A DNA stretch of 63,997 bases, counting the filler, from Jimgerdemannia flammicorona (Eukaryota): assembly GCA_003990765.1 (NCBI GenBank). It is 3 parts of 3 records of this genome, joined end to end, with 100 filler letters (N's around TTAATTAATTAA, not from the genome) between each part and the next. Parts side by side here need not be neighbours in the genome. Positions count along the whole stretch, not along the records: positions 1 to 21,570 come from RBNJ01001426.1; positions 21,671 to 43,227 come from RBNJ01001427.1; 1 more part is not named here. One strand, 5' to 3'. Both the position numbers and the translations under genes were made by a program. The notes under the pieces were generated by a model. It did not search any database. It was not told where the DNA came from and worked only from the letters and a program-made list of their open reading frames with translations. Shown in pieces: positions 1 through 63,997 of the stretch. Position 1 is the stretch's first letter, and every line of letters begins with the position of its first letter.

Positions 1-2200
1 CTTCTCCTAATGAAAGACCACTTTGTCATTTACCATCTCCACCTGTCTACCACTCTGTTCACATATCTCTTCCACTAGATTGCTCCTCTAATATCTAATA
101 TCCCCAATATCTCCCTTACTCTTCCTAACTGGAATACCCACCTGATCCTGCTATACAGCTACCCCCCCCCCCATTCTCTCATCCAGTCCAGTATATCAAA
201 GTCTACATCATATTCTATATCCTATAGCAAGAACAGCTCTGCATTCAGTCCATTCAACTAGCTGAAAATATTCTGACCCCTCACCTTACTCCATAGTCCA
301 TTGATATTCAAAGAGAAGAATCTAGTTATACTGTTTATATTAAATAATGTTTGGAGAATAAACACTCACTCTACAATTCTATACTAACTACATCACTAGC
401 AATATCTAGATTCCTCTCTGCCTCAAGCTTATCTGCCTTTCTCTGTTGAGTATCTAGTGCTTTTAAGATCTCCTGATAGTCCTCACCATCCACTACTTCC
501 ATGTTAGACTGATACTTCTCACACACTATCTGCTACTTTGCAACTTCTTCCTAGGGCACCACAGATATATCACACATTTATTTGTACTCATCAGAAGTAC
601 TGTCTCTCTATTGTCATCTACCTTATACTCCTCTGCTTCCAGCAGATCTGCCATCAGCTTATCTCAAGCTTCTGTACTACCTCTTCACCTTACAGGACCT
701 CATAGTTCTCTCACTAATTATACAAAAATCAATCTTACTAAACTCATCTGCTGTAATCTTTATCAGCCTTCCACAGCTATCTCTCATCTTCAATGATCTC
801 ATTGATACCAAGGGCCATCTCCTGCCCTCTAACCCTCTGACTTCTCTCAACATTCATCCTTACAGACTCATCCCAGTCCTCCTTCAGTATATTTTATAAC
901 TTGTTAGTTCCCTCCCTCCTCCTGCGGGCACATTATACTGCATGTGAGTCTCCTCCAACATCATCTCATCCTCAGCCACTATACTCTGTCTAGAGTCTCT
1001 ACCCTCTCCCAGGGCCACTGTAGGAACTACTCTCTTCTTCCCTGCCCAAGCCCTAGTTCTTGATCCAACTCCTTCAATAGTATTCTCCCCTACTGTCCTC
1101 CTACCCAGATTTGCCAACAAATCTTTCTGATGCTATCTCTCTTATGCTCTCTCCCAGGCTGCTCAATCCAGTTGCACTCTCTTGCTATTCACAATCTCTA
1201 CTACTATCTTAGCCTCAAACTTCTTCCAGATCAGCTATATCTTCTCTACTACTCTGGTCAAGTCTTCTAATACCTCCAGCAAGTCCTCCCTCTCCTCTAG
1301 CATCCCCCTCACACTTAAGACCTTGTACTCTACTAGCCCCCACTTAAGTACTATCAGTCAATTCCTTCCTTTTTCAGTATTCTCCTTACCTACCAGCCTT
1401 ACTCTAATATTCATATTTCTAGTTCTAAACTCTATATCTTCTTAGATCCAGAATCCAACATCTACTACATCTCTATACTCCTTGATAATATCAACAATCA
1501 GACCCCTGACCTTCTTCTTCTTCACTGTAGATATATTTGCTACCACCAGCTATACTATACAGGAGTCTTAGTATAAGCACTAAGCTATAGAGATCACTAT
1601 CCCTCCCACTACCACTCTTTTCTTTGATGCTCTTAATATCAACTTGTTCTTCTTAAAGCCTCTCTCTACTCCTTCCAGACTCTTTAAGAACTTCACTGAT
1701 ACTACTCCTTTTATCTCTTAGGCCAGAAGCCCTAGAACTATTTTGATCATGATTACTAAGCCTTAGAAGTACAATGTAATAGTGAATTCAGATATTAATT
1801 TCTTGAGTAATAGTGCTATCACTAGACCCATTATACTATTAGCCAGGTCTCCAGGCCTCAGGCCCCCCCCTCTGCTCAGCCCTACTATTAGCTATTATAT
1901 CTGGATTATTTTCCAGATTAGCAGTCTTCTCTCTATCAGCAGTCCTACTTCCCCCAGTCTCTACTTTCCCAGCCCTACTGCCACTGCCACTATGGGCCCC
2001 TCTACTAGATCCTGCAGCTCCTTCCTTCTCCTTGCTCTTCTGCAGCCAACTCTCTAATCTATTTGCCAGATGCCCTGCCTTGATCTTATTAGCAAAACTC
2101 ATTCTTCCAGACCCCTATCTGCTAGACCCACCTCTTCCACCTCCTCATCTACCAGAGAGAGTACCCAATAGACTCCTCTCCAAGCCATAACTCCTCTCTA
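1..2200 (-). mobile_element. Degenerate LINE (L1-like) 5' part: ORF1 remnant plus start of ORF2 endonuclease
   Basis: Colinear similarity to the LINE at 54811-60564. The ORF1/ORF2 junction 'tctagttatactgtttatattaaataat' (~321-348) matches 58548-58575, and the minus strand reads ELFLL*DI (endonuclease start). Many stops; right boundary approximate. Confidence 0.8.
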
Positions 2201-2499
2201 TATGCTGCAAGTTAAATATACTGAGGCCACCCTATCCTATATGCTCCTCAATTTGCTCATCAGTTGCTATGTTATTATTATCTTTTCTTCAAAAATAATG
2301 CTGAAAGTATTATCAGAAGTTTGTGCAATCTGAATTTTATTAAAGTAAGGTAGACTTAGACCTATATCCAACTAAGGTCATTAGCAGAAAAACAGTCTAT
2401 CTAGCTGAAAAAAGAAAGAGATCAGTATGAAGGTTATCTAGAAATATCAATAGAAGAATTATCTAAGAAGAAGATAAAGGATATAAAGAGGAGTAAGTT

Positions 2500-3485
2500 A
2501 AGATATCTCTTATATTACTCCTACTAAGACTACTATAATAGTATCTAAAGTAGCTAAGATTTTTCTAAACTAGATATTCAGATTATATAGTATGCTAAGT
2601 ACTATCATATCTGATAAAGATGCTAAGTTCACCAGTAACTTTTGAAAGGCATTCTTTGCTCTCTATGAGATAAAGCTAAAATTCTCAATAGCTTACCACT
2701 CTCAGACAGATGACTAGACTAAGTATATCAACAGAACTCTCAAATAAATACTTAGTATCTTTTATTGCTATAAGTAGAATAACTGAGACAAGTACCTAGT
2801 CTATATAGAATATGTCTACAATAATAGTCATTAGATCATAACAAAGAAGACCTCATTCTTTTTAAATTATGGTAAATATTTAAGAACTCTAAGTATAACT
2901 ATAAAATCAATAATCTCTATAGTATAAGACTTAGTTAAGACTATTTCTGACCTTATAAGAATGATCTAAAATATTCTCACAGAGGTGTAAAACTACCAGA
3001 CCAAATATGCTAACTAGAAATAAAGAGAAGTCTGCTATAATATTAGAGACAAGAGAGACCACCTATACTTAGATACTCTGGTATAGTAACTATTAAAGAA
3101 GCTTTAAGCCAGAAGAATTAAACCTTACTGAATTCTGGAAAAATTCAATAAAATTAACTACAAACTAGAGCTTTTCTATAATATTTATATATACTCAATA
3201 TTTCATATTAGCCAACTATAGATTTTTATAAGAATCCTTTTCCAGAGCATATAGTTCTACTACTATCTTTAGTTAGAATCAATAATTACAAGAAATTCAA
3301 GATTAACAAAATTCTGAATTATAAGGTCTACTAATATATGAAAACAGCCAAGTTAATTTTTCTAATTAAGTAGAAATATTATCTCACCTATGATATAATC
3401 TAAAAAAAGGAGAAACTCTTAGAGAAAATATAAGAAGTACTATAGAAGTATATAGATACTTTTATCCATCAATAAAGAAGGGAAC
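2500..3485 (+). pseudogene. Degenerate chromovirus integrase + chromodomain fragment ending in a polypurine tract
   Basis: Translates to IISDKDAKFTSNF*KAFF...FSIAYHSQTDD*TKYINRTL (integrase core) and EFKINKIL...FLIK*KYYLTYDII* (chromodomain), followed by aagaaggga at ~3475. Confidence 0.8.
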
Positions 3486-5638
3486 TATAACTCTAACTCT
3501 TAAACCAACTAAGGTAAAAAAGAGAGATTGAGTAGAAAATATATATATATTTATTTAAGATATATTAGTAACAAACAATGATAGAAAGTAATATATAGAA
3601 TAACTCAAAGAAAATAAAAAGTTATTCTGTTAAAGAACTCTTCAAGATAATATATAAATGAGATGAGTAAAGTTTAGAAAACAATATCTCAAAACTTCTA
3701 AATATTATAGTTATAGTCTATACTATAGCAACTATATTACTTAATTAATATATTACTAAAAGCAATTATTCTGATTACAAACCCAAAGCAATTACTCTAA
3801 ATATAAAGATTATTCATTTTGTAATAAATAATTAAAATAGTTATATACTAAATTAGTTATATATATATATTTAGCAAATATTTACTTAGCCTATCTGTAT
3901 AAATATCTTAATAATTATATTTAAAATAAACCAGTACTTAGTTAAGTACAAATCTTCTTATATATATATATATTTATCTGGATTTCTTTGTAATGATATT
4001 TAAGTTACTCTAGTATTTCTGACTAAATTCTTAAAATCTAGTAAACTTCTACCAGAGCTGAAAATCAGTATACAAATCCTAAAAAAAAACCCCCTTTGAA
4101 TCTGAATTATAAGATATTTAGTCTATATCTTATAAGAATAAGTCTCTTGTAACTATAGTTACTAAAGAATAATACTTCTATTTCTGCTACAAAGAAACTG
4201 TACTTTCTCAATCTTAGTAAATACTACTAAGTAAAAGAACAATTGAAAGACTTCTTGATATATATATATATATTAAATCTTTTAAGTAATATCTTATTGC
4301 CTAAGTTATTTAAGAATATAAGAGAGTTTGAAATAAGTATTATTATAGCTATACTAAAGTATTTGCTCATTATAATATATATATATAATTTAAGAGCTCT
4401 TTTACTGAGTTGTATAAGTGAGGAAGTATTAATTCTTATAGTAGAATAATTTAATATTTTAGCTTCTACTTTATAGTCTAAGATCTTTTACTATTTATAA
4501 ACTAAATTTCTTTGATTTAGGTTTTCAAAGATATTTATCTTTAGATTTATAAACTAGTTTTCAATATATATAATTGAAGTTAGCAAGACTTCTGAAGCTT
4601 AGTTAGAAATTAAGAGTGACTTAGATATTATTACTAAGAACTCAAATATATATAGAGAAGTTTTATATTTGATATTAAACTAACTGATTTATTTTAGATT
4701 TATTGCTGGAGATATTTATATATATTGGCTAAATAATATATATTGACTAAAGATTTCTGATTTATTAATATATATACTAAATCAGATATATATATAATGT
4801 TTAATTAAAATATAAGTTATAATATTAAACTGAACAACTTTAGGATAAAGTATAAGTTATAGAGATTATTTATTCTGATTTCGGTCAAAATACAAGTTAT
4901 AGATATTACCTTTATCTGTATTCATTATAAAGTAATATAGATTAAGTAATACTTTGTTAAGTTATATTATAATCTACTACTATAGCTTAATTTTTAAAGT
5001 TATTTAATATATTATTCTCTATATACTTATTTATTTATCTTATATATCGTTTATATATTATTTATTTATAATATTATTTAGGATCATATAATCACTATTT
5101 ATATATTTTTTATAAAAAGTCATTAATTTACTTTAATATATATAATTTCTATTATATTCTTCTCTAAGTATTCTGACTTACTCATATCTTAAGTGTTTGT
5201 CTCTACAAAAGTATCTCTATAATTCTGAGCTTCTGTTATATATTTTACTGTTTAATAAATACTTATACTTCTACTTCTCTAAAAAATATCTTAATAAACT
5301 TATTATCTACTTTACTAAAATTTTCAAGATAACTTATCTCTATTTCATCTTTACTGTCTGATTCTTCTGATTGATTACTTAGGTCTAATCTTGAGAAAGG
5401 TAATTGCCAGAATATCTGGTAAACTGATAGGGTTGAGAGAGAACAGTATCTGAGTAGAAGAGTGAGTATAGACTATTTGGCTCTTCTAATTAGCTCTAAA
5501 GCAAGTGATCTTACTTGTGAGATAACTGTTCTATTCCTTATAGTTTGGCTAATAGGACTAGTTATTTATTTCTTAGAAGGTATTATTGATTTAATAAAAT
5601 ATTTAAGTCAACTTACTGACTTTCTTAACTATATATAA

Positions 5639-7139
5639 TATAATGGTGACCACAGAATGATAACATCAGCATAGTAGATAGTCTTTTCTTACAAGCTATC
5701 AGATTAGAGCACAAGAAGATCTATGGTATATAAGATGAGCAGTGATGACTAACTGTAAGTCATTGTGACTATAGTATGGGTATCTTGAGAAATATAAAAG
5801 AAGGATCAAGGAACTACAGTAATAGCAATCAACAAGACCCACTAATCTCTAAATAGCTCAAAGACTTACTACAAATGAAATGTCTACTGCTTACCAAATG
5901 TCAAGGTCAAGGAACTACCAAGGTACCTCAGTTGAAGAAAGGATATTCCAAGACATCAGAAGAGCTATAAGGACCTGTACAAGAAGGACTCCTAGTGTTA
6001 ACCTGAGTACTGATAACTCTTATCATTATATCCTCTACTGCTATAAAATGGGAACAAGAATCACTATTACTACTGAATATCTCTAAATGTGGCAGGAGTA
6101 TGAAATAAGAAACCTTCTCTGCCAAGAGTTCCCACAGGCCAGTTCCCAGGAGTTATAAGATACTACTCTTATGAATATATATAAAGCAAGGATAGCTAAG
6201 AAGATTCATCAGATCTTCAGGCATGTACTATGGTCAATCTCCAACTTGGAGTATATTAGAGTCTCAGACTTCAGAGACCTGTCAGCCTGTCATATCAATG
6301 CACTAGAAGCCAGGATGGCTACAGAAGCTCAGTTCACTATCACCCTCAATAGTGATAAAGTAGAAGACTTCGGGCATCCCATCTTCCAGGACAACCTAGA
6401 CCAATTTCTACAAGGATTGATCTCAGTATTCCAAGGTCCAAGCATCTAGGTTAGATCTCTCCAAGACCCCATATTTTGTTCCCTATTTCATAGAAGAGAA
6501 CCTCATAGACTGGAGAGCTCCAGACCTCTTTGTTCCCACTGCTGCCAAACATGATGACATCATTAGCAATGACATCATCCTGCTGACCTATGTAATAATA
6601 ACAAAATGGATGAAATATTCATAGATCTTATCTCCTTTGAAGACATCCTGACCTTAGATGAGGATGAAGCTCCTATAATTCTAAATATTCTGCTCTAAAG
6701 TTCCTTAGTTATACTGAATTATTCCAGCACTATTTTTCTGTATTACTGAAATTATATCAGCATCCTAAACCTATGCAATCATCTGTACTGACCCTGGAAC
6801 TTGGCAGTTTTCCATATCCTGGCATTTTATTTTAGTTATTGGAATTTATATTTAGCTTTATATCTTAGCAACCATTGAATTATATTTTGTATAAATACCC
6901 CTCTTATTTCCTCTGAAATAAAGTTAGTTCCTCTAAGTACAATATAAACAATTCCTTACAAGCAATCTAAAGAGATATGTAACAAGATAGTTTAAAGATA
7001 TGTAAGAAGTTTGAGGACTATAAGATCTTGGGAAGGCACTCCAATAAGAACTTACTTGTAACAAACTTGAGTTAGTCTAAGAGATACACCTTGAAGAGAA
7101 TCTGACATATTTGAAGAACTCAGCAACTACTATATGACA
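5639..7139 (+). repeat. Family A 5' LTR (~1.5 kb)
   Basis: Starts tataatggtgac (mutated TGTAAC...) and ends ...tgaca; aligns with 12824-14317 and 23015-24550. Confidence 0.9.
5880..6698 (+). pseudogene. Disrupted copy of the family A LTR-encoded ORF
   Basis: ORF-track pieces 5880-6086 and 6171-6449 match the intact 272-aa ORF at 23255-24073; same 819-bp span. Confidence 0.88.
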
Positions 7140-7142
7140 ACT

Positions 7143-7160
7143 TGGTGCCCATTGGCTGGT
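7143..7160 (+). other. Primer-binding site (tRNA identity not determined)
   Basis: TGGTGCCC... three bases after the LTR end; complementary to a tRNA CCA 3' end. Confidence 0.65.
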
Positions 7161-7199
7161 GATTCAAGACAAATTCCTCACTTTCAAGCTGAAAAATAA

Positions 7200-8224
7200 A
7201 CAACTACCACAATAACTACTGACTACAAGAGTCACCCCTGCAAGAATTTAAGATATATCCCCCTATATTCTATAAATATACTACTAAAGAGTCAATCCTG
7301 ACCTTCATTAAAGACTTTGAACAATTCACTGCTGTACAAGTCCTTAGTGTAGATGTACAATTGGCTCTTCTATCTGTCAACCTCAGAGGACCTGCCAGAA
7401 ATAAGTTCAATATAGTCACTATTGCTGATGCTAATGCAGCCAAACTTGCCAACATGAAGACCTTTCTCAGAACAATATACTATACTGAAGAGATCAAGCA
7501 AGCTCTCAAGGACAAACCCAATACTATCCCCCAGAGACTCAGTAAAGATCCCAACTCATTCTATACCTGAATATGTCACTAGATTATCTTGGCTGACTAT
7601 AATAATGCCCTCAAGGAACAAATAGCAGATTCAACCTTCCTCAAAGGAGTTCACCCTGAAATTGTCCTAGCAATCTGGTCTACCTTAGCTACACTGACCC
7701 TTGAACAGAAAGTGGTCTTTGTACAGAGATATTAGACTGCTAGACACCCTGCCAAACACTCACTAGAGAAAATAACTATCATCAAGATAGAGCCATCAAA
7801 GTCAACCAGTATCATACTCACTACAGTTGTAAACAGGCAACTATCCCCATCCACCCCCAAGGCAGCCAAAGCTGACTCAGTGGAGGAACTCACCAAGCAG
7901 TTTACTGAGATAACTATATACCGTAGTGATATTATTAGAGAAGTCCAAAGTGCCAACAGGAGACCAGTACAGAGATTTGCAGCTGCTACAGAAGAATATA
8001 ATATCATATACTTCAGATATGGAGAAGAAGACCACTATGCAAAGAATTGTATAACTAAAACAAGATATAAAGCCCAACTAAGTAATACTAGCAGAACTAG
8101 AAAAAAACCCAATACAGTAGTCATTGAGGATATTGGTGATACTGATGATGAAGAATACTATGAGGAGCTTGAATTCTACCCTACTACTGAAGATACTAGA
8201 ATCTGGTCCAAGCCCTATGACTAG
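7200..8224 (+). pseudogene. gag: Family A gag with degenerate CCHC zinc knuckle
   Basis: LRGPARNKF segment and IYFRYGEEDHYAKNC (mutated Cx2Cx4Hx4C) at ~8005-8050. Start approximate. Confidence 0.75.
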
Positions 8225-8639
8225 AAGAGCAACAGCAAGTCAGTTGGAAGACCAAAGAAGACCCCAGCTGTCACTATCTAAAGTAAGACCCAAACTGAGG
8301 AGATTGATCAAGACATAGAGTTAGATGAAGCTGTTCACCAAATCATTGAAGGCACTACTTCAGTCTCAAAAAAAAGCAAAAGCAAGAAGGAATAGAAGCT
8401 GTATAAGACCAAGATCCACTAGTATGATATCTATAAGGACCTCAAGAAATAGAAGATCAATGCTACTTTTGGACAGCTAGCCAAAGTCCCTGCCTTCAGA
8501 CAGTAGTTAAGAGTAGGACTTGTAACTACTGTCAAGAATTAAGTGTACAAGATTGTAGAAGCTTACAATATACAGAAAGAATCTGAAAACTCAAGCAAAG
8601 AATCTAAAGACTAGCACAAGATATCAGCCTATACTCTAT

Positions 8640-9000
8640 ATCAGATGAAATATTATATCTTTAATGCCATCATTGATACCAGTGCTGGAAGATATCTTAT
8701 GAGCAAGAAGACAATTGACCACCTAGGCTGGGATATTGAAGAGTCCACCAAGATGGTCTATGTCATAACAAATAGTATACAAGCTATCTCTCTTGGCAAA
8801 ATCTGAGAAGTCTCAATCAAGATAGAATGAGCTACCATCTCAGTAGATGTAATTGTTATAAGTGCCATCAACTATGACATCCTCATTGGTAACCAATGGC
8901 TTCACAAGGCCAAGGTCATCATTGATATCAATGCTCAGAAGATGCAGATCAACTATAGAGGAAGAAAGGTATGAATTTTTATCAATGTCCACAAAGGAGT
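8640..9000 (+). pseudogene. Family A aspartic protease
   Basis: AIIDTSAG (DTG motif with a G>A change) at ~8667-8690 and DILIGNQWL at ~8876-8902. Confidence 0.8.
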
Positions 9001-9340
9001 TCTATCAGACATAGAGAAAGGAGATGAAGAGGATATAGAAGTCTTCATGTACTTGATAAATAAGAACAAGAACAAGATACCTAAGCTCACAGATGAGCAG
9101 TGGTATAACAAGATCATCAATAGCTATACCCCTCAAGGAAGATGCCCTCATAGTACTAGGATATACTACTCTGAACACCTGAATAACTGTCAGCCCTGTT
9201 TCAGTGAAGTTAAGAAAATCTGCTAACAGAAACATGAGTAAGAAGTTACTGAAGCAAAAAGGAAAGTCAAAGAAGATGACCAGCCTCTGGAGCTGTAAGC
9301 TGATAGTGATGATGAGGAGGAATAAGAACCAGACATCACT

Positions 9341-9748
9341 CTCAAGGTTAAGAAGTTTCACCCTGAAGCCAAGATCTCAGAATACAAGCCTGAAGGAGCT
9401 ATAGGAATAGACCTTGCCAGCATTCAAAATACTACTCTCAAACCACAGACCATCACTCTACTTGGCACTGGAATTGGAGTCAAGCTGCCAGAGAACCATG
9501 CTGGAATTATCAAGACCAGGAGCAGTCTGGCCAAAAGTGAAATCTCAGTTGAAGGAGGAGTAATTGACCCTGATTACACTGGCAAGATCTTCCTCATAGT
9601 CAGGAATCACAACCCCACCACCCCATTCAAAGTCAAGAAGTATGACAGGATTGACCAGATGCTGATCCACGAAATCAAGAAGTCCAAGATCACTGAAGCC
9701 ATCAAACTCATCAAGACCAAGAGAGGAGAACAAGGCTTTGGATCTACT
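9341..9748 (+). pseudogene. dut: dUTPase domain between protease and RT of family A (frame still open)
   Basis: All five trimeric dUTPase motifs in order: AIGIDL, RSSLA, GVIDPDYTG, DRIDQM, RGEQGFGST. Confidence 0.92.
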
Positions 9749-9939
9749 GAAAGAGGAGTCTATGCTACTACTAAGATTACCAAACTTGAGTACTAGAATG
9801 ATAGGGATCAGAACAAGCACACATATACCATTGGAGAAAACTTTCCCCTGGAAGAACAACTTCTCAAAATTCTGCATCAGAATGAAGGAGTACTTGCTAC
9901 AGACTTCAGAGATATCTATAATCGAGAACTCAAGTATTA

Positions 9940-12515
9940 CCATGAAGTTGATACTGGTAATATAAAGCCCATCTACCAGAAGGCCAGACCTATACCACCT
10001 GCCTATAGAGAATAGCTGTGAGCAGAACTTAAGGAAATGGAAGAAGCTGGAATCATCAAGCAAGTTATCAGTCCCTGGGCTTCATTCATTGTTCTCACTC
10101 CAAAGAAAGGAAGAAAGCCTGGAGAGTTTGCACCAAGACTCAGCATTGACTACAGGAAGCTCAATACAATCACCAAGAAGGATAGACAGCCCTTGCCAAA
10201 TATTCAAGAAATCCTTACCACTCTTAGAAGTGAAGCCAAATACTATACCACCTTGGATCTGTTCTCAGAATTCCATCAGATTGGTCTCACTTAAGATACC
10301 AGTGAGAAATCAGCCTTCATCACACCTGATGCCATCTATATCTATCTATAAATAACATTTGGAATATATAATGCCCTAGTAAGTTTTCAGCAAATGATGA
10401 ACAAAGTCTTCAATAATGAGATTGGAAAATGACTCTTTGTCTATATTGATAATGTGATCATCTTCAGCAATACTGTATAGAAATATATCAATTATATATA
10501 GCTAGCCCTCAAGAAGCTCAAGGAGCATGACCTCTACATCAAGCCCAAGAAATACAAGTTTGTAGCTCAGGAAATTTCCTACCAAGGACACATCATCAAT
10601 CAGACCAGAATCCATACAGACTCAATGAAAATTGAAGCTGTTATAGCCTACCTGAGATCCAGAACAACTACAGAAGTCCATGCCTTCCTTGGACTGGCCT
10701 CCTACTATAGAAGATTCATCAAAGGATACTCTAACATTGTAGCACCTATCTATGAGCTACTGAAGAAGGAGACCAAATTCGAATAGACTAAGGAATACCA
10801 AGAAATCTTCAATGAACTCAAGATTAGGTTGACCCAAGCACCTATACTCAAAAGACCAGATTGGAACCTAGAGTTCATTCTGCAGACAGATGCAAGTACT
10901 ATAGAACTTGGAGCAGTCCTAGCTCAGAAGAAAGATAGACATGAATATGTCATCTCCTATATAAGCCAAGATATCTATGGAGCAGAACAGAACTACAAGT
11001 CATATAAGCTTAAATACTTAGCAGTAGTTTGGATAGTAGACAAGTTCTACTACTATCTAACTAGAAAACACTTCACTATTCAAACAGACCATTCCACTCT
11101 TGCCTGGCTATTCCACACTCTGAACCCTAAAGGAATATATGCCTGATAGATCTACAGACTGTAAGAGTATGATAGTACTATCAAGCACCACTTAGGGAAA
11201 ACCAACACCAATTCTGATACACTCTCAAGGATACTCCAAAACACCTCTATCAAGGCTATTCAACATGAATAAGGAGTTATATTATAGATTAATCAGCTAT
11301 CTTGGACAACAGAAGATGCCCAACTATCTCGAACCCTGAATAATCACTATCATTAATCAGACTTGGAAACAGTTTGAACTAAACAATACTATACTCAGAA
11401 AAGGAAGAAATCTTGTAATACCCAAATATAAGAAGTATCAAGTAATGAAGGAAGTATATGAAAAAGGACACCTAGGAGGAACCAATATATATGATAAGGT
11501 AAGAAGAACTATATGGTGGCCCAAGATGGAAGAAGACCTGTGTCAATTTGTCAAAGAGTGTGACAAGTGCCAAAAATAGAAACAAGATCAATAAGACCAG
11601 GCACCTGGGTTATCAAGAATTGAGTATATCCCCTTCCACTATATTGCAATAGATATCATTGAGCCACTACCAGTAATACTATCAGAAAACTGCTATATTA
11701 TAGTTATTATAGACCTCTTTACCAAATGGATAGAAGCAGGAGCATTACAAGAAGCCAATGCCCTCTTTATAGCTGACTTCCTGCACCAAGAAATCATCTG
11801 CCACTACAAGACACTAAAGCAAATTACAACATACTGCAATATAGAATTTGTCAATAGGTTATATGAGATAATATATCAGAAAAACAAGATTCAGCACATC
11901 AAGACCACTGCATACCACTCTCAAGGAAATAGACAGATAGAGAGAACCAACAAGACCCTCAAGAACTTCTTGGTAAAGATCTCAGAGACATATGAGAATT
12001 GAGATAACTACCTCCCAACTACCCTCTCTGTCCTATGAGATATACAGTCACAGAGCACACACTTTACTCTAAGAGAACTGCTCTTTGGAGAAGAAGATTC
12101 TAATGGAACCTCAGCCACAAATCTAGACCTAACTTAGAGATAGGTTGATGCAGAAATCCAGAGGCTATACCAAATCAGAAAGAAGGCTGAAGATTACATT
12201 ATCAAGCACAAGTACTGATAAGGAAGAATGTGGAAAAGAATCACAAGACTCTAGAATCCATCCAAATTGGAGAAAAGGTTCTACTGTATCAAAATATGAT
12301 AGAAGCCTCATGGTTGCAAAAACTGGAACCCAAATGGGAAGAACCCTTCTATATGCAAGATATTAAGAGAACTACTTTCTGGCTTAGAAAAATCTCAGGG
12401 ACTATACTGCCTACTATGGTACACAGAAACAAACTTAAGAAGTACCATGAACCTATACAAGAGAAGTAAAATATAATGATTGCCCATGAGGTTCTAGTCT
12501 ACAAATTGTAACAGC
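9940..12515 (+). pseudogene. pol: Family A RT, RNase H and integrase (disrupted)
   Basis: SPWASFIV, IDYRKLN, LDLFSEFHQI, VYIDN (YIDD mutated), LQTDAS, QTDH, then integrase matching 21700-22700. Confidence 0.92.
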
Positions 12516-12823
12516 ATTTCCCATAACTAGCAGGCTATCTGTCTGGACCATTCTCTAAGAGATACAGTACCAGCAACTACTCATCTATAAGACTTTCAAA
12601 ACCAGAGAAGTTTGAACCATCAACTGATTTATCAAGATCAGAATCAGGCCCTTGCTCTATATAAAGAGAGTGACTCTTCACTATTATGCCAAAATATATA
12701 GAGAAGATACCAGCTCATAAATATCACTTTTCCACCCCTTGCCAGAGATATGGGATCAGCAAATTTTTCAGGACTGGACTAATGAATAAGGATATTTAAG
12801 AAGATCCTTATTCAGGAGGAAGA

Positions 12824-14317
12824 TGTAACAGTGACTCCAGAATGATAACATCAGTACAGGAGACAACCTTTTCTTACAAGCCACTAGATCAGAGCACAAG
12901 AAGATCATATGACATATAAGATAAGTAATGATAACTAACTGTGAGTCATTGTGACCACAGTATGAGTATCTTGAGAATTATAAAAGAAGGATCAAGGAAC
13001 TGCAGTAACAGCAACCAATAAGACCCACCAATCTCTAAATAGCTCAAAGACTTACTATAAATGAAATACCTACTGCTCACTAAACCTCAAGGTCAAGGAA
13101 CCACCAAAACACCTCAGTTGAAGAAAGGATGTTCTAAGACATCAGAAGAGCTATGAGGATCTGTACAAAAAGAACTCCTAGTATCAACCTGGGTACTGAT
13201 GACCCTTATCATTATATTCTCTACTGCTATAAAATGGGAATAAGGATCACCATTGCTACCAAATACCTCCAAATGTGGCAGGAGTATAAAATAAGAAACC
13301 TCCTCTACCAAGAGTTTCCACAGGCCAGCCCTCAGAAGTTACAAGATACTACTCTCATGGATATACATAAAGCAAGAACAGCTAAGAAGATTCATCAGAT
13401 CTTCAGGCATATACCATAGTCAATCCCCAACTTAGAGTATATTAGAGTCTCAGACTTCAGAGACCTTTCAGCCCACCATATCAATGCACTAGAAGCCAGG
13501 GTGGCTACAGAAGCCCAGTCCACTATCACCCTCAATAGTGATGAAGTAGAAGACTTCTGGCATCCCATCCTCCAGAACAATCCAGACCAATTTCTACAAG
13601 AATTGATCTCAGTATTCTAAGACCCAAGTATCCAGATTAGACCTCCCCAAGACCTCACATTTGTCCCCTATTTCATGGAAGAGAACCTTATAGACTGGAG
13701 AGCTCCAGACCTCCTTATTCCTGCTGCTGCTAAATGTGATGACATTATTGACAATGACATCATCCTGTATGACCTATACAATAATAATGAAACAGATGAA
13801 ACATTTACAGATCTCATCTCCTTTGAAGACATCCTGACCTCAGATGAGAATGAAGCCTCTATGATCCTGAACATTTTGCTCTAAAGTTCCTTGGTTATAC
13901 TGAATTATTTCAGCACCATTTTTCTGTATCATCAAAATTATACTAGTATCTTGAACCTGTGCAACCATCTGTGCTAACTCTGGAACTTGGCAGTTTTCCA
14001 TATCCTGGTATTTTATTTCAGTTATTGGAATTTATATTTAGCTTTATATCTTACCAACTATTGAATTATATTTTGTATAAATACCCCTCTTATTTCCTCT
14101 GAAATAAAGTTAGTTCCTCTCAGTACAATACATACAATTTCTTGCAAGTAATCTAAAGAGATAACAAGATAGTTTAAAGATAAGAAGTTTGAGGACTATA
14201 AGACCTTAGGAAGGTACTCCAATAAGAACTTGCTTATAACAAACTTGAGTTAGTCTAAGAGATACATCTTGAAGAGAATCTGACATATTTGAAGGACTCA
14301 GTGATCACTATATGACA
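12824..14317 (+). repeat. Family A 3' LTR containing the disrupted LTR ORF (13066-13884)
   Basis: TGTAAC immediately after the PPT; ends tgaca; ORF pieces 13153-13419 and 13675-13884. Confidence 0.92.
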
Positions 14318-14646
14318 ATAGATATTCTAAGAGAGTTAGAGAATTCTACTTCTATAGTAGAGTGAATTCTTGATTTCTCTAAGTAAATTATATATCTTAT
14401 AATACTGTCAGAGAAATCTATTAAGTCTTCTTTCTTATCTGCTTCTTATGATCTTGAGTTACTAGAGTTCTAAAAATCTATATCTAGGTCTGATTATAGA
14501 AAGAGATCAAATTCATCTCTTATATAATTTGGATAGTCTGTCTATTCTTTTTTTTTATCTTCTGAGTTGAAAGATTAATAGTCTTTCTTCTCATCTTTGG
14601 AATCAGAGACTTCAAAATATCTGAGATCTATTAATATTATAGTTAT

Positions 14647-17600
14647 TATTGAGATAGTAGCTCAATATATCAATATATGATTATGCCATTCTATCAGATT
14701 TATATCATTTATCAGTAAAGCATAAAATATATGCCCTATGAAACTTCAATAAAATATCTCTCTTTACAATAAAGATTATGAGCCCTGCTAGCACTAAGTA
14801 GCTATAGCAAAAATATCTCTTTAAAATACACTATACTAGGAATGTCTGATGATCAGTCTAGTAATGTGAGTATAGAAATAGATATACCAATTATGAGCAT
14901 TCTACCAACCATGAGTATAACTACCTCAACAGTTACAGGAAATATAGTTTCAGTTATAAGTATAAATACAGCCAAGAGATCTATCCTTATCTTTGATAGA
15001 AGAGACTATACTATTTGGACATTTCATTTGATGAATCTATTTGATAAATGCAGCTTTGTAGAGTATATAAAGCCACAAGCACTAATTTAAAATTATAATA
15101 CTGCAAATGATTACTGAGTATTATATAAGATCATATTCATATTGTTAAATTCTCAAATGAAGCTCATAGTATACTACAATAGCTCATGAGGTATAGAAAG
15201 CTCTATGCAATCATCATATGTAAGCATTTGCATTAAATCAATTCCACTTGAAATCTCAGCTATTCAATCTTTAAATAATTTCTAAAAAGAGCATCTATAA
15301 ATACACCAGTCATATTGATGATCTGGTGAATCAAGTAAATTCTCTCAGTATATCTACAGATTATATTGGGAATGAAGACAAGGTTATAGTACTTATAAGA
15401 GGACTTCTGGATATATATAATATTATAGTAATAGCTATACATGAGGGCAGTAGACTTACAAATTATATCTATATAATAATAAGTCTCATAAATAAGAAAA
15501 TATATTAAGGAAATAGTACCAATAATGATGAAAACACCTTCTATAGGTCTTGCAGATACAGTGTCAAATAAGGTCAAAAGTACAGACAATAAGGCCAAAG
15601 AGGATAAATCTAAACCCAAGCTCAATAACATGACAACCAGTCTACCAATCAATCAACCAAGTATGACAGTTACTATAGATACTGCAGCAAGTATGAACAC
15701 AGGAAGCAGCATTGCTATAGTTGGGAAAATAACAAAGAGAGCAGTAAAAATAAGCATAAAAAAAGCCAGCATTAGTAATATAGAAATAGCAGAAAAAACT
15801 ATTGAGGGAAGTGTGGTAATATAAATACTACTGAAACTGATAAAAGCAGTAATCTATTTTTTGCACAAGCTACTAATTCCACTACTAATTCTATTAGTAC
15901 AAGATCTACATCTACAAAATCTGGCAGAAGAATAACAATTTTAGACTAAAAAGTCACACTAATTCCACCAGTACCAGTTCTGCCAGTACAAGATTTACTA
16001 TTAAATCCACAACCTATCATTTATGAATTCTGGTCAACAGCAAAAGCAAAACACTTTTCACCTAATAAAAAGTGATAATGATATCAGTTATATATATAAT
16101 AAATATACTACTAACCCAGCTAATGACAATGATGTCTAGTTAATAGATTCTGGAGCAATATAATATATGATACTATATAGAGAATAGTTCTCTATATATG
16201 AGCCTTTTAAGTACTCTGTATCTATCAAATTAGGAGATAACAATATTATCTATACTCAAGGAAAGAGAAATGAAGAGATATATCTCTATAGCAATATTAT
16301 AGAACTCACTAGCACTTTTCTAGATATACTATATACTCTAGAAATTAGCAAGAACCTCTTTTCAATAGTGACATAGCAACAAAGTTATATATATATTCAA
16401 AAGGTACAACAGTGTATAATTTGCATGATAACAAAAGATTAATAATAGCCTCAAAGTGAGACAATCTTTATATAATCAATAGGATACTGAATAGTATGAA
16501 AGCCTCTGCTTATATAACAAATATATCTGATACATCTAATATATAGTATCAATGCTTAGAACATATTGGTAAGAAAAGTCTTAAACATATATTAAAAAGC
16601 AGCTTAGTGAGTAGATTGCTGATATATATATATCCAGAGGATAACTTTTGCAAAGTATATATAGAAAACAAAGCTTCCTAGCAACTATTTGAAAAATGAT
16701 TGAAGTGTGTCTTGGGAATTCTTGATCTCATTCATACTGATATATGTAGCCTAATGCATACCTCATCACACTTCAAAAAGAGATATTTTCTGATATTTAT
16801 TAATAATCATATATATAAGACATATATATATTTTCTATCAGTAAAGAGCAAAGTCTTAAGAATTCAAAGCAATCACCAAGAATGAAATAGGATATAGAAT
16901 ATACACTATATGCTCTGATAATGGATATGAATATATCAACAATATATTCAGATAATTCTTGACAAAATACAGTATAAGCCATCAGATAATAGCTCCTTAT
17001 ATATCTCAGTAAAATGATATAGCCAAGCAATTTAACTATATAGCTATAGGAATGGCATATATAATGATCAATATAGCTGGGTTAGGATATTCCTATTGGG
17101 CTAAAGCCATCAATATAGTAGTATACAACTGCAATAGATATATATCTCAATTATTAAGCAAGAGTTCTAGCAACAATAAGTATTTTAGAAATAATGATTA
17201 TATCTCTGAAAAATTATAGAGCAGATCCAAGCAGAATATATCTCATTTATATATATTTGGATATAATATATATATCTTTGACAAAAGTTATACTATCCAG
17301 TATAAATTCAAACTCAAGATAAGCAAGTACATATTTCTTGAGTATTCTGGCAAAGCATATAGGCTATGAGATCCATGCAAGTAGTTTATAGTTATATTAT
17401 GTAATATATAGTTTAGAGAAAAAGAAAATAATAAGGAGATCTATATAGAAGTACTGGTTGAGATCTCTATATCTATATCTCAGCCACTGTTATAACTAAT
17501 GCCAGTTTTTCAACTATCATCCACCTCTCTAGTGGTCAATTAAAATTATTTTCAACTACTATATAAGTCTGAGCCAAGAATAACAAAGATCAAAAATAAT

Positions 17601-19666
17601 GATGGTAAATTCTCTAACAATAAGAGATCCTCTATGAAAAGTAAGCAAAAGTACTCCAACATTTGCTGAGAAACTCATTCTAATTTAGGAAATTATTAGG
17701 ATATACTAGCAAGCTCTAGATAGTAAAAAGGACTATATGAGCTATATTGAAGTATATGAGTATATATATATTATGATATCTTCTAGTGAGCCAAGGATAT
17801 ATGATGAGGCTATACAATGTTCTAATAATAAGAAATGGCAATATATAATAGATGAGAAATACAATTCACTCATCAAAATAGTATATAGAAATCTTGTATC
17901 TCTTTCATCAAACCATCAAGCAATCAGGTCCAAGTGAGTGTATAGAATAAAGTGCAATGCTGATAGTAATGTAGAGTAGTATAAAGCTCATTTAGTTGCT
18001 AAGAGTTATTTACAAGATTATGACATAGACTACAACAAGACATTTTTATCTGTATTCAAGCTTACTTTGCTTAGAATACTCCTTGCAATCAGTGTACTAT
18101 ATAATCTCAAAATTTATCAAATGAATGTAAAGATAGTATTCCTAAATAGTAATATAGATACTAAACTATATATCTATTAACTGCAAGGATACAAAAATAG
18201 TAAGCTCATATACAGATTATATAAGAGATATATGGCATCAGACAAGCAGTATAGCTATAGAATAAAAGAATTAATAAACATCTCCTTGACAATAGATTCA
18301 TACATTGTAAAGTATATATCTAGTATTATAATAATGATGGTATAGTATTTATTAGTATATAGTTTGATAACATTATTATTATTGCCAGTAAGAATAGACT
18401 TAATAGAGTTAAAGAAACTCAATACTGAGAATTCAAGATGACCAACATGGATAATACATACTTCTTTTTGGAGATATTGATTATATATAATAGAAATATA
18501 CATATCATACATCTCTCACAAGAAACTTATATCAAATCCATCCTCAAATGCTTTAATATGAGTGAATATAAGCCTGTTAACACCCTGATAGAGACTTTTG
18601 TAAAGTTAAGAAAGTCTGATAATATGTCTAAGAATAACAACAATATGCCTATCAAGAGTACTACTACTAATATTCCCTATTGACAAGCAATTGGTTCCCT
18701 TATATATCTAATACTTAGAATGAAGCCTGATATATCCTATATTATCAATAAAATAATACAGTGTTACTTATACTATGATAATATGCATTAGATGGTAATT
18801 AAGAGGATTTTCTAATACTTAAAGAGATCAGTATACTATATGCTTACATTAAGTAGAGATATTAGATTGAGTGGGAGCAATGGCTAGAGTAATGACAAGA
18901 GCAATAGTAAGAGCAATAGCAAGAGCAACAAGATTTGGCAATCTGGTACATATGATACCAATTGGGTCAGAGACTTAGATGACTATCAGTCTATAATTAA
19001 ATACCTCTTTTACATCAGCAAAAATAACAAAGAGTCTATTGTCTTATGGCAAATTCATAAACAAATCTCTATTATAATCTCATTTATACAAGCTGAATAT
19101 TAGACATTATCATTAGTAATAAAGAAAGCTATTTGGCTCTATAAACTATTAAAAGAGCTCAGCTTTACTCAGAGGAACCCTACATTGATCAGATAAGACA
19201 ACCAATCTACAATAACACTTGCTAAAAATCTGATACATTATAGCAGAATGAAACATATTAATATATAGTATCATTTTGTATGAGAATGTATAGAAAACAA
19301 TACTATATATTTAGAATATATCTCCATAGAGTATATAATCACTGATTCACTTACAAAAGCTCTTTCAAAGCTGAAGTTTGAATAATATATTAAAGAAATA
19401 GATCTTATAAGCTATATACCAGCATTTGGTTGATAATGAGATATTTTTCAGGCTCTTAAAAGCCTCTTACACTATATATATATTAGTTACATCTCTCATC
19501 TATAAGAGAATTACATACTTTACATTCTTTATCTATGGATAGATATTTCAGATATTTTAGATATATTTTGAAATACTTTTTAACCTATAAAAATTCCTTA
19601 AATATAGGATTTTATATAGTAAATTGGGTTATATACAGTTCAAGTTTTGTATGTATTATATATTAC

Positions 19667-19704
<38 letters not shown>

Positions 19705-19880
19705 TAGTATATATTATATTCTTTTTTTATAGATATACATCTTATTGAGTGGGAGTATTGGGATGGCAACTCCATATATCAATATATGATTATACCATTC
19801 TATCAGATTTATATCATTCATCAGTAAAGCATGAAATATATGATCTCTGCAACTTTAATAAAATGCCTCTTTTTACAATA
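14647..19880 (+). mobile_element. Ty1/Copia LTR retrotransposon, heavily degenerate
   Basis: 125-bp LTRs at 14647-14771 and 19756-19880; TSD GTTAT (14642-14646, 19881-19885); PPT gagtgggag. Motifs *LIDSGA (PR), LDLIHTDIC (INT), RT (YKAHLVAKSY) and RNase H (QAEY, HSRMKHINI) in Copia order PR-INT-RT-RH. Confidence 0.9.
14774..14787 (+). other. Copia PBS complementary to the anticodon arm of initiator tRNA-Met
   Basis: gattatgagccctg versus GGTTATGAGCCCTG (one G>A change), the half-tRNA-iMet PBS type of Drosophila copia and yeast Ty5. Confidence 0.8.
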
Positions 19881-20736
19881 GTTATAAATATAATTATAAT
19901 TAGATCTTTCTCTTACTTCTGTCAGAGTTTCTCTTATAGATTCAGATCTCATATCCTTAATAGAGGAGAGATAGCTAAACTTGAATTAAGTCTGATAGTT
20001 CTTATAGTTGTTTTCTTTCTTAAGATATTAGACTATAGTATAATGTACTGGCTTAATAAAAGTAAATTATAAGAGTGAGTAACTATATAAATTAGCTTTA
20101 GCTCTTAGTTATTTTATTAAAAAGTATCAATTGATTTCTAAAGTATATATTCTTCTTATTTATATAATATGGACAGTTTTAGCTAATTTCTCTTAATAGA
20201 TATAGATTCTGTATAACATAGTAATTTACTTATAATATAGTTAAGTTCTTAAGATTTTGTATAGTAAGTAGACCAAAATGATAGATAATTTAAGTTATTT
20301 AGACTTAATCTGGTAATTAGACCATAATTAGTAGACTTTTTTATATCAGAAAGTAGACTAGAGTAGAAAAGAAATAAAGCTTACAATTTCTTAACAGTAA
20401 CTCATTAGCAGATATATCTCTTAGTATTATAATTTTTTCTTGATTAAGATACTTTTGCTAGATATTTCTCCTAAGTATACTAGTTAATTAAATTTCACTT
20501 TTCTTTAATATTTTTTACTGAGGTTAATTTACTTAAATCTCTGAGGTATTTTATATAAATATGGTTAATATCTGATTACTATCTGAGTAATTATTGAATA
20601 TATAGTAGAACTAATTTAGAGATAGTATGATTATCTATTTTCTTGGAAGATGAGTGTTCTTTATAGACTTAGAATGAGTATTCTATTTGAGTCAATATCT
20701 AGCTATAATATCTAAATGAAAAACAAATTGAACTAT

Positions 20737-21570
20737 AGGTGGGGGGTGGTGGATGGAGTACACTGGATAGGTCTGTACTAGCAAGGAAATGAGGGAGAGG
20801 TGCTGTGGGGTCCAGCTATGTGGCAGTGGGACAGACTCCTTCTGGGGGGTATACTGCTTGTTGAGTTTGATATTAGTGATGGGGTGGAGGGTCAGCAGGG
20901 ACTTGGCCAGAATCTTTGGCTGAGCAGTTAACAGATGGTGGAGATTGGTGAGGAGTGGGACTGAGCAAGAGTCTGGTCATGGAGTGCTGAGGTGTAGAGG
21001 TAGCTTCCTCTCAAGTTCTGAGTAGTATGGTGGTGGATACTGAGAAGGAATGTTATGTTAAATTTCCATACTGGGTATCTAGTAGATAGTGGTCAATTTG
21101 ATTATAAGGAGTGTTATAATACAGAGCAAGTTGGGGGATTTGTATAAACACCAGAACATTGGCTAGGGGAGTGTGAAATTTTTGGGGACTTTTGGATAGT
21201 AGTAGGAGACCAGCTGGGTGTAGTGAGGAGGTCAGATAGAGAGAGAGGTCACTGGGAGGATTTGAAATCTCATTTAGTGAGAGGTGTCAGCAATAGTTGG
21301 CTCACTGTAGAGTGGGTTTTAGTAGTGTAGGTAGGGCTGGCTAGATATTGGCTTTTTGTTTTTGAGAAGAGATGACAGATGGGTGTCCAGGAGAAGTTGT
21401 TAAGATGGGAGGGGTTGTTGGGTAATTTGCTGACTGGGTGGTGGGTTGGTTGGGGCCCCCAGGGTGGGCAACATCACTGACTGGTAGAAGGGATCTGTGA
21501 ACAGAGTGGTGGGCAAGTGGAGCTGGTGTCAGATAAAGTGGTCTTTCATTACGAGGGAGTAGGGGGGGGG
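20737..21570 (+). mobile_element. LINE 3' fragment (same family as 54811-60564), cut by the assembly gap
   Basis: Aligns with 61130-61950 and with the reverse complement of 54950-55760. Confidence 0.82.
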
Positions 21571-21670
21571 NNNNNNNNNNNNNNNNNNNNNNNNNNNNNN
21601 NNNNNNNNNNNNNNTTAATTAATTAANNNNNNNNNNNNNNNNNNNNNNNNNNNNNNNNNNNNNNNNNNNN
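21571..21670. other. Artificial contig spacer (44 N + TTAATTAATTAA + 44 N)
   Basis: Six-frame-stop linker flanked by Ns; exactly 100 bp. Confidence 0.97.
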
Positions 21671-21699
21671 CCAACACATACGACAAGGCAAGAAGAACC

Positions 21700-22700
21700 A
21701 TGTGGTGGCCCAAGATGGAAGAAGACCTGCGCCAATTTGTCAAAGGGTGTGACAAGTGCCAAAAACAGAAACAAGATCAGCAAGACCAGGCACCCAGGTC
21801 ATCAAGAATTGAGCCTATCTCCTTCCACTACATCGCAATGGATATCATTGGACCACTACCAGTAACACTATCAGGAAACCGCTATATTATAGTTATTGTA
21901 GACCTCTTCACCAAATGGATAGAGGCAGGAGCATTACAAGAAGCCAATGCCCTCTCTATAGCTGACTTCCTGCACCAAGAAATCATCTGCCGCTACAAGA
22001 CACCAAAGCAAATCACAACAGACCGCGGAACGGAATTTGTCAATGGATTCCACGAGATAATATATCAGAAATACAAGATCCAGCACATCAAGACCACCGC
22101 GTACCACCCTCAAGGAAATGGACAGACAGAGAGAACCAACAAGACCCTCAAGAACATCCTAGCAAAGATCTCAGAGACATATGAGAATTGGGATAACTAT
22201 CTCCCAACCGCCCTCTCTGTCCTACGAGACATATGGTCACAGAGCACACATTTTACCCCAAGAGAGCTGCTCTTCGGAGAAGAAGATTCTGATGGAACCT
22301 CAGCCACAAATCTAGACCTAACTTGGAGATGGGTTGATGCAGAAATCCGGAGACTACACCAAATCAGGAAGAAGGCTGAAGATTACATCACCAAGTCACA
22401 AGCGCTGATAAGGAAGAATGCGGAAAAGAATCACAAGGCCCTAGAACCCATCCGAATTGGAGAAAAGGTTCTACTGTATCGAAATATGGTAGAAGCCTCA
22501 TGGTTGTGAAAACTGGAACCCAAATGGGAAGGACCCTTTTACGTGCAAGATATCAAGGGAACTACCTTCTGGCTTAGAAAAATCTCAGGGACTATACTGC
22601 CTACTACAGTACACAGGAACAGACTCAAGAAGTACCACGAACCTATACAAGAGAAGCAAAACGTAATGACTGCCTGTGAGGTTCTAGTCCGCGAATCGTA
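21700..22700 (+). pseudogene. Family A integrase (269-aa open stretch, one CGA>TGA stop at 22507, continues to stop at 22700)
   Basis: CDKC zinc-finger half, MDIIGPLP, TDRGTEF, YHPQGNGQTERTN (DDE core), then KWEGPF C-terminal domain. Confidence 0.93.
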
Positions 22701-23254
22701 ACAGTATGTCCTGTGACCAGCAGGCTATCTGTCTGGACTATTCTCTAAGGGATATGGCACTGGCAACTACTCATCCGTGAGACTTTCGCAGTCAGAGGAG
22801 TTCGAACCGTCAACTGATTGGTCAAGATCAGAATCAGGCCCTTGCTCTATATGAAGGGAGCGACCCTTCACTATCACGCCAAAATACAAAGGGAAGATGC
22901 TAGCCCATAAACACTAGTTTTCGACCCCTTGCCAGAGTTTATGGGATCAGCAAATTTTTCAGGACTGGACCAATGAATAAGGATGCTCAGGAAGATCCTT
23001 ATTCAGGAGGAAGATGTAACGGTGACCCCAGAATGATGATATCAGCACAGGAGACAGCCTTTCCTTACAAGCCACCAGATCAAAGCACAAGAAGATCATA
23101 TGGTATACGAGATGAGTAATGATGACCAACTGTGAGTCATTGTGACCACAGCACAAGCATCCTGAAGAATATAAAAAGGATCAAGGAACTGCAGTAGCAG
23201 TAATCAACAAGAACCACTAATCCCAAAATAGCTCAAAGACTTACCACAAACGAA

Positions 23255-24073
23255 ATGCCTGCCACCTGCCAAACCTCAAGATCAAGGAACCACCAAGGCA
23301 CCTTGGTTGAAGAAAGGATGTTCCAAGACATCAGAAGAGCCATGGAGATCCGCTCAAGAAGGACTCCTAGTGTCAACCTGGGTACTGCAGACCCCTATCA
23401 CTTCATCCTCTACTGCTGTGAAATGGAAACAAGGATCACCATCACCACCGAATGCCTCCAAATGTGGCAGGAGTGCGAAATAGGAAACCTCCTCTGCTGG
23501 GAGTTCCCACAGGCCAGCACCCAAGAGCTACAAGATGCCACTCTCATGGATATACATGAAACGAGGACAGCTAAGAAGATCCATCAGATCTTCAGGCATG
23601 CACCATGGTCGATTCCCAACTTGGAGTATGTTAGAGTCTCAGATTTCAGAGACCTGTCATCTCGCCGCATCAATGCACTAGAAGCCAGGGTAGCTACAGA
23701 AGCCCAGTCCACTATCACCCTCAACAGTGAAGAAGTAGAAGACTTCTGGCACCCCATCCTTCAGGACAACCCAGACCAATTCCTGCAAGGATTGATCTCA
23801 GTATTCCAAGGCCCAAGCATCCGAGTTAGATCCCCCCAAGACCCCACATTTGTCCCCTATTTTGTGGAAGAGAACCTCATAGATTGGAGAGCTCCAAATC
23901 TTGTCCCCGATTTCTCCGCTGAACGTGATGACGTCATCGGCGATGACGTCATCCCGCGTGACATCGACATACGCGAAGCACGCGAAAACGACGAATTCGC
24001 GGATCTCATCTCCTTCAGTGATGATGATGATGATGATGATGAAGCCCCCATGGTCCTGAACTTTCTGCTCTAA
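23255..24073 (+). CDS. Intact 272-aa protein of unknown function encoded inside the family A LTR (U3)
   Basis: ATG-to-stop ORF wholly within LTR 23015-24550; TATAAAA at 23170; same length in two other LTR copies; acidic C-terminus. Confidence 0.8.
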   Translation: MPATCQTSRSRNHQGTLVEERMFQDIRRAMEIRSRRTPSVNLGTADPYHFILYCCEMETRITITTECLQMWQECEIGNLLCWEFPQASTQELQDATLMDIHETRTAKKIHQIFRHAPWSIPNLEYVRVSDFRDLSSRRINALEARVATEAQSTITLNSEEVEDFWHPILQDNPDQFLQGLISVFQGPSIRVRSPQDPTFVPYFVEENLIDWRAPNLVPDFSAERDDVIGDDVIPRDIDIREARENDEFADLISFSDDDDDDDEAPMVLNFLL

Positions 24074-24312
24074 GTTCTTTGTTACACTGGACAATGCCAG
24101 CACCGGTATTCTCATGTAACACCAGATAATGCCAGCACTGGTATTCTGAGGTGACGCAAAATTGTTCCAGCACTGGCATTTTGATGTGACACTGGATAAT
24201 GCCAGCATCCTGAACCTGTGCAACCAACAATACCAGCCCTGGAACTTAGTAGTTTTAGTTATTGAAATTTATATTTAGCTTTATATCTTAGCAACCATTG
24301 AATTATATTTTG

Positions 24313-24345
24313 TATAAATACCCCTCTTATTTCCTCTGAAATAAA
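24313..24345 (+). promoter_or_regulatory. Likely LTR core promoter (TATAAATA) and poly(A) signal (AATAAA)
   Basis: TATAAATA at 24313-24320 and AATAAA at 24340-24345, conserved in all three family A LTRs. Confidence 0.6.
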
Positions 24346-24550
24346 GTCAGTCTTCTCAGTGCAATACACACACTTCCTTGCAAGCAATCTAAGAGATAAC
24401 AAGACAGTTAAAGATAAGAAGTTTGAGGATTATAAGACCTTGGGAAGGCACTCCAATAAGAACTTGCTTATAACAACTTGAGTTAGTCTAAGAGATATAC
24501 CTTGAAGAGAATCTGGCGTATTTGAAGGACTCAGTGACCACTACGTGACA

Positions 24551-26395
24551 ATACATATATACTCAAATGGTCTTAGCTTTGAGAGAGCATCTCCTTGGTA
24601 CACAAGCTCTTTACTATCAGAAAACATCTATTTAACTAATACTTATTGCAGGAATAACTAGATAATCTCAGACCATATTGCTCAAATTAGGAAAGTCTAT
24701 TTGACATCTCTATAAATTTAAAATATAAAGAATTTTAGAGCTAAAAACTTGAGATATTTAATAAAAATAATTATGAAAATTCTTACCTTCCATCAATCTA
24801 ATATACATATTAATACTCTTTAATAAGACTACTTGATCAGTAGATAAATACATTGTAAGCTTATCTATTGAAGATTCTCTTTTTCTTTTTTTACTATAAA
24901 GATACTATATAATAGAATCATTTACATAGTTATCTAAACTATAGTTAGAATTTGGTAGTTTTTCTAATATATATTAATAATTAATTACTCTACTTTTTTT
25001 AATAAATTCTTTTTTCCAGCCTTGATCTTTATAATATTAAAGTTTTAATTATAGATTTAAAATTAATTAGATATTCAAATTATACTTCACTTATCAGTAC
25101 TAATAGAAAATACAGAAGTATCTATTTTTAAATAATATTTTTTAAGTTTTTTCAAAGCTACTTCAATAGCTTCCTTTTGTCTTAAGAGAAATATATATAT
25201 TTTTGTTCTCCAATAAGTCTAGTAGATCTTTAAGTTGATCAATCAAAAAGATTGTATACTAGAATTGCAGAATATATCATTGAAAACTTTTGCTAAACAA
25301 CTTTTTTTATATATTTATTAAAATACTAAAGTAAAATAAAAAGTAAAAGTAGTTGGCCACATATTCTGAAGGGTAGAATAGTAGTTAGAATAGTGGTTAA
25401 AATTAGTTCAACCCCACTAACCACTTGTGGAAAGACAATCTACCTTCTATCAGTTGAGCACCTCTATACTCTCTAATAGGATTATATGATTACTGATAAG
25501 GTAAATAGTAAGTTTGTCTATTGATAGCAGTTTTTCTACTAATGACTTTCTTTTTCTCTTTTTGCTGAAATAAATATGTAATAGAAAAGATTCTTTAGTA
25601 TATTTATCTGGACTTTAGCTAGAATCTTATAGTAGTATATAGTTTTTCCAGTATATTTCAATTATGACTTACTTGGCTTCCTTAATATAGTACTGCTCCC
25701 AGTCCTGATCTTTATAGTATTATAGCTTTAAGTATAGATCTAATACTGTTTTGAGAAAGAGAGTGTGTTTTGCTGAGATTTTCTTTTTTTAAAGAAGTAA
25801 CTGCTATGCTGACATGCCTATACTAATTGAGTATATAGTAGTATCTGTTTTGGAGTAGTATTTTCTAAGCTTGCTCAGAGCAATCTCTATGATATCTCTC
25901 TGATCTAAACTAAATCAGAAATTATTACTACTCTCTAGCCTGTTCTTGAGCCTATCCTCTGGTTAATTAATTAAAATATTATATATCAATATTATAAAGC
26001 TTATTGTTAAAGTAGTTTGTTTAACTATATTCTTCATATAATTATTAAAATACTGATAGTTAAATTATTATATTACTGTATAGAGGCAGACAAAATAAAT
26101 ATAGAGTCAAAGCAATTATCACTTACTTTCAAAACTCTGACAATATTTCTTGGTATATCTCACTTACTTTTATCTATAGCCTCATTCTATATTTCCTTAT
26201 TAAAAACAATTATGAAATCTTGGTTTTTTTTTTTTATTTTTAAAAAAATTCCATTTTTAAATTAATTAACAATCCTCAGTCATCTAAAACAATTTGCTTC
26301 AGCCAATCAAAAAAGAGCACATACTATAGCAAACTCTAGCATATACTAGATCATTATAAATATTAAGTTCTAATATATATAGATATCTAATATTA
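24551..26395 (-). pseudogene. hAT transposase remnant, C-terminal part (interrupted by element B)
   Basis: Minus strand gives ILD*WK, a GTAAG intron donor, then FPNLSNMV*DYLVIPAIS (hAT dimerization domain), and AIEVALKKLKKYY. The middle portion may contain other decayed DNA. Confidence 0.7.
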
Positions 26396-28457
26396 TGTAA
26401 GCGCACAACCCCCAAACCACCGAAATTACATGTCACCCTCTGAATAAGCCACTGAAATCACATGCAATCTCTGAACAAATCTGGAAATCACCTGCTTGAC
26501 CACAAAGCTGAGTCAAACCGAAGTCACAGTGCACAAAGCTAAGTCAATATGAAGTCACAGAACACAAGATTCACACAAACAGAATCTTACCAATCAGGAC
26601 CAAAGGCATATATACCAAGCACTGAGATGCATAAATCAGAGAACCAAAACAAACAACAACCATAACTTCCAAACACACAAACATGACCACCAAGATCTAT
26701 ACCCATATCTATGCTGACATTTGGAATGCCATTATCAACTGAGCCACACCCCCTCTGCCCCTCATGAATATCTATAGTCTAGCACCCCTCTACTTTATGG
26801 AAGCCCAATAAAATGCTCTGAACATGTTTAGCGAGGCCCACCGAATTGGACAAATCTCAAGCTACTACCAGATCAGCTGCCTCCTGGAAGACATGATCGA
26901 ACACAACCATGATACAGACATTACCCAGATGTCTCAACACCAGAAGCTCATCACCCGCAAACATCAAGAACTCTTCTATGAGTATAGCACTGTTATTCCC
27001 TGCCTCTGAGTTACCACAGCGGAAATGGTTGCTACCCTGTCCTATGGCCAAATCGACGACATGATATAAGAACTCAACCACAAGTACCTTTAGTATGTCA
27101 AAACCACAGACAGAACCTTCCCACACCCCAATGATCATATTCTACAAATGCCCCAAGTTGGATATACCATGAAGGACATCTATGATATAATCCACTTTGA
27201 TGAAGACAAAGCAGAAGACAATGATCCCTCTGACACTGACATGACCTCTAGCCAAGGATCTCTGCCAACCCTGATCACACTACCAACCTTGCCAATGAAC
27301 TTACAACAATTTATAACAGTATACAAGACTTATTGGGACAATGACCACTGGCACGAATACCAATCCGCGTTCACCCCTGACTACTTCAACTATAATGAAG
27401 AGATCGGAGAACACAACCTATACCTCCAGACAACCCTCAAGATCAAACCAACCACTCCACCACCTGAGTATAAGCAATATGAACCACAGCCACCAGCTTA
27501 CTACAACCCCATGACTCATAGTACTGTAACTTACAGGAGGTATGCAGACAGCGAATCTGATGAAAGTGAAGATGATGCACCCCTCCTTCGCCCACCAACA
27601 CCTTACCCAGCATATGAGACAGATGATGTCATCTTGTGGGACAGAGATGAAGTTCCAATGTATTATTACCTTAGTGAACAAGGAGAAGTAATCCGCGAAC
27701 CACTTTTCCTAGACAACTACTTCATTAGAGATGATGCAATTGATGGTGATGTCATCAAGGACTACCCAGACAGTGCCTAAACTATAAATAGCCTAGCAGT
27801 CATAGTATAGTTAGATTAGCCTTATACGACATGACTGTGAACTGACTCAGCAGTCAGACAATCTCTTGACATATCAGATCACACTTGTACTACATGACTG
27901 TATTCTAACTCAGCAAGGCACTTAGTGCTACATCCATATCTAACATAGTCCAGATAGCCCCTCACTAGTATAAATACCCCCTCCCCCAGACCTCAGAATC
28001 TCAGACCTGAACAATCCGAACACAACTTCTGAGCACTTCCCCACAATATCCCTTCATACAACTACTCCTAATATAGCAATATCATGAATAGCAAATAAAC
28101 CTATTCAATAACCCACAAACCACTCTTAAGTAAATCCACTCCCCGTTAGGTCCCACTCCTAACCCTGTCACGAAATTTCCTAATTGGGTATTATCTGCAG
28201 CGATATACCAATTCAACTAAGCTGGTCTTAGTTTCTTGAACTTCCTGAAACATGGAAAATCCTGAATATCCAGAACTAGTCCAAAAAAGGACTTTGGTTG
28301 AGACATCAACCTGAACTTGAAATCAATAAGCATAGAGGATGTACTCCATACGAAATTGATCTTGACCATAAGAAAACAGTCTTCCAGAATATCCAGAACC
28401 TCCAGAAAACCTTTCCAGAACTATGTAACAGTTACCTTAAAAAGCAACCCTCTTACA
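26396..28457 (+). repeat. Element B 5' LTR (2062 bp)
   Basis: Direct repeat of 34975-37036; differences are mostly transitions. Confidence 0.95.
26683..27780 (+). pseudogene. Element B LTR-encoded ORF (365 aa when stops are reverted)
   Basis: ATG at 26683 is in frame with track ORFs 26824 and 27148; no frameshifts. Stops are complemented by the other LTR copy (35262-36359) or are CGA>TGA type. Confidence 0.82.
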
Positions 28458-28460
28458 ACT

Positions 28461-28470
28461 TGGTAGCAGT
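28461..28470 (+). other. PBS, initiator tRNA-Met 3'-end type
   Basis: TGGTAGCAG three bases after the LTR end. Confidence 0.75.
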
Positions 28471-29420
28471 AGTTTACAATCCAATTCCGCTTCAAGACAC
28501 TTCCTCATCCTGCTACAAACCCTTCTGAGAATTCCTACAAGTTGATATAAAGCCCAACCTCTGAACTGGAATCTATCCTGAACCATCTGACAATCTGGAG
28601 AGAATTGAACCTAACGTACAAGGACAATTTGACCTCCACACCTGCAACAAGTGGGACAAACTTCATTCAAAGAAAGAAGTACTCCAGTTAAACCAGCAAA
28701 TAGATGAAACCCTATTCACTGAACTCCTTGCACTATACCCAGCAAGTCATAACAAAGAAGGTCTTATTGAAGCCTTCTTTACTCTTCTCAACAAGAGTTT
28801 TGTCAGCTCCACAAATCTGAGTGACCTAGGACAACCAGCAGTAGTCTTTCTAGCCTTAGTTCCTCATGAAGCCCAAGCCTCTGTAGCCAAGTGGCTCAAC
28901 TCTACCAACTTTCACCACACCAGGACCAAGGCCTGCCTTATACTACCGATTCCAGAACAGCAAGGCCCACTATATCCTTAAAGAAGAAGTAAGAGAAACC
29001 CTTCATCAACTACCTGACCCTGAACCTGAAGCAGGCCCTGCTACAGCCCTACCTGAATCTGAAACCAATACCGAACCTGAACTTGACTTTGAATTAAGTC
29101 CATCTGAAATCAGATATACAACTGATTCCATCTACTTTGATGCTGAGCAAACCCAATTACACAAGGACCAAACTAAAGAGGAGGAGGAGTATCTTGGTGA
29201 ATTCAATCCCGGATACACCACTGAAGGAGAAGCACCTCCATTAGGACAGAATACACCTACACAGCAACAAACAGCTATCTATCAAGCCCTCACCCCAGAC
29301 CCACAACTACTACTCCAGCAACTTACACAGACCCAAAGAACCCCATCACACTCTGCACCAGTACCTCAAGTAGTACTAGTAACACCACTACCAGCAGTCC
29401 AACCGCCTCCAGTAAACAAC

Positions 29421-32400
29421 ATAGTGAACCAACAGATTCTAGACCTTATAGCCCAGGTAGCCATAATGGCAGCAACCATTACTACCTTAGCTGAACAGAC
29501 CCAATCTACCAAAAATCTGAGCCTACCTACCTTCAATGGTACTGCACAAGAAGTCCAAAGCTTCATTAACGTAGTTGACACCAACTTCGAAGCCAATCAA
29601 TGGACTAATGAGTGAGTTGCTGACTGTGTTTTGACAAACAATCAAGACCACACTCTGGAACAACTCTTTGCTACCACTACAGCCTATGTCCACCAAGTTG
29701 TTACATTCTTCCAAGGACCTGTCAAAGAATGGTGGCGAACCCTTCCTGAAAAACCCCTAACATGGGATACCCAACCTGCAGTAGTTGCTCAGAATGCAGC
29801 AAACAATGCCCCAGGATATGGAGCCCATCCTGCAGCCCCTGGACTCAAACAACTCATGATTGTACAATACTGCAGTGAAACCATGATTGCTGAATCCCGA
29901 GTAAAACTCTATAACCTCAAATTCGATGTATATGGCAAAGAAGAATTCAAAACCTTCTGTACAAAACTCAAGTCACTCCTGAATACTGTTGGTCTAGGAT
30001 ATATCGCCAATGATGAAGCATGAAATGATACAAGAGCAGACCATTTATTTGATGCCCTGCCTGAATGGCTTACTAGAAAAATCTGAGAACAAGGCCACCC
30101 AGTTAGTTGTGATCACCAACAATGGTGCCTGGTAAGAATCAAGACTATGGTCAAGTGAATCCTAACAGCCAGACCAATTCTGCCCTGAAGGCAATTTAAC
30201 AACAAGGAAAGAACTTGGACCAAGAAAGAAGAACCCAAGCATGAAGCAGCCCGAGCTCCCTCCACATCCACATCTTGGACACCTAGAAATCATAAACCCA
30301 CCCAGCCAAGTACCTTCAAGAAACTTACTGAAGGTGAAAGGAATGAACTACGAAGAAGTGGAGCATGCTTCTATTGCCGAAAGACAGGACACATAGCCAG
30401 TACCTGCCCTAACTAAAAACCCCGAACAGCAATATGAGCAACAGTTACCACTCTGCACCACCTCAACAACCTGACCACCAGAACACTAGACTTTGTCAAG
30501 TTAAGACAAACTGCTAAGGCCCCAGCCAAAGGAAGTCAAAAAGCAGCTGGATATGACCTGTATGCAGCCGAAGAAGCTACAGTTTCCAACCGAGAAGTCA
30601 AACAAGTTTACACAGGAATCAGCATCCAAATCCCTGAAGGACATGTTGGAAGAATATGCTATCACAGCAGCCTAGCATTGAAAGGACTCTCAGTAGAAGG
30701 AGGAGTCATTGATGAGGATTATACAAGTGAAATTATTGTCCTCATCTGAAACCATAGTTGGACACCCTTCAAGATCCCTATAGGTTTCTGCATTGTCCAG
30801 ATCTTATTTGAAAAAATCGAGTCAACCCTGATAGTCAAGGAAGTCCCTGAACTACTACCTACTATCTGAGGATCTAAAGGATTTGGCTCATCAAACAAGG
30901 CCCCAGCCCAACCTACCATGAGCAAAGAAGAACAATTCTATAAGAAGATCGAAGACAGATATGTACCAAGTGGCCAATGCCCTCATGGTATTGGAATGTA
31001 CTCTTTTCGAATGATTGATGATTGCTTCTCTTGTATCAATGAACTGGTACAAAGAAGAGCCAACAGAAGAAAAGCCCCTATAACTGAAATCACCACCATT
31101 GGATCAGACAAACTGCTCATACTTAAGGCTTTTGTCAATCGAGCACCTGTCAAGATTATGATAGACAGTGGTGCCTCAGGCAACTTCATCAGTGAAGAAA
31201 CAGCCAACAGACTTAAGGTCTTCACCTCTCCAGTACAGCAAACTCAAGTAGTTGCTACAGCTGATAGAACCTCATATATTATTAGCAAAGAAGTCTGCAA
31301 TCTGTCCTTCTGAATTGGCAATTACTGAGTACATGTTACTCTCCAAATCGTTCCACTTCCTGATAATGAAATCATCCTTGGGACTCCATGGTTAAAACAA
31401 GAGAACCCCATGATCGATTGGGTAAACCATTCTCTGACCATCAAGAAAGGATGCCACAACTTCAAACTGCAAGGTGAAAAGGACCCACTTAATTCTAGCA
31501 ACCCTGGACCAAAGATTACCCACATCAATAAGCTGCAACTCAAGAAATTGACCAAGAAATGCCCTCTCTTGCCATCTCCATCCATCCATCCAAAGGAGAA
31601 CCCAAGAACTCTGAAGAAGATTTTTCCAAAGTCAACAGCCATGTCAGACCACTACTCCAGAAATTTCGAGACATATTCCCATAGAAGCTCCTGAAAGGCC
31701 TACCTCCTAAATGAGTAGTAGACTATATCATCAAGACTATCCCAGATACCAAACCAGCCTTCAAGTCAATCTACCACATGTCTCTGAGAGAAATCAATGC
31801 ACTCAAGAAAGAAATTGACAAACTCCTAGAACAAGGATTCATCAGACCCAGCGTATCACCTTATGGTGCACTAGTCCTATTTGTTGTCAAGAAAGGAGGA
31901 GACCTGCGAATGTACATTGACTACTGTGACCTCAATGAACAGACCATCAAGAACTGTTGTCCACTACCCAGAATCGATGAAATATTCGATAGGCTCACCA
32001 ATCTGCAATTCATGAGCTCCTTTGACCTGCGAAATAGTTACTGGCAAATTGCCATAAAAGAAGAAGACATCTACAAGACAGCTTTCTGAACTTGCTATGG
32101 ACACTTCGAGTTCCTGATTATGCCCTTTGGCTTAACTAATGCTTCTGCAACCTTCCAGACCCTGATAAATACTATCCTGCACCCATACCTGGACAAATTT
32201 GTTGTTGTCTACATTGATGACATCCTAGTCTTCAGCAAAACCCTGGAGGAACATCTTGAACACCTTGAACTAGTACTACTGAAACTCCAAGAAAACCGAC
32301 TTTTTGCAAAACTCAGTAAGTGCAAATTTCTCCTGAAAGAAATCCAATTCCTTGGATACATTGTCACACCAAATGGAATTAAGGTAGACCCCAGCAAAAT

Positions 32401-34552
32401 ATCTGTAATCAAAGATTGGCCCAGACTCAAGAAGCTGAAAGACCTCCAGTCATTCCTGAGATTAGCAAACTATTACAGGTGATTTGTTGCCAACTTTGCT
32501 AAAATTACTACTGCCCTCATCCAAATGACCAAGCACAGCAAGAAACAAGAACAACCCTGAACCATAAAACAAGAGAAAGACTTCAACAATCTTGTAACTT
32601 GGGGACCCAAGCAAGATACAGCTTTTCAAGCACTGAAAGATGCCCTGATAACCACTCCAGTACTTCAAGCGGCAAATCCTACCCTACCATATGAAGTTAC
32701 TACTGATGCCTCTGACCTAGCTCTTGGAGCAGTACTCATGCAAGAAGGACACCCTGTGGCCTATCACTCCCACAAGTTCAATAATGCTGAAATTAACTAT
32801 GTAACCCATGAGAAGGAAATGCTAGCCATCGTAGACACTCTGATTAAATAGTGACCATACTTAGAAGGAGTACACTTCACTATATTGACTGACTACAAGT
32901 CATTAGTCAATATCAAGACACAGGCTACCCTTTCTCGAAAGCAAGCCAGATGGATGAAAGTCCTCACCAACTTCAACTACGAAATCCAGTACTGCCCTGG
33001 CAAGGAAAATATTATTGCCAATGTAATCTCCAGACCACTAATCAAAGAAGTTATTCAAACTCTCACCTTGGTTACAAACTCCATCATGGAACAAATTATC
33101 ACAGCATGTACTGATGATAAGAAAGCTCAAGCACTTCAAGAAATCCTGAACAGTGATGATGCCGACAAGTATACACAGTATCATCAATATCAACTGAAGG
33201 ACAATACTATCTACTACAAAGATAGACTGTATGTCCCAAACAACTGAGACCTCCGAAGGACTATCCTATTCAAATGTCATGATGCCCCTACAGCTGGACA
33301 TTTAGGATTCGACAAATGCTATGAAGTTATCTCCCGAAACTTCTATTGGCCCTGCATGACAGATCAGCTCAAAACCTACGTCACTTCTTGTGATGCCTGC
33401 CAATGAAATAAGTCCTCAACACTAGCAAAACCTGGCTTACTTCACCCTATTCCAGTACCATCTGCGAATTGGGAACAAATCTCGATGGACTTTATTGTAC
33501 AACTACCCTGAACCAAGAACAGGAAAGATGCAATTGTTGTCTTTGTAGATTACCTCAGCAAACAAGCCCACTTTGTGCCTACCACCACTACTGCAACAGC
33601 ACCGGATATAGCTACACTCTTGTTTGATAACATTTTCTGCTATCATGGTCTTCCTAAGATCATTGTTAGTGACCAAGACCCGAAATTCACCAGCCATTTT
33701 TGGAAAGCCCTTCATGCATACCTTGGAACAAAACTTGCACTATCCACAGCCTTTCACCCTGAAACTGATGGCCAAACTGAAAGAATGAACCAAACTCTGG
33801 AACAAATGCTAAGGAACTATGTTTCCTACAGACAAGATGACTGGCATGAACACCTTACTGCAGTTGAGTTTGCCTATAACAATAGCAAGCAAGTCTCTCT
33901 CAGAATGACCCCATTCTTTGCCAATACTGGACAAAACCCAAATACCCCTTTGACACTTATCCGAACTACTGAAGAACCCTCTACAGTCAAAGCTGTTGAA
34001 GAATTCCTGCTCTGAATGTGTAATCTAAGCCAGATCGCAATCGAGAATTTATCACGAGCTCAAGAACAACAGTTACAGTATATTAACCAACACCATTGAG
34101 AAGAAACCTTCGATATTGGAGAGAAAGTTCTACTAGACATCTGGGGATACCGAGTTGACAATCTCAAGCACAGACCATCTACAAAGCTGAACAGCAAGTT
34201 CATTGGACTATTTAAAGTCATTGCACAAGTCTCTCCTACCTCCTACAAATTGGTGCTACCAGATACCATTAAGATTCACCCAGTCTTTAATGTTCAACAC
34301 CTCAAGCGATACAATGAGAATGATGATGAACTATTCCCTAACCGAACCATGAAACCACCTACACCTGTCATTATTAATGACCAAGAAGAGTACGAAGTTG
34401 AACAAATCCTCAACAAATGTGGCCACAAGAACCACCCAGAGTACCTTGTCAAATGGAAAGGTTACCCAATCTATGATGCAACCTGAGAACCCAAGACCAA
34501 CCTCCAGAATGCTACTGACCTAGTTCAAGAATATGATTCCTTGAACAACTAA
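29421..34552 (+). pseudogene. Element B gag-pol polyprotein (disrupted)
   Basis: PTFNG gag motif, CFYCRKTGHIASTC knuckle (~30366), IDSGASGNFI protease, YIDD RT (32209), TDAS RNase H, FHPETDGQTER integrase, EYEVEQIL...YLVKWKGY chromodomain. Confidence 0.95.
30486..30893 (+). pseudogene. dut: dUTPase domain between gag zinc knuckle and protease of element B
   Basis: AAGYDL, HSSLA (RSS mutated), GVIDEDYTSEI, CIVQI and *GSKGFGSS, in frame with gag and PR. Confidence 0.92.
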
Positions 34553-34974
34553 AACCAAATACTCCGCACCTATCTATACATACTATATATTATCCTCCCA
34601 AACACTATAATTATCGAAAATCAAGAACTCAGCAAAACAAGACAAGAATACTGACCCTCTGGAAAAATAGCAAAACTGAAAGCAAGCCTATTCTCCCTGT
34701 ACCACTGGTGGAAAACAAGGCATAGATATTTAAGAAGATCTCTTAGAGGAAATTCTCCAACAGTGAATGACGTCAGAATCACTTCTGGCGCATGGCATCA
34801 AACACATGACTCTTTAATATATGAATCCAACACATTAGGCAACTGTACTACGAGCATGCCACTTTCTGAGAAAAATGGACTTCACCAGACTTTTGACCTC
34901 CTAAATGGTGTAACAACACTAGAACAAAATTAGAAGGCCCCAATGAGGACGTCGAAAGCTAAGAAGGGGAGAGT

Positions 34975-37036
34975 TGTAAGTGCACAACCCCCAAACCACC
35001 AAAATTATATGTCACTCTCTGAAGAAGCCACTGAAATCACATGCGACCTCTGAAAAAATCTGGAAATCACCTGCTTGACCACAAAGCTGAGTCAAACCGA
35101 AGTCACAGTGCACAAAGCTGAGTTAATATGAAGTCACAGAACACAAGATTCACACAAATAGAATCTTACCAATCAGGACCAAAGGCATATATACCAAGCA
35201 CCGAGATGCGTGAATCAGAGAACTAAAACAAACAACAACCACAACTTCCAAACACACAAACATGACCACCGAGATCTATACCCGTATCCGCACTAATATT
35301 TGGAATACCATTGTCAACTGAGCCACACCCCCTCTGTCCCTCATAAATATCTATAGTCTAGCACTCCTCTACTTCATGGAAGCCTGATGGAATGCCCTGA
35401 ACATACTTAGTGAGGCCCACTGAATCAGACAAATCTCAAGCTACTATCAGATTGGCTGCCTCCTGGAAGACATGATCGAACACCACCATGATACAGACAT
35501 TACCCAGATATCTCAACACCAGAAGCTCATCGCCTGCAAACATTGAGAACTCTTCTATGAGTATAGCACTGTTATTCCCCATCTCTGAGTTACCACAGCG
35601 GAAATGGTTGCTACCCTGTTCTATGGCCAAATCGATGACATGATACAAGAACTCAACCACAAGTACCTTGAGTATGTTGAAACCACAGACAGAACCTTCC
35701 TACACCCCAATGATCATATTCTGCAAATGTCCCAAGTTGGATATGCCATAAAGGATATCTATGATATAATCCACTTCAATGAAGACGAAGCAGAAGACAA
35801 TGATCTCTCTGATACTGACATGACCTCTAGCCAAGGATCTCTGCTAACCCTGATCATACCGCCAACCTTGCCGATGAACTTACAACAATTCATAACAGCA
35901 TACAAGACTTATTGAGACAATGACCACTGGCACGAATACCAACCCACGTTCACTCCTGACTACTTCAACTACAATGAAGAGACCGGAGAACACAATCTGT
36001 ACCTCCAGACAATCCTCGAGATCGAACCAACCACTCTACCACCCGAGTACGAGCAACATGAACCACAGTCACCAGCTTACTACAACTCCATGACTCATAG
36101 TGCTGTAACCTACAGGAGGTATGCAGACAGCGAATCCGATGAAAGTGAAGATGATATACCCCTCCTTCACCCACCAATACCTTACCCAGCATATGAGACA
36201 GACAATGCCATCTTGTGGGATGGAGATGAAGTTCCAATGTATTATTACCTTAGTGAATAAGGAGAAGTAATCTGCAAACTACTCTTCCTAGACAACTACT
36301 TCATCAGAGATGATGCAATTAATGGTGATGTCATCGAGGACTACCCAGACAGTGCCTAAACCATAAATAGCCTAGCAGTCATAGTATAGTTAGATTAGCC
36401 TTGTATGATGTGACTGTGAACTGACTCAGCAGTCAGACAATCTCTTGACATGTCAGATCACACTTATACTATGTAACTGCATTCTGACTCAGCAAGACAC
36501 TTAGTGCTACATCCATATCTAGCATAGTCCAGATAGCCCCTCACTAGTATAAATACCCCCTCCCCCAGACCTCAGAATCTCAGACCTGAACAATCTGAAC
36601 ACAACTCCTGAGCACTTCCCCATAATATCTCTTTATACAACTACTCCTAGTATAGCAATATCATGAATAATGAATAAACCTATTCAATAACCCACAAACC
36701 ACTCTTAAGTAAATCTGCTCCCTGTTAAGTCCCACTCCTAACCCTGTCACAAAATTTCCTAATTGGGTATTATCTGCAGCAATTTGCCAATTCAACTAAG
36801 CTGGTCTTAGTTTCTTAAACTTCCTGAAACATGGAAAATCCTGAACATCCAGAACTAGTTCAAAAAAGGACTTTGGTTGAGACTTCCACCCGAACTTGAA
36901 ATCAATAAGCGTAGAGAATGTACTCCATATGAAATTGATCTTGACCATAAGAAAACAGTCTTCCAGAATATCCAGAACCTTCAGAAAACCTTTCCAGAAC
37001 TATGTAATGGTTACTTTAAAAAGCAACTCTCTTACA
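34975..37036 (+). repeat. Element B 3' LTR containing the disrupted LTR ORF (35262-36359)
   Basis: Follows the PPT; TG...CA ends; followed by TSD TATTA. Confidence 0.95.
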
Positions 37037-37041
37037 TATTA

Positions 37042-37700
37042 GCTCTTTCAGAACTAAACTAATTGCTCTATACTATATAGTGAATTTCTCTTATCATTGT
37101 AGAGATAATCAGACCAATATAATCAGTTTGCATAGCTTAGAAATAATACTCAGAGTTTCTTCACTTTTGGATATTTTATCTATATATAAGATAATCCTAT
37201 ATAGTAAGATTCAGTATATAGACCTGATAATACACATGACAGTTTTCTATTCTGAAGACTATATTTTCTTGTTGAATATTAGCTACTAAAATACAGAAAA
37301 ATACTGTATTATTTGTAATATTATCTATTATGATAGCCAAAATCTATATTTGAAATTTTCTATTAGTAAATTTATATAAAAATAAATAATTATTAAAATT
37401 TATTTTATTTTTAAACTTTTTTTCAAAATACTGACTAAATAATAAGCTCCCCTTTTTACCTTAGTTATGATCTCAAGCTCTTAGATATAACTAATAAAAG
37501 TATCTGTAATATTTTCTCTAGAATAAGGACTATCAAGTTTGATAAAGTCAAGGATAAGAGATTTAAGTTATTAATCAATATCAATCTAATAACTAGTAAT
37601 ACCTAGAAATGAAATTGCATTAGAAGATATCTATATATTGATTATAAATAAAATTCAATTTACTGAATTCTGTTTATTAAATATGAGATTAAATTGGTAA
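37042..37700 (-). pseudogene. hAT transposase remnant, catalytic N-terminal part
   Basis: Minus strand reads I*ISSNAISFLGITSY*IDID**LKSLILDFIKLDSPYSRENI (degenerate DxWTS...FLGITAHWID...HSGENI) and KLCKLIILV*LSLQ**EKF...KELI, which rejoins LD..Y*N across the element B TSD. Confidence 0.78.
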
Positions 37701-37775
37701 GCTATTTATATATATATATATATAATTTAACTTATAATGGTCAAGATATTGCTCTTATTTATTTATTTTACCTGA

Positions 37776-40700
37776 TATAAGTACACAATCTCTAAGCTAC
37801 TAAAATCATATATCACTCTCGGAACCAATTCAGAAATCATATGTAAGATCACAAAACAAGTTACTGAAGAGATCACCTGATTATATAAAATATGTCAGCA
37901 AGTATGAGAACTTACTACTAAGATATAAGAATATCAGAAGAAGTACTACAACTATAAGACTGACCCTGAACCTCTATTCATTAGATAACCAGTCTTAGTA
38001 TACTATGCTATCATAAAAGAAAACTAAAGTATCAAACTCAAATTGAAATAAGAAGAACCCTATCTCATCTATCAAAGGTTCATGAACTGTACTTATCAAC
38101 TCAAGACTAAGATATATTACAACTATATAAGATCTTATTACTTAGCAGAAGTAAAATGCATTTGAATAACTCTGTTCACTCTATCTGTGTCACCTCTATT
38201 GAAGAATGACAGATGCTTCATCTGAACTCAAGAAAGTCAACATTATCAAAACTAATATCAAGTCTATCTATGTGATAGATATTACTACTAGAAATTGTCT
38301 CAAATTATAGAAAATATTATTTCTGAGAGATTCAAACTCCCAGCCATGACAATGAGAGCTCTCACCCTAGATAAGAATGGCCAGTTCTTACAAATATACC
38401 AATAGTCCAAAAAAAAAAGAGAACCAAGGCCTATTATTCCTATGCAACCATCTCTACTCAGGATAGCTTTAATTTTACAAGGGGTAGATATGATAAAACC
38501 TTAAAACTAATAACATTAGAAGTCAGGAAACTTCTCAGACTTCATCAAAAGATAATGTCATCAATGGTGACTTTATCAAAAGAATATCCAGACAGTATCT
38601 AAATCTATAAATAGCTTAGTAGTCATTAGTATAGTTAGATTAGTCTTATATAATATAACTATATACTAACTCAGCAGTCAGATAATCTCTTGATATATCA
38701 GTTCATACTTATATATTCTGACTCAGTAAGATACTAAGTATTATATCTATATTTAGCATAGCCCAGATAGCCTCCCATTAGTATAAATACCTCCTCTCCC
38801 AGATCTCAGAAACTCAAACTTGAATAGACTTCAAATAGATCTATATATAAGAACTCCTGAACACTTCTCTACAATATCTCTTCACATACTACTCCTAGTA
38901 TAGCAATATTATGAATAGCAAATAAACTTATTTAATAACCCACAAACTACTCTTAAGTAAATCTGTACTCTGTTAGATCCTACTCCTAACCATATTATGA
39001 AATTTCCTAATTGGGTATTGTCTGTAGCAATATGCCAATTCAACTAAGCTAGTCTTAGTTTCTTGAACTTCTTGAAATATAGAAAATCCTAAACATCCAG
39101 AAAATCCTTTCAGAACTATATAATGGTACTTTATAAGTAATCTTCTTACAACTTAGTAATAGCAGTTTACAATCCAATTCTGCTTCAAGATGCTTTCTCA
39201 CTTTACTACAAAACCTCTATGAGAATTCCTATAAGTTGATATAAAGCCCAATCTCTGAACTAGAATTCATTCTGAACTATCTAACAATCTAGAGAGAATT
39301 GAACCTAATGTATGAGAACAATTTGACCTCTATACTTATAACAAATGGAACAGATTTTATCTACAAAAATAAGTACTCCAATTAAATCAGCAGATATATG
39401 AACCCCATTCACCAAACTTCTTACTCTATATTCCACAAGTCAAGATAAAGAAGGTCTTATAGAAGCCTTCTTTACTCTTCTCTTTTTTTTTTCTTTTTTT
39501 TTTCTCTACTTCTTTACTCTTCTCAATAAGAGTTTTGTTAGCTCTATAAACCTGAGCAATCTAGAATAACCAGCAGTATCTTTCTAGCCTTAGTTCCTTA
39601 TAAAGCCTAAGCCTCTATAGCTAAGTAGCTCAACTCTACTAACTTTTACCATATCAGGACTAAGACTGCCTTATACTACTACTTCCAGAATTGTAAATCC
39701 TGCTATATTCTTAAAGAAGAAGCAAGAGAAACTCTTCACCAACAACCTGACTCTAAACCAGAAGCAGGTCCAGCTATAACCCTTTCTGAATCTAGAACTA
39801 ATACTGAACTAGATCAAACTCTTGATTTAAGTCTATCTAAAATCTAATATATAACTAATACTATCTACTTCAATACTGAGCAAACTCAATTATATAGAGA
39901 CCAAAGTGAATAGGAGGAAGAGTATCTCAGTAAATTCAATCTCAGATATACTATCAAAAGAGACATACTCCTATTCAGACAAAACATATCTATAGTACAA
40001 CAGATAGTTATCTATCAAGTCCTTACACCAGACCTGCAATAGTTACTCCAGCAACTTATACAGACTCAAAGAACACTATTATACTCTATATCAGTAACTC
40101 AAGTCATATCAGTAATCTCACTACTAGTAGTCTAACTACTTCTAATAAACAATATGGCAAACCAACAGATTCTAGACCTCACAGCTCAGATAGCCATAAT
40201 GATAGCAACTATTACTGCCTTAGCTGAACAGACCTGACCAACAAAAAGTCTGAGCCTACCTATCTTCAATAGTACTGTACAGAAAGTTCAAAGCTTCATT
40301 AGTATAGTTGATATTAATTTTGAAATCAATCAATAAACCAATAAGTGAGTTGCTGACTACTTTCTAACAAACAATTAAGAACATACTCAGAACAACTCTT
40401 TGCTACTACTATGGCTTATATCTGCTGAGTTATTATATTCTTCTGAGAATCTGCTAAAGAATAGTGGTAAACTCTCTCTAAAAAATCCCTCATATGGAAT
40501 ACCCAATCTGTAGTTATTGTTCAAAATGCAGCAAATAATATCCCTGGATATAGAGACCACCCTATAGCCTCTAGACTCAAATAACTCATAATTGCTCAAT
40601 ATTACAGTGAAACTCTGATCACTGAATCTCAAGCTAAATTCTGCAACCTCAAATTTGATATATATAGTAAAAAGGAATTTGAAACCTTCTATACAAAACT

Positions 40701-42721
40701 TGAGTTACTCCTGAATACTATTGGCCTAGAATATATTACCAATGATGAAGTATGAAATGATATAAGAGTAGATTATTTATTCAATATACTACCTGAATGG
40801 CTTATAAGAAAAATCTGAGAACAAGAATGCCTAGTTAGTTGTAATTACCAATAATGATACCTGGTAAGAATCAAGACTATGGTTAAGCAAATCTTAACAG
40901 CTAGACCAATTCTGCCTTGAAGATAATTCAATAATAAGAAAAAAACTTAGACTAAGAAAAAAGAACCCAAGTATAAAGTATCCTGAACTCCCTCCACAGC
41001 CACCTCTTGGACATTCTGAAATCCTGAACCCACCTAGCCAAGTACCTTCAAGAAACTTACTGAAGGAAAAAGAAATGAACTTTAAAAAAGCAGAGCATAC
41101 TTCTACATATTGCTGAAAGACAGAACATATAGCCAGTATCTGCTCTAATTGAAAACCCCAAACAACAATATGAGCAACTATCACTACTCTGTATCATCTC
41201 AATAATCTGACTACCAAGATATTAAACTTTGTCAAATTAAGGCCTACTGCTATAGCTCTAAGCAAAGAAAGTCAAAAAGCAGCTGGATATGACTTATATA
41301 CAGCTAAAGAAGCTATAGTTTCTAATAGAGAAGTCAAGCAAGTCTATATAGAAATCAGCATTCAAATTCCTAAAGGACATATTAGAAGAATATACTGTTA
41401 CAGCAACCTAGTATTAAAAGAACTCTCAGTAAAAAGAGGAATTATTGATAAAGATTATACAGACAAAATTATTGTTCTCATCTGAAATCATAGTTAGATA
41501 CTCTTCAAGATCTCTATTAATTTCTGTATCACCCAGATCCTATTCAAGAAAATTAAATCAACTCTGATAGTCAAGAAAGTCTCTGAACTACTGTCTACCA
41601 TCCAAGGATTCAGAGGATTTGGCTTATCAAACAAGACTCCAGTCCAATTCACTATAAATAAAAAAGAACAATTCTATAAGAAAATTGAAGATGAATTTAT
41701 ATCAAGTAGCTGATGTCTCTATGACATTGGAATGTACTCTTTCTGAATGATTGATAATTGCTTCTCTTGTATCAATGAACTGATCCAAAGAAGAACCAAT
41801 AGAAGGAAAGCTCTTATAACCAAAATTACTATCATTAGATTAAATAAACTATTTATACTCCAAGCTTTTATCAATAGAGCACCTGTCAAAATTATGATAG
41901 ACAGTGGTATCTCAGACAACTTCATCAATAAAGAAACAGCCAACAGACTCAAGGTCCTGACCTCTCCAGTACAATAGACTTAAGCAATCACTATAGCTAA
42001 TAAAACCTCCCATATTATTAGCAAGGAAGTCTACAATCTACTTTTCTGAATTAGTAACTACTAAGTATATATTATACTTCAGATTATATGTACTACTTCC
42101 TAATAACAAAATCATCCTTGGGACCCCATGGTTAAAATAAGAGAATCTGATGATTGATTAGATTAATCATTCTCTGACTATTAAGAAAAGATACCATAAT
42201 TTCAAATTGTAAGATAAAAAAGACCCACTCAGTTCTAGTGACTCTAAACCAAAGATCACCTATATCAATAAGCTACAACTCAAAAAACTAGTCAAGAAAT
42301 GTTCTCTCTTTGCTATCTCTATCTGTCCATTCAAAGGAGAACCCAAAAACCTCAAAGAAGACTTTTCCAAAGTTGACAGCCATATCAGACCCTTACTCTA
42401 GAAATTCTGAGACATATTTCTAAATTAAACTACAAAACCACCTATATCTGTCATTATTAATGATTAAGAAGAATATAAAGTTGAACAAATCCTCAACAAA
42501 CATAGCTACAAGAACTATCCAAATAATATAACAACACTAAATCAAATTAGAAAACCTTGATGAGAATATCAAAAGCTAAGAAGGAGAGAGTTGTAAGCAC
42601 ACAACCTCTAAGCTACTACAATTATATATCATTCTCAGAACTAATTCAGAAACTACATATAAGATTACAAAACAAGTTACTGAAGAAATCACCTGGTTAC
42701 ACAAAATATACCAGCAAGTAT
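37776..42721 (+). mobile_element. Element C: older, internally deleted relative of B (LTR 37776-39150, gag-dUTPase-ZnF-PR, no RT/RH/INT, partial 3' LTR from 42592)
   Basis: 38550-42420 aligns with B 27725-31680, then jumps to the chromodomain and PPT; 42592-42721 repeats 37776-37905. Confidence 0.88.
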
Positions 42722-43227
42722 TGTGACAAGCCAAGACATACTACCTGAATCATATCTTAACCAGATGACGTGAACACTCAGCCTAGTAACCAGCAACCCT
42801 TGCTGCTGAAACTGTATAAATAGCCAGATATACCAGAAAGGGCCTGTTTACCTGTACAGACTCTGTACACCATACAGACTCTGTACACTGTACAGGTCCT
42901 GTACACCGTACAGACTCTGTACACCTGCCATAAGTAGCAGATCTATAGTTAGCCACATAGTAACCAGATAGCAACCAACTTGTATAAATTACCCCAGTGG
43001 CGAGAGTGAATAAAACCTCAGTCCGAATTGAAGTGCAAACCAAAGAAGCCTCTAAAGATTGAGCAATTGGTCCCCTTATTCCCACTCCGGTCCACTTTCT
43101 GATACAAAGCTGAAGATTTGCCGCCTAAGTTCAAGAAGAACTTCGCCGCTTTTGAAGAGAAACCCTTGGTTCGCTTGCCAGATAAGCCTGAAGAATTCGA
43201 GTTTGCCGCCTAAGTTCAAGGAAGAAC
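42722..43227 (+). mobile_element. Probable LTR of another element (D) inserted in the 3' LTR of C, truncated by the gap
   Basis: Similarity to the C LTR stops abruptly and TGTGACA begins. Contains TATAAATA (~42815), 18-bp tandem repeats (tacagactctgtacacc, 42855-42926), AATAAA (~43009) and retained CpGs. Confidence 0.6.
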
Positions 43228-43327
43228 NNNNNNNNNNNNNNNNNNNNNNNNNNNNNNNNNNNNNNNNNNNNTTAATTAATTAANNNNNNNNNNNNNNNNN
43301 NNNNNNNNNNNNNNNNNNNNNNNNNNN
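43228..43327. other. Artificial contig spacer (44 N + TTAATTAATTAA + 44 N)
   Basis: Same 100-bp linker as 21571-21670. Confidence 0.97.
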
Positions 43328-44127
43328 AAAAAAAAAAAGAAGGGAAAGAAACTTTGGAAATACCTCCCTATTTTTATTCTATCCAGCTGAGCTTTATGTT
43401 AATCAATTTATTAATGAAAATTCTGCGCTTCTGCAAACACTAATACGTCTACCGCGCAGGCCATTGCGAATTAGAGCCAACATCCGAAATTCCGGATGTA
43501 TTCACATGCGGACATGCTCATGCTAAAGTCGGCGTTGATGCCACGAAGTGCTGCACTGGCAAAGGAAATTTGCGCAATACAAATGTGAAAAGTAGAGATG
43601 CCCATAGAATAATCGCGTTGTATAAATTGCGGGTGATCGTATTTCTGTCGTGGATGTAGTCGAGAGCATGCCCTCACTTGAGGACGTCTGAACGTCTCCA
43701 CCTAGAGACTCGGGCCTGCTCGGGTCAAAGGCTGTGGTGAGTGCCCTTCACGAAGTGCTACGCCGAAGCAAAAGCCACATCACACACACAATAGAGATAC
43801 TCATATTTCTGTCGTGTATTGGGCGCTGGCTTGCGTGTCTCAGGTCTCAGAAACCCTGCTCAACGGTAATGCAATGCATAGTTATACAGTTGCATCACCT
43901 CCAGTAGGAAATCCTATTGGTTCGCTTGGTGGGCTAATGGTGCTTCATTTGCAGGTTGCATAATTGTGGAAAATTCCTAGGTGTTAAGTTTCAATCGCTA
44001 TTGGTCCAGCTATTCAGCCTGCATAACGGTGGCAATTTCGGCGTTCGGCTACTAACACTGGCGATGGCGCGTTGGAGTCGCCTATCAAATGTTTACAACC
44101 CCTAACTGACTCTTCCTGCTCTTTCGC

Positions 44128-44246
44128 ACAACCAACCAAACCAACTGCCCAACCTAACCTACCCAACCCAACCCAACCCAATCTACGCAACCCAGCCCAA
44201 CTCAGCCCACTCAGCCCAACCCTACCTAATCCAACCCAACCCACCC
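44128..44246 (+). repeat. Degenerate (CCAAC/CCCAA)n pentamer microsatellite
   Basis: Visible run of ccaac/cccaa/ctaac units just upstream of the ATG at 44263. Confidence 0.85.
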
Positions 44247-44262
44247 GTAACCAGACTCAACC

Positions 44263-46787
44263 ATGTATATTCTCGCCATCACTTTTTTTGTCATATTTGT
44301 GTTCACATTCGGCACCAACGCCAAGCAGTGTCGACCCGAGTAGGTATCCGCCAATATTCAACTTCGCGTCGATTTGTGATGATGATGCTGCTAATCTCAC
44401 CCACTCCACCTCTATGACACGGGAACCATCAGCCCGATCCCTGCCAAATGTGTAGCTGCCTCCCCCGACACTGTCCCCAAAGATCACGCCTCGGCCAATT
44501 CCATCGCCTCTACTGCCAAGGTCGACCCCGTCCCCACGACTGCCAAGGCTGACCCCGTCCCCACGAGTGCCAAGGCTGACCCCGTCCTCACGACTGGCCG
44601 CATCATTACAACCCACATCAATCCTATCATGCCAGCAACAATTGCTCGTAAGCGGACTCCTCTCCTCCGGAGATCCGTGGGACCTACATTGCGTGAGGAG
44701 GTGGCACGCTTCTACCCTGAAATGCCGAAAGTGCAGGGTAAGTAGAATCGTCGTTTATATTCATGAGTAGGAGCCTTTTTATTTATTAGTTCATTAAACA
44801 AAATTTCTTTTCCCTTTCACCGGCATAGTGACGACCGATGAAGCCAGAGGTAACAGGAGGTTTTTCCTGGCTGAGGTCCCAAGATTCCAGAGATCCGCGG
44901 ACGTGGTATGTTTCCGGGAATTGTTAATTTTATGTTTGGGAAATCCTACGGCCTACATTGGGCGGAATACCGAATGACGATGTTTCTATCGGAACGTTCC
45001 GAATGGGCATTGGAATATCCTTTCTTGAATGGAACATCCTCTCCTGTCTGGAGCACTACAGGAGATGGAGAGTATAGCGTAAAAAGTGTTGTATTTTCTA
45101 ACCCCTACTTCACTTTGATGGTTCTATACAAAAGCGCCTTGTATCCGATTACTTTGCTGGCCTCGACCTTCGCCGTCCGCGGATCGTCACCTGCACTGAA
45201 GCCAGCACGAAGAAAGCCTTCGAGGAGAAGAAAGGCGAAGAAAACGAGACTGAGGGGGAGAAGAGTGAAGATGCGGAGGGCGCGGGAGAGATGTGCAGCA
45301 AGAGTGAGGACGGTGAGGAGAACGATGTTGAGGAGAACGGTGAGGAGAACGATGTTGAGGAGAACGAGGATTACTACGATGAGGAGGGTGATGGCGACGA
45401 CGAAGGTGAGATATGCATGGACGGCGAAGGGGAGGGGAGCAACGGGAGCAAGGGTGAGGGGACCAGTGAGGGAAAGCGAATGCAGGATGGCAAGGTTGTG
45501 CGGGAGAGCAAGGGCATTCAGCAGAGCAAGGACATTAAGGAGGGCACCGACATCGAGGTGGGCAATGATGAGGGCGGGAGTAAGGATGAAGGGAGGGACG
45601 ATTCTGCGGAGGTTGAGATTGAGGAGGATATGAGCGACGAGGATGGCAAATATGCGGAGGTCGAGTGTGAGGAGAATAGCGAGGGTGAGAAGGATGTGGA
45701 GGGCGAGGGCGAGACTTTCGAAGATGCGAATGGTGAGGACGCGGAGGGCGAGGGCAGGAAGGGAGATTTCGGGGAGGGCATGGCCAAGGGAGTGGAGGGT
45801 GATGGCAGGGATGGCACGGGTATTGACGAGGGTGATGACGATGAGAGCAAGGACAATAGGGAGGGGTATGGTGGGGAGGACACGGACGCTGAGGGTGAGG
45901 GAAGGGATGGTGATGCCGGAGAGGGAATGAGTGGTGATGCCGGGGAGGGGGTGGGTGGTGATGCCGGGGAGGGAGTGGGTGGTGATGCTGGGGATGGCCA
46001 AAACATTGAGGGCGAGGGTGTAGAGATCGAGGGTCTGGAGCGCGTGGAACATTACGGTATAGTGGACGGGCATATTGGTGGTATGGGAACGGATGGTGCG
46101 GGCGCGGGAAGCAAGGACGTTGATCGTGCGGGTGCCGGAAGCGAGGCCGCGGTTGATACGGGTGCGGTAATCGAGCGAATGGAGGAAGATACCAATAAGG
46201 GAAAGGAGAAGGCCGATGCTGGGCGGGTGGAGGAGGGTGAGAACGAGAGTGTAGGTGGACGCGTGGAAGGAAGCGAGGATGGCGAAGAAAGAGAGGATGG
46301 AAGCGAGGATGGCGAAGAAAGCGAGGATGAAAGCGAAGATGGCGAAGAGGAAGACATGGATGGTGATAAGATGCGCGTCGATAAGGGGAAGGAGAGGGCG
46401 GACGATTGGCTTAGCGATTTGATGGAGGGTGGAAGTGGATTACACAGCGACGTGGAGGAGATGGATTACGATGAGAAGGAGGACGAGGAGGAGGAGGAGG
46501 AAGAGGAGGATACGGAAGAGGAGGATATGGAAGAGGATGATGCGGAGGAGGAGAATACGGAGGAGGAGAATACGGAGGAGGAGGATGAGGAGGAGGAGAA
46601 GTCGGAGGAGGATGATGAGAATTCGGAGGAGCAGGATGAGAATTCGGAGGAGGATTATATGGATGTGGATTACACGGATGACGAGGACGAGGAGGATGAC
46701 GATGACACGGAGGAGGACGAAATGGAGGTGGATGAGAGCGAAGGTGAAGAAGTATATGATGACGTGGATGACATAGAGATGGAGTAA
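44263..46787 (+). CDS. Predicted 4-exon gene (44263-44339, 44433-44737, 44829-44905, 45135-46787), 703 aa: hydrophobic N-terminus, TAKADPVP repeats, very long Asp/Glu-rich tail
   Basis: GT-AG introns of 93, 91 and 229 nt with donors GTAGGT, GTAAGT and GTATGT; branch-like CTAAT/CTAAC in introns 1 and 3. All phases are compatible and join the 498-aa track ORF. CpG retained. The last exon is better supported than the 5' exons. Confidence 0.62.
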
Positions 46788-46847
46788 AGAGTAGAAGAAC
46801 CTGGTGTATCGAAAACAATATCCCTTACCTTCTTGTTCATATATATG

Positions 46848-46853
<6 letters not shown>

Positions 46854-46926
<73 letters not shown>
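46854..46926. repeat. Poly(T) tract of about 73 nt
   Basis: Direct observation. Confidence 0.95.
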
Positions 46927-46927
<1 letters not shown>

Positions 46928-49900
46928 TTTTTTGTTTTTGTTATGTTTGTCCTGACATCCTATTTGCACATTAACATCGCGTCTATTCTCATGAACATCA
47001 GCACTAACATATTAAGATACACTTTTTTACATTTCTTGCATATTGTCGCGCTTATTCCCTTGCATCCCCGTAATTCCTGTCTTAAAATATTTTGCTGTCG
47101 TAGTTTGTCTATTCGTTAGTTTCATGTAAATAACTTGCAACAAATCCGATCAAAAGTGGTCGTGATTTGTGAACAAAATGTCACCGACAAATTGATGCCT
47201 ACATTTTCTGTCGTGATGCGCAGATGCGCGGTGCGCTTGCAGAGAGTGGAGCAAGAAAGCGATAAGCGGACCAAAACATACAAATTGAATGCGTTCGGCG
47301 GAGGGTTTTTTTCAATCCTGCCTTGGCGTACTTGCGTTGAACCTTTTCACCGGTGGAGGTATGCGCGGTTTGGATTTGGCTGCAAGCGTGGCTTGGTCGA
47401 GGGTGCAGGCAAGGCACATGTTTTGGGATTGACGCATCCAGATCATGCAAAAATATTTTATTTTTTTCATATGCTTCGTTGTAAACGTGCATTCCACCAT
47501 CCTCTACGATTCTTAAGTGGTGCTTGTTGGCGAATGAGTAGAACGAAATGAGGGCGCGTGGAACGAACAGTGACTGCTCTTAATCATCTTATCGGAATAA
47601 GAGGGAATTCATTGCCCAACCTGAAATACAAGAATTGGGAGGAACCAGTAAGAACTATTTAAATTAACAAGAAAGCATGCAACCTACGCCAGAACACATT
47701 TTACCAAACAGCCCCTTTTCATACCCGACAACGAGCATCCACATAATTAATTCACTGTCATTTCTGTCATTCTTGCCGCTGATCTTCTAAGTTCTTGTTG
47801 CAGGTCCTTGCCATGAACCTTCTCGTCGGCTCGTGCTCCTATGACATTTTTCGACCTCATGCGCTGAGAGTTGTAGCTCAAAAATCTACAGCAACGGCTC
47901 CACCGTGCACGCCGTCTATCCCCACGTTACCCGCTGTCGCGAAATCTCCTACACTCATCATTATTGTCCCCATGCTTCCTCGCCTCAAGCAAGCGATCGT
48001 CATCACCATTAGATGGACGTTGGAGTCGGTGGTGGGGTCTGCAATATAAGGCAATACAATCACCTTCTGCTGCGTCGACTTCTGGGTTGCACCTCCACCA
48101 CGTCGGATTACTGTGGGCCAGAGTGCTTGACAAGTATTCAAGAATAGCGCCTAGACCGATGACCTTCGACCCACGGGATATCGTGTTGGAACCAAACGTT
48201 TCAGCCGTCTGCACGATGGGCATCTCCATCATCTCGCCTGTAGCCGTCAACCCCTCAACGCCACCAGTTTTTCCGTGCGCCACAGCCCTATTGGTGAAAA
48301 TTGCTGGTGTCCGTATGTCCCTCGGTTGAAGACCTTGAGTGTCCGCACTGAAATCGACACACACACGTCGAAGCACATGCACCGACGACCAAATGATCTG
48401 GGACCAAGACGGAAGCCTATTTAAATTGGATCTGCTGCGAGACAAGGACCAAGCAGCTGTCCTCAGAATCGACAAACTCGTGGCCCTTAAGAAGGAGCAC
48501 ATCTGGAGTGGACCGGCGCATAAAGATAGTTTGGATTTCACAGTCATGTGCCCGCGCCACTCTCGTCTGTCCTTCCCACGATACGGCAATGATGACTACG
48601 GCAATGACATGTATCCTACGGTAAGGACGACGACACTCTCGCAACTGATATTATCTCCCGCACTCCATAGTTTTCCGCATGGCCGGGTCAGTTACCTATT
48701 ATGTCCGTCGATAAACACCCCAGCGATATTCCGGCCCTCCGCTGAGCTCCCTTCAACCAGTTTTTCGCCTTTCAACAATATTTGTTCTACCAATCCCACG
48801 AGATGTCCACCAAAGAAATTCGCACCACACCAAAGAGGCCACTCTGTTGACAACCGTTGCAATCGCTACGTGAGTACTTTGCAGTTGTTGGTTTTCTCGA
48901 TTGACCCCAGAAGAGCGCTATCATCATTCGGCACTTATTCAGTTCATCAGTGCTGCGCTTAATCGATGTCGTAATTCTGAGAATATCCGTTAACTTTCAT
49001 TGGGGTTTGTTTGTTTTTCGCTGCTTAATTGTTGGGGAGGTGTTGGATCATACCGTGATATTGAGGCGCCTGTGGGGAAGGATCATGCAACAACAATCTG
49101 TCGATTTACCATATATTTCAATTTAGACGACTTCCGACGGTAATCCCAACTTTGACCTCGTCACGCTTATCAACTGGCCAACGTTGGCCAACGTGCAAAA
49201 ACAGGAGATCCACCTACGTTCTCGCCCGATAGCCGACCTTGAGTGCACGCTGATATTTTGTAGGTAAAGGCGTGTCCGGGAGTGCGCGGAATTTGAATGC
49301 ATATATATTAATAAAAAAAAAAAAAAAAAAAATATGGGTTAAGGGGGAAGTTGAAGGAAAATGAGATGGACCAGGACATTACTCAACTTGCATCTCTCAC
49401 CCGCAGATTCTGAAGCTCGAAGGCCAGACGGTAGCACCTCTTCATTTGCCCACACGTCACGGGAACCACTTGGCTCCTAAGACGTCGTATTTACACTGTC
49501 CTCTCGCCTACCGCGCCCAAATTCTCTAACCCTTGTGCCACAATAAGACCAATTTTCAAATTGTTGGAATTTTCACAGCTTGATGATTATTATTAGTATT
49601 ATTGGTTCAAAAGATTAACTCAACTAAAGTAAAGCAAATCTCGCCACTTCTGTTCTTAGGACAGCTTCAGAAACCGGTCAACCCTGTCAAAATATTTTGC
49701 GATATCGAGCGCGACGTATGTATAACCGACCCAGCGCCAGGCGCTTAAAAATACTTATTATAAAAATCCAGCCCTTTCGGAAGCTGCTCCTTTTCCGCTT
49801 CTAATTAGGACGTATGTTTTTCGGAACCCCTTTTCGAACCCGAGACGGAGCGAATCGGGTAAAATTTCTAAACTTAAAAATTTTTCGCATATCTGCGGCA

Positions 49901-50325
49901 TTTAAACAGACAAGCAACTAATTGGCCTCCATTATTCGTGCAGGAACGCATATTCATGCTGGAACGCAACGTTCATGCCCCTGCCAATAATGTGGGCATG
50001 TGGATTGGCGATAGGCACAGCCACTACCACACATTCATACACATATGCTCGCCTCCCCCTCCCACACAATCACATTGTCCCACCTTTCCACATCGTAAGT
50101 ATTCTTCTTTCCACTCTTCGTCCAAAGTATTCTCTCCTCCCCACATTGTCCGTCTCCGAAAGTCTTTCTTTTCTACATGGCTACAAAATATAACTCTTCG
50201 AACTCAAACTCGAAACTCTTCCCGTCGAACACCTCCTCTGTCGGACGCCTCCTCTGTCGGACGCCTCCTCTGTCGAACTCTCTCATTTCAATAACTCACC
50301 CTTGCTCCTAGTGGATTCTGCCCAC

Positions 50326-52760
50326 GGCTAACACCCTCGTCAAGACTCGCCAAGGCTAGTCAATATTCCCCAGTCTTTGACTCGATATCGCCAAGCAACC
50401 AAAGGCCAGCTACTTCGAAGGACCTTTCACTTGACTTACGCACATCAACCTCTGCGTTCAAGTGCATACTCTGGGGGATCTATCCAACGTATAACCAACG
50501 GCAGTTCAAGGTCAGTCGTTTCTTCGATTTTCGCCGAGAAAGTATCTCTCATCTAATATCATTCCATCATTCATCATCCGTTATGTCCATCCTACAACGT
50601 TTATCCAGACTGTACGACCCTCGCTCGCAGTTATGCCTGGTTCTGGCTCTCACCCTCGTCAAGGCTGGTCAGCATCCTCCAGCTTCTACCTCGGTCACGG
50701 CTCGTTGTCGCCGAGCAGCTAAAGGCCAGCTATTGCGAAGGACCTTTCTCTTGACTTGCCCACATAGACCTCCGCGTCGAGTGCACACTCTGGGAAATCC
50801 ATCCAACATTCAGCCAGCAGTAATTGAAGGTCAGTTTCTTTTGGCATATCATTGAGAAAGTATCTGTCGTAGATTTTTTTGACATCCTTCATGTCTATCC
50901 TAACGATCATCAATACTGTCTGACTCGCGCTCCCAGTTGAGTCTGGCTCTGGCTTACCCCCCCACCATGACTCTTCAAGGCTAGTCAAGGTTCCCCGGCC
51001 TTTGCCGATGTCCCCGAGCAACCAAAGGCCAGCTATTGTTCTCTTAACTTTCCCACATCGACCTTCGCATTCGAGAGCACATTCTGGGAGATCTGTCCAA
51101 TATCTGTCATCGTCTATCTTCCGTCGTGCATCATTCACCATGTCCATCCCTTTTACGTTCATCCAGTCTGTCTGACCCTCGCTCCCTGTTGAGCCGGCCC
51201 TGGCTATCACTCTCGTCATAGGCTAGTTACGATTCCTCAGCCTTTGCCTCGTTTCCGTCTCGATGTCGCCGAGTAACCAAAAGTCAGCTATTGCGAAGGA
51301 TCTTTCTCTTGACTTGTCGCCATCGACCACTGCATTCGAGTGCACACTCTGAGGAATCCATCCAACATCCAGCCAGCGGCAAATCAAAGGATACCTTTTC
51401 TTTACTTTTCGCGGAGAATATGTCGTCATCGTCTATCGTTCCATCGTTCATCATCTGTTATTTCCATCTGTTAATGTTCTTCCCGACTGTCCATCCCCCG
51501 CTCCCAGTTGACTCTGGCCCTGGCTAACACCCTCACCAAGACTCGTCAAGGCTAGTTAAGATTCCCCAGTCGCTGCTCGATGACGCTGGGCAACAAAGGC
51601 CAACTATTGTGAATGACCATTATCTTGATTTGCCCACACCAACCTCCGCATTCCAGTGCACATTCCGGAGTTCACGGAGAACGTTTGTGTCATTGTTTGT
51701 CATTCCACCATTCATCATGCATCACGTCCACCCTCCCTTCGAGCCCGGTCCTTGCTAACACAGTCGTCAAGACTCATCAAGATTCCCCAGATTTTGCCTC
51801 GTTCGCTGCTCGATGTCGCCGAGCAACCAAAGGCCATCTATTTCAAAGGACCTTTCTCTTGACTTGCCCACATCGGCCCTCGCATTCGAGTGCACAAGCT
51901 GGGGAATCCATCCAACATCCACCCAGCGGCAATTTAAGCTCAACTTTTCTTTAGTTTTCGCGGATAATACGTATGTCAGTCATCGTGTATCTTTCCATCT
52001 TTCATCATTTGTCATGTCCATCCACTAACTTTCATCCAGGCTGTCTGACCAGTTGGCCCTGGCACTGATTAACAGCCTCATCAAAACTTGGTAAGGTTAG
52101 TCAGGTTTCCCCAGCCTTTGCCTCGTTCGCTGTTCGATGACGCCGAGCAACCAAAAGCCAACTATAGCGAAGGACCTTTCTCTAGACTTGCCCACATCGA
52201 CCTCTGCATTCGAGAGCACATTCTGGGGGGTCTATCGGACATTCAACCATTGACAGTTTAATGTCAGTTTTTTTTTTTTTTTACTTTTCGTCTGTCATTG
52301 ACTATCGTTCTATTGTTCATCATGCATCAAGACTATCGTCCAATGTTCATCCAGACTGTACGACACTTGCAACCAGTGGAACTTGGCCTTGGCTAACACA
52401 CTCACCAAGACTCGTCAAGGCTTGTCAAGATTCCTCAGCCTTTGCCTCGTTTGCAGCTCGATGTCGCCGAGCAAGCAAAAGCTAAAGACCTTTCTCTTGA
52501 CTTGTTCACATCGACATCCACATTCGAGAGCATATTCTAGGGGATCTATCCAACTTTCGACTAACAACCGTTCGAGATCTCTTTTCTTTTTTTTTTTTTT
52601 TTTCTTTTGCATTGCGGAGAAATTGTCTGTCATTGTCTATCGTTCCATCGTTCGTCATCCGTTATGCCCATTCTCCAACGTTCATCCAGACTGTCTGACC
52701 CTCACTTCGAGTTGGTCACGATTCCCTAACCTTTGCCTTGTTTACGGCTCGATGTCGCCA
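50326..52760. repeat. Diverged tandem array of ~9 units of about 230-330 bp
   Basis: Recurring ggctaacaccctcgtcaag...gctcgatgtcgccgagcaaccaaagg...ctttctcttgacttgcccacatcgacc. Unit starts near 50326, 50646, 50951, 51202, 51522, 51753, 52061, 52391, plus a partial unit at ~52710. Confidence 0.9.
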
Positions 52761-54803
52761 ATTGGCTTTTCAGCAAGTACTGGCTTGTTCGAGTCTCGGC
52801 TCATCATCTTTCTTCGGCTTTCATCATCTGTCCTCGGTTGGCATTGTCTTTAATTCCGTCCTTCATCCGTCGTTATGTTCAACGAACATTCAAAAATCCG
52901 GCATCGTCCGTACGACTTTTATCGCAGTATCCATCTTTCCGCCGTTCGACATTTTCACCCGATATGACAATTCAAGGTCTGTCTTTTTTCTTTTCTTTTC
53001 GTGGAGAAAGTGTTTCGGTGGACATAATGATGGATTTCTCCTCACTATAAGTAACGTTGCCTGCTATCGTCATCATCTTCTACCCCTCTCCCACTTCGGC
53101 ATGGTTATGTAATCTAACCATTCAAACTCCCCCCTTTCGCAAACCAAACATTTAATATAATTTCTATCCTTTTATACCATCTGTCACACGTTGGGGTTAT
53201 TTATACTCACCTTCCCTTGATCGCCCCCACCAATCTTCTACAGTTCAACATTTGGCGCAACCAACATTCAGCAACGAAGGTGTCATACGCTCCCGACAGG
53301 AGTTCGAGTAAATTGGGAGTAGTATGCCTCCAACTATGTCGAGCGCCTTTGTCGGGTGTGTACTGCAGACTAACCCATCCCATGCGACCATCCCATGCGA
53401 GGACGACCAACACAAGCCCACTCATCGAGTCATTTGAATTTTGCAATTTCTAATTAAAGGCGATATCAAAGAGCACGACGATTTTATGCAACTCCGACCT
53501 CTACTGAATATCAGCTTCTGTTGTCTTCTGTTAACCATTCTACACGCTCCACGACAGGAGGTCGAGCGCCTTTGTTGGATGTATACTTATGGCACGTCTT
53601 CCAATATTTATATCCAAAGATACGACGCAATAATGACGTCGACAATAGCGCCAAAACGTGTTGTTTGCACAGCCACCCAGTTGCAAGACCTGACGTCCTG
53701 TGGAGTTGTCTAGAGCGGTGGACCGTACCATGCTGAAGGGCAACTCCAACACCCCGACGAAGAGGGACTGCAGTGGTAGCCAGTAATGGGTATGGCGCGT
53801 GTAGCACACGAACGTAAGTATATGCCAAATGATAACCCACGCCGTAATCCAAATATTGCCCTCATCTGGACTGTTATTACATGTTCAAGACTCACACGTA
53901 AAAAAGTACGAATTGTGCTCGCGGGCCGAATGGCAAGAAGTGAGGATGTTCACAACCTATAAATCGATTGCTTGTGCTCAAGGCTATTATAAAGTGTAAC
54001 TCAATTGGCTGTTTCAAATTATATAGTTCTTCTCTGGCTTTCGTTATCTGTAGTCAGTATTTTGGTTATGTGAATCCCAGACAATTAACCCACCTTCATT
54101 CACGCTGGTCTTAAAATATTATAACTTATAATATGCCAAATGGAAAATACCCCCTAAGTTGCACCACCTGTTCATTTCTCCTAGAAAGGACAAATCTGAG
54201 TATTGTATGCCAGCAACCTCCCAAATTATGAATATGAAAACCGCATACTATTCGGTGTAATAGGTTTCTGTTTGCTTCATTGAATGAAGTTGCTGCAGTA
54301 TATATTTTAAGAAGAAATGAAGTTAAAAGAGTAACAGATAAAAAGGAAAGGTAGGCGATACTAAAGCTCTGGATGTCCTTATTTATTCTTCGTCCTTTAC
54401 ACGGAATATTCGGAAATACCACTAATGAACATGCTGATGGGACCACAAGCGCTGCTCAACAACGGCACTGTGCTGATACAAGGTAAGACAGGTTAAATAA
54501 TAATCGTCCTTATTTCAACTTGTAATCAAGATTTGTAAATCATTCTAGCAAGGTAAGAAAAAAAAAAAAAAAAAAAATCCTGGTCCAACGAATATCAGTC
54601 GAAATACCGATTCCGATCTAAGCAACCAGCCATACACATTACAACACCCGTTTCCCAAATTCCGACTTACAAATAATCGTGTATTTGTCCTAGAGCTGGG
54701 TTACTATTACAATGTATAAATATTATATACAATAATTTAAGAAATATAAAAATATTACCATAGAAACCTATTAATAATTATCTGTGGATATTATATATAG
54801 AAA

Positions 54804-54835
<32 letters not shown>

Positions 54836-54899
54836 ATAGTCACTTGGACTTCTCTTTATTACTGCTATCTATAATAATAATAATACAATATCACCCCAT

Positions 54900-57800
54900 C
54901 CCCTCAACCAATACCCCTTGGATCTACTACCCCACCCTCTCCACCCCTCTGCTGGAGAACAACCCAGTCACCCACCACCTGAATCCTCCCACCACTTTTC
55001 CATGAAATACACTGTACCAAACCCCTGCGACTCCCCCCACTGGGGGCCCACCCTTGCCACCAGTCATTCAAAATATCCAGCAATAATCATTCCCAATGCA
55101 CCACCCTATCTCCAACCCCAACCTGCTGACCCTCCTTAAATACATATATCCAATGCCCAGCCATCCCAACTCATATAGCCAGAGCCCAACTGAGGGTCAG
55201 CCATTTATCCCCTACCCCTCCAACCAGCCTATGGCAGAGCTCTCCCCACCTCCCCCCTTCCCCTCCCTCCAGGGCTCACAACCCTAAACAGTCCACGATA
55301 TGACACCAAAACACCCCCAAAACATCACACTCGCCAAGCCAGTGTTCAGGCATTTGTATCACTCTGCCTTCCTGTCCAACATCACAACATTCCTCACACT
55401 CAAATGTGCCACTGGCCACCAAGTGCTCAGACTGATAGTTCAACATCACATTCCACCAGAGAACTCACCACCATACCACCCAGAACTTGAGAGGTAACTA
55501 CTGCATCACCTGCTTGCTCCAAATCCAGAGACCATTCCAGTCCCACTCCTTGCCAATCCCAACCCCCTGCCAGGCTTCAGTACAAAGGTCCCCACCTAAG
55601 CCCCACACACACTCTATTCCATCACCAAGCTAAAAGTCCTCCACCAAAACACCACCCAGCAGTAATCTGTCCCATCTCCACATCTGTGGTCCCCAATCCT
55701 CCTCTCTCTCCTCACCCCACCACTGAAGTCCAATTTTCTTAGCACCATCTACCACCCCCCACCAAAAGCCCTTATACCACATCCTCTCACTCCCATCCAT
55801 GGCCACCATCGCAAGCAGGTCTCCAGAATCTCCATGGGGGGAATACCAGGCCTCCCATACCCTCTGCATAAGTGGTACCCACTTCTGACCCCACAGCTTG
55901 CTTGCCCTCCTCAGCCACCAGGCTCTCAAGCAGTGAAGACATTTAGTAAAGTCTACTAAACCCAGCCCACCTCTTTCCACTGGTAGGGTAAGAACCTCCC
56001 ATCCTATCTGACTTTGCCACCCAGCCTAGATCTATGATCTCGCCATCTTCAACAGCCTCCTGACCACCCAAGCTGGGAAGTCTAGATGTTACCCCACATA
56101 CTACAACTTCGGCATCCAATATACATTCAGCACCATCACCCTTCCTGCCAAGGATATTTGCCAACCTCCTTAGCACAAAAGCACAGTACCCCACTCCAGA
56201 AGTCGTTGATCCCACCAAGCATGGAATAGAAGGGACCCAAACACTGAAAAGTAGATCTCCAGGTAACGAACTGGCTCTCCTGCTGGCACCACCATCCCAA
56301 TCACATCACTGCCAATGATCCCACCACCTAGCATCAGAGTCTTGCATTTGTGCCAATTGAGCTTAGCACTAGAACCCCTCTCATACCACTCCACCGACCT
56401 CCTTAATTCTTCCACATCTGCTAATGAGCCCAGTCCAACCACCATGTCATCCACAAAGGCCCCCACCTTCCAATTAATCCCTAGAATATCCAACCTCCCA
56501 ATTCGATGCCTGATCCTATCCAGTAGGGGCTTCAGGGAGAGGGCATATATGATGGGCAACAAAGGGTCTCCTTGTGGCACCCCACGACCAAGAGGGAAGA
56601 TTACACCCCTGTGGCCATTGATGACCAACACAGCCTGGCTGTTTTCCAAAAGGCTAATCAACAACCAGTGGAACCCTGGAGGAACACCAATACATTTTAA
56701 CACCCCCTCCAACCAGACCCTCCTCAATCTATCATATGCCTTCTCCTGATCCAGAAAAACCAATCTGCCATCCACCCCAGCAGCCCAGGTCCCTTCAATA
56801 ATACCATGTATCCAAGCTGTCCCATTGCAGATCAACCAGTCACTGACAAATCCTCATTGCTCCACCCCCAGAACTTGCTGAGTGATTCCCTGCAGCCTCA
56901 TCACCAATATCTTAGTCACCAGTTTGTGGTCCATATCAAGTAGCATGAATGGCTGCCAGTTCTTCCAATCCTCCTGTCTCCCCTTATCTTTGTAGAGCAA
57001 GGAGACCAGCCCTAGGTGCTGGCCCCCAATCCAAGTTCCAGACTGAAGAACCTCACTATACATTTCCATCATTTCTTCCAATACTTCTGCCACTCCAGCC
57101 ATCTTCTTCCAAAAATCCCAGGGAAGTCCATCCTCCCCCAGAGCTATCCCCTTACTTGTCATAGCCAAGACCTTGCAAACTTCTTCCCCTCTCACTGGAT
57201 CTCCCAGAGTCCTCAAGTCCATTGCAGGGTCTGGATGCCAATCCTCCAGCTGCCTTTCAATGTTCAGAGCATCCTCCCCCCCTTCCTCTTTGCTCTACAA
57301 ATCCTCCCACCGAGTCCTCAGTAATTCCAGAATCACTGGAGTCCCCACCCCCATCTCCCCATCCACATCCAGGACCCCATCCCACTGATGCTTAGTTCTC
57401 TGTGCTTGGAATATCTGCGATAAAAACCTAGTGGGTCTCTCCCCCTCCTCAAGCCCCTGCCACCTCAGCCTTGCCACCATCTCCTTCAGCCTAACCTCTT
57501 CCTCCCTTCATATCACTTCCTTAAGCTCCTCCACTTCCTTCTGGATCCTCACAATACACCAGTTGGCCACCTCCCTGTCTTCTAGCACCCCTGCCCATCT
57601 CCCCATGAGCACCACCAATTGCTGCAAGGCCTATAGCACCCTCCGCCACTGCTGAGCACACCTTCCTCTCCTGGCTTCCCTCTAGTACCCCTGAGCACTC
57701 GCTTTCAGCCTCCTCCAGCAGTCCCCAATCACCAGACCCTGGGCCTGCCACCCACCAATTTTTCCAATAACCTCCTTCTCCCAGTCTGCCCATAAAGTCC

Positions 57801-58565
57801 CATCCTCCAACAAAGAAGAATTGAGTCGCCAATGTCCAGGCCCATCCCCACTTCTCCCAAACCTCCCCCCTCCTAATACACCCCAGTGATCTGACCATAG
57901 GCACCAAACCACCTCTAGCACAGTCCAGACATCCACTCTCCAGCATTCCACCATCAATATCTAGTCTATCCTGGAGCCCAGCCCTGTCACCCAGTCAGTA
58001 TAGATTTGATGATTGTCCCAAAACTATCTCCCAGAATCAACCAGAGAACTCAACCTCTCCATCTCTAACCAATCATCCAACCCACCACTCCTGCCCCTCA
58101 TTCCTCTCCCACCATCTGTCCTGTCCATCCCCTTATCCTGCACCATGTTGAAGTCACCCCCCAGGCAGTCTAACCCAACCTCCCCCAAGACACCAGCCTC
58201 TTTCAAACTTTGAACCCAATCCACCCATTCCCCTCTCTCTGCTGGGCAATAACATGACCCAACTGTCAAAGGGCTCCATCTAGGCCTCTTCCATACTCTC
58301 CATACCAACTCAGACCCCCAATGTCCAATGTCCCCAATGTCCCCCATCCCCTTTCGAACTAGGATATCCACCCTCTCCATCCACACTGCAGCCCTCCCCA
58401 TTTCTTAGTCCAATCCTATAAGTCTACATCTACCTTGTAACAGACATCCTGCAGTAAAAAGAGATCTGCCTCCAGTCCCTTTAGCCATCCAAATATGTCC
58501 TTCCTCCTAGCTGCCCCTTGTAACCCATTCACATTCAAAGAGAATATTCTAGTTATACTGTTCAT
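54900..58565 (-). pseudogene. LINE ORF2 (AP endonuclease + reverse transcriptase), disrupted
   Basis: MNSITRIFSLNVNGL, LLQD, GGDFN, SDH, then LDQEKAYD, GVPQGDPL, FVDD. 3' end approximate. Confidence 0.9.
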
Positions 58566-58596
58566 ATTGAATAATGATTGGATTTGAGACCCCCAC

Positions 58597-60485
58597 CTAG
58601 TATTCCATACTCATCTCATCTCCAGTCAGATCTAAGTTCCACTCTGCTTCCAAGTCCCCCTCCATAACAGCCTGGGCATCCAATGCCTCTAAGATTTCTT
58701 GACATTCCACCCCATCCACCACCTCCATCTCTGACTGATAGTCTGTGCAGACCACTCTCCACTTCTCCAATCTCTTCCTTGAGCCCACAAGTAAGCTGCC
58801 TGATCATTCGCAATCCCTCTAAGTTCCTCCTCTCTCTGATCATCAACCTGGTATTCAACTGATTCCAAGAGGACTGTAAGGATCTCATTCCTCACCTTTC
58901 GTGGCACCTCCTCACCACAAAGGATTTCCTCCCAATGCCTCTCTTCTATAACCCATATGTCCTCTTCCACCAGCTCCTCTGCTGCCACTCCTTTCAGAGT
59001 CTTCCACAGCCACTTCTCCTCATCCACTGCCTCTGCCATACCCTGGGTGACCCGACCACCCCCCACCTCTGGGTCCACCAAAGTGCTCCTCCTTACCGAC
59101 TCATCCCACTCCTCATCTGGTTTATCCAGCAACTCCTCCTCACCCCCTGCCCCACTCAGGACACTATATGGAGGGTGAACCCCTTTACTCATTTCTGCAT
59201 CTGCCTCCACACTGCCCTCTCTCTCCTCCCTCAGTCCATCCTGGGCCCCACCTTGGGCTGTCCCACATTCTTCTGCCCAGGCACTCATGCCCAATCCTGC
59301 TCTCCCACCGCCACCCAACTTCAACAATAGCTCCTTCTGGATTCTCCTCCCCTGCATCTTCTCCCAGGTCCCCCAATCCATCCTGATCCTCTTCTCATCA
59401 ACTACTTCTACCACTGTCTTGGCTTCATACTCCTTCCAAGCCAATCTCTTCCTCTTGACTATACCTGCCAGATCCTCCAGAGCCTCAAGCAAATCCTCCT
59501 CCTCCTCCTGAGTCCTCTTTACCCACATGACCTTGTACTCTACTGGTCCCCACTTCAGGGTCACTGGCCAATCCCTCATCTTCCCCATATTCTTCTTTCC
59601 AGCCAGCCTTACCTGAACATCAACATCACCAGTCTGGAGCTCTGTACCCTCCCAGACCTTGAATCTGATGTCCACAATCTCACTATACTCCTTGACTGCC
59701 CCCACAATCAGCTCCCTGACCTTCTCCCTCAACACCATAGGAAGATCCAGCACCATCAACTGCACCACTCAGGGGTCCCAGTGTATGCACTGGGCCAGAG
59801 GGACCACAACCCCACCCACTGTTACCCCTTTCTCCATAGCAGCCAGCAATACTTCCTCTTCCTCAAACCACCTCAATCCCTTCTTTTCCTTCAAAAACTT
59901 CACCAATGCTGCCCCTTTTGCCTTCTGTACCACCAGCCCTAGGATCATCCTCACAGTCACCACCAAGTCCCTGAAACACATGGTGACTATGAATTTTGAC
60001 CTTGATTTCTTGAGTAACAGTGCCAACACCATGCCCACCACTCCATCTGTCAGGTCCCTGGGCCTCAAGCCCACTCCCCATCCTGAACCATTAACCACCA
60101 TCACATCTGGATTTTTTTCCAGATCCCCAGTCACAGCCCCATCAGCAGTCACATCTCCAGCCCCTACTCCCCCCCCTCCCCTACCACTGGATACTCTCCT
60201 GGACACTTCTCTCTATCCCCCAGCAGCAGCCATTGATATCTTCCCTAGGCCCAGCCAATCATCCAGACCAGAGGCCCTTCTCCCCATCTTGACCTTGTCA
60301 ACAAAGGTCAACCTCTCCCCTCCTCACTGTCTCAGGCTGCCCCTCCCTCAACCACCAGTGTCTCAGCCAGCTGTCAAGGCCCCCAGCATCCCCAAACCAT
60401 CTCCCCTCCTCTCCACCTGTTGCCAGCCAAAGGCCCCACTGCCCCCCTGGCCAGTATGCTCACCAGTGTGATTGTTGCCATCCAT
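58597..60485 (-). pseudogene. LINE ORF1 (~630 codons), disrupted
   Basis: ATG at 60485; track pieces 59769-60206, 58689-59768 and 58597-58788; position directly upstream of ORF2. Confidence 0.75.
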
Positions 60486-60928
60486 GTTGATAGTCATCAA
60501 TCACCAAAAATATTGTAAAAAGTGTTGTCTGAGTCTTGTGTCACCCGACTGGTACTGGTGAAGGATATAGAAATCAGTTCTTAATAATACTCTAATAATA
60601 TTATGCAAATTGAATGATTTATGATAGTTTTTATATTTTTGCTATTACTTAAAATAAATATATATTTCAGTATATTAGATATATATCAGTTTAATAAATT
60701 CAATTGGTTTAAATTATAATAATAACAATAGTTCAAATTCTCAGATATTTTTGTCAAAAAGCAAAACTATTAAGGAATTTTCAATATAATTATAGCAATA
60801 ATGAACTAAATATCCACTATATATAAGTATATATGTATATAAGTAAGCTTAATATAATATAATATATTGATTTTATTAACTCTAATTAGCTAAGTAATTT
60901 TACTCACTGATAGAAATAATATTCCTTT

Positions 60929-62062
60929 GGGACTGGTTGACTTTCCAAAGAGGCTACACTGCTTGAGGGTTTGGTGGTTGAAGAGAGCCATGGAATTGAG
61001 AGGGAGTGGTTGGGTTCCCCTATTGCAGATGGTTTGGGAGAAGTGGTCCACACAGAGGCTCAACTGGTGATCTCCTATCTTTGGTTGGTCTTCAGAACAC
61101 TAATCAATTGCGATATAAAGACTTCTGGTGGGGGATAGCAGAGGGGGTACACTGCATTGAGATCTGTTGGCAGGGGAATGAAGGAGAGGAGGATTGGGAC
61201 CCAGTGATGTGGAGATAGGACTGGGTGCTACTGGGCAGCATTCCATTACTTGAGTTTGACATTAGTAATAGGATAGACTGCCAGAGGGGGCCAGGCCAGG
61301 ATCTGTGGCCTAGTGGTTGGCAAGGTGTAGATATTGGTAAGGAGTGGGACTGGCATAGTATTTGGATATAGAGTGCTGAGGTAAGAAGATGGATGCTGCT
61401 GAAGTATTGGGTGACTTGGTGGTACATATTGAGGAGGAATATCATGCTCAATTACTGCTTGGGTTACCTTTATTGAGGGGGGTTGTTTTGACTACAAGGA
61501 GTGCTATAATGTAGGACAGGAAGGGGGTTATATACAGACACCTGAACATTGGCTAGGGGAGTATGAGATACTTAGTGACTTTTGGCAGACTATTGGAGAT
61601 CATTTGGGGGTGAGGAGCAGGGGAACTGGCATGCAGGGGCAGTGGGAGGATTTGAGAGACAGACTGGTGGGGGGGGTGAGAAAGGAATGGCTCATGCTAG
61701 GCTGGGCTCTGGCCATTTGGGTAGGGTTGGCCAGCCACTGGTTATTTGTTTTCAATGATGGGAGGAGACTGGGCTTGGAGGTCTGACTGCGGCAGTAGCA
61801 TAGCCTTATGGAGGACACCTTGATGGGCTGGTGGCTTGGTTGGGAGATACAGGGGGGTCAGAGGTGTCATCTGGTGGAGAAAATTTGTAGGCAGAGTGGG
61901 GGAAGGGTGGGAGTGGTGGGGGAGAAGGTGGTCTTTGCTTGGGTTGGGGTGGGGAGAGGCCCCCCTATGGAGATTGGATAGTGGGAGGAAGACTGCATAT
62001 TTAACAATAGACTGGTAATAAATGGTGGAGTCCAAGTGACTATAAAAAAAAAAAAAAAAAAA
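60929..62062 (+). mobile_element. 5'-truncated LINE insertion of the same family
   Basis: Ends gtccaagtgactat(A)n like the full copy; TSD AATAATATTCCTTT at 60915-60928 and 62065-62078. Confidence 0.92.
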
Positions 62063-63934
62063 GGAATAATATTCCTTTAGACAATTGTGTGCTTAAAAGG
62101 TATCACTAGTAGAACTGAGATATATTAACTTTATAATATAATATATTTCTTAAATGATCTATTACAAAGTTTCAACACTATATATAATCTAACTTCTTAT
62201 TAGTTAATAAATTCAAAGAAACTATAAAGTTTAGGAAATATATATTTTGATATAAAAATAATCTAAAAGCTTATGATAAGTTTATTAAGGTAAATAGTAA
62301 CCAGAAATATCAAATTTAATCATATTTACTTTATTAAAAAATTTTCATTTTTTTCTATTACCAAAAAGTATCTCAATATACTATAATATACTAGTTCAAT
62401 AAAGCAAATTATAAGGTTGGAGCAACTATGTAGATTGGCTTGAGCCTTTGATTTCTTTATTAAGTTATAAAATGTTTAGTTGTTTACTAAAAATACTTTG
62501 AATAATATAGATAATTTTAGTAGTTTCTCTTAATTAGACAGAATTGGTAGACTTCTCAGATGATGTAAATTTATTACTGAATATAGTTTCTACATAATGC
62601 AGTAGATTCTCATTTTCTTTAAAATCAATTGTTTTTTAAATAATACAAATAATAACAATTCTTAAAATAGTAGCCAAGTTCTTTATTCAAACTTTAGTAG
62701 ATAATTCAGGCTTCATCTGGCAAGTAGATCAAAAATAGCTGAGTTCTCAAATTCAGGCTTAATCTGATATATAGACCAAATCAGATCTTCTCCTCTTTAT
62801 ATTGCAAAGTAGGTAGAAGTAAAAAAGAAAAAGAAAGCTCATAATCTTCTAAATAGTAACTATAAAGCAGGTTTTCTCTTAAGTATTATAATCCTTTCTG
62901 GATTAAGTAGCTTTGGTAGACATATTTCTCAAAGAATATTAGACAGACTTTTCTTTTGCTTTAGAACTTTTCAGACTGAGGTTTATTTACTCTTATTACT
63001 AGAGTATTTATATAGTTGTGATTGCTAGCTAGTTGCTATATAATAATTTAAGAAAGTGTTCTCTCATAAGACAGATGTTTTTCAGAGCATAGGTATTCTC
63101 TTAGAGTATAGGTATATCTTAAATTTACAAAGTATCTCAGATTGTGAAATTTGTCTTAATTTAGTATATCGGCTATTTAGATAATAGTAGTATAAAAAGT
63201 AACTATATTGGGTGTTTTGTATATCATCTAACTATACTACAAATTTACTTATTTAATACCAAAGATAGAAAGGATATAGAGACTAAAAAAAAGAAGATAC
63301 ATTTTGAGAGAGTATTAGAGATATTATAGAAAATATAGATATGCTTTTAACTAAAGATTAATGGATTTTTTCGAAAGTTTTGAAAGAAATTTAATGAGAA
63401 ATTAAAGAGGTAGCTAATAGAGATAGTGAATGAGATCTTACAGAGTAGTTGATTAGTGAGAAATTATTTCTTAAAATAAGTATATCTGATTTATAATAAG
63501 AAGAGAAATAGGCAGATATAATATATAATATTAGAGATTAATTATACTATTAAATGTAAATTGAAATTTGGGCTCAAAAGTATTAACTAAAAGACTATAA
63601 AGATAAATTAGAGAGTTTGTAAAGAGAAAGCAATGATGTTTATCAAGGATTAATAGATTTGAAATAGTATAGCTTGAGTATATAATATGTTGGAGAGCTA
63701 TTAGGTAAGAGATATTAATAGTAGATTTGTCTTTTTAAATCAGAAATATATATTAATATATATAGTGAAGATATTTAGCAGAAGTTTTAAGAAGAGTTAG
63801 ATTTGAAAAAACAGAAAACTAATAAGCTATAAGATTAGTAAGAAGAAGTAAGATAGTAATTTTGATAAATAAATAATTTAAAATGAAATTTATTTTAAGT
63901 AGAAAGATATTTCAAAATAATATGTTCTCTCTTT

Positions 63935-63942
<8 letters not shown>

Positions 63943-63997
<55 letters not shown>
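63943..63997. repeat. Poly(T) tract at the window end
   Basis: Direct observation; may be the tail of a minus-strand retroposon lying beyond the window. Confidence 0.9.

Follow-up and report, generated by a model that had tools for sequence, protein, structure and literature searches.

A dUTPase clears dUTP ahead of cDNA synthesis, its substrate being the nucleotide pool, and dUTPase-bearing Ty3/Gypsy elements of fungi were reportedly described in 2008 by Novikova and Blinov and by Riccioni. The MMTV sag, HIV nef and foamy-virus bel genes lie in, or overlap, the U3 region of the 3′ LTR; to our knowledge, selected protein-coding genes inside the LTRs of env-less retrotransposons are hardly documented. 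The consulted part of Novikova et al. (2010; PMC2864245) names PosPlaTy3-3, -4 and -5 of Postia placenta, elements of Phanerochaete chrysosporium and Tmt1 of Tuber as dUTPase-bearing fungal Ty3/Gypsy elements, reports that the position of the dUTPase varies among Gypsy families and proposes independent acquisition. In betaretroviruses (MMTV p30, M-PMV), according to the portion of Hizi and Herzig (2015; PMC4531489) used here, the dUTPase is a trans-frame fusion of nucleocapsid (NC) and dUTPase that ends beside the protease (PR). The Juno LTR retrotransposons of bdelloid rotifers, as presented in the excerpt of Rodriguez et al. (2017; PMC5408684), place their dUTPase between PR and RT and have an additional zinc knuckle after it. 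An extra gene, brtn, is present in Boty-like Gypsy elements of Botrytis (Zhao et al. 2011); in the sections of PMC7264820 and PMC8365987 that describe it, brtn is antisense and located between pol and the 3′ LTR, whereas the LTR ORFs reported below are in sense orientation and inside the LTR.

The window analysed here, 63,997 nucleotides (filler letters included) from the Jimgerdemannia flammicorona genome, contains copies of two Gypsy families, designated A and B; all the features given below lie on the + strand. A1 (5639–14317; delimited by self-BLAST, Pfam and direct reading of its ends) is a complete but dead Ty3/Gypsy LTR retrotransposon without a chromodomain and with many stop codons. 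Its LTRs aligned by self-BLAST (5638–7140 versus 12823–14318) at 87.6% identity; the 5′ LTR (5639–7139, 1501 bp) and the 3′ LTR (12824–14317) each hold a broken copy of an LTR ORF, at 5880–6698 and 13066–13884 respectively. The LTR ends are TG...CA, save for an A in place of the first G of the 5′ LTR, a change of the RIP type; the flanks TATAA and ATAGA are unequal, with no target-site duplication match. The PBS, TGGTGCCCATTGG, begins at 7143 and the PPT, AGGAGGAAGA, is located just 5′ of the 3′ LTR. Between them are encoded an aspartic protease (8615–8971; Pfam gag-asp_proteas E 0.0047, RVP_2 E 3.6e-4), a CxH-x12-CxxC finger 3′ of PR and 5′ of the dUTPase (9083–9232; finger HMM 73.5 bits, i-E 2.9e-24), a dUTPase of 156 open codons with trimeric-dUTPase motifs (9326–9793; PF00692 E 2.7e-26) and, within 10022–11999, RT (10022–10783), RNase H (10787–11143) and integrase (11340–11999), assigned by Pfam and by tblastx against B. 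A second copy, A2 (21671–24550), is a fragment comprising integrase and a 3′ LTR (23015–24550); it is 84.8% identical to A1 by self-BLAST, matches Pfam rve and H2C2, and is mutated less (GC 45%). The Pfam domains of family A are PR, dUTPase, RT, RNase H and IN; neither A1 nor the better-kept A2 gave a Pfam Chromo match at E ≤ 0.01.

B1 (26396–37036; self-BLAST, Pfam, ends read directly) is also complete but dead, and is flanked on either side by the 5-bp target duplication TATTA. Its LTRs (5′, 26396–28457, 2062 bp; 3′, 34975–37036), aligned by self-BLAST and with their ends read directly, are 92.2% identical without gaps. The PBS, TGGTAGCAGTAG, begins at 28461, and the PPT just 5′ of the 3′ LTR is AAGAAGGGGAGAG. 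The end of gag with a CCHC zinc knuckle, the nucleocapsid (30189–30413; Pfam zf-CCHC E 7.1e-5), is followed by a dUTPase with two in-frame stops (30504–30899; Pfam E 2.2e-19, dUTPase HMM 166 bits), by a CxH-x12-CxxC finger 3′ of the dUTPase and 5′ of PR (30918–31067; finger HMM 80.6 bits) and by the Pfam-assigned remainder of pol (31101–34483), that is PR, RT (31715–32479), RNase H (32561–33244), integrase (33248–34012) and, C-terminal to the integrase, an SH3 domain and a chromodomain (34100–34483; SH3_Tf2-1, then Chromo PF00385 at E 1.3e-7). B2 (38539–42418; self-BLAST, 78% to B1) is a heavily mutated fragment with a partial LTR, gag, a dUTPase also interrupted by stops (41243–41635), a degraded finger (41660–41803) and the start of PR.

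Direct LTRs, a PBS and a PPT in both A1 and B1, together with the pol order PR-RT-RNase H-IN found in both families by Pfam, identify them as Ty3/Gypsy elements. They are nevertheless distinct lineages, as the preliminary description of this DNA had stated: by tblastx, RT of A and B is ~30% identical over 182 residues and pol 27–42% identical, and the chromodomain is present in B alone, making family B a chromovirus. The heavy C>T decay noted in that description is likewise evident, as 167 of the 176 differences between the A1 LTRs and 153 of the 160 between the B1 LTRs are transitions, with a CpA bias, and all copies in the window are inactive with RIP-like C>T damage. The dUTPase positions recall those given for fungal Gypsy elements in the consulted part of PMC2864245, the N-terminus of Pol, as in B, or the PR-RT interval, as in A; however, that part mentions neither a CxH...CxxC domain beside the dUTPase nor an LTR ORF.

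The dUTPases of A and B score 92.3 and 70 bits against a PF00692 cut-off of 22, their best PDB matches are all dUTPases (down to E 2e-20 for A1), and the trimeric-dUTPase motifs are visible in the alignment. In both families the finger, a domain of ~45 residues, is located between PR and this dUTPase, in mirrored order: PR-finger-dUT-RT in A and NC-dUT-finger-PR-RT in B. The A and B fingers are homologous (tblastx, 37.5% identity over 40 residues, E 2e-7), and a six-frame HMM scan of the window returned exactly three fingers and three dUTPases, those of A1, B1 and B2. Pfam, tblastx and HMM comparisons thus bear out the proposal that a dUTPase and a homologous Cys/His module are present, in differing order, in A and B. 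Their co-occurrence beyond these families, also anticipated, was found as well. A finger-profile search among 1,835,955,588 representative proteins yielded 16 proteins at E ≤ 1e-3, in 10 of which PF00692 adjoins the finger (8 dUT-finger, 2 finger-dUT); PR or CCHC is at the expected position in 5 of these ten, of the remaining 6 matches, 3 are spurious repeat proteins, and the other 3 (P0012, P0015 and P0023) are short fragments with no dUTPase within the piece, so that fingers may also exist without a dUTPase. In P0025 an open reading frame spans PR-finger-dUT-RT, and its dUTPase shares 86% identity with that of A. The finger-dUTPase pairing therefore recurs, in either order, in a small set of retroelement proteins. 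It is not a general part of dUTPases, since no solved dUTPase chain in the PDB reaches over the finger, and the finger is missing from a Copia element and from a Gypsy element whose dUTPase is C-terminal. A protein search with the A dUTPase for longer proteins found only 3, a number too small to trace the finger through dUTPase-bearing elements.

The finger may nonetheless have nothing to do with dUTPase function, being instead a PR-flanking or second nucleocapsid-like knuckle whose linkage to the dUTPase reflects shared descent of a Gypsy subgroup. It always adjoins PR too, in either order, an acidic linker of ~45–100 residues separates it from the dUTPase in A-type proteins, and the matches amount to ~13 true clusters, so that common descent could account for the co-occurrence. 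However, A and B have both retained the pair despite their distance in pol, the finger lies ~15–25 residues past the last dUTPase motif in the 8 B-type proteins, no profile match had PR and a finger with the dUTPase clearly absent, and none of 15 finger sequences matched the CCHC knuckle family (zf-CCHC, PF00098) at E ≤ 1. On this evidence we regard descent alone as unlikely.

Among the 15 finger sequences, two Cys are conserved in 15/15, and the Pro, the His and the third Cys in 14/15 each. The AlphaFold2 model built from them (mean pLDDT 91.2) consists of a helix, a hairpin around CPH and a CxxC that opens a last helix rich in K, R and Q, from which we infer a zinc finger with four candidate ligands. 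The zinc knuckle would sit in the beta-hairpin, with the CxxC at the start of the basic helix. No Pfam family matched the finger; with the model, neither Foldseek (best E 1.8) nor VIA-align (best Z 3.4 among 48,161 chains) gave a fold match, and PDB profile searches with the finger and with both LTR proteins gave nothing below E 0.35. In the literature, to which this search was confined, we found no paper that links a Cys/His domain with the dUTPase of a fungal LTR element, and the domain is apparently undescribed so far. Most likely it would serve as a tether between the dUTPase and nucleic acid or the reverse-transcription complex; dUTP would then be removed at the site of cDNA synthesis, and the finger would do the same job as the betaretroviral nucleocapsid-dUTPase fusion. 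As in B, the betaretroviral dUTPase is joined to a zinc knuckle in the order NC-dUT-PR; in the portion of PMC4531489 used here, however, it is the CCHC nucleocapsid, N-terminal to the dUTPase, that serves as the zinc domain, whereas in family B the CxH-x12-CxxC domain is additional to the CCHC knuckle and has no zf-CCHC match. Juno, compared by description only from the excerpt of PMC5408684, differs in its animal host and in its dUT-knuckle order after PR, and no Juno-like protein was apparent among the 16 finger-profile matches, as far as their records tell.

The LTRs of both families are oversized and protein-coding, as the preliminary description had claimed (1.5 kb with a 272-codon ORF in A, 2.06 kb with a 251-codon ORF in B), and both ORFs, identified by translation, are on the sense strand and wholly within the LTR. 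In family A the gene is intact at 23255–24073 (272 codons plus stop, LTR offset ~240–1058). Its protein has 5 open homologues, 59–91% identical and most with the same stop, all on short contigs. Variants of the A LTR were collected from four sequencing runs, all of them contigs. Among the 40 variants listed, out of 227, 27 fall in the ORF, distributed 3/7/17 over codon positions 1/2/3 (binomial p 0.0015), and 17 of the 27 are synonymous, where 32.5% would be expected. The ORF accounts for 56% of the LTR, and the 12 indel places listed, out of 23, are all outside it. Records 19 and 20 of run X16, which are contig pieces, each have 2 gaps across the 5′ part of the ORF, and 23898–24053, the acidic tail of the ORF, has almost no coverage in any of the four runs. 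In family B the gene (251 codons plus stop) is at 27025–27780, with the 3′ LTR copy at 35604–36359; each copy has two in-frame stops, at different places, which in the 5′ copy are near the start. This gene rests on one homologue, P0008, to which it aligns over 227 residues at 64% identity; the two gaps in the alignment are in frame, and Met and stop coincide. In neutral simulations of drift to this level of identity, the frame was still open in 6–17 of 1000. GC by codon position in the LTR ORFs resembles that of the pol genes of the same elements.

Could these frames be non-functional, either open by chance or relics such as captured host fragments, and similar only through promoter or enhancer constraint on the DNA or through youth? 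Neither LTR protein has a family or relative in Pfam or PDB profiles or a usable relative in the ESM Atlas, and scans of metagenome contigs with both LTR-ORF alignments found none. Structure confidence is very low (AlphaFold2 pLDDT 36 for the A protein; 0.39 for the Atlas prediction of P0008), and the homologues are few, on short contigs, and drawn from databases that record open frames only, an ascertainment bias that bears on the sole B homologue as well. Against this stand the third-position and synonymous excess of the A variants, with the listed indels outside the ORF, the B frame that stays open at 64% identity where 0.6–1.7% of the neutral simulations did so, and the pol-like codon-position GC. 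The three-base period of the A variants cannot have its source in DNA-level constraint. We therefore consider non-functional frames quite unlikely, and the LTR ORFs of both families look like genuine genes under purifying selection. They would be lineage-specific accessory genes, independently acquired, whose products are acidic and predicted to be without a fixed fold; a role as regulators or adaptors, with expression from the LTR, is the most likely one for them. Such expression would parallel that of retroviral U3 genes. The LTR ORFs resemble sag, nef and bel in being sense frames within the LTR, apart from gag-pol; however, they have no sequence relation to these genes (Pfam, 0 families) and belong to elements without env, and the term U3 accessory genes is only an analogy. 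No paper on an ORF inside a fungal LTR was found in the same literature search.

The preliminary description went further and proposed that the LTR gene, the dUTPase and the finger form one package, which moves horizontally among Gypsy lineages and may counter the host defence, RIP or silencing, behind the C>T decay. All three kinds of feature are indeed present in two unrelated lineages of one genome, the finger and the dUTPase co-occur elsewhere in either order, and the short acidic motif RDD-[VA]-I-x-x-D-V-I occurs close to the C-terminus of both LTR proteins. Finger and dUTPase do travel together, but the package as such found no support. Homology of the A and B LTR proteins was rejected (BLASTP best E 0.31; hhalign probability 1.3%), and there is therefore no LTR gene common to A and B. 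Exchange between lineages found no support either. The dUTPases (39% identical between A and B) and the fingers are as diverged as pol, and there is thus no sign of recent transfer; the A dUTPase is no closer to the B type (25–42%) than to the finger-less Copia dUTPase (31–41%), and the opposite order of finger and dUTPase is unlike the product of a simple cassette move. A tree of 11 dUTPase sequences, built without cellular fungal dUTPases as a root, did not settle whether the finger-linked dUTPases have a single origin (p-AU 0.126; 1 of 8 inner branches supported). The one match in a viral-contig scan with P0025, L001, was an unrelated viral dUTPase of 38% identity. As to a counter to host defence, we found no evidence of it: every copy is RIP-damaged, and since a dUTPase acts on the nucleotide pool, it cannot affect the deamination of integrated chromosomal DNA. 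A horizontally moving, defence-countering package is accordingly very improbable.

Taken together, these data make it probable that the region consists of dead, RIP-mutated copies of two distinct Gypsy families, which possess a dUTPase-finger pair and independent LTR genes, with neither an exchanged package nor a link to RIP resistance. A more specific scenario is possible, although we hold it only tentatively: each lineage would have independently evolved or captured an LTR gene, a retrotransposon equivalent of retroviral U3 genes, for an acidic unstructured regulator (for example a trans-activator, or an anti-silencing adaptor acting via the C-terminal motif), and the finger would define a new zinc-finger family, an obligate partner of retroelement dUTPases that targets them to the reverse-transcription complex.

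That fungal Gypsy elements carry dUTPases, and at varying positions, was already described in 2008–2010; the linkage to a finger and the LTR genes were found in no paper. The conserved finger that accompanies the dUTPase offers a concrete handle on the role of fungal Gypsy dUTPases, and the pairing suggests convergence with the betaretroviral nucleocapsid-dUTPase fusion. Two unrelated LTR genes side by side suggest that the long LTRs of fungal elements can carry genes, and not promoters only. Such genes matter for the annotation of transposable elements, which usually masks ORFs in LTRs, and for the question of how retroviral accessory genes originate.

Self-comparison of the window and reading of the junctions resolved four LTR retrotransposon copies on the + strand, of which two are complete and two are fragments. 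The family A element A1 (5639-14317) is bounded by LTRs at 5639-7139 and 12824-14317 that are 87.6% identical to each other; its PBS is TGGTGCCCATTGG and its PPT AGGAGGAAGA, and junction reading found no matching target duplication at its ends. A2 (21671-24550) is a 3' fragment comprising the integrase and a 1536-bp LTR. The 8 bases following the 3' LTR are alike in A1 (14318-14325, ATAGATAT) and A2 (24551-24558, ATACATAT), which could reflect chance in AT-rich DNA or a common history of both 3' ends. The family B element B1 (26396-37036) has two 2062-bp LTRs, aligned with 0 gaps at 92.2% identity, the PBS TGGTAGCAGTAG and the target duplication TATTA; B2 (38539-42418) is a family B fragment. 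A Pfam scan of stop-free pieces gave the order PR, dUTPase (E 2.7e-26), RT, RNase H, IN for family A, with no chromodomain match in either A1 or A2, and the order CCHC knuckle, dUTPase (E 2.2e-19), PR, RT, RNase H, IN, SH3_Tf2-1, chromodomain (E 1.3e-7) for family B. The preliminary description is correct in its coordinates and domain orders. In translated comparisons, A1 and B1 share about 30% identity over 182 residues of RT, 38-41% in RNase H and, in the integrase, 42% in the zinc domain and 27% in the core. The low pol identity, the restriction of the chromodomain to B and the unlike PBSs show that A and B are, as the preliminary description held, different Gypsy lineages and not close relatives.

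Elsewhere in the window, a third retroelement is represented by an open 227-codon frame with an RVT_1 match (56173-56853, - strand; Pfam E 8.5e-16), and segments of it are found again near the left end of the window (90-514 / 58320-58740 and 1197-1986 / 59407-60189; 65-68% identity). Diverged direct repeats at 50298-52714, with units of roughly 320-880 bp that are 63-80% identical, overlap several open frames that have no Pfam match. The 561-codon open frame at 45102-46787 is part of a stretch of extreme GC skew (+0.53) with long open frames on both strands; it has no matching Pfam family and resembles biased or repetitive DNA more than an ordinary gene. The AT-rich blocks between elements (3000-5600, 14300-21000, 24500-26300 and 37000-38500; GC 21-30%) are presumably older repeats, fully RIP-degraded, and self-comparison revealed an inverted repeat at 3867-4127 / 4754-4496.

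Both families encode, between PR and dUTPase, a finger of the pattern C-P-H-x12-C-x2-C. Translated comparison of the two complete elements shows the A and B fingers to be homologous, with 37.5% identity across 40 residues (E 2e-7). They stand in mirrored order (A, PR-finger-dUT; B, dUT-finger-PR), in agreement with the proposal of a shared Cys/His module differently arranged beside the dUTPase. Six-frame HMM scanning of the window located three copies each of finger and dUTPase and no others, namely those of A1, B1 and B2. When a profile built from the A and B fingers was searched against 1,835,955,588 representative proteins, 16 matches were obtained at E<=1e-3. Reading of these sequences and Pfam scans showed that a dUTPase adjoins the finger in 10 of the 16, in the order dUT-finger in eight (P0009, P0010, P0011, P0013, P0014, P0019, P0021 and P0024) and finger-dUT in two (P0016 and P0018); CCHC or PR is placed as in family A or B in five of these ten (Pfam). 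Three other matches (P0012, P0015 and P0023) are 63-157-residue pieces with the finger and no dUTPase inside the piece, and three (P0017, P0020 and P0022), internally repetitive and matching only part of the profile, were judged spurious. A second search, for long proteins with the family A dUTPase as query, returned (i) P0025, with an open frame of the order PR-finger-dUT-RT and a dUTPase that shares 86% identity with that of family A, (ii) P0026, a Ty1/Copia polyprotein of 1864 residues with the dUTPase between IN and RT (RVT_2) and no finger, and (iii) a Gypsy polyprotein whose dUTPase is C-terminal, also without finger. With the ten profile matches and P0025, the pairing of finger and dUTPase is found beyond the window, and P0026 indicates that dUTPase capture occurs in Copia elements too. 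Judging from the 16 profile matches and the two finger-less polyproteins, the finger is rare, lies beside a retroelement dUTPase in every case with enough flank, and is not a general component of retroelement dUTPases.

Alignment of 15 fingers shows the first and the last Cys in all of them and the Pro, the His and the third Cys in 14 each. No Pfam family matches the finger consistently (zf-CCHC, 0/15), no PDB chain matches it in a profile search, and solved dUTPases in the PDB align with the enzyme part only. The AlphaFold2 model from the 15-sequence alignment predicts a small fold with confidence (mean pLDDT 91.2): a helix and a hairpin bearing CPH come first, followed by a second, short helix and finally by one that begins at CxxC and has many Lys, Arg and Gln residues; fold searches with this model gave nothing convincing (Foldseek best E 1.8, VIA best Z 3.4). 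Zinc is commonly held by a knuckle together with a CxxC at a helix start, and the model suggests that the finger may bind metal. According to excerpts of Novikova et al. (2010, PMC2864245), fungal Gypsy dUTPases lie at the Pol N-terminus, at the C-terminus or between PR and RT, and independent acquisitions have been proposed; in rotifer Juno elements, the dUTPase between PR and RT is followed by an extra Zn knuckle (excerpts of Rodriguez et al. 2017, PMC5408684). Literature searches turned up no paper describing the finger or ORFs within fungal LTRs. The brtn ORF of Boty is antisense and lies between pol and the 3' LTR (excerpts of PMC7264820 and PMC8365987).

The family A LTR carries a sense ORF of 272 codons, intact in A2 (23255-24073, + strand) and broken in both A1 copies (5880-6698 and 13066-13884, + strand). 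The encoded protein has five database homologues, 59-91% identical, four of which share the same stop. Contigs from four public runs were aligned to this LTR at >=85% likeness: 27 of the 40 variant places listed (227 in all) fall inside the ORF, distributed 3/7/17 over codon positions 1/2/3 (binomial p 0.0015), and 17 of these 27 are synonymous, vs 32.5% expected for random transitions. The C/G content per codon position (36/27/37%) cannot account for this third-position and synonymous excess. The 12 indel places listed, of 23, are all outside the ORF, which makes up 56% of the LTR; however, two contig pieces of run X16 have two gaps each across its 5' part. In run X1, a loose contig end extends past the LTR boundary into the PBS of family A, so other elements headed by this LTR exist elsewhere. 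The protein has an acidic, Asp-rich tail (23898-24053), which varies in length among the five homologues and is the sole LTR part with almost no contig cover in all four runs at this likeness.

The family B LTR ORF (27025-27780, + strand, 251 codons, sense) has two in-frame stops in the 5' copy and two, at different sites, in the 3' copy. Its single homologue, P0008, has 247 residues and shares the Met start and the stop; across 227 residues the two proteins show 64% identity and 80% similarity, and their alignment has two in-frame gaps. When neutral drift down to 64% identity was simulated, the frame was still open in 6-17 of 1000 runs. From the variant pattern and homologues in A and the open frame at 64% identity in B, both LTR ORFs look like genes under purifying selection, A more firmly than B. 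The claim of an LTR-encoded protein in each family is therefore supported, by coding constraint in A and an open homologue for B. Neither protein has a relative in Pfam, PDB or Atlas or a confidently predicted fold. Homology between them was rejected (BLASTP best E 0.31, hhalign probability 1.3%), their sole likeness being a non-significant acidic C-terminal motif.

The preliminary description had further proposed that LTR gene, dUTPase and finger are exchanged between lineages as a package. Divergence between A and B in the dUTPase (39% identity) and the finger (37.5% identity) is on par with that of pol in translated comparisons. Identity between A-type and B-type dUTPases spans 25-42%, a range into which comparisons of either type with the finger-less Copia dUTPase also fall (31-41%). 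In a maximum-likelihood tree of 11 dUTPases, one of eight inner branches was supported, and a single origin of the finger-linked dUTPases was neither shown nor rejected (p-AU 0.126). The finger-dUT and dUT-finger orders do not resemble the product of a cassette move. Because of the pol-like divergence, the Copia-range identity, the opposite order and the lack of a common LTR gene, these comparisons support a long-standing link between finger and dUTPase and do not support recent or packaged exchange. The package was also suggested to counter the host defence behind the C>T decay. This decay is real and RIP-like: sister-LTR differences are transitions in 167/176 (A1) and 153/160 (B1) cases, about half of the transitions are in CpA context, and there are 0 indels between the B1 LTRs. 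The anti-defence role is disfavoured, since every copy bearing these modules is damaged and dUTPase acts on the dUTP pool while cDNA is being made, deamination of integrated DNA lying outside its chemistry.

Our overall picture starts from what these data establish, namely the element architecture, the linkage of finger to dUTPase and the coding constraint in both LTR ORFs, and adds a role for the finger and an origin for the LTR genes; we regard it as a whole as rather probable, its descriptive parts being much firmer than the functions. The finger would be a zinc-binding tether, nucleic-acid- or complex-binding, for the dUTPase within the particle. A possible analogue is the betaretroviral dUTPase, an NC-dUTPase trans-frame fusion whose end adjoins PR (excerpts of Hizi & Herzig 2015, PMC4531489). 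The LTR genes would encode lineage-specific accessory proteins, gained independently and expressed from the LTR.

Follow-up and report, generated by a model that had tools for sequence, protein, structure and literature searches.

Retrotransposon long terminal repeats (LTRs) are treated as non-coding control regions and are masked by annotation pipelines. In mouse mammary tumour virus (MMTV), a vertebrate retrovirus, the sag gene encodes a type II membrane glycoprotein and lies in a long U3 of >1 kb; the virus also has a dUTPase and a short R, with the poly(A) signal at the U3/R border. The nef gene of HIV and the bel/bet genes of foamy viruses begin inside the internal region and merely extend into U3, and the foamy-virus protein Tas is a transactivator with an acidic C-terminal activation domain. 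Extra open reading frames (ORFs) of LTR retrotransposons, known as ORF3 or additional ORFs, sit either 3′ of pol and ahead of the 3′ LTR, or in the gap that separates the 5′ LTR from gag.

Two reports confirm that Sag is encoded by the LTR of MMTV (PMC3026287, PMC4667437). Extra ORFs of LTR retrotransposons include ORF3 of the bdelloid rotifer elements Juno, Vesta and TelKA and the 'add. ORF' of fungal gypsy elements; the passages concerned describe them as separate or additional ORFs and place none of them in an LTR, and they report a dUTPase between protease (PR) and reverse transcriptase (RT) in rotifer and basidiomycete elements (PMC5408684, PMC2864245). Ty3/gypsy elements of fungi that bear a dUTPase include the PosPlaTy3 families of Postia placenta, Phanerochaete elements and Tmt1 of Tuber (PMC2864245). 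Our literature search, which covered mostly journals open without subscription, and their text rather than their figures, returned no protein gene in the LTR of an LTR retrotransposon and, as LTR protein genes, only MMTV sag and retroviral cases. The arrangement of an LTR-borne protein gene is otherwise known mainly from MMTV. The ORF from Jimgerdemannia flammicorona analysed here differs in position from the internal ORF3 or additional ORF type: it starts 240 nt inside the LTR, and its span is also found in a 5′ LTR (copy A).

Results

An intact ORF fills more than half of an LTR

The analysed window is a stretch of 63,997 nt from assembly GCA_003990765.1, and the features of retrotransposon family A described below lie on its plus strand. 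The spacers N-TTAATTAATTAA-N at 21571–21670 and 43228–43327 suggest that the window consists of three joined contigs and that LTR copies A, B and C are not on one contiguous stretch. Searches of the window for tRNA and Rfam genes returned none.

LTR copy C (23015–24550) is 1536 bp long, runs from TGTAAC to GTGACA, contains 33 CpG and is the 3′ LTR of element 2, which is truncated by a contig end at 21671. The polypurine tract AGGAGGAAGA (23005–23014) lies directly 5′ of it, and the same tract is found at 12814–12823 before copy B. The internal 3′ end of element 2 (21671–23004) starts at the contig-joining spacer and contains an intact integrase frame at 21700–22509 (rve + Integrase_H2C2). Assembled contigs of runs X10 and X19 depart from copy C at 23014–23022 and at 24550–24558, into unrelated flanks at both LTR ends; past 24551, eight contigs of run X1 continue with the letters of the primer-binding site.

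The first-pass annotation had described a complete ORF filling more than half of an LTR of about 1.5 kb. This description holds: the ORF at 23255–24073 is intact from ATG to TAA (272 codons plus stop) and takes up 53% of copy C. Its ATG, with A at −3, lies 240 nt inside the LTR, and its stop codon is 477 nt short of the LTR end. Because the ORF is entirely inside the LTR, the gene occurs twice per element and would persist in solo LTRs, as had also been proposed. Two antisense ORFs, at 23798–24208 and 23857–24051, were judged to be by-products of the GAT/GAC-rich tail.

Broken copies and the carrier element

Copy A (5639–7139; 1 CpG) is the 5′ LTR and copy B (12824–14317; 0 CpG) the 3′ LTR of element 1, and the two are 87.6% identical over 1505 nt. 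The 819-bp span that had been noted in three LTR copies is indeed kept in A, B and C, but it is intact only in C. Its equivalent in copy A (5880–6698, 819 nt) has three internal stops and a +1/−1 indel pair that shifts the frame across about 6470–6585; its equivalent in copy B (13066–13884, 819 nt) has four internal stops, and ATA replaces the ATG. Copies A and B of the LTR gene are pseudogenes.

The decayed internal region of element 1 (7140–12823) opens with the primer-binding site TGGTGCCCATTGG (7143–7155), 3 nt past copy A, followed by gag (about 7223–8224), protease (about 8654–8950), dUTPase (9326–9796), RT (from 10022), RNase H (10787–11146) and integrase (11340–12469). Matches between the two LTRs are to RVP_2 (E 1.3e-07), dUTPase (E 2.7e-26), RT_RNaseH_2 (E 5.1e-29) and integrase; the match to RVT_1 (E 3.5e-05, 24.0 bits) is under the Pfam cut-off of 29.6. 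As in Ty3/gypsy elements, direct repeats flank gag-PR-RT-RNaseH-INT, and TG...CA ends (TGTAAC...GTGACA), a primer-binding site (at 7143) and a polypurine tract (at 12814 and 23005) are all present. The heavily mutated flanks of element 1 (TATAA vs ATAGA) show no matching target-site duplication. Family A is a dUTPase-bearing Ty3/gypsy family, chromodomain-less and env-less, with the order gag-PR-dUTPase-RT-RNaseH-INT. The best integrase relatives are metagenome proteins (42–46% identity), and named relatives come from a fern (34%) and a wasp (31%); the taxa obtained from the Atlas were mixed.

The ORF defines a protein family under purifying selection

A metagenome contig, L001, carries an intact homologue of 323 aa with 66% nucleotide identity to the copy C gene, which allowed us to estimate selection. 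The first-pass annotation had named a dN/dS near 1, combined with frequent frameshifts in young copies and no transcript, as a result that would refute its reading. The value obtained over 214 well-aligned codons (Nei–Gojobori) was instead 0.16 (bootstrap 2.5–97.5%: 0.09–0.27), from a single DNA comparison, C vs L001, in which dS is about 1.5 and saturated. The corresponding pN/pS (0.25–0.42) likewise stays far below 1. Reading this alignment in the two wrong frames gave dN/dS of 1.11 and 1.69, and the differences distribute over the codon positions as 63/39/94. The within-family signal is weak: once C>T and G>A are set aside, the differences from C that A and B have in common comprise 18 synonymous and 31 non-synonymous changes.

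The frame contrast bears directly on the idea of a chance open frame without coding function, which would sit well with two broken copies among the three in the window and with the lack of a known domain. Open frames of 272 codons are expected only about 0.003 times by chance (LTR base composition, six frames, 64 kb), none of 500 LTR shuffles reached the 289 codons of the observed open frame (longest 220), and relatives are intact down to 27% identity. The contrast in dN/dS between frames and the shuffle test led us to reject this explanation, to which we attach next to no probability.

Six proteins matched at E ≤ 0.01 among 363 candidates, one of them full-length (271 aa, 76–78% identity). 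A profile search of 1,835,955,588 representative proteins returned only five clusters, all of 138–342 aa and in no known family. Family members down to 27% identity share HQ.FRH.P, LE..VA.E, W.P.L.DN.D, F.GP.I and PYF. No Pfam family matched the 272-aa protein at E ≤ 1, in agreement with the earlier remark that no gag, pol or env motif was recognised, and the protein is not a fragment of gag, pol or env; a Pfam search with ten family members gave nothing besides ATG5_HBR in two of them (best E 0.088), which we took as chance. In the ESM Atlas, the best score was 0.89, to a 'hypothetical protein' cluster and under the meaningful level. The search for further DNA copies confirmed 1 of 380 pattern matches in the metagenome scan, 0 of 62 in viral_contigs and 0 of 15 in genome_contigs. 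As judged at the sequence level, these comparisons show 23255–24073 to be a protein-coding gene of a new family, which purifying selection has kept in LTR lineages so diverged that their synonymous sites are saturated. We consider an LTR-borne gene under selection very probable.

Selection could also reflect the host-like function, or the past history, of a host gene or gene fragment that was captured into the LTR and is hitch-hiking there. LTR retrotransposons are known to acquire extra ORFs, as the pertinent passages of one report set out (PMC5408684). Because the host genome is unsampled, a parental host gene might be absent from the databases. All five clusters found among the 1.84 billion representatives are short, however, and none of them lies within, or is fused to, a larger cellular protein. 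Moreover, the same LTR signals bracket the diverged L001 homologue, from which it follows that the gene evolved under constraint inside LTRs, over a synonymous divergence of about 1.5. A passenger gene is therefore an improbable account of the locus.

Signals in the LTR and a proposed architecture

The sequence TATAAAA (23170–23176), a putative TATA box, stands 85 nt before the ATG when counted from its first base, exactly as annotated before, and no further ATG intervenes. It is kept in copy A (5793), in copy B (12979) and in L001 (position 4), where it lies 65 nt before the ATG. Between the stop codon and a second putative TATA box, a 35-bp unit is repeated 3.3 times (24093–24207), with fewer units in copies A and B than in C; it is enhancer-like by position only. 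The second TATA box, TATAAATA (24313–24320), is followed by CCCCTC and is kept in copy A (6890), copy B (14076) and L001 (1218). The sole AATAAA of the LTR (24340–24345) is found 27 nt past the second TATA box and 267 nt past the stop codon. The near-perfect identity of 24269–24345 among copies A, B and C may only mirror A+T richness, because the C>T process finds little to mutate there.

Comparison of copy C with L001 isolates what is common to both. Both have GAATATAAAA upstream of the ATG with no ATG in between, and both have TATAAATACCCCTC followed by AATAAA 26–27 nt on, giving a common downstream module of TATAAATA-26/27 nt-AATAAA; the remaining non-coding LTR barely aligns. We discarded the idea of a conserved splice acceptor upstream of the ATG, since L001 lacks the AG that copies A, B and C have.

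We take TATAAAA at 23170 as the putative promoter of the LTR gene, TATAAATA at 24313 as the putative promoter of the genomic RNA, that is, the end of U3, and AATAAA at 24340 as the poly(A) signal serving both the gene and the element. Placement of the ORF in U3 or in R depends on the transcription start site; with the ORF wholly within the LTR, the position of the second TATA box and AATAAA favours U3. We lean towards a gene in U3 that has its own promoter and relies on the poly(A) signal of the LTR. In the mechanism that we propose, the gene would be situated in U3, the conserved TATAAAA would start a transcript near 23200 on which the start codon of the gene is the first ATG, and the transcript would end at the sole AATAAA, yielding an mRNA of ~1.15 kb. 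By virtue of its own TATA box, first ATG and sole AATAAA, any LTR (5′, 3′ or solo) would be able to express the gene independently. Genomic RNA would be driven by the other conserved TATA box and would start at or just past AATAAA. This would give a short R and leave a complete poly(A) signal at the 3′ end alone, the arrangement of retroviruses with a short R.

A second gypsy family with the same LTR layout

The window contains a second, chromodomain-bearing gypsy family (family B), with LTRs at 26396–28457 and 34975–37036, a clean 5-bp TATTA target-site duplication and a dUTPase N-terminal to PR. Its LTR also carries a conserved ORF and follows the order TATATA, first usable ATG 74 nt on, ORF, TATAAA ~190 nt past the stop codon and AATAAA 125 nt further. 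The protein has no detectable homology to the LTR protein of family A: hhalign gave a probability of 0.2% (3.7% with the N-terminal read-through included) and hmmsearch 9.2 bits.

The spacing in family B is informative for a different arrangement of the family A signals, since TATAAATA...AATAAA could be a two-part polyadenylation signal and not promoter plus signal. TATAAAA at 23170 would then be the only promoter of the element, R would extend from ~23200 to poly(A) near 24365 and contain the gene, and TATAAATA at 24313 would be the upstream efficiency element of the poly(A) signal. On the genomic RNA the gene would be the cap-proximal cistron; transcripts stopping at the 5′ LTR poly(A) site would express it as well. 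The single AATAAA of the LTR, at a distance from TATAAATA that also suits a two-part signal, and the conservation of the upstream TATA box in all four sequences examined (A, B, C and L001) agree with such a long R. The gap of 125 nt between TATAAA and AATAAA in family B, in contrast, suits promoter, R and signal and not a two-part signal. Furthermore, a first cistron of 272 codons with many internal ATGs would block gag translation from the genomic RNA, and the second TATA box is closely preceded by the 35-bp tandem repeats, in the usual place of U3 enhancers. We regard the long R as rather unlikely and retain the self-promoted U3 gene as the working model.

Predicted properties of the gene product

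The helical N-terminal two-thirds and acidic C-terminus that had been perceived in the protein were recovered by prediction. Residues 1–45 are basic (pI 11.5), predicted helices span residues 18–185, and the tail (216–272), with 21 D/E among 57 residues, is predicted to be disordered. The tail contains FADLI, ends in LNFLL and is the least conserved part of the protein. The Kyte–Doolittle 19-residue mean peaks at 0.75, and the protein accordingly has no transmembrane segment, which had been the initial impression as well. At 85% likeness, cover of 23886–24039, the acidic tail in copy C, was nearly absent in all four runs compared, from which we draw no conclusion. The structure model has low confidence (mean pLDDT 53.9), and 'helical core' is therefore meant here at the level of secondary structure only. 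Compared with Tas/Tax-type transactivators, the acidic tail is present; there is no Pfam match and no match among PDB sequences at E ≤ 10, and searches with the low-confidence model gave no Foldseek match in PDB at E ≤ 0.001 and a best Z of 4.6 in VIA-align against 48,161 chains.

Basic N-terminus, helical core and acidic tail with bulky hydrophobics (FADLI, LNFLL) form a layout that we take to be that of an acidic-activation-domain regulator. Composition and motifs thus hint at a transcriptional or anti-silencing regulator, an assignment that we offer tentatively as the weakest step of the model, and the product may act in trans in the nucleus. According to our proposal, it would be soluble, with a basic N-terminus that could serve nuclear import or the binding of nucleic acid, a helical core that is conserved (residues about 105–212) and an acidic, disordered tail bearing hydrophobic residues. 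It would act in trans, in the nucleus, on LTRs of its own family, where it would either activate the downstream promoter via the 35-bp repeats or counteract silencing.

A basic N-terminus joined to a helical body is also compatible with binding of nucleic acid or of the particle, and with family A lacking a chromodomain a separate targeting factor is conceivable. The product might thus serve structure or replication and not transcription, as a second capsid-like protein, a chaperone, or a targeting or import factor on the particle or pre-integration complex. Yet it resembles neither gag, nucleocapsid nor env and matches no Pfam family, the family has neither a zinc knuckle nor a conserved Cys, and the chromodomain-bearing family B has an LTR ORF too. 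We judge such a role to have a small probability.

Discussion

A conserved, self-promoted LTR gene would make of a solo LTR a dispersed, possibly expressed gene copy: placement in the LTR doubles the gene dose, and the gene stays behind after recombination. The gene represents a new protein family without known relatives and provides a testable case of accessory function in a non-viral LTR element. Should the protein prove to regulate transcription or silencing of the LTR, retrotransposons would have an equivalent of the retroviral transactivators. An unrelated gypsy family nearby has its LTR organised in the same way, which suggests a strategy of the whole lineage and not an accident. Extending this argument, we can envisage, as a speculation that is more probably wrong, that U3-embedded self-promoted genes are recurrent in several Ty3/gypsy lineages here, with two families in one 64-kb window carrying one, that the LTR proteins of these two families are perhaps very distant homologues, and that LTRs act as dispersed trans-factor units, self-activating or directed against C>T mutation. 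If this were true, a trans-acting factor would switch on the promoter of its own family or hold off host methylation-linked C>T mutagenesis, and no other regulator or counter-silencing protein would have been found earlier in the LTR of a retrotransposon.

Among known systems, the locus resembles nef, bel/bet and Tas in coding for a putatively accessory, non-structural protein of ~270–300 aa at the 3′ end of the element, with an acidic C-terminal tail, and positive feedback on its own LTR, as exerted by retroviral transactivators, is possible by analogy. The Pfam and PDB sequence searches and the fold searches with the low-confidence model (pLDDT 53.9) returned no sequence or fold similarity. 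Unlike nef and bel/bet, the gene has its start codon 240 nt into the LTR, so that 5′ and solo LTRs contain it too.

MMTV offers a parallel in arrangement. As with sag, an ORF of a few hundred codons is complete inside the LTR and duplicated in the provirus, the family A element encodes a dUTPase and, on the proposed model, its LTR would have a U3 of >1 kb and a short R, with the poly(A) signal at the border of the two. The proteins differ: the LTR gene does not specify a membrane-anchored glycoprotein homologous to Sag, as it has no hydrophobic segment (maximum 19-residue mean 0.75) and no Pfam match, hence no match to a Sag model. The carrier is an env-less Ty3/gypsy retrotransposon, and the gene, unlike sag, appears to have its own TATA box and not to depend on splicing.

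Like ORF3 of Juno, Vesta and TelKA, the fungal 'add. ORF' and the env-like ORFs of Athila, the gene is an extra Ty3/gypsy gene of obscure or captured origin; unlike all of these, it lies inside the LTR itself. The dUTPase lies between PR and RT in family A and N-terminal to PR in the chromodomain-bearing family B, and for fungal elements both positions have been described (PMC2864245). The passages concerned (PMC2864245) mention no LTR-borne gene, whereas family A of J. flammicorona carries one and family B has a conserved LTR ORF.

An intact gene within one LTR of a Ty3/gypsy family

We located three copies of the family A repeat by repeat comparison: A (5639–7139), B (12824–14317) and C (1536 bp, 23015–24550). 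Copies A and B flank a decayed internal region that runs from gag (about 7223–8224) through an aspartyl protease (about 8654–8950; RVP_2, E 1.3e-07, stops read as X), a dUTPase (9326–9796, E 2.7e-26), a reverse transcriptase (RT; 10022–10294; RVT_1, a weak match at E 3.5e-05, below Pfam's cut-off) and RNase H (10787–11146, E 5.1e-29), and that also contains an integrase. The repeats start with TGTAAC and end with GTGACA, a primer-binding site (PBS), TGGTGCCCATTGG, lies 3 nt downstream of A, a polypurine tract, AGGAGGAAGA, directly adjoins B and C, and an intact integrase frame (rve + Integrase_H2C2) lies upstream of C. Therefore, the family A repeats are the LTRs of a chromodomain-less Ty3/gypsy element, whose closest integrase relatives are metagenome proteins (42–46% identity). 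Soil metagenome runs hold pieces near-identical to the LTR; in run X1, 360 of 2379 aligned contigs are at least 99% alike. Contigs of runs X10 and X19 diverge from C at 23014–23022 and 24550–24558, matching its boundaries, and the letters of the PBS continue beyond 24551 in eight X1 contigs.

The frame search recovered the 272-aa ORF that the first-pass annotation had described, running from ATG to TAA at 23255–24073 on the + strand. It begins 240 nt into C, ends 477 nt short of the LTR end and fills 53% of the LTR. At the base composition of the LTR, chance would produce about 0.003 open frames of 272 codons in six frames of 64 kb, and none of 500 LTR shuffles reached the observed 289-codon open frame (longest 220).

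Two spacers (21571–21670 and 43228–43327), each composed of 44 N, TTAATTAATTAA and 44 N, where TTAATTAATTAA has stops in all six frames, look like artificial joints of three contigs, so that sequences separated by a spacer may not be genomic neighbours. On this reading, the element ending in C would be truncated by a contig end, and C would have no physical linkage to A and B. Elsewhere in the window, the very A+T-rich stretch 14326–21570 contains what look like pieces of a decayed Ty1/copia element. After these comes a repeat (20266–21362), found again at 55306–55763 and 61127–62991. Self-comparison shows diverged tandem or interleaved repeats at 50298–52714 (units 65–72% identical, a few hundred bases apart). 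Overlapping long open frames without a Pfam match occur on both strands at 44908–46787 (498, 322 and 241 aa) and 58689–60471 (355 and 267 aa), the latter within a repeat shared with 90–1986.

Conservation of the LTR protein

Searching 5.8 billion proteins by word index produced 363 candidates, of which six are relatives. All six lie on short metagenome contigs, and one is a full-length protein of 271 aa with 76–78% identity. In a scan of JGI metagenome contigs, one of 380 pattern matches was confirmed: L001, a contig of 1345 nt with an intact 323-aa homologue that has the same MPA... start and 63% identity over residues 1–212. C and L001 are 66% identical at the nucleotide level, with pS 0.66 and pN 0.21 over 214 well-aligned codons and 63, 39 and 94 differences at the three codon positions. 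The resulting dN/dS is 0.16 (bootstrap 0.09–0.27; pN/pS 0.25–0.42). In the other two frames, the same alignment gives 1.11 (18 stops) and 1.69 (17 stops). A HMMER profile search, in which each of 1,835,955,588 representative proteins was read without a length filter, yielded five clusters of 138–342 aa and no fused or longer forms or cellular relatives among these representatives. The motif order HQ.FRH.P, LE..VA.E..S.I, W.P.L.DN.D, F.GP.I, PYF and then an acidic tail is kept at 43%, 38% and 27% identity. Judged by its sequence conservation, the ORF is a real gene, and the proposal of an accessory gene inside the LTR is well supported by the contrast between frames and by relatives down to 27% identity.

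Decay of the other two copies

The first-pass annotation had placed the gene span in three LTR copies; the three LTRs exist, but the gene is intact in C only. Read in the frame of C, copy A has three internal stops and a +1/−1 indel pair, with the profile match switching frame over 6448–6585, and copy B has four internal stops and ATA in place of the start codon. A and B share 87.6% identity across 1505 nt; of the 172 differences that separate this LTR pair, which belongs to one element, 161 are transitions. CpG counts are 1 in A, 0 in B and 33 in C. The decay of this older pair is strongly one-directional: with C as reference, C>T and G>A account for 165 of the 263 differences in A and 155 of the 246 in B, and the per-site decay rate falls from CpG (0.59) through CpA/TpG (about 0.3) and CpC/GpG (about 0.2) to CpT/ApG (about 0.1). 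This excess and the CpG-first order indicate that A and B underwent cytosine deamination, acting on methylated DNA or RIP-like. Changes private to A or B are post-insertion.

Private decay-type changes are synonymous at about chance level (32 of 87, against 150 of 411 possible). Changes shared by A and B relative to C are somewhat enriched in synonymous ones (32 of 65 decay-type, 18 of 49 others), which hints only weakly at constraint among family members.

Predicted properties of the protein

Pfam gave no family for the LTR protein or for eight of the nine other members; matches to ATG5_HBR in two of the ten sequences (E 0.088) were taken as chance, and no PDB sequence matched the LTR protein at E ≤ 10. 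The AlphaFold2 model from the 10-sequence alignment is poor (mean pLDDT 53.9); it predicts helices at 18–185, two short strands at 200–212 and disorder at 216–272, and had no credible fold match (Foldseek, none at E ≤ 0.001; VIA-align, best Z 4.6). Residues 1–45 have a pI of 11.5, 21 of the 57 residues of the tail (216–272) are D or E, and composition analysis found no hydrophobic segment. The earlier description, with a helical N-terminal two-thirds, an acidic C-terminus and neither gag/pol/env motif nor transmembrane segment, agrees with these predictions. The tail carries two DDVI motifs, F-x-x-L-I amid acidic residues and a conserved LNFLL terminus, and presumably resembles acidic activation domains. 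These sequence features are compatible with a putative transactivator or anti-silencing factor.

A second LTR gene in family B

A complete second gypsy element, family B, occupies 26396–37036 between 5-bp TATTA duplications. Its 2062-bp LTRs (26396–28457 and 34975–37036) are 92% identical, with a PBS downstream of the first and a polypurine tract upstream of the second; it encodes gag, dUTPase (E 2.2e-19), protease, RT, integrase, SH3_Tf2-1 and Chromo, and is a chromovirus. The LTR frame at 26683–27780 has stops in both copies and leaves an intact 210-aa remnant (27148–27780), to which the metagenome protein P0052 (247 aa, no Pfam family) is 64% identical while remaining open across two of the window's stops. 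Homology between the family A and B LTR proteins was not detected by hhalign (probability 0.2% and 3.7%) or hmmsearch (9.2 bits).

The dUTPase lies between protease and RT in family A (9326–9796) and before the protease in family B (30438–30749). Passages of PMC5408684 and PMC2864245 report the former position for basidiomycete and bdelloid rotifer elements, an N-terminal position in Pol for basidiomycete chromoviruses, and variable placement for fungal elements. A fungus is, tentatively, the likeliest host.

Probable expression signals and LTR layout

C contains TATA boxes at 23170 and 24313 and a single AATAAA at 24340. The first box, noted earlier as an upstream TATAAAA, has a counterpart in L001: both share GAATATAAAA 65–85 nt upstream of the ATG, with no intervening ATG and A at −3. 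Both also share TATAAATACCCCTC, followed 26–27 nt on by AATAAA. Non-coding parts of the two are barely alignable and synonymous sites are saturated; because the TATA and AATAAA modules are shared despite this saturation, we read the LTR as U3, short R and U5. U3 would extend from 23015 to about 24344 and enclose a nested transcription unit in which the TATA box and the gene are served by a poly(A) signal in shared use; a very short R and a U5 of about 180 nt would follow. Every LTR, even a solo one, could then yield an mRNA of ~1.15 kb from the first TATA, with the second TATA directing the genomic RNA. Identity of 96–98% among A, B and C over 24269–24345 may reflect mere A+T richness under the C>T mutation regime.

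Alternatively, R could be long, with the first TATA as sole promoter and the gene as first cistron of the genomic RNA. The family B LTR has the same layout as family A (TATATA, ORF with acidic end, TATAAA, AATAAA), and 74 nt separate its TATATA from the first ATG past the expected start site. Its TATAAA and AATAAA are 125 nt apart, a spacing less suited to a two-part poly(A) signal than to promoter, R and signal; placement of the gene in U3 is therefore probably to be preferred over a long R.

Downstream of the stop codon and ahead of the second TATA, C carries 3.3 copies of a 35-bp unit, with fewer units in A and B. An antisense frame of 136 aa (23798–24208, − strand) overlaps the acidic tail and these repeats; similar antisense frames occur in L001, and all of these probably arise incidentally from the richness of the coding strand in GAT and GAC.

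Comparison with known systems

The retroviral nef and bel genes do no more than overlap U3, entering it from inside. To our knowledge, additional ORFs in LTR retrotransposons are located outside the LTRs. The portions of PMC5408684 and PMC2864245 that concern such ORFs place none in an LTR, and the full-text literature, at incomplete coverage and without figures, yielded no paper in which an LTR retrotransposon carries a conserved protein gene within its LTR. The LTR gene represents a new protein family. Its product, unlike MMTV Sag, is not a membrane protein, and the two are not homologous; as an arrangement, sag in U3 of the MMTV LTR is the closest known to the gene described here.

Follow-up and report, generated by a model that had tools for sequence, protein, structure and literature searches.

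Positions 26683-27780 of the window (the whole stretch of 63,997 nucleotides from Jimgerdemannia flammicorona analysed here, filler included) are, in the reading that we favour with moderate confidence, a dead copy of a genuine protein gene lying wholly within the U3 region of a long terminal repeat (LTR), and this gene is probably a distant homologue of an intact gene in the LTRs of a second retrotransposon family of the window, family A. Retrotransposon LTRs are usually taken to supply a promoter and a terminator and to encode nothing, and they are masked by annotation pipelines. The relevant features are collected in Table 1.

Table 1. Features of the two LTR families; positions count along the window
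Feature	Position	Strand	Remarks
Element B 5' LTR	26396..28457	+	2,062 bp, TG...CA; ends read directly; 92.2% identical to 34975-37036
Target-site duplication TATTA	left 26391..26395, right 37037-37041	.	read directly
Element B 3' LTR	34975..37036	+	polypurine tract GAAGGGGAGAG just before
Primer-binding site TGGTAGCAG	28461..28469	+	directly after 5' LTR; read directly
Element B internal region	28458..34974	+	gag, dUTPase, protease, RT, RNase H, integrase, chromodomain (Pfam); every frame broken
LTR of second, older B-like element	37776..39150	+	heavy transition mutation; equivalent of ~27004-27718 (most of the gene) absent
B LTR gene, 5' LTR copy	26683..27780	+	365 codons and stop; dead, 5 in-frame stops; in U3
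B LTR gene, 3' LTR copy	35262..36359	+	dead, 7 in-frame stops
TGAGTCA, upstream of first TATA	26509..26515	+	read directly; equivalent TGAGTCA in A LTR at ~23133
TATA-like element GCATATATACC	26606..26616	+	putative promoter P1; 77 nt upstream of ATG; in both B LTRs
GTATAAATACCCC, main LTR TATA box	27968..27980	+	proposed promoter P2; 188 nt past stop codon
AATAAA	28094..28099	+	read directly; candidate poly(A) signal of LTR
GATGATGTCATC	27622..27633	+	encodes DDVI in acidic tail of B; one transition from palindrome GATGACGTCATC
Second TGATGTCA site	27747..27754	+	within RDDAIDGDVI of B
Two perfect GATGACGTCATC palindromes, family A	23927..23953	+	15 bp apart; encode DDVI-G-DDVI
Family A LTR, third copy	23016..24558	+	least decayed; CpG o/e 0.43
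Family A LTR gene, intact (P0003)	23255..24073	+	272 aa; dN/dS 0.22 vs L001
Family A LTR gene, decayed, in element A 3' LTR	13066..13881	+	4 stops
Family A LTR gene, decayed, in element A 5' LTR	5880..6695	+	tblastn 60% identity, gapped

Results

Element B is a decayed chromovirus

Element B (26396-37036) is a true insertion of a Ty3/gypsy chromovirus, with 2,062-bp LTRs, a TATTA target-site duplication (TSD), a polypurine tract (PPT) and a primer-binding site (PBS), TGGTAGCAG, which we take to be a match to the initiator tRNA-Met. The coding hallmarks of a chromovirus are also present, namely protease (Pfam E-value 1.7e-7), reverse transcriptase (RVT_1, 1.4e-21), RNase H (RT_RNaseH_2, 9.3e-28), integrase (rve, 1e-6) and a C-terminal chromodomain (Chromo, 5.5e-13). 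In family A, by contrast, no chromodomain could be detected in the six frames of two copies, in keeping with the original prediction that a chromovirus and a non-chromovirus lineage are being compared. The two LTRs of element B differ at 160 positions, 153 of which are transitions and 7 transversions. A second, older B-like element has left an LTR further downstream; 26396-27003 of the B LTR aligns with 37776-38391 in a purine/pyrimidine-recoded blastn, and 27719-28275 aligns with 38539-39102 in plain blastn. Rfam and tRNA scans of the whole window returned no matches.

The B frame was destroyed after insertion

The frame lies on the plus strand at exactly the positions at which it had been predicted, with 365 codons followed by a stop codon. 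It was destroyed after insertion by strongly transition-biased C-to-T decay. In-frame stops stand at codons 20, 43, 109, 129 and 137 of the 5' copy and at codons 20, 42, 54, 95, 109, 218 and 333 of the 3' copy, and at nine of the ten stop-bearing positions the stop differs only by C-to-T or G-to-A from a sense codon in the other copy or in the database fragment P0011; the exception is codon 137, TAG against GAG. Both copies have TGA at codons 20 and 109, and the merged frame consequently keeps two stops. The expectation that merging would give one frame therefore stood as to its length and fell as to its being fully open. Arginine had been supposed at these two codons, and P0011, an independent fragment, does read R at both. 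The original observation on this frame is confirmed in part.

Among 1.84 billion protein representatives the B protein has only two relatives, both partial. P0011 (128 aa) is open over B residues 1-128 at 82% identity, and P0010 (247 aa) is open at 64% identity over 247 aa. When neutral drift to ~64-67% identity was simulated, 67 to 195 of 5,000 frames of 228 codons remained open (1.3-3.9%); gene-calling databases contain open frames only, which biases any argument from open relatives. A repeat protein of 436 aa (P0012) also matched B residues 111-147 at E 3e-4 through six repeats, and we judge this to be a repeat-inflated chance match. No DNA copy of a B relative was confirmed among 74 pattern stretches of metagenome contigs found with the B alignment scan, or among 8 stretches of viral contigs. 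A PDB sequence search with the B protein gave no match, P0010 had no usable match in the ESM Atlas (structure matches at TM <=0.30), and Foldseek with the B N-domain model, which is too poor for the outcome to carry weight, gave 0 matches at E <=0.001 (best 0.75).

It could be argued that the B frame is no gene but a long stretch of a large U3 in which chance or a skewed base composition has kept stops away, and that only family A codes for a protein. This would fit the many stops in both copies and the scarcity of relatives, as well as the disordered Atlas model of P0010 (pLDDT 0.39) and the far lower depth over the ORF part of the B LTR (0.65-4.7) than over its R-U5 part (~1,850 and 410) in two public contig sets of uncertain kind. 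Nevertheless, we consider it very improbable. C-to-T or G-to-A change alone accounts for all but one of the stop positions, both relatives are open at identities at which the neutral simulation keeps few frames open, and the frame matches the selected gene of family A better than any shuffle or decoy (see below). Since the other frames of the equivalent A region have 7-21 stops and the relatives at 64% and 82% identity are open, the B frame appears to be more than chance. We prefer to regard it as a dead gene; for selection on the B gene itself the support is indirect only.

Family A holds an intact and selected LTR gene

The least decayed of the three family A LTRs carries an intact gene, and the family A LTR protein set comprises P0003-P0009 and P0013. 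Selection on this family had been claimed, and comparison with L001, a 63%-identical metagenome copy with a 323-aa open frame, bears it out: dN/dS is 0.22 for the gene as a whole (N-domain 0.17, centre 0.115, tail 0.66), which indicates purifying selection, whereas out-of-frame controls reach 1.0-1.4 and contain 7-21 stops. In the databases, six relatives at 60-88% identity have open frames, and residues 142-212 form an invariant central block with W-x-P-x-L-x-x-N, F-Q-G-P and Y-F-x-E-E-x-x-I-D-W-R. L001 was the only DNA relative confirmed, from 380 stretches in metagenome contigs; none was confirmed from 332 stretches in viral contigs or 269 in prokaryote genome contigs. All copies with DNA context sit in an LTR or LTR-like setting, as a gene specific to LTRs should.

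Searches of protein families and structures gave this gene no name. Pfam returned no family for P0001-P0003 at E up to 1 and none at cut-off for 9 further relatives (0 of 12 pass), the PDB sequence search with the A protein gave a single match at E 0.64, and the best ESM Atlas score of the family A protein was 0.89, below the bar of 0.9 and to unnamed clusters. An origin of the LTR proteins from gag or pol was also considered and rejected, as no internal match in the window scored better than E 0.76 with tblastn.

The A and B proteins are probably homologous

The motif pairs on which the relationship had been proposed by eye are present in both sequences, and hhalign recovers the same alignment at E 0.0081 when the A profile is enriched to nine sequences (score 26.3; 108 colinear columns, A 20-140 against B 7-125), with a probability of 4.9% by its own estimate. 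None of 110 full column shuffles and none of 109 N-domain shuffles came up to that score, and 100 decoys, real ORFs of the window, all stayed below the A/B score with either profile used. When the whole window was scanned in six frames with the A-profile HMM, the best non-A match was the B N-domain (E 0.0096), the next lying at 1.3. The tail motif alone gave E 0.015 and was equalled by 0 of 150 shuffles. Judged from these comparisons, A and B share a colinear N-terminal domain of ~110-130 residues (significance about 0.01) together with the tail motif R-D-D-[VA]-I-x-x-D-V-I.

Both proteins have a near-neutral, predicted-helical N-domain and a strongly acidic remainder, and both are predicted to be soluble, with no hydrophobic span (maximal 19-residue Kyte-Doolittle mean 1.3 in 7 proteins). 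The tails, described beforehand as acidic and Pro-rich, are indeed acidic (net charge -17 for A 213-272 and -15 for B 251-365), but only that of B is rich in proline (16 of 115 residues, against 4 of 60 in A). The best-conserved block of A, residues 141-212, has no significant match in B, where fragments such as F-x-H-P...I-L-Q appear only in a low-confidence extension; hhalign in global mode finds nothing, and its greedy extension past the N-domain is untrustworthy. The two AlphaFold models (pLDDT 37.5 and 53.4) are too poor for fold comparison. Predicted helices are colinear under the hhalign alignment and carry little weight, because the models are of low confidence.

Two real but unrelated genes, captured or arisen independently in two gypsy lineages, would also look alike in some of these respects, through chance, through helical and acidic composition or through the same host factors (TGACGTCA palindromes, TATA). 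Here the alignment by eye fares less well: BLASTP of A against B is not significant (E 0.29-0.47), the first hhalign comparison, with a seven-sequence A profile, gave a score of 19.8 (E 0.074) that 11 of 200 shuffles reach, and the reciprocal search with the B profile retrieves no A protein in the window or among the 1.84 billion representatives. The dUTPase is placed differently relative to the neighbouring pol segments in elements A and B, and excerpts of two studies describe the independent gain of extra modules in such elements (PMC2864245, PMC5408684). In addition, the tail motif may be convergent at the DNA level, because the palindrome reads DDVI on both strands. We nonetheless think independent origin unlikely. 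The score rose from 19.8 to 26.3 on enriching the A profile and then exceeded every composition-preserving shuffle and every decoy, the unbiased scan of the window ranks the B N-domain first, and the matches run colinearly through N-domain and tail, within LTRs that show the same order of landmarks. That the B LTR gene is a distant homologue of the A LTR gene is thus probable, not proven, and the original interpretation, an old and selected LTR-specific family common to both lineages, is supported in part.

The two LTRs share an order of landmarks

In both families the LTR runs from a first TATA to an ATG ~80 nt further on, then to the ORF, to TGACGTCA-type palindromes encoding DDVI and to an identical 13-nt TATA. 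The first TATA lies 151 nt (A) and 210 nt (B) into the LTR, the distance from it to the ATG is 88 and 77 nt, and that from the stop codon to the second TATA is 239 and 188 nt, the gene being located in U3 between the upstream TATA and the main LTR TATA in A as in B. A TGAGTCA upstream of the first TATA is presumably an AP-1/Gcn4-type site. The 13-mer GTATAAATACCCC is exact in 3 of 3 A LTRs and in both B LTRs, and with at most one mismatch it has 7 matches against 0.11 expected. It is the exception in LTR DNA that otherwise cannot be aligned between the families, as had been noted (best blastn match E 0.032, not colinear). The palindrome 12-mer pattern matches three times in the window against 0.02 expected, each time in an LTR gene tail, and both tails carry a paired D-D-[VI]-I motif that such palindromes encode. 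What maintains the likeness of the A and B tails may be the DNA, in the form of TGACGTCA palindromes.

The same gene might be expressed in another way, with genomic RNA starting at the upstream TATA and the ORF, inside a very long R, serving as first cistron and leader ORF before gag. The upstream TATA is indeed placed 77-88 nt before the ATG in both families and is kept in L001 despite saturated synonymous sites. However, no other DNA of the A and B LTRs is as well conserved as the downstream TATA, which is identical over 13 nt and for this reason is suggested to be the main promoter. Moreover, with an R of 1.4 kb the 5' LTR would have its poly(A) signal well removed from the cap, and there, as retroviruses in general indicate, such a signal would be hard to ignore. 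Expression as a leader ORF is accordingly a reading to which we give little credence.

Discussion

We favour a model in which each LTR, judging from its sequence, would be a self-contained transcription unit. The upstream TATA (P1), ~80 nt before the ATG, would drive an mRNA that is terminated by the poly(A) site of the same LTR, while the downstream TATA (P2, GTATAAATACCCC) would drive the genomic RNA. If the LTR is such a unit, the gene would be present twice per element and would survive in solo LTRs. The acidic tail would be encoded by DNA of dual use, its DDVI repeats being the coding face of the TGACGTCA-type palindromes, which probably act as enhancer sites for P2. The protein would most likely serve the element in trans, as an accessory or regulatory factor; our preferred guess, weakly held, is a transcriptional activator with an acidic tail, or else an anti-silencing or RNA-handling factor. 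A wider proposal, which we put forward as possible though rather doubtful, is that such LTR-resident genes form a family common to distinct Ty3/gypsy lineages, in which each LTR, solo LTRs included, would be a complete gene with promoter and poly(A) site, the product would regulate the element, for example as an acidic activator on its own TGACGTCA sites, and the DNA coding for DDVI would double as an enhancer of the genomic promoter.

If two gypsy lineages do carry a selected U3 gene, solo LTRs can stay protein-coding, coding and regulation constrain the same LTR sites, and LTR elements other than retroviruses have accessory genes placed like sag of mouse mammary tumour virus (MMTV) or bel2 of foamy viruses. 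An LTR gene family would be a retrotransposon counterpart to the genes that complex retroviruses carry in U3. With the intact 272-aa A copy there is a concrete orphan protein in which a regulatory function can be looked for. The reach of the finding is limited, as the B gene is present here only as a fossil and the distribution of the family looks narrow.

In a narrow phrase search of open-access text, no protein gene was described as lying inside the LTR of an LTR retrotransposon, fungal or other, outside the retroviruses. Extra proteins are known from such elements. Cer1 of C. elegans, a Ty3/gypsy element and thus also a gypsy-type LTR retrotransposon, likewise has an additional regulatory protein, CERV, which is lineage-specific and belongs to no known family, but CERV is encoded by a spliced Cer1 mRNA, and the excerpt consulted does not state an LTR location (PMC10309623). 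Excerpts on bdelloid rotifer LTR retrotransposons report a diversity of ORF3 (PMC5408684), and those on fungal chromoviruses an 'add. ORF of unknown function' and dUTPase domains (PMC2864245). These gypsy-type elements resemble ours in their dUTPase, in extra frames without known function and in modules common to different retroelement lineages; their extra frames, however, lie between pol and the 3' LTR or are pol domains, and none is stated in these excerpts to lie inside the LTR. The B frame does not belong with env-like ORF3 either, as it encodes no hydrophobic span and lies inside the LTR, downstream of the PPT.

Among retroviruses, the foamy virus transactivator Tas has an internal promoter, and by analogy an element-encoded activator made from a second promoter would fit the mechanism that we prefer. 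Pfam revealed no sequence similarity between foamy virus proteins and the A and B LTR proteins. As in our elements, an accessory gene of foamy viruses overlaps U3, and reverse transcription places a copy of it in both LTRs; the bel2/Bet frame, according to the excerpt consulted, extends into U3 of the 3' LTR (PMC11362648), running into the LTR from the internal region, whereas here the whole frame is inside the LTR.

The closest analogue of the B and A LTR genes appears to be sag of MMTV, which lies in U3. The MMTV Sag protein is a membrane glycoprotein. The A and B LTR proteins are not members of its family, having no Pfam family match and no membrane span (7 proteins), and MMTV is a vertebrate retrovirus whereas the elements described here are Ty3/gypsy retrotransposons without env. 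The likeness is one of arrangement. In the excerpts consulted, the sag/naf frame of MMTV occupies U3 of the LTR, which has several promoters, one of them, within U3, being said to drive Sag (PMC9412291, PMC4667437); a coding frame inside U3, more than one LTR promoter (proposed here from the sequence) and a gene duplicated together with its LTR are the features that our elements would share with it.

Results

Self-comparison of the window, which is eukaryotic and transposon-rich, revealed two families of LTR retrotransposons. Their types make a fungal host likely, as a tentative lead. By their Pfam domains (protease, RT, RNase H and integrase in each), elements A and B belong to Ty3/gypsy, and their pol regions share 27-50% identity in alignable stretches. 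The C-terminal end of B is a chromodomain (E 5.5e-13, Pfam); none was detectable in A in six frames of two copies. Element B is a clean insertion, with TG...CA LTR ends, a 5-bp flanking duplication, a polypurine tract upstream of its 3' LTR and TGGTAGCAG directly after its 5' LTR. Both elements carry a dUTPase domain, whose apparently differing position relative to a neighbouring segment common to both pols would fit independent or rearranged acquisition.

Features of the window, with their positions
Feature	Position	Remarks
Element A LTR pair	5638-7140 and 12823-14318	87.6% identity; self-comparison
Third A copy, 3' part	21671-24558; own LTR 23016-24558	self-comparison
Intact A gene	23255-24073	272 aa; in third A LTR
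Element B LTR pair	26396-28457 and 34975-37036	2,062 bp each, 92.2% identity, gapless; self-comparison
TATTA, duplication flanking B	26391-26395 and 37037-37041	
B LTR frame, 365 codons	26683-27780 (5' LTR); 35262-36359 (3' LTR)	both dead
dUTPase domain, A and B	9326-9793 and 30438-30746	Pfam, E 2.7e-26 and 2.2e-19
Segment common to A and B pol	9092-9211 (A); 30927-31046 (B)	before dUTPase in A, after it in B
Older, second B-like element	37776-39150 (5' LTR) and 39081-42418	adjoins B; internally 78% identical
561-aa open frame	45102-46784 (+)	no Pfam match; several long frames overlap on both strands
Long A/T homopolymer-like tract	~46800-47000	adjoins 561-aa frame
Imperfect tandem repeats	50300-52700	65-80% identity; start-to-start spacing ~300-880 bp
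Non-LTR-type reverse transcriptase fragment	55633-57294 (-)	RVT_1, E 8.5e-16
359-aa open frame	58692-59768 (-)	no Pfam match; adjoins RT fragment
44-N runs, n=4	21571-21614, 21627-21670, 43228-43271, 43284-43327	paired 12 bases apart, at filler joins; one pair cuts third A copy

For the 561-aa frame, a host gene and low-complexity sequence are both possible readings. The 5' LTR of the older B-like element, seen only with purine/pyrimidine recoding, has no counterpart of ~27004-27718, a stretch that makes up the bulk of the LTR gene. Contigs from two public sets cover the B LTR unevenly: summed depth is ~1,850 and 410 over R-U5 (27851-28365) and only 0.65-27 over the U3/ORF side (26306-27850), which hints that abundant relatives have R-U5 in common with B and a U3 that differs or has diverged further.

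The original prediction located a 365-codon frame in the B LTR, and this frame was indeed found in both LTRs. It had further described one frame of 365 codons obtained by merging the two copies. The 5' and 3' copies contain five and seven in-frame stops, respectively, and each has TGA at codons 20 and 109, so that the merged copies are still not open. The database fragment P0011 (128 aa, 82% identity to B), which is independent of the window, is open with R at both codons, and a second fragment, P0010 (247 aa, 64% identity), is open across B residues 116-365. The frame that was described thus exists, as the remnant of a dead gene, and two of the codons in its merged form have to be inferred. 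The B LTR pair differs by 153 transitions, 67 of them in CpG context, and 7 transversions (160 differences), and the A LTR pair by 167 transitions versus 9 transversions; the old A LTRs have a CpG observed/expected ratio of 0.00-0.02, against 0.43 for the A LTR with the intact gene. This decay looks like cytosine-deamination-type hypermutation, whether RIP-like or methylation-driven C-to-T.

The family A LTR frame is, as judged from its relatives, a gene under selection. Six database proteins with 60-88% identity to the A protein are all open, as is a 323-aa frame with 63% identity on a metagenome contig, L001. Compared with L001, the window copy shows saturation at synonymous sites (pS 0.64) and a dN/dS of 0.22 for the whole protein, with 0.17 in residues 1-140, 0.115 in 141-212 and 0.66 in the tail; out of frame, the same nucleotide alignment yields dN/dS of 1.0-1.4 and 7-21 stops. 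Support for the B frame as a gene is indirect. When 5,000 frames of 228 codons were evolved neutrally to ~64-67% protein identity, 67 (kappa 2) to 195 (kappa 20) remained open; together with the open B fragments this lends modest support, because gene-call databases list open frames only. Searching 1.84 billion representatives with the B profile returned P0010, P0011, a repeat protein (P0012) and nothing else, suggesting that the B family is narrow. P0012 (436 aa) was rejected as a relative, since its E value of 3e-4 is probably inflated by a six-fold repeat of a motif like B residues 119-135.

We consider it probable, short of confident, that the A and B proteins are homologous. BLASTP found no significant match between them (E 0.29-0.47), the best being a tail motif, RDDVIGDDVI in A and RDDAIDGDVI in B, and the B profile never retrieved A from the window or the 1.84 billion representatives. 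HHalign of 7 A against 4 B sequences scored 19.8 (E 0.074), a value reached by 11 of 200 column shuffles. With an A profile enriched by L001 and one X-read window copy, the score rose to 26.3 (E 0.0081, 108 columns, 27% identity) and the colinear alignment, the very one proposed by eye, was unchanged. No full shuffle (0/110, maximum 23.0) or N-domain shuffle (0/109, maximum 24.5) reached this score, nor did any of 100 decoys, which peaked at 17.7 and 21.8 with the two profiles; these came from the 110 of 122 window stop-to-stop ORFs kept after leaving out 12 that overlapped LTR genes or contained X. In a six-frame scan of the window with the A-family HMM, the best non-A match was B at 26665-27063 (E 0.0096, model positions 7-142), followed by a match at E 1.3. 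The C-terminal parts on their own gave the tail motif at E 0.015 (0/150 shuffles as good). The central block of A, its best conserved part, has no clear partner in B. AlphaFold models (pLDDT 37.5 and 53.4) are of insufficient quality to compare folds; both are all-helical, with four of five helices corresponding under the profile alignment, and Foldseek, queried with a low-confidence model, found nothing.

The A and B LTRs do not align by blastn, as predicted, and their landmarks follow the same order. A TATA-like element lies 151 (A) or 210 (B) nt into the LTR, the ATG 88 or 77 nt further on, and after an ORF of 819 or 1,098 nt a second TATA follows the stop codon by 239 or 188 nt. This second TATA is a 13-mer, GTATAAATACCCC, identical in all three A and both B LTRs and present in L001; allowing one mismatch, it has 7 matches versus 0.11 expected. 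The upstream TATA is retained in L001 even though synonymous divergence is saturated.

Palindromes of the type TGACGTCA, which we take to be CRE/ATF-type sites, occur near the 3' end of both ORFs. All three window matches to GATGA[CT][GA]TCATC fall in LTR-gene tails (0.02 expected), as do 8 of 12 TGAYRTCA sites, and one CpG transition separates each of the decayed forms TGACATCA and TGATGTCA from the palindrome. Since the palindrome reads D-D-V-I on either strand, the likeness of the tails may reflect conservation of the DNA, as a putative binding site, no less than conservation of the protein.

No Pfam family reached its cut-off for any of 12 LTR proteins and relatives, and a PDB search found no sequence relative of A or B. 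Hydrophobic spans are absent (maximum 19-residue hydropathy 1.3). In intact sequences the N-domain is near-neutral in both (net charge -1 to -2) and the remainder strongly acidic (-8 to -25 per segment). The tails, described originally as acidic and Pro-rich, are acidic in both; richness in proline, and in aromatic residues, was found for B.

Discussion

The original prediction envisaged a selected LTR protein family shared between chromovirus and non-chromovirus lineages. Selection is borne out for A, and the family probably extends from an element with no detectable chromodomain (A) to a chromovirus (B). The gene would form a self-contained unit within U3, with its own TATA and the LTR's poly(A) signal, and might thus be expressed from either LTR and also from solo LTRs. 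Alternatively, the genomic RNA may begin at the upstream TATA, which would make the frame a leader cistron. The product would be a soluble accessory protein that serves the element in trans; its build, a helical domain and then an acidic tail studded with hydrophobic residues, suggests, as a weak guess, a transcriptional activator or other regulatory factor.

Phrase searches of open-access text found no report of a comparable gene inside the LTR of a fungal or other non-retroviral element. Extra genes described for gypsy-type elements include CERV (PMC10309623) and the ORF3s of bdelloids (PMC5408684), and an 'add. ORF' and dUTPase are described in fungal chromoviruses (PMC2864245); the text excerpts of these papers state no position inside the LTR. 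The nearest analogue is sag/naf of MMTV, a frame in U3 with promoters within U3 (PMC9412291), followed by bel2 of foamy virus, which extends into U3 (PMC11362648).
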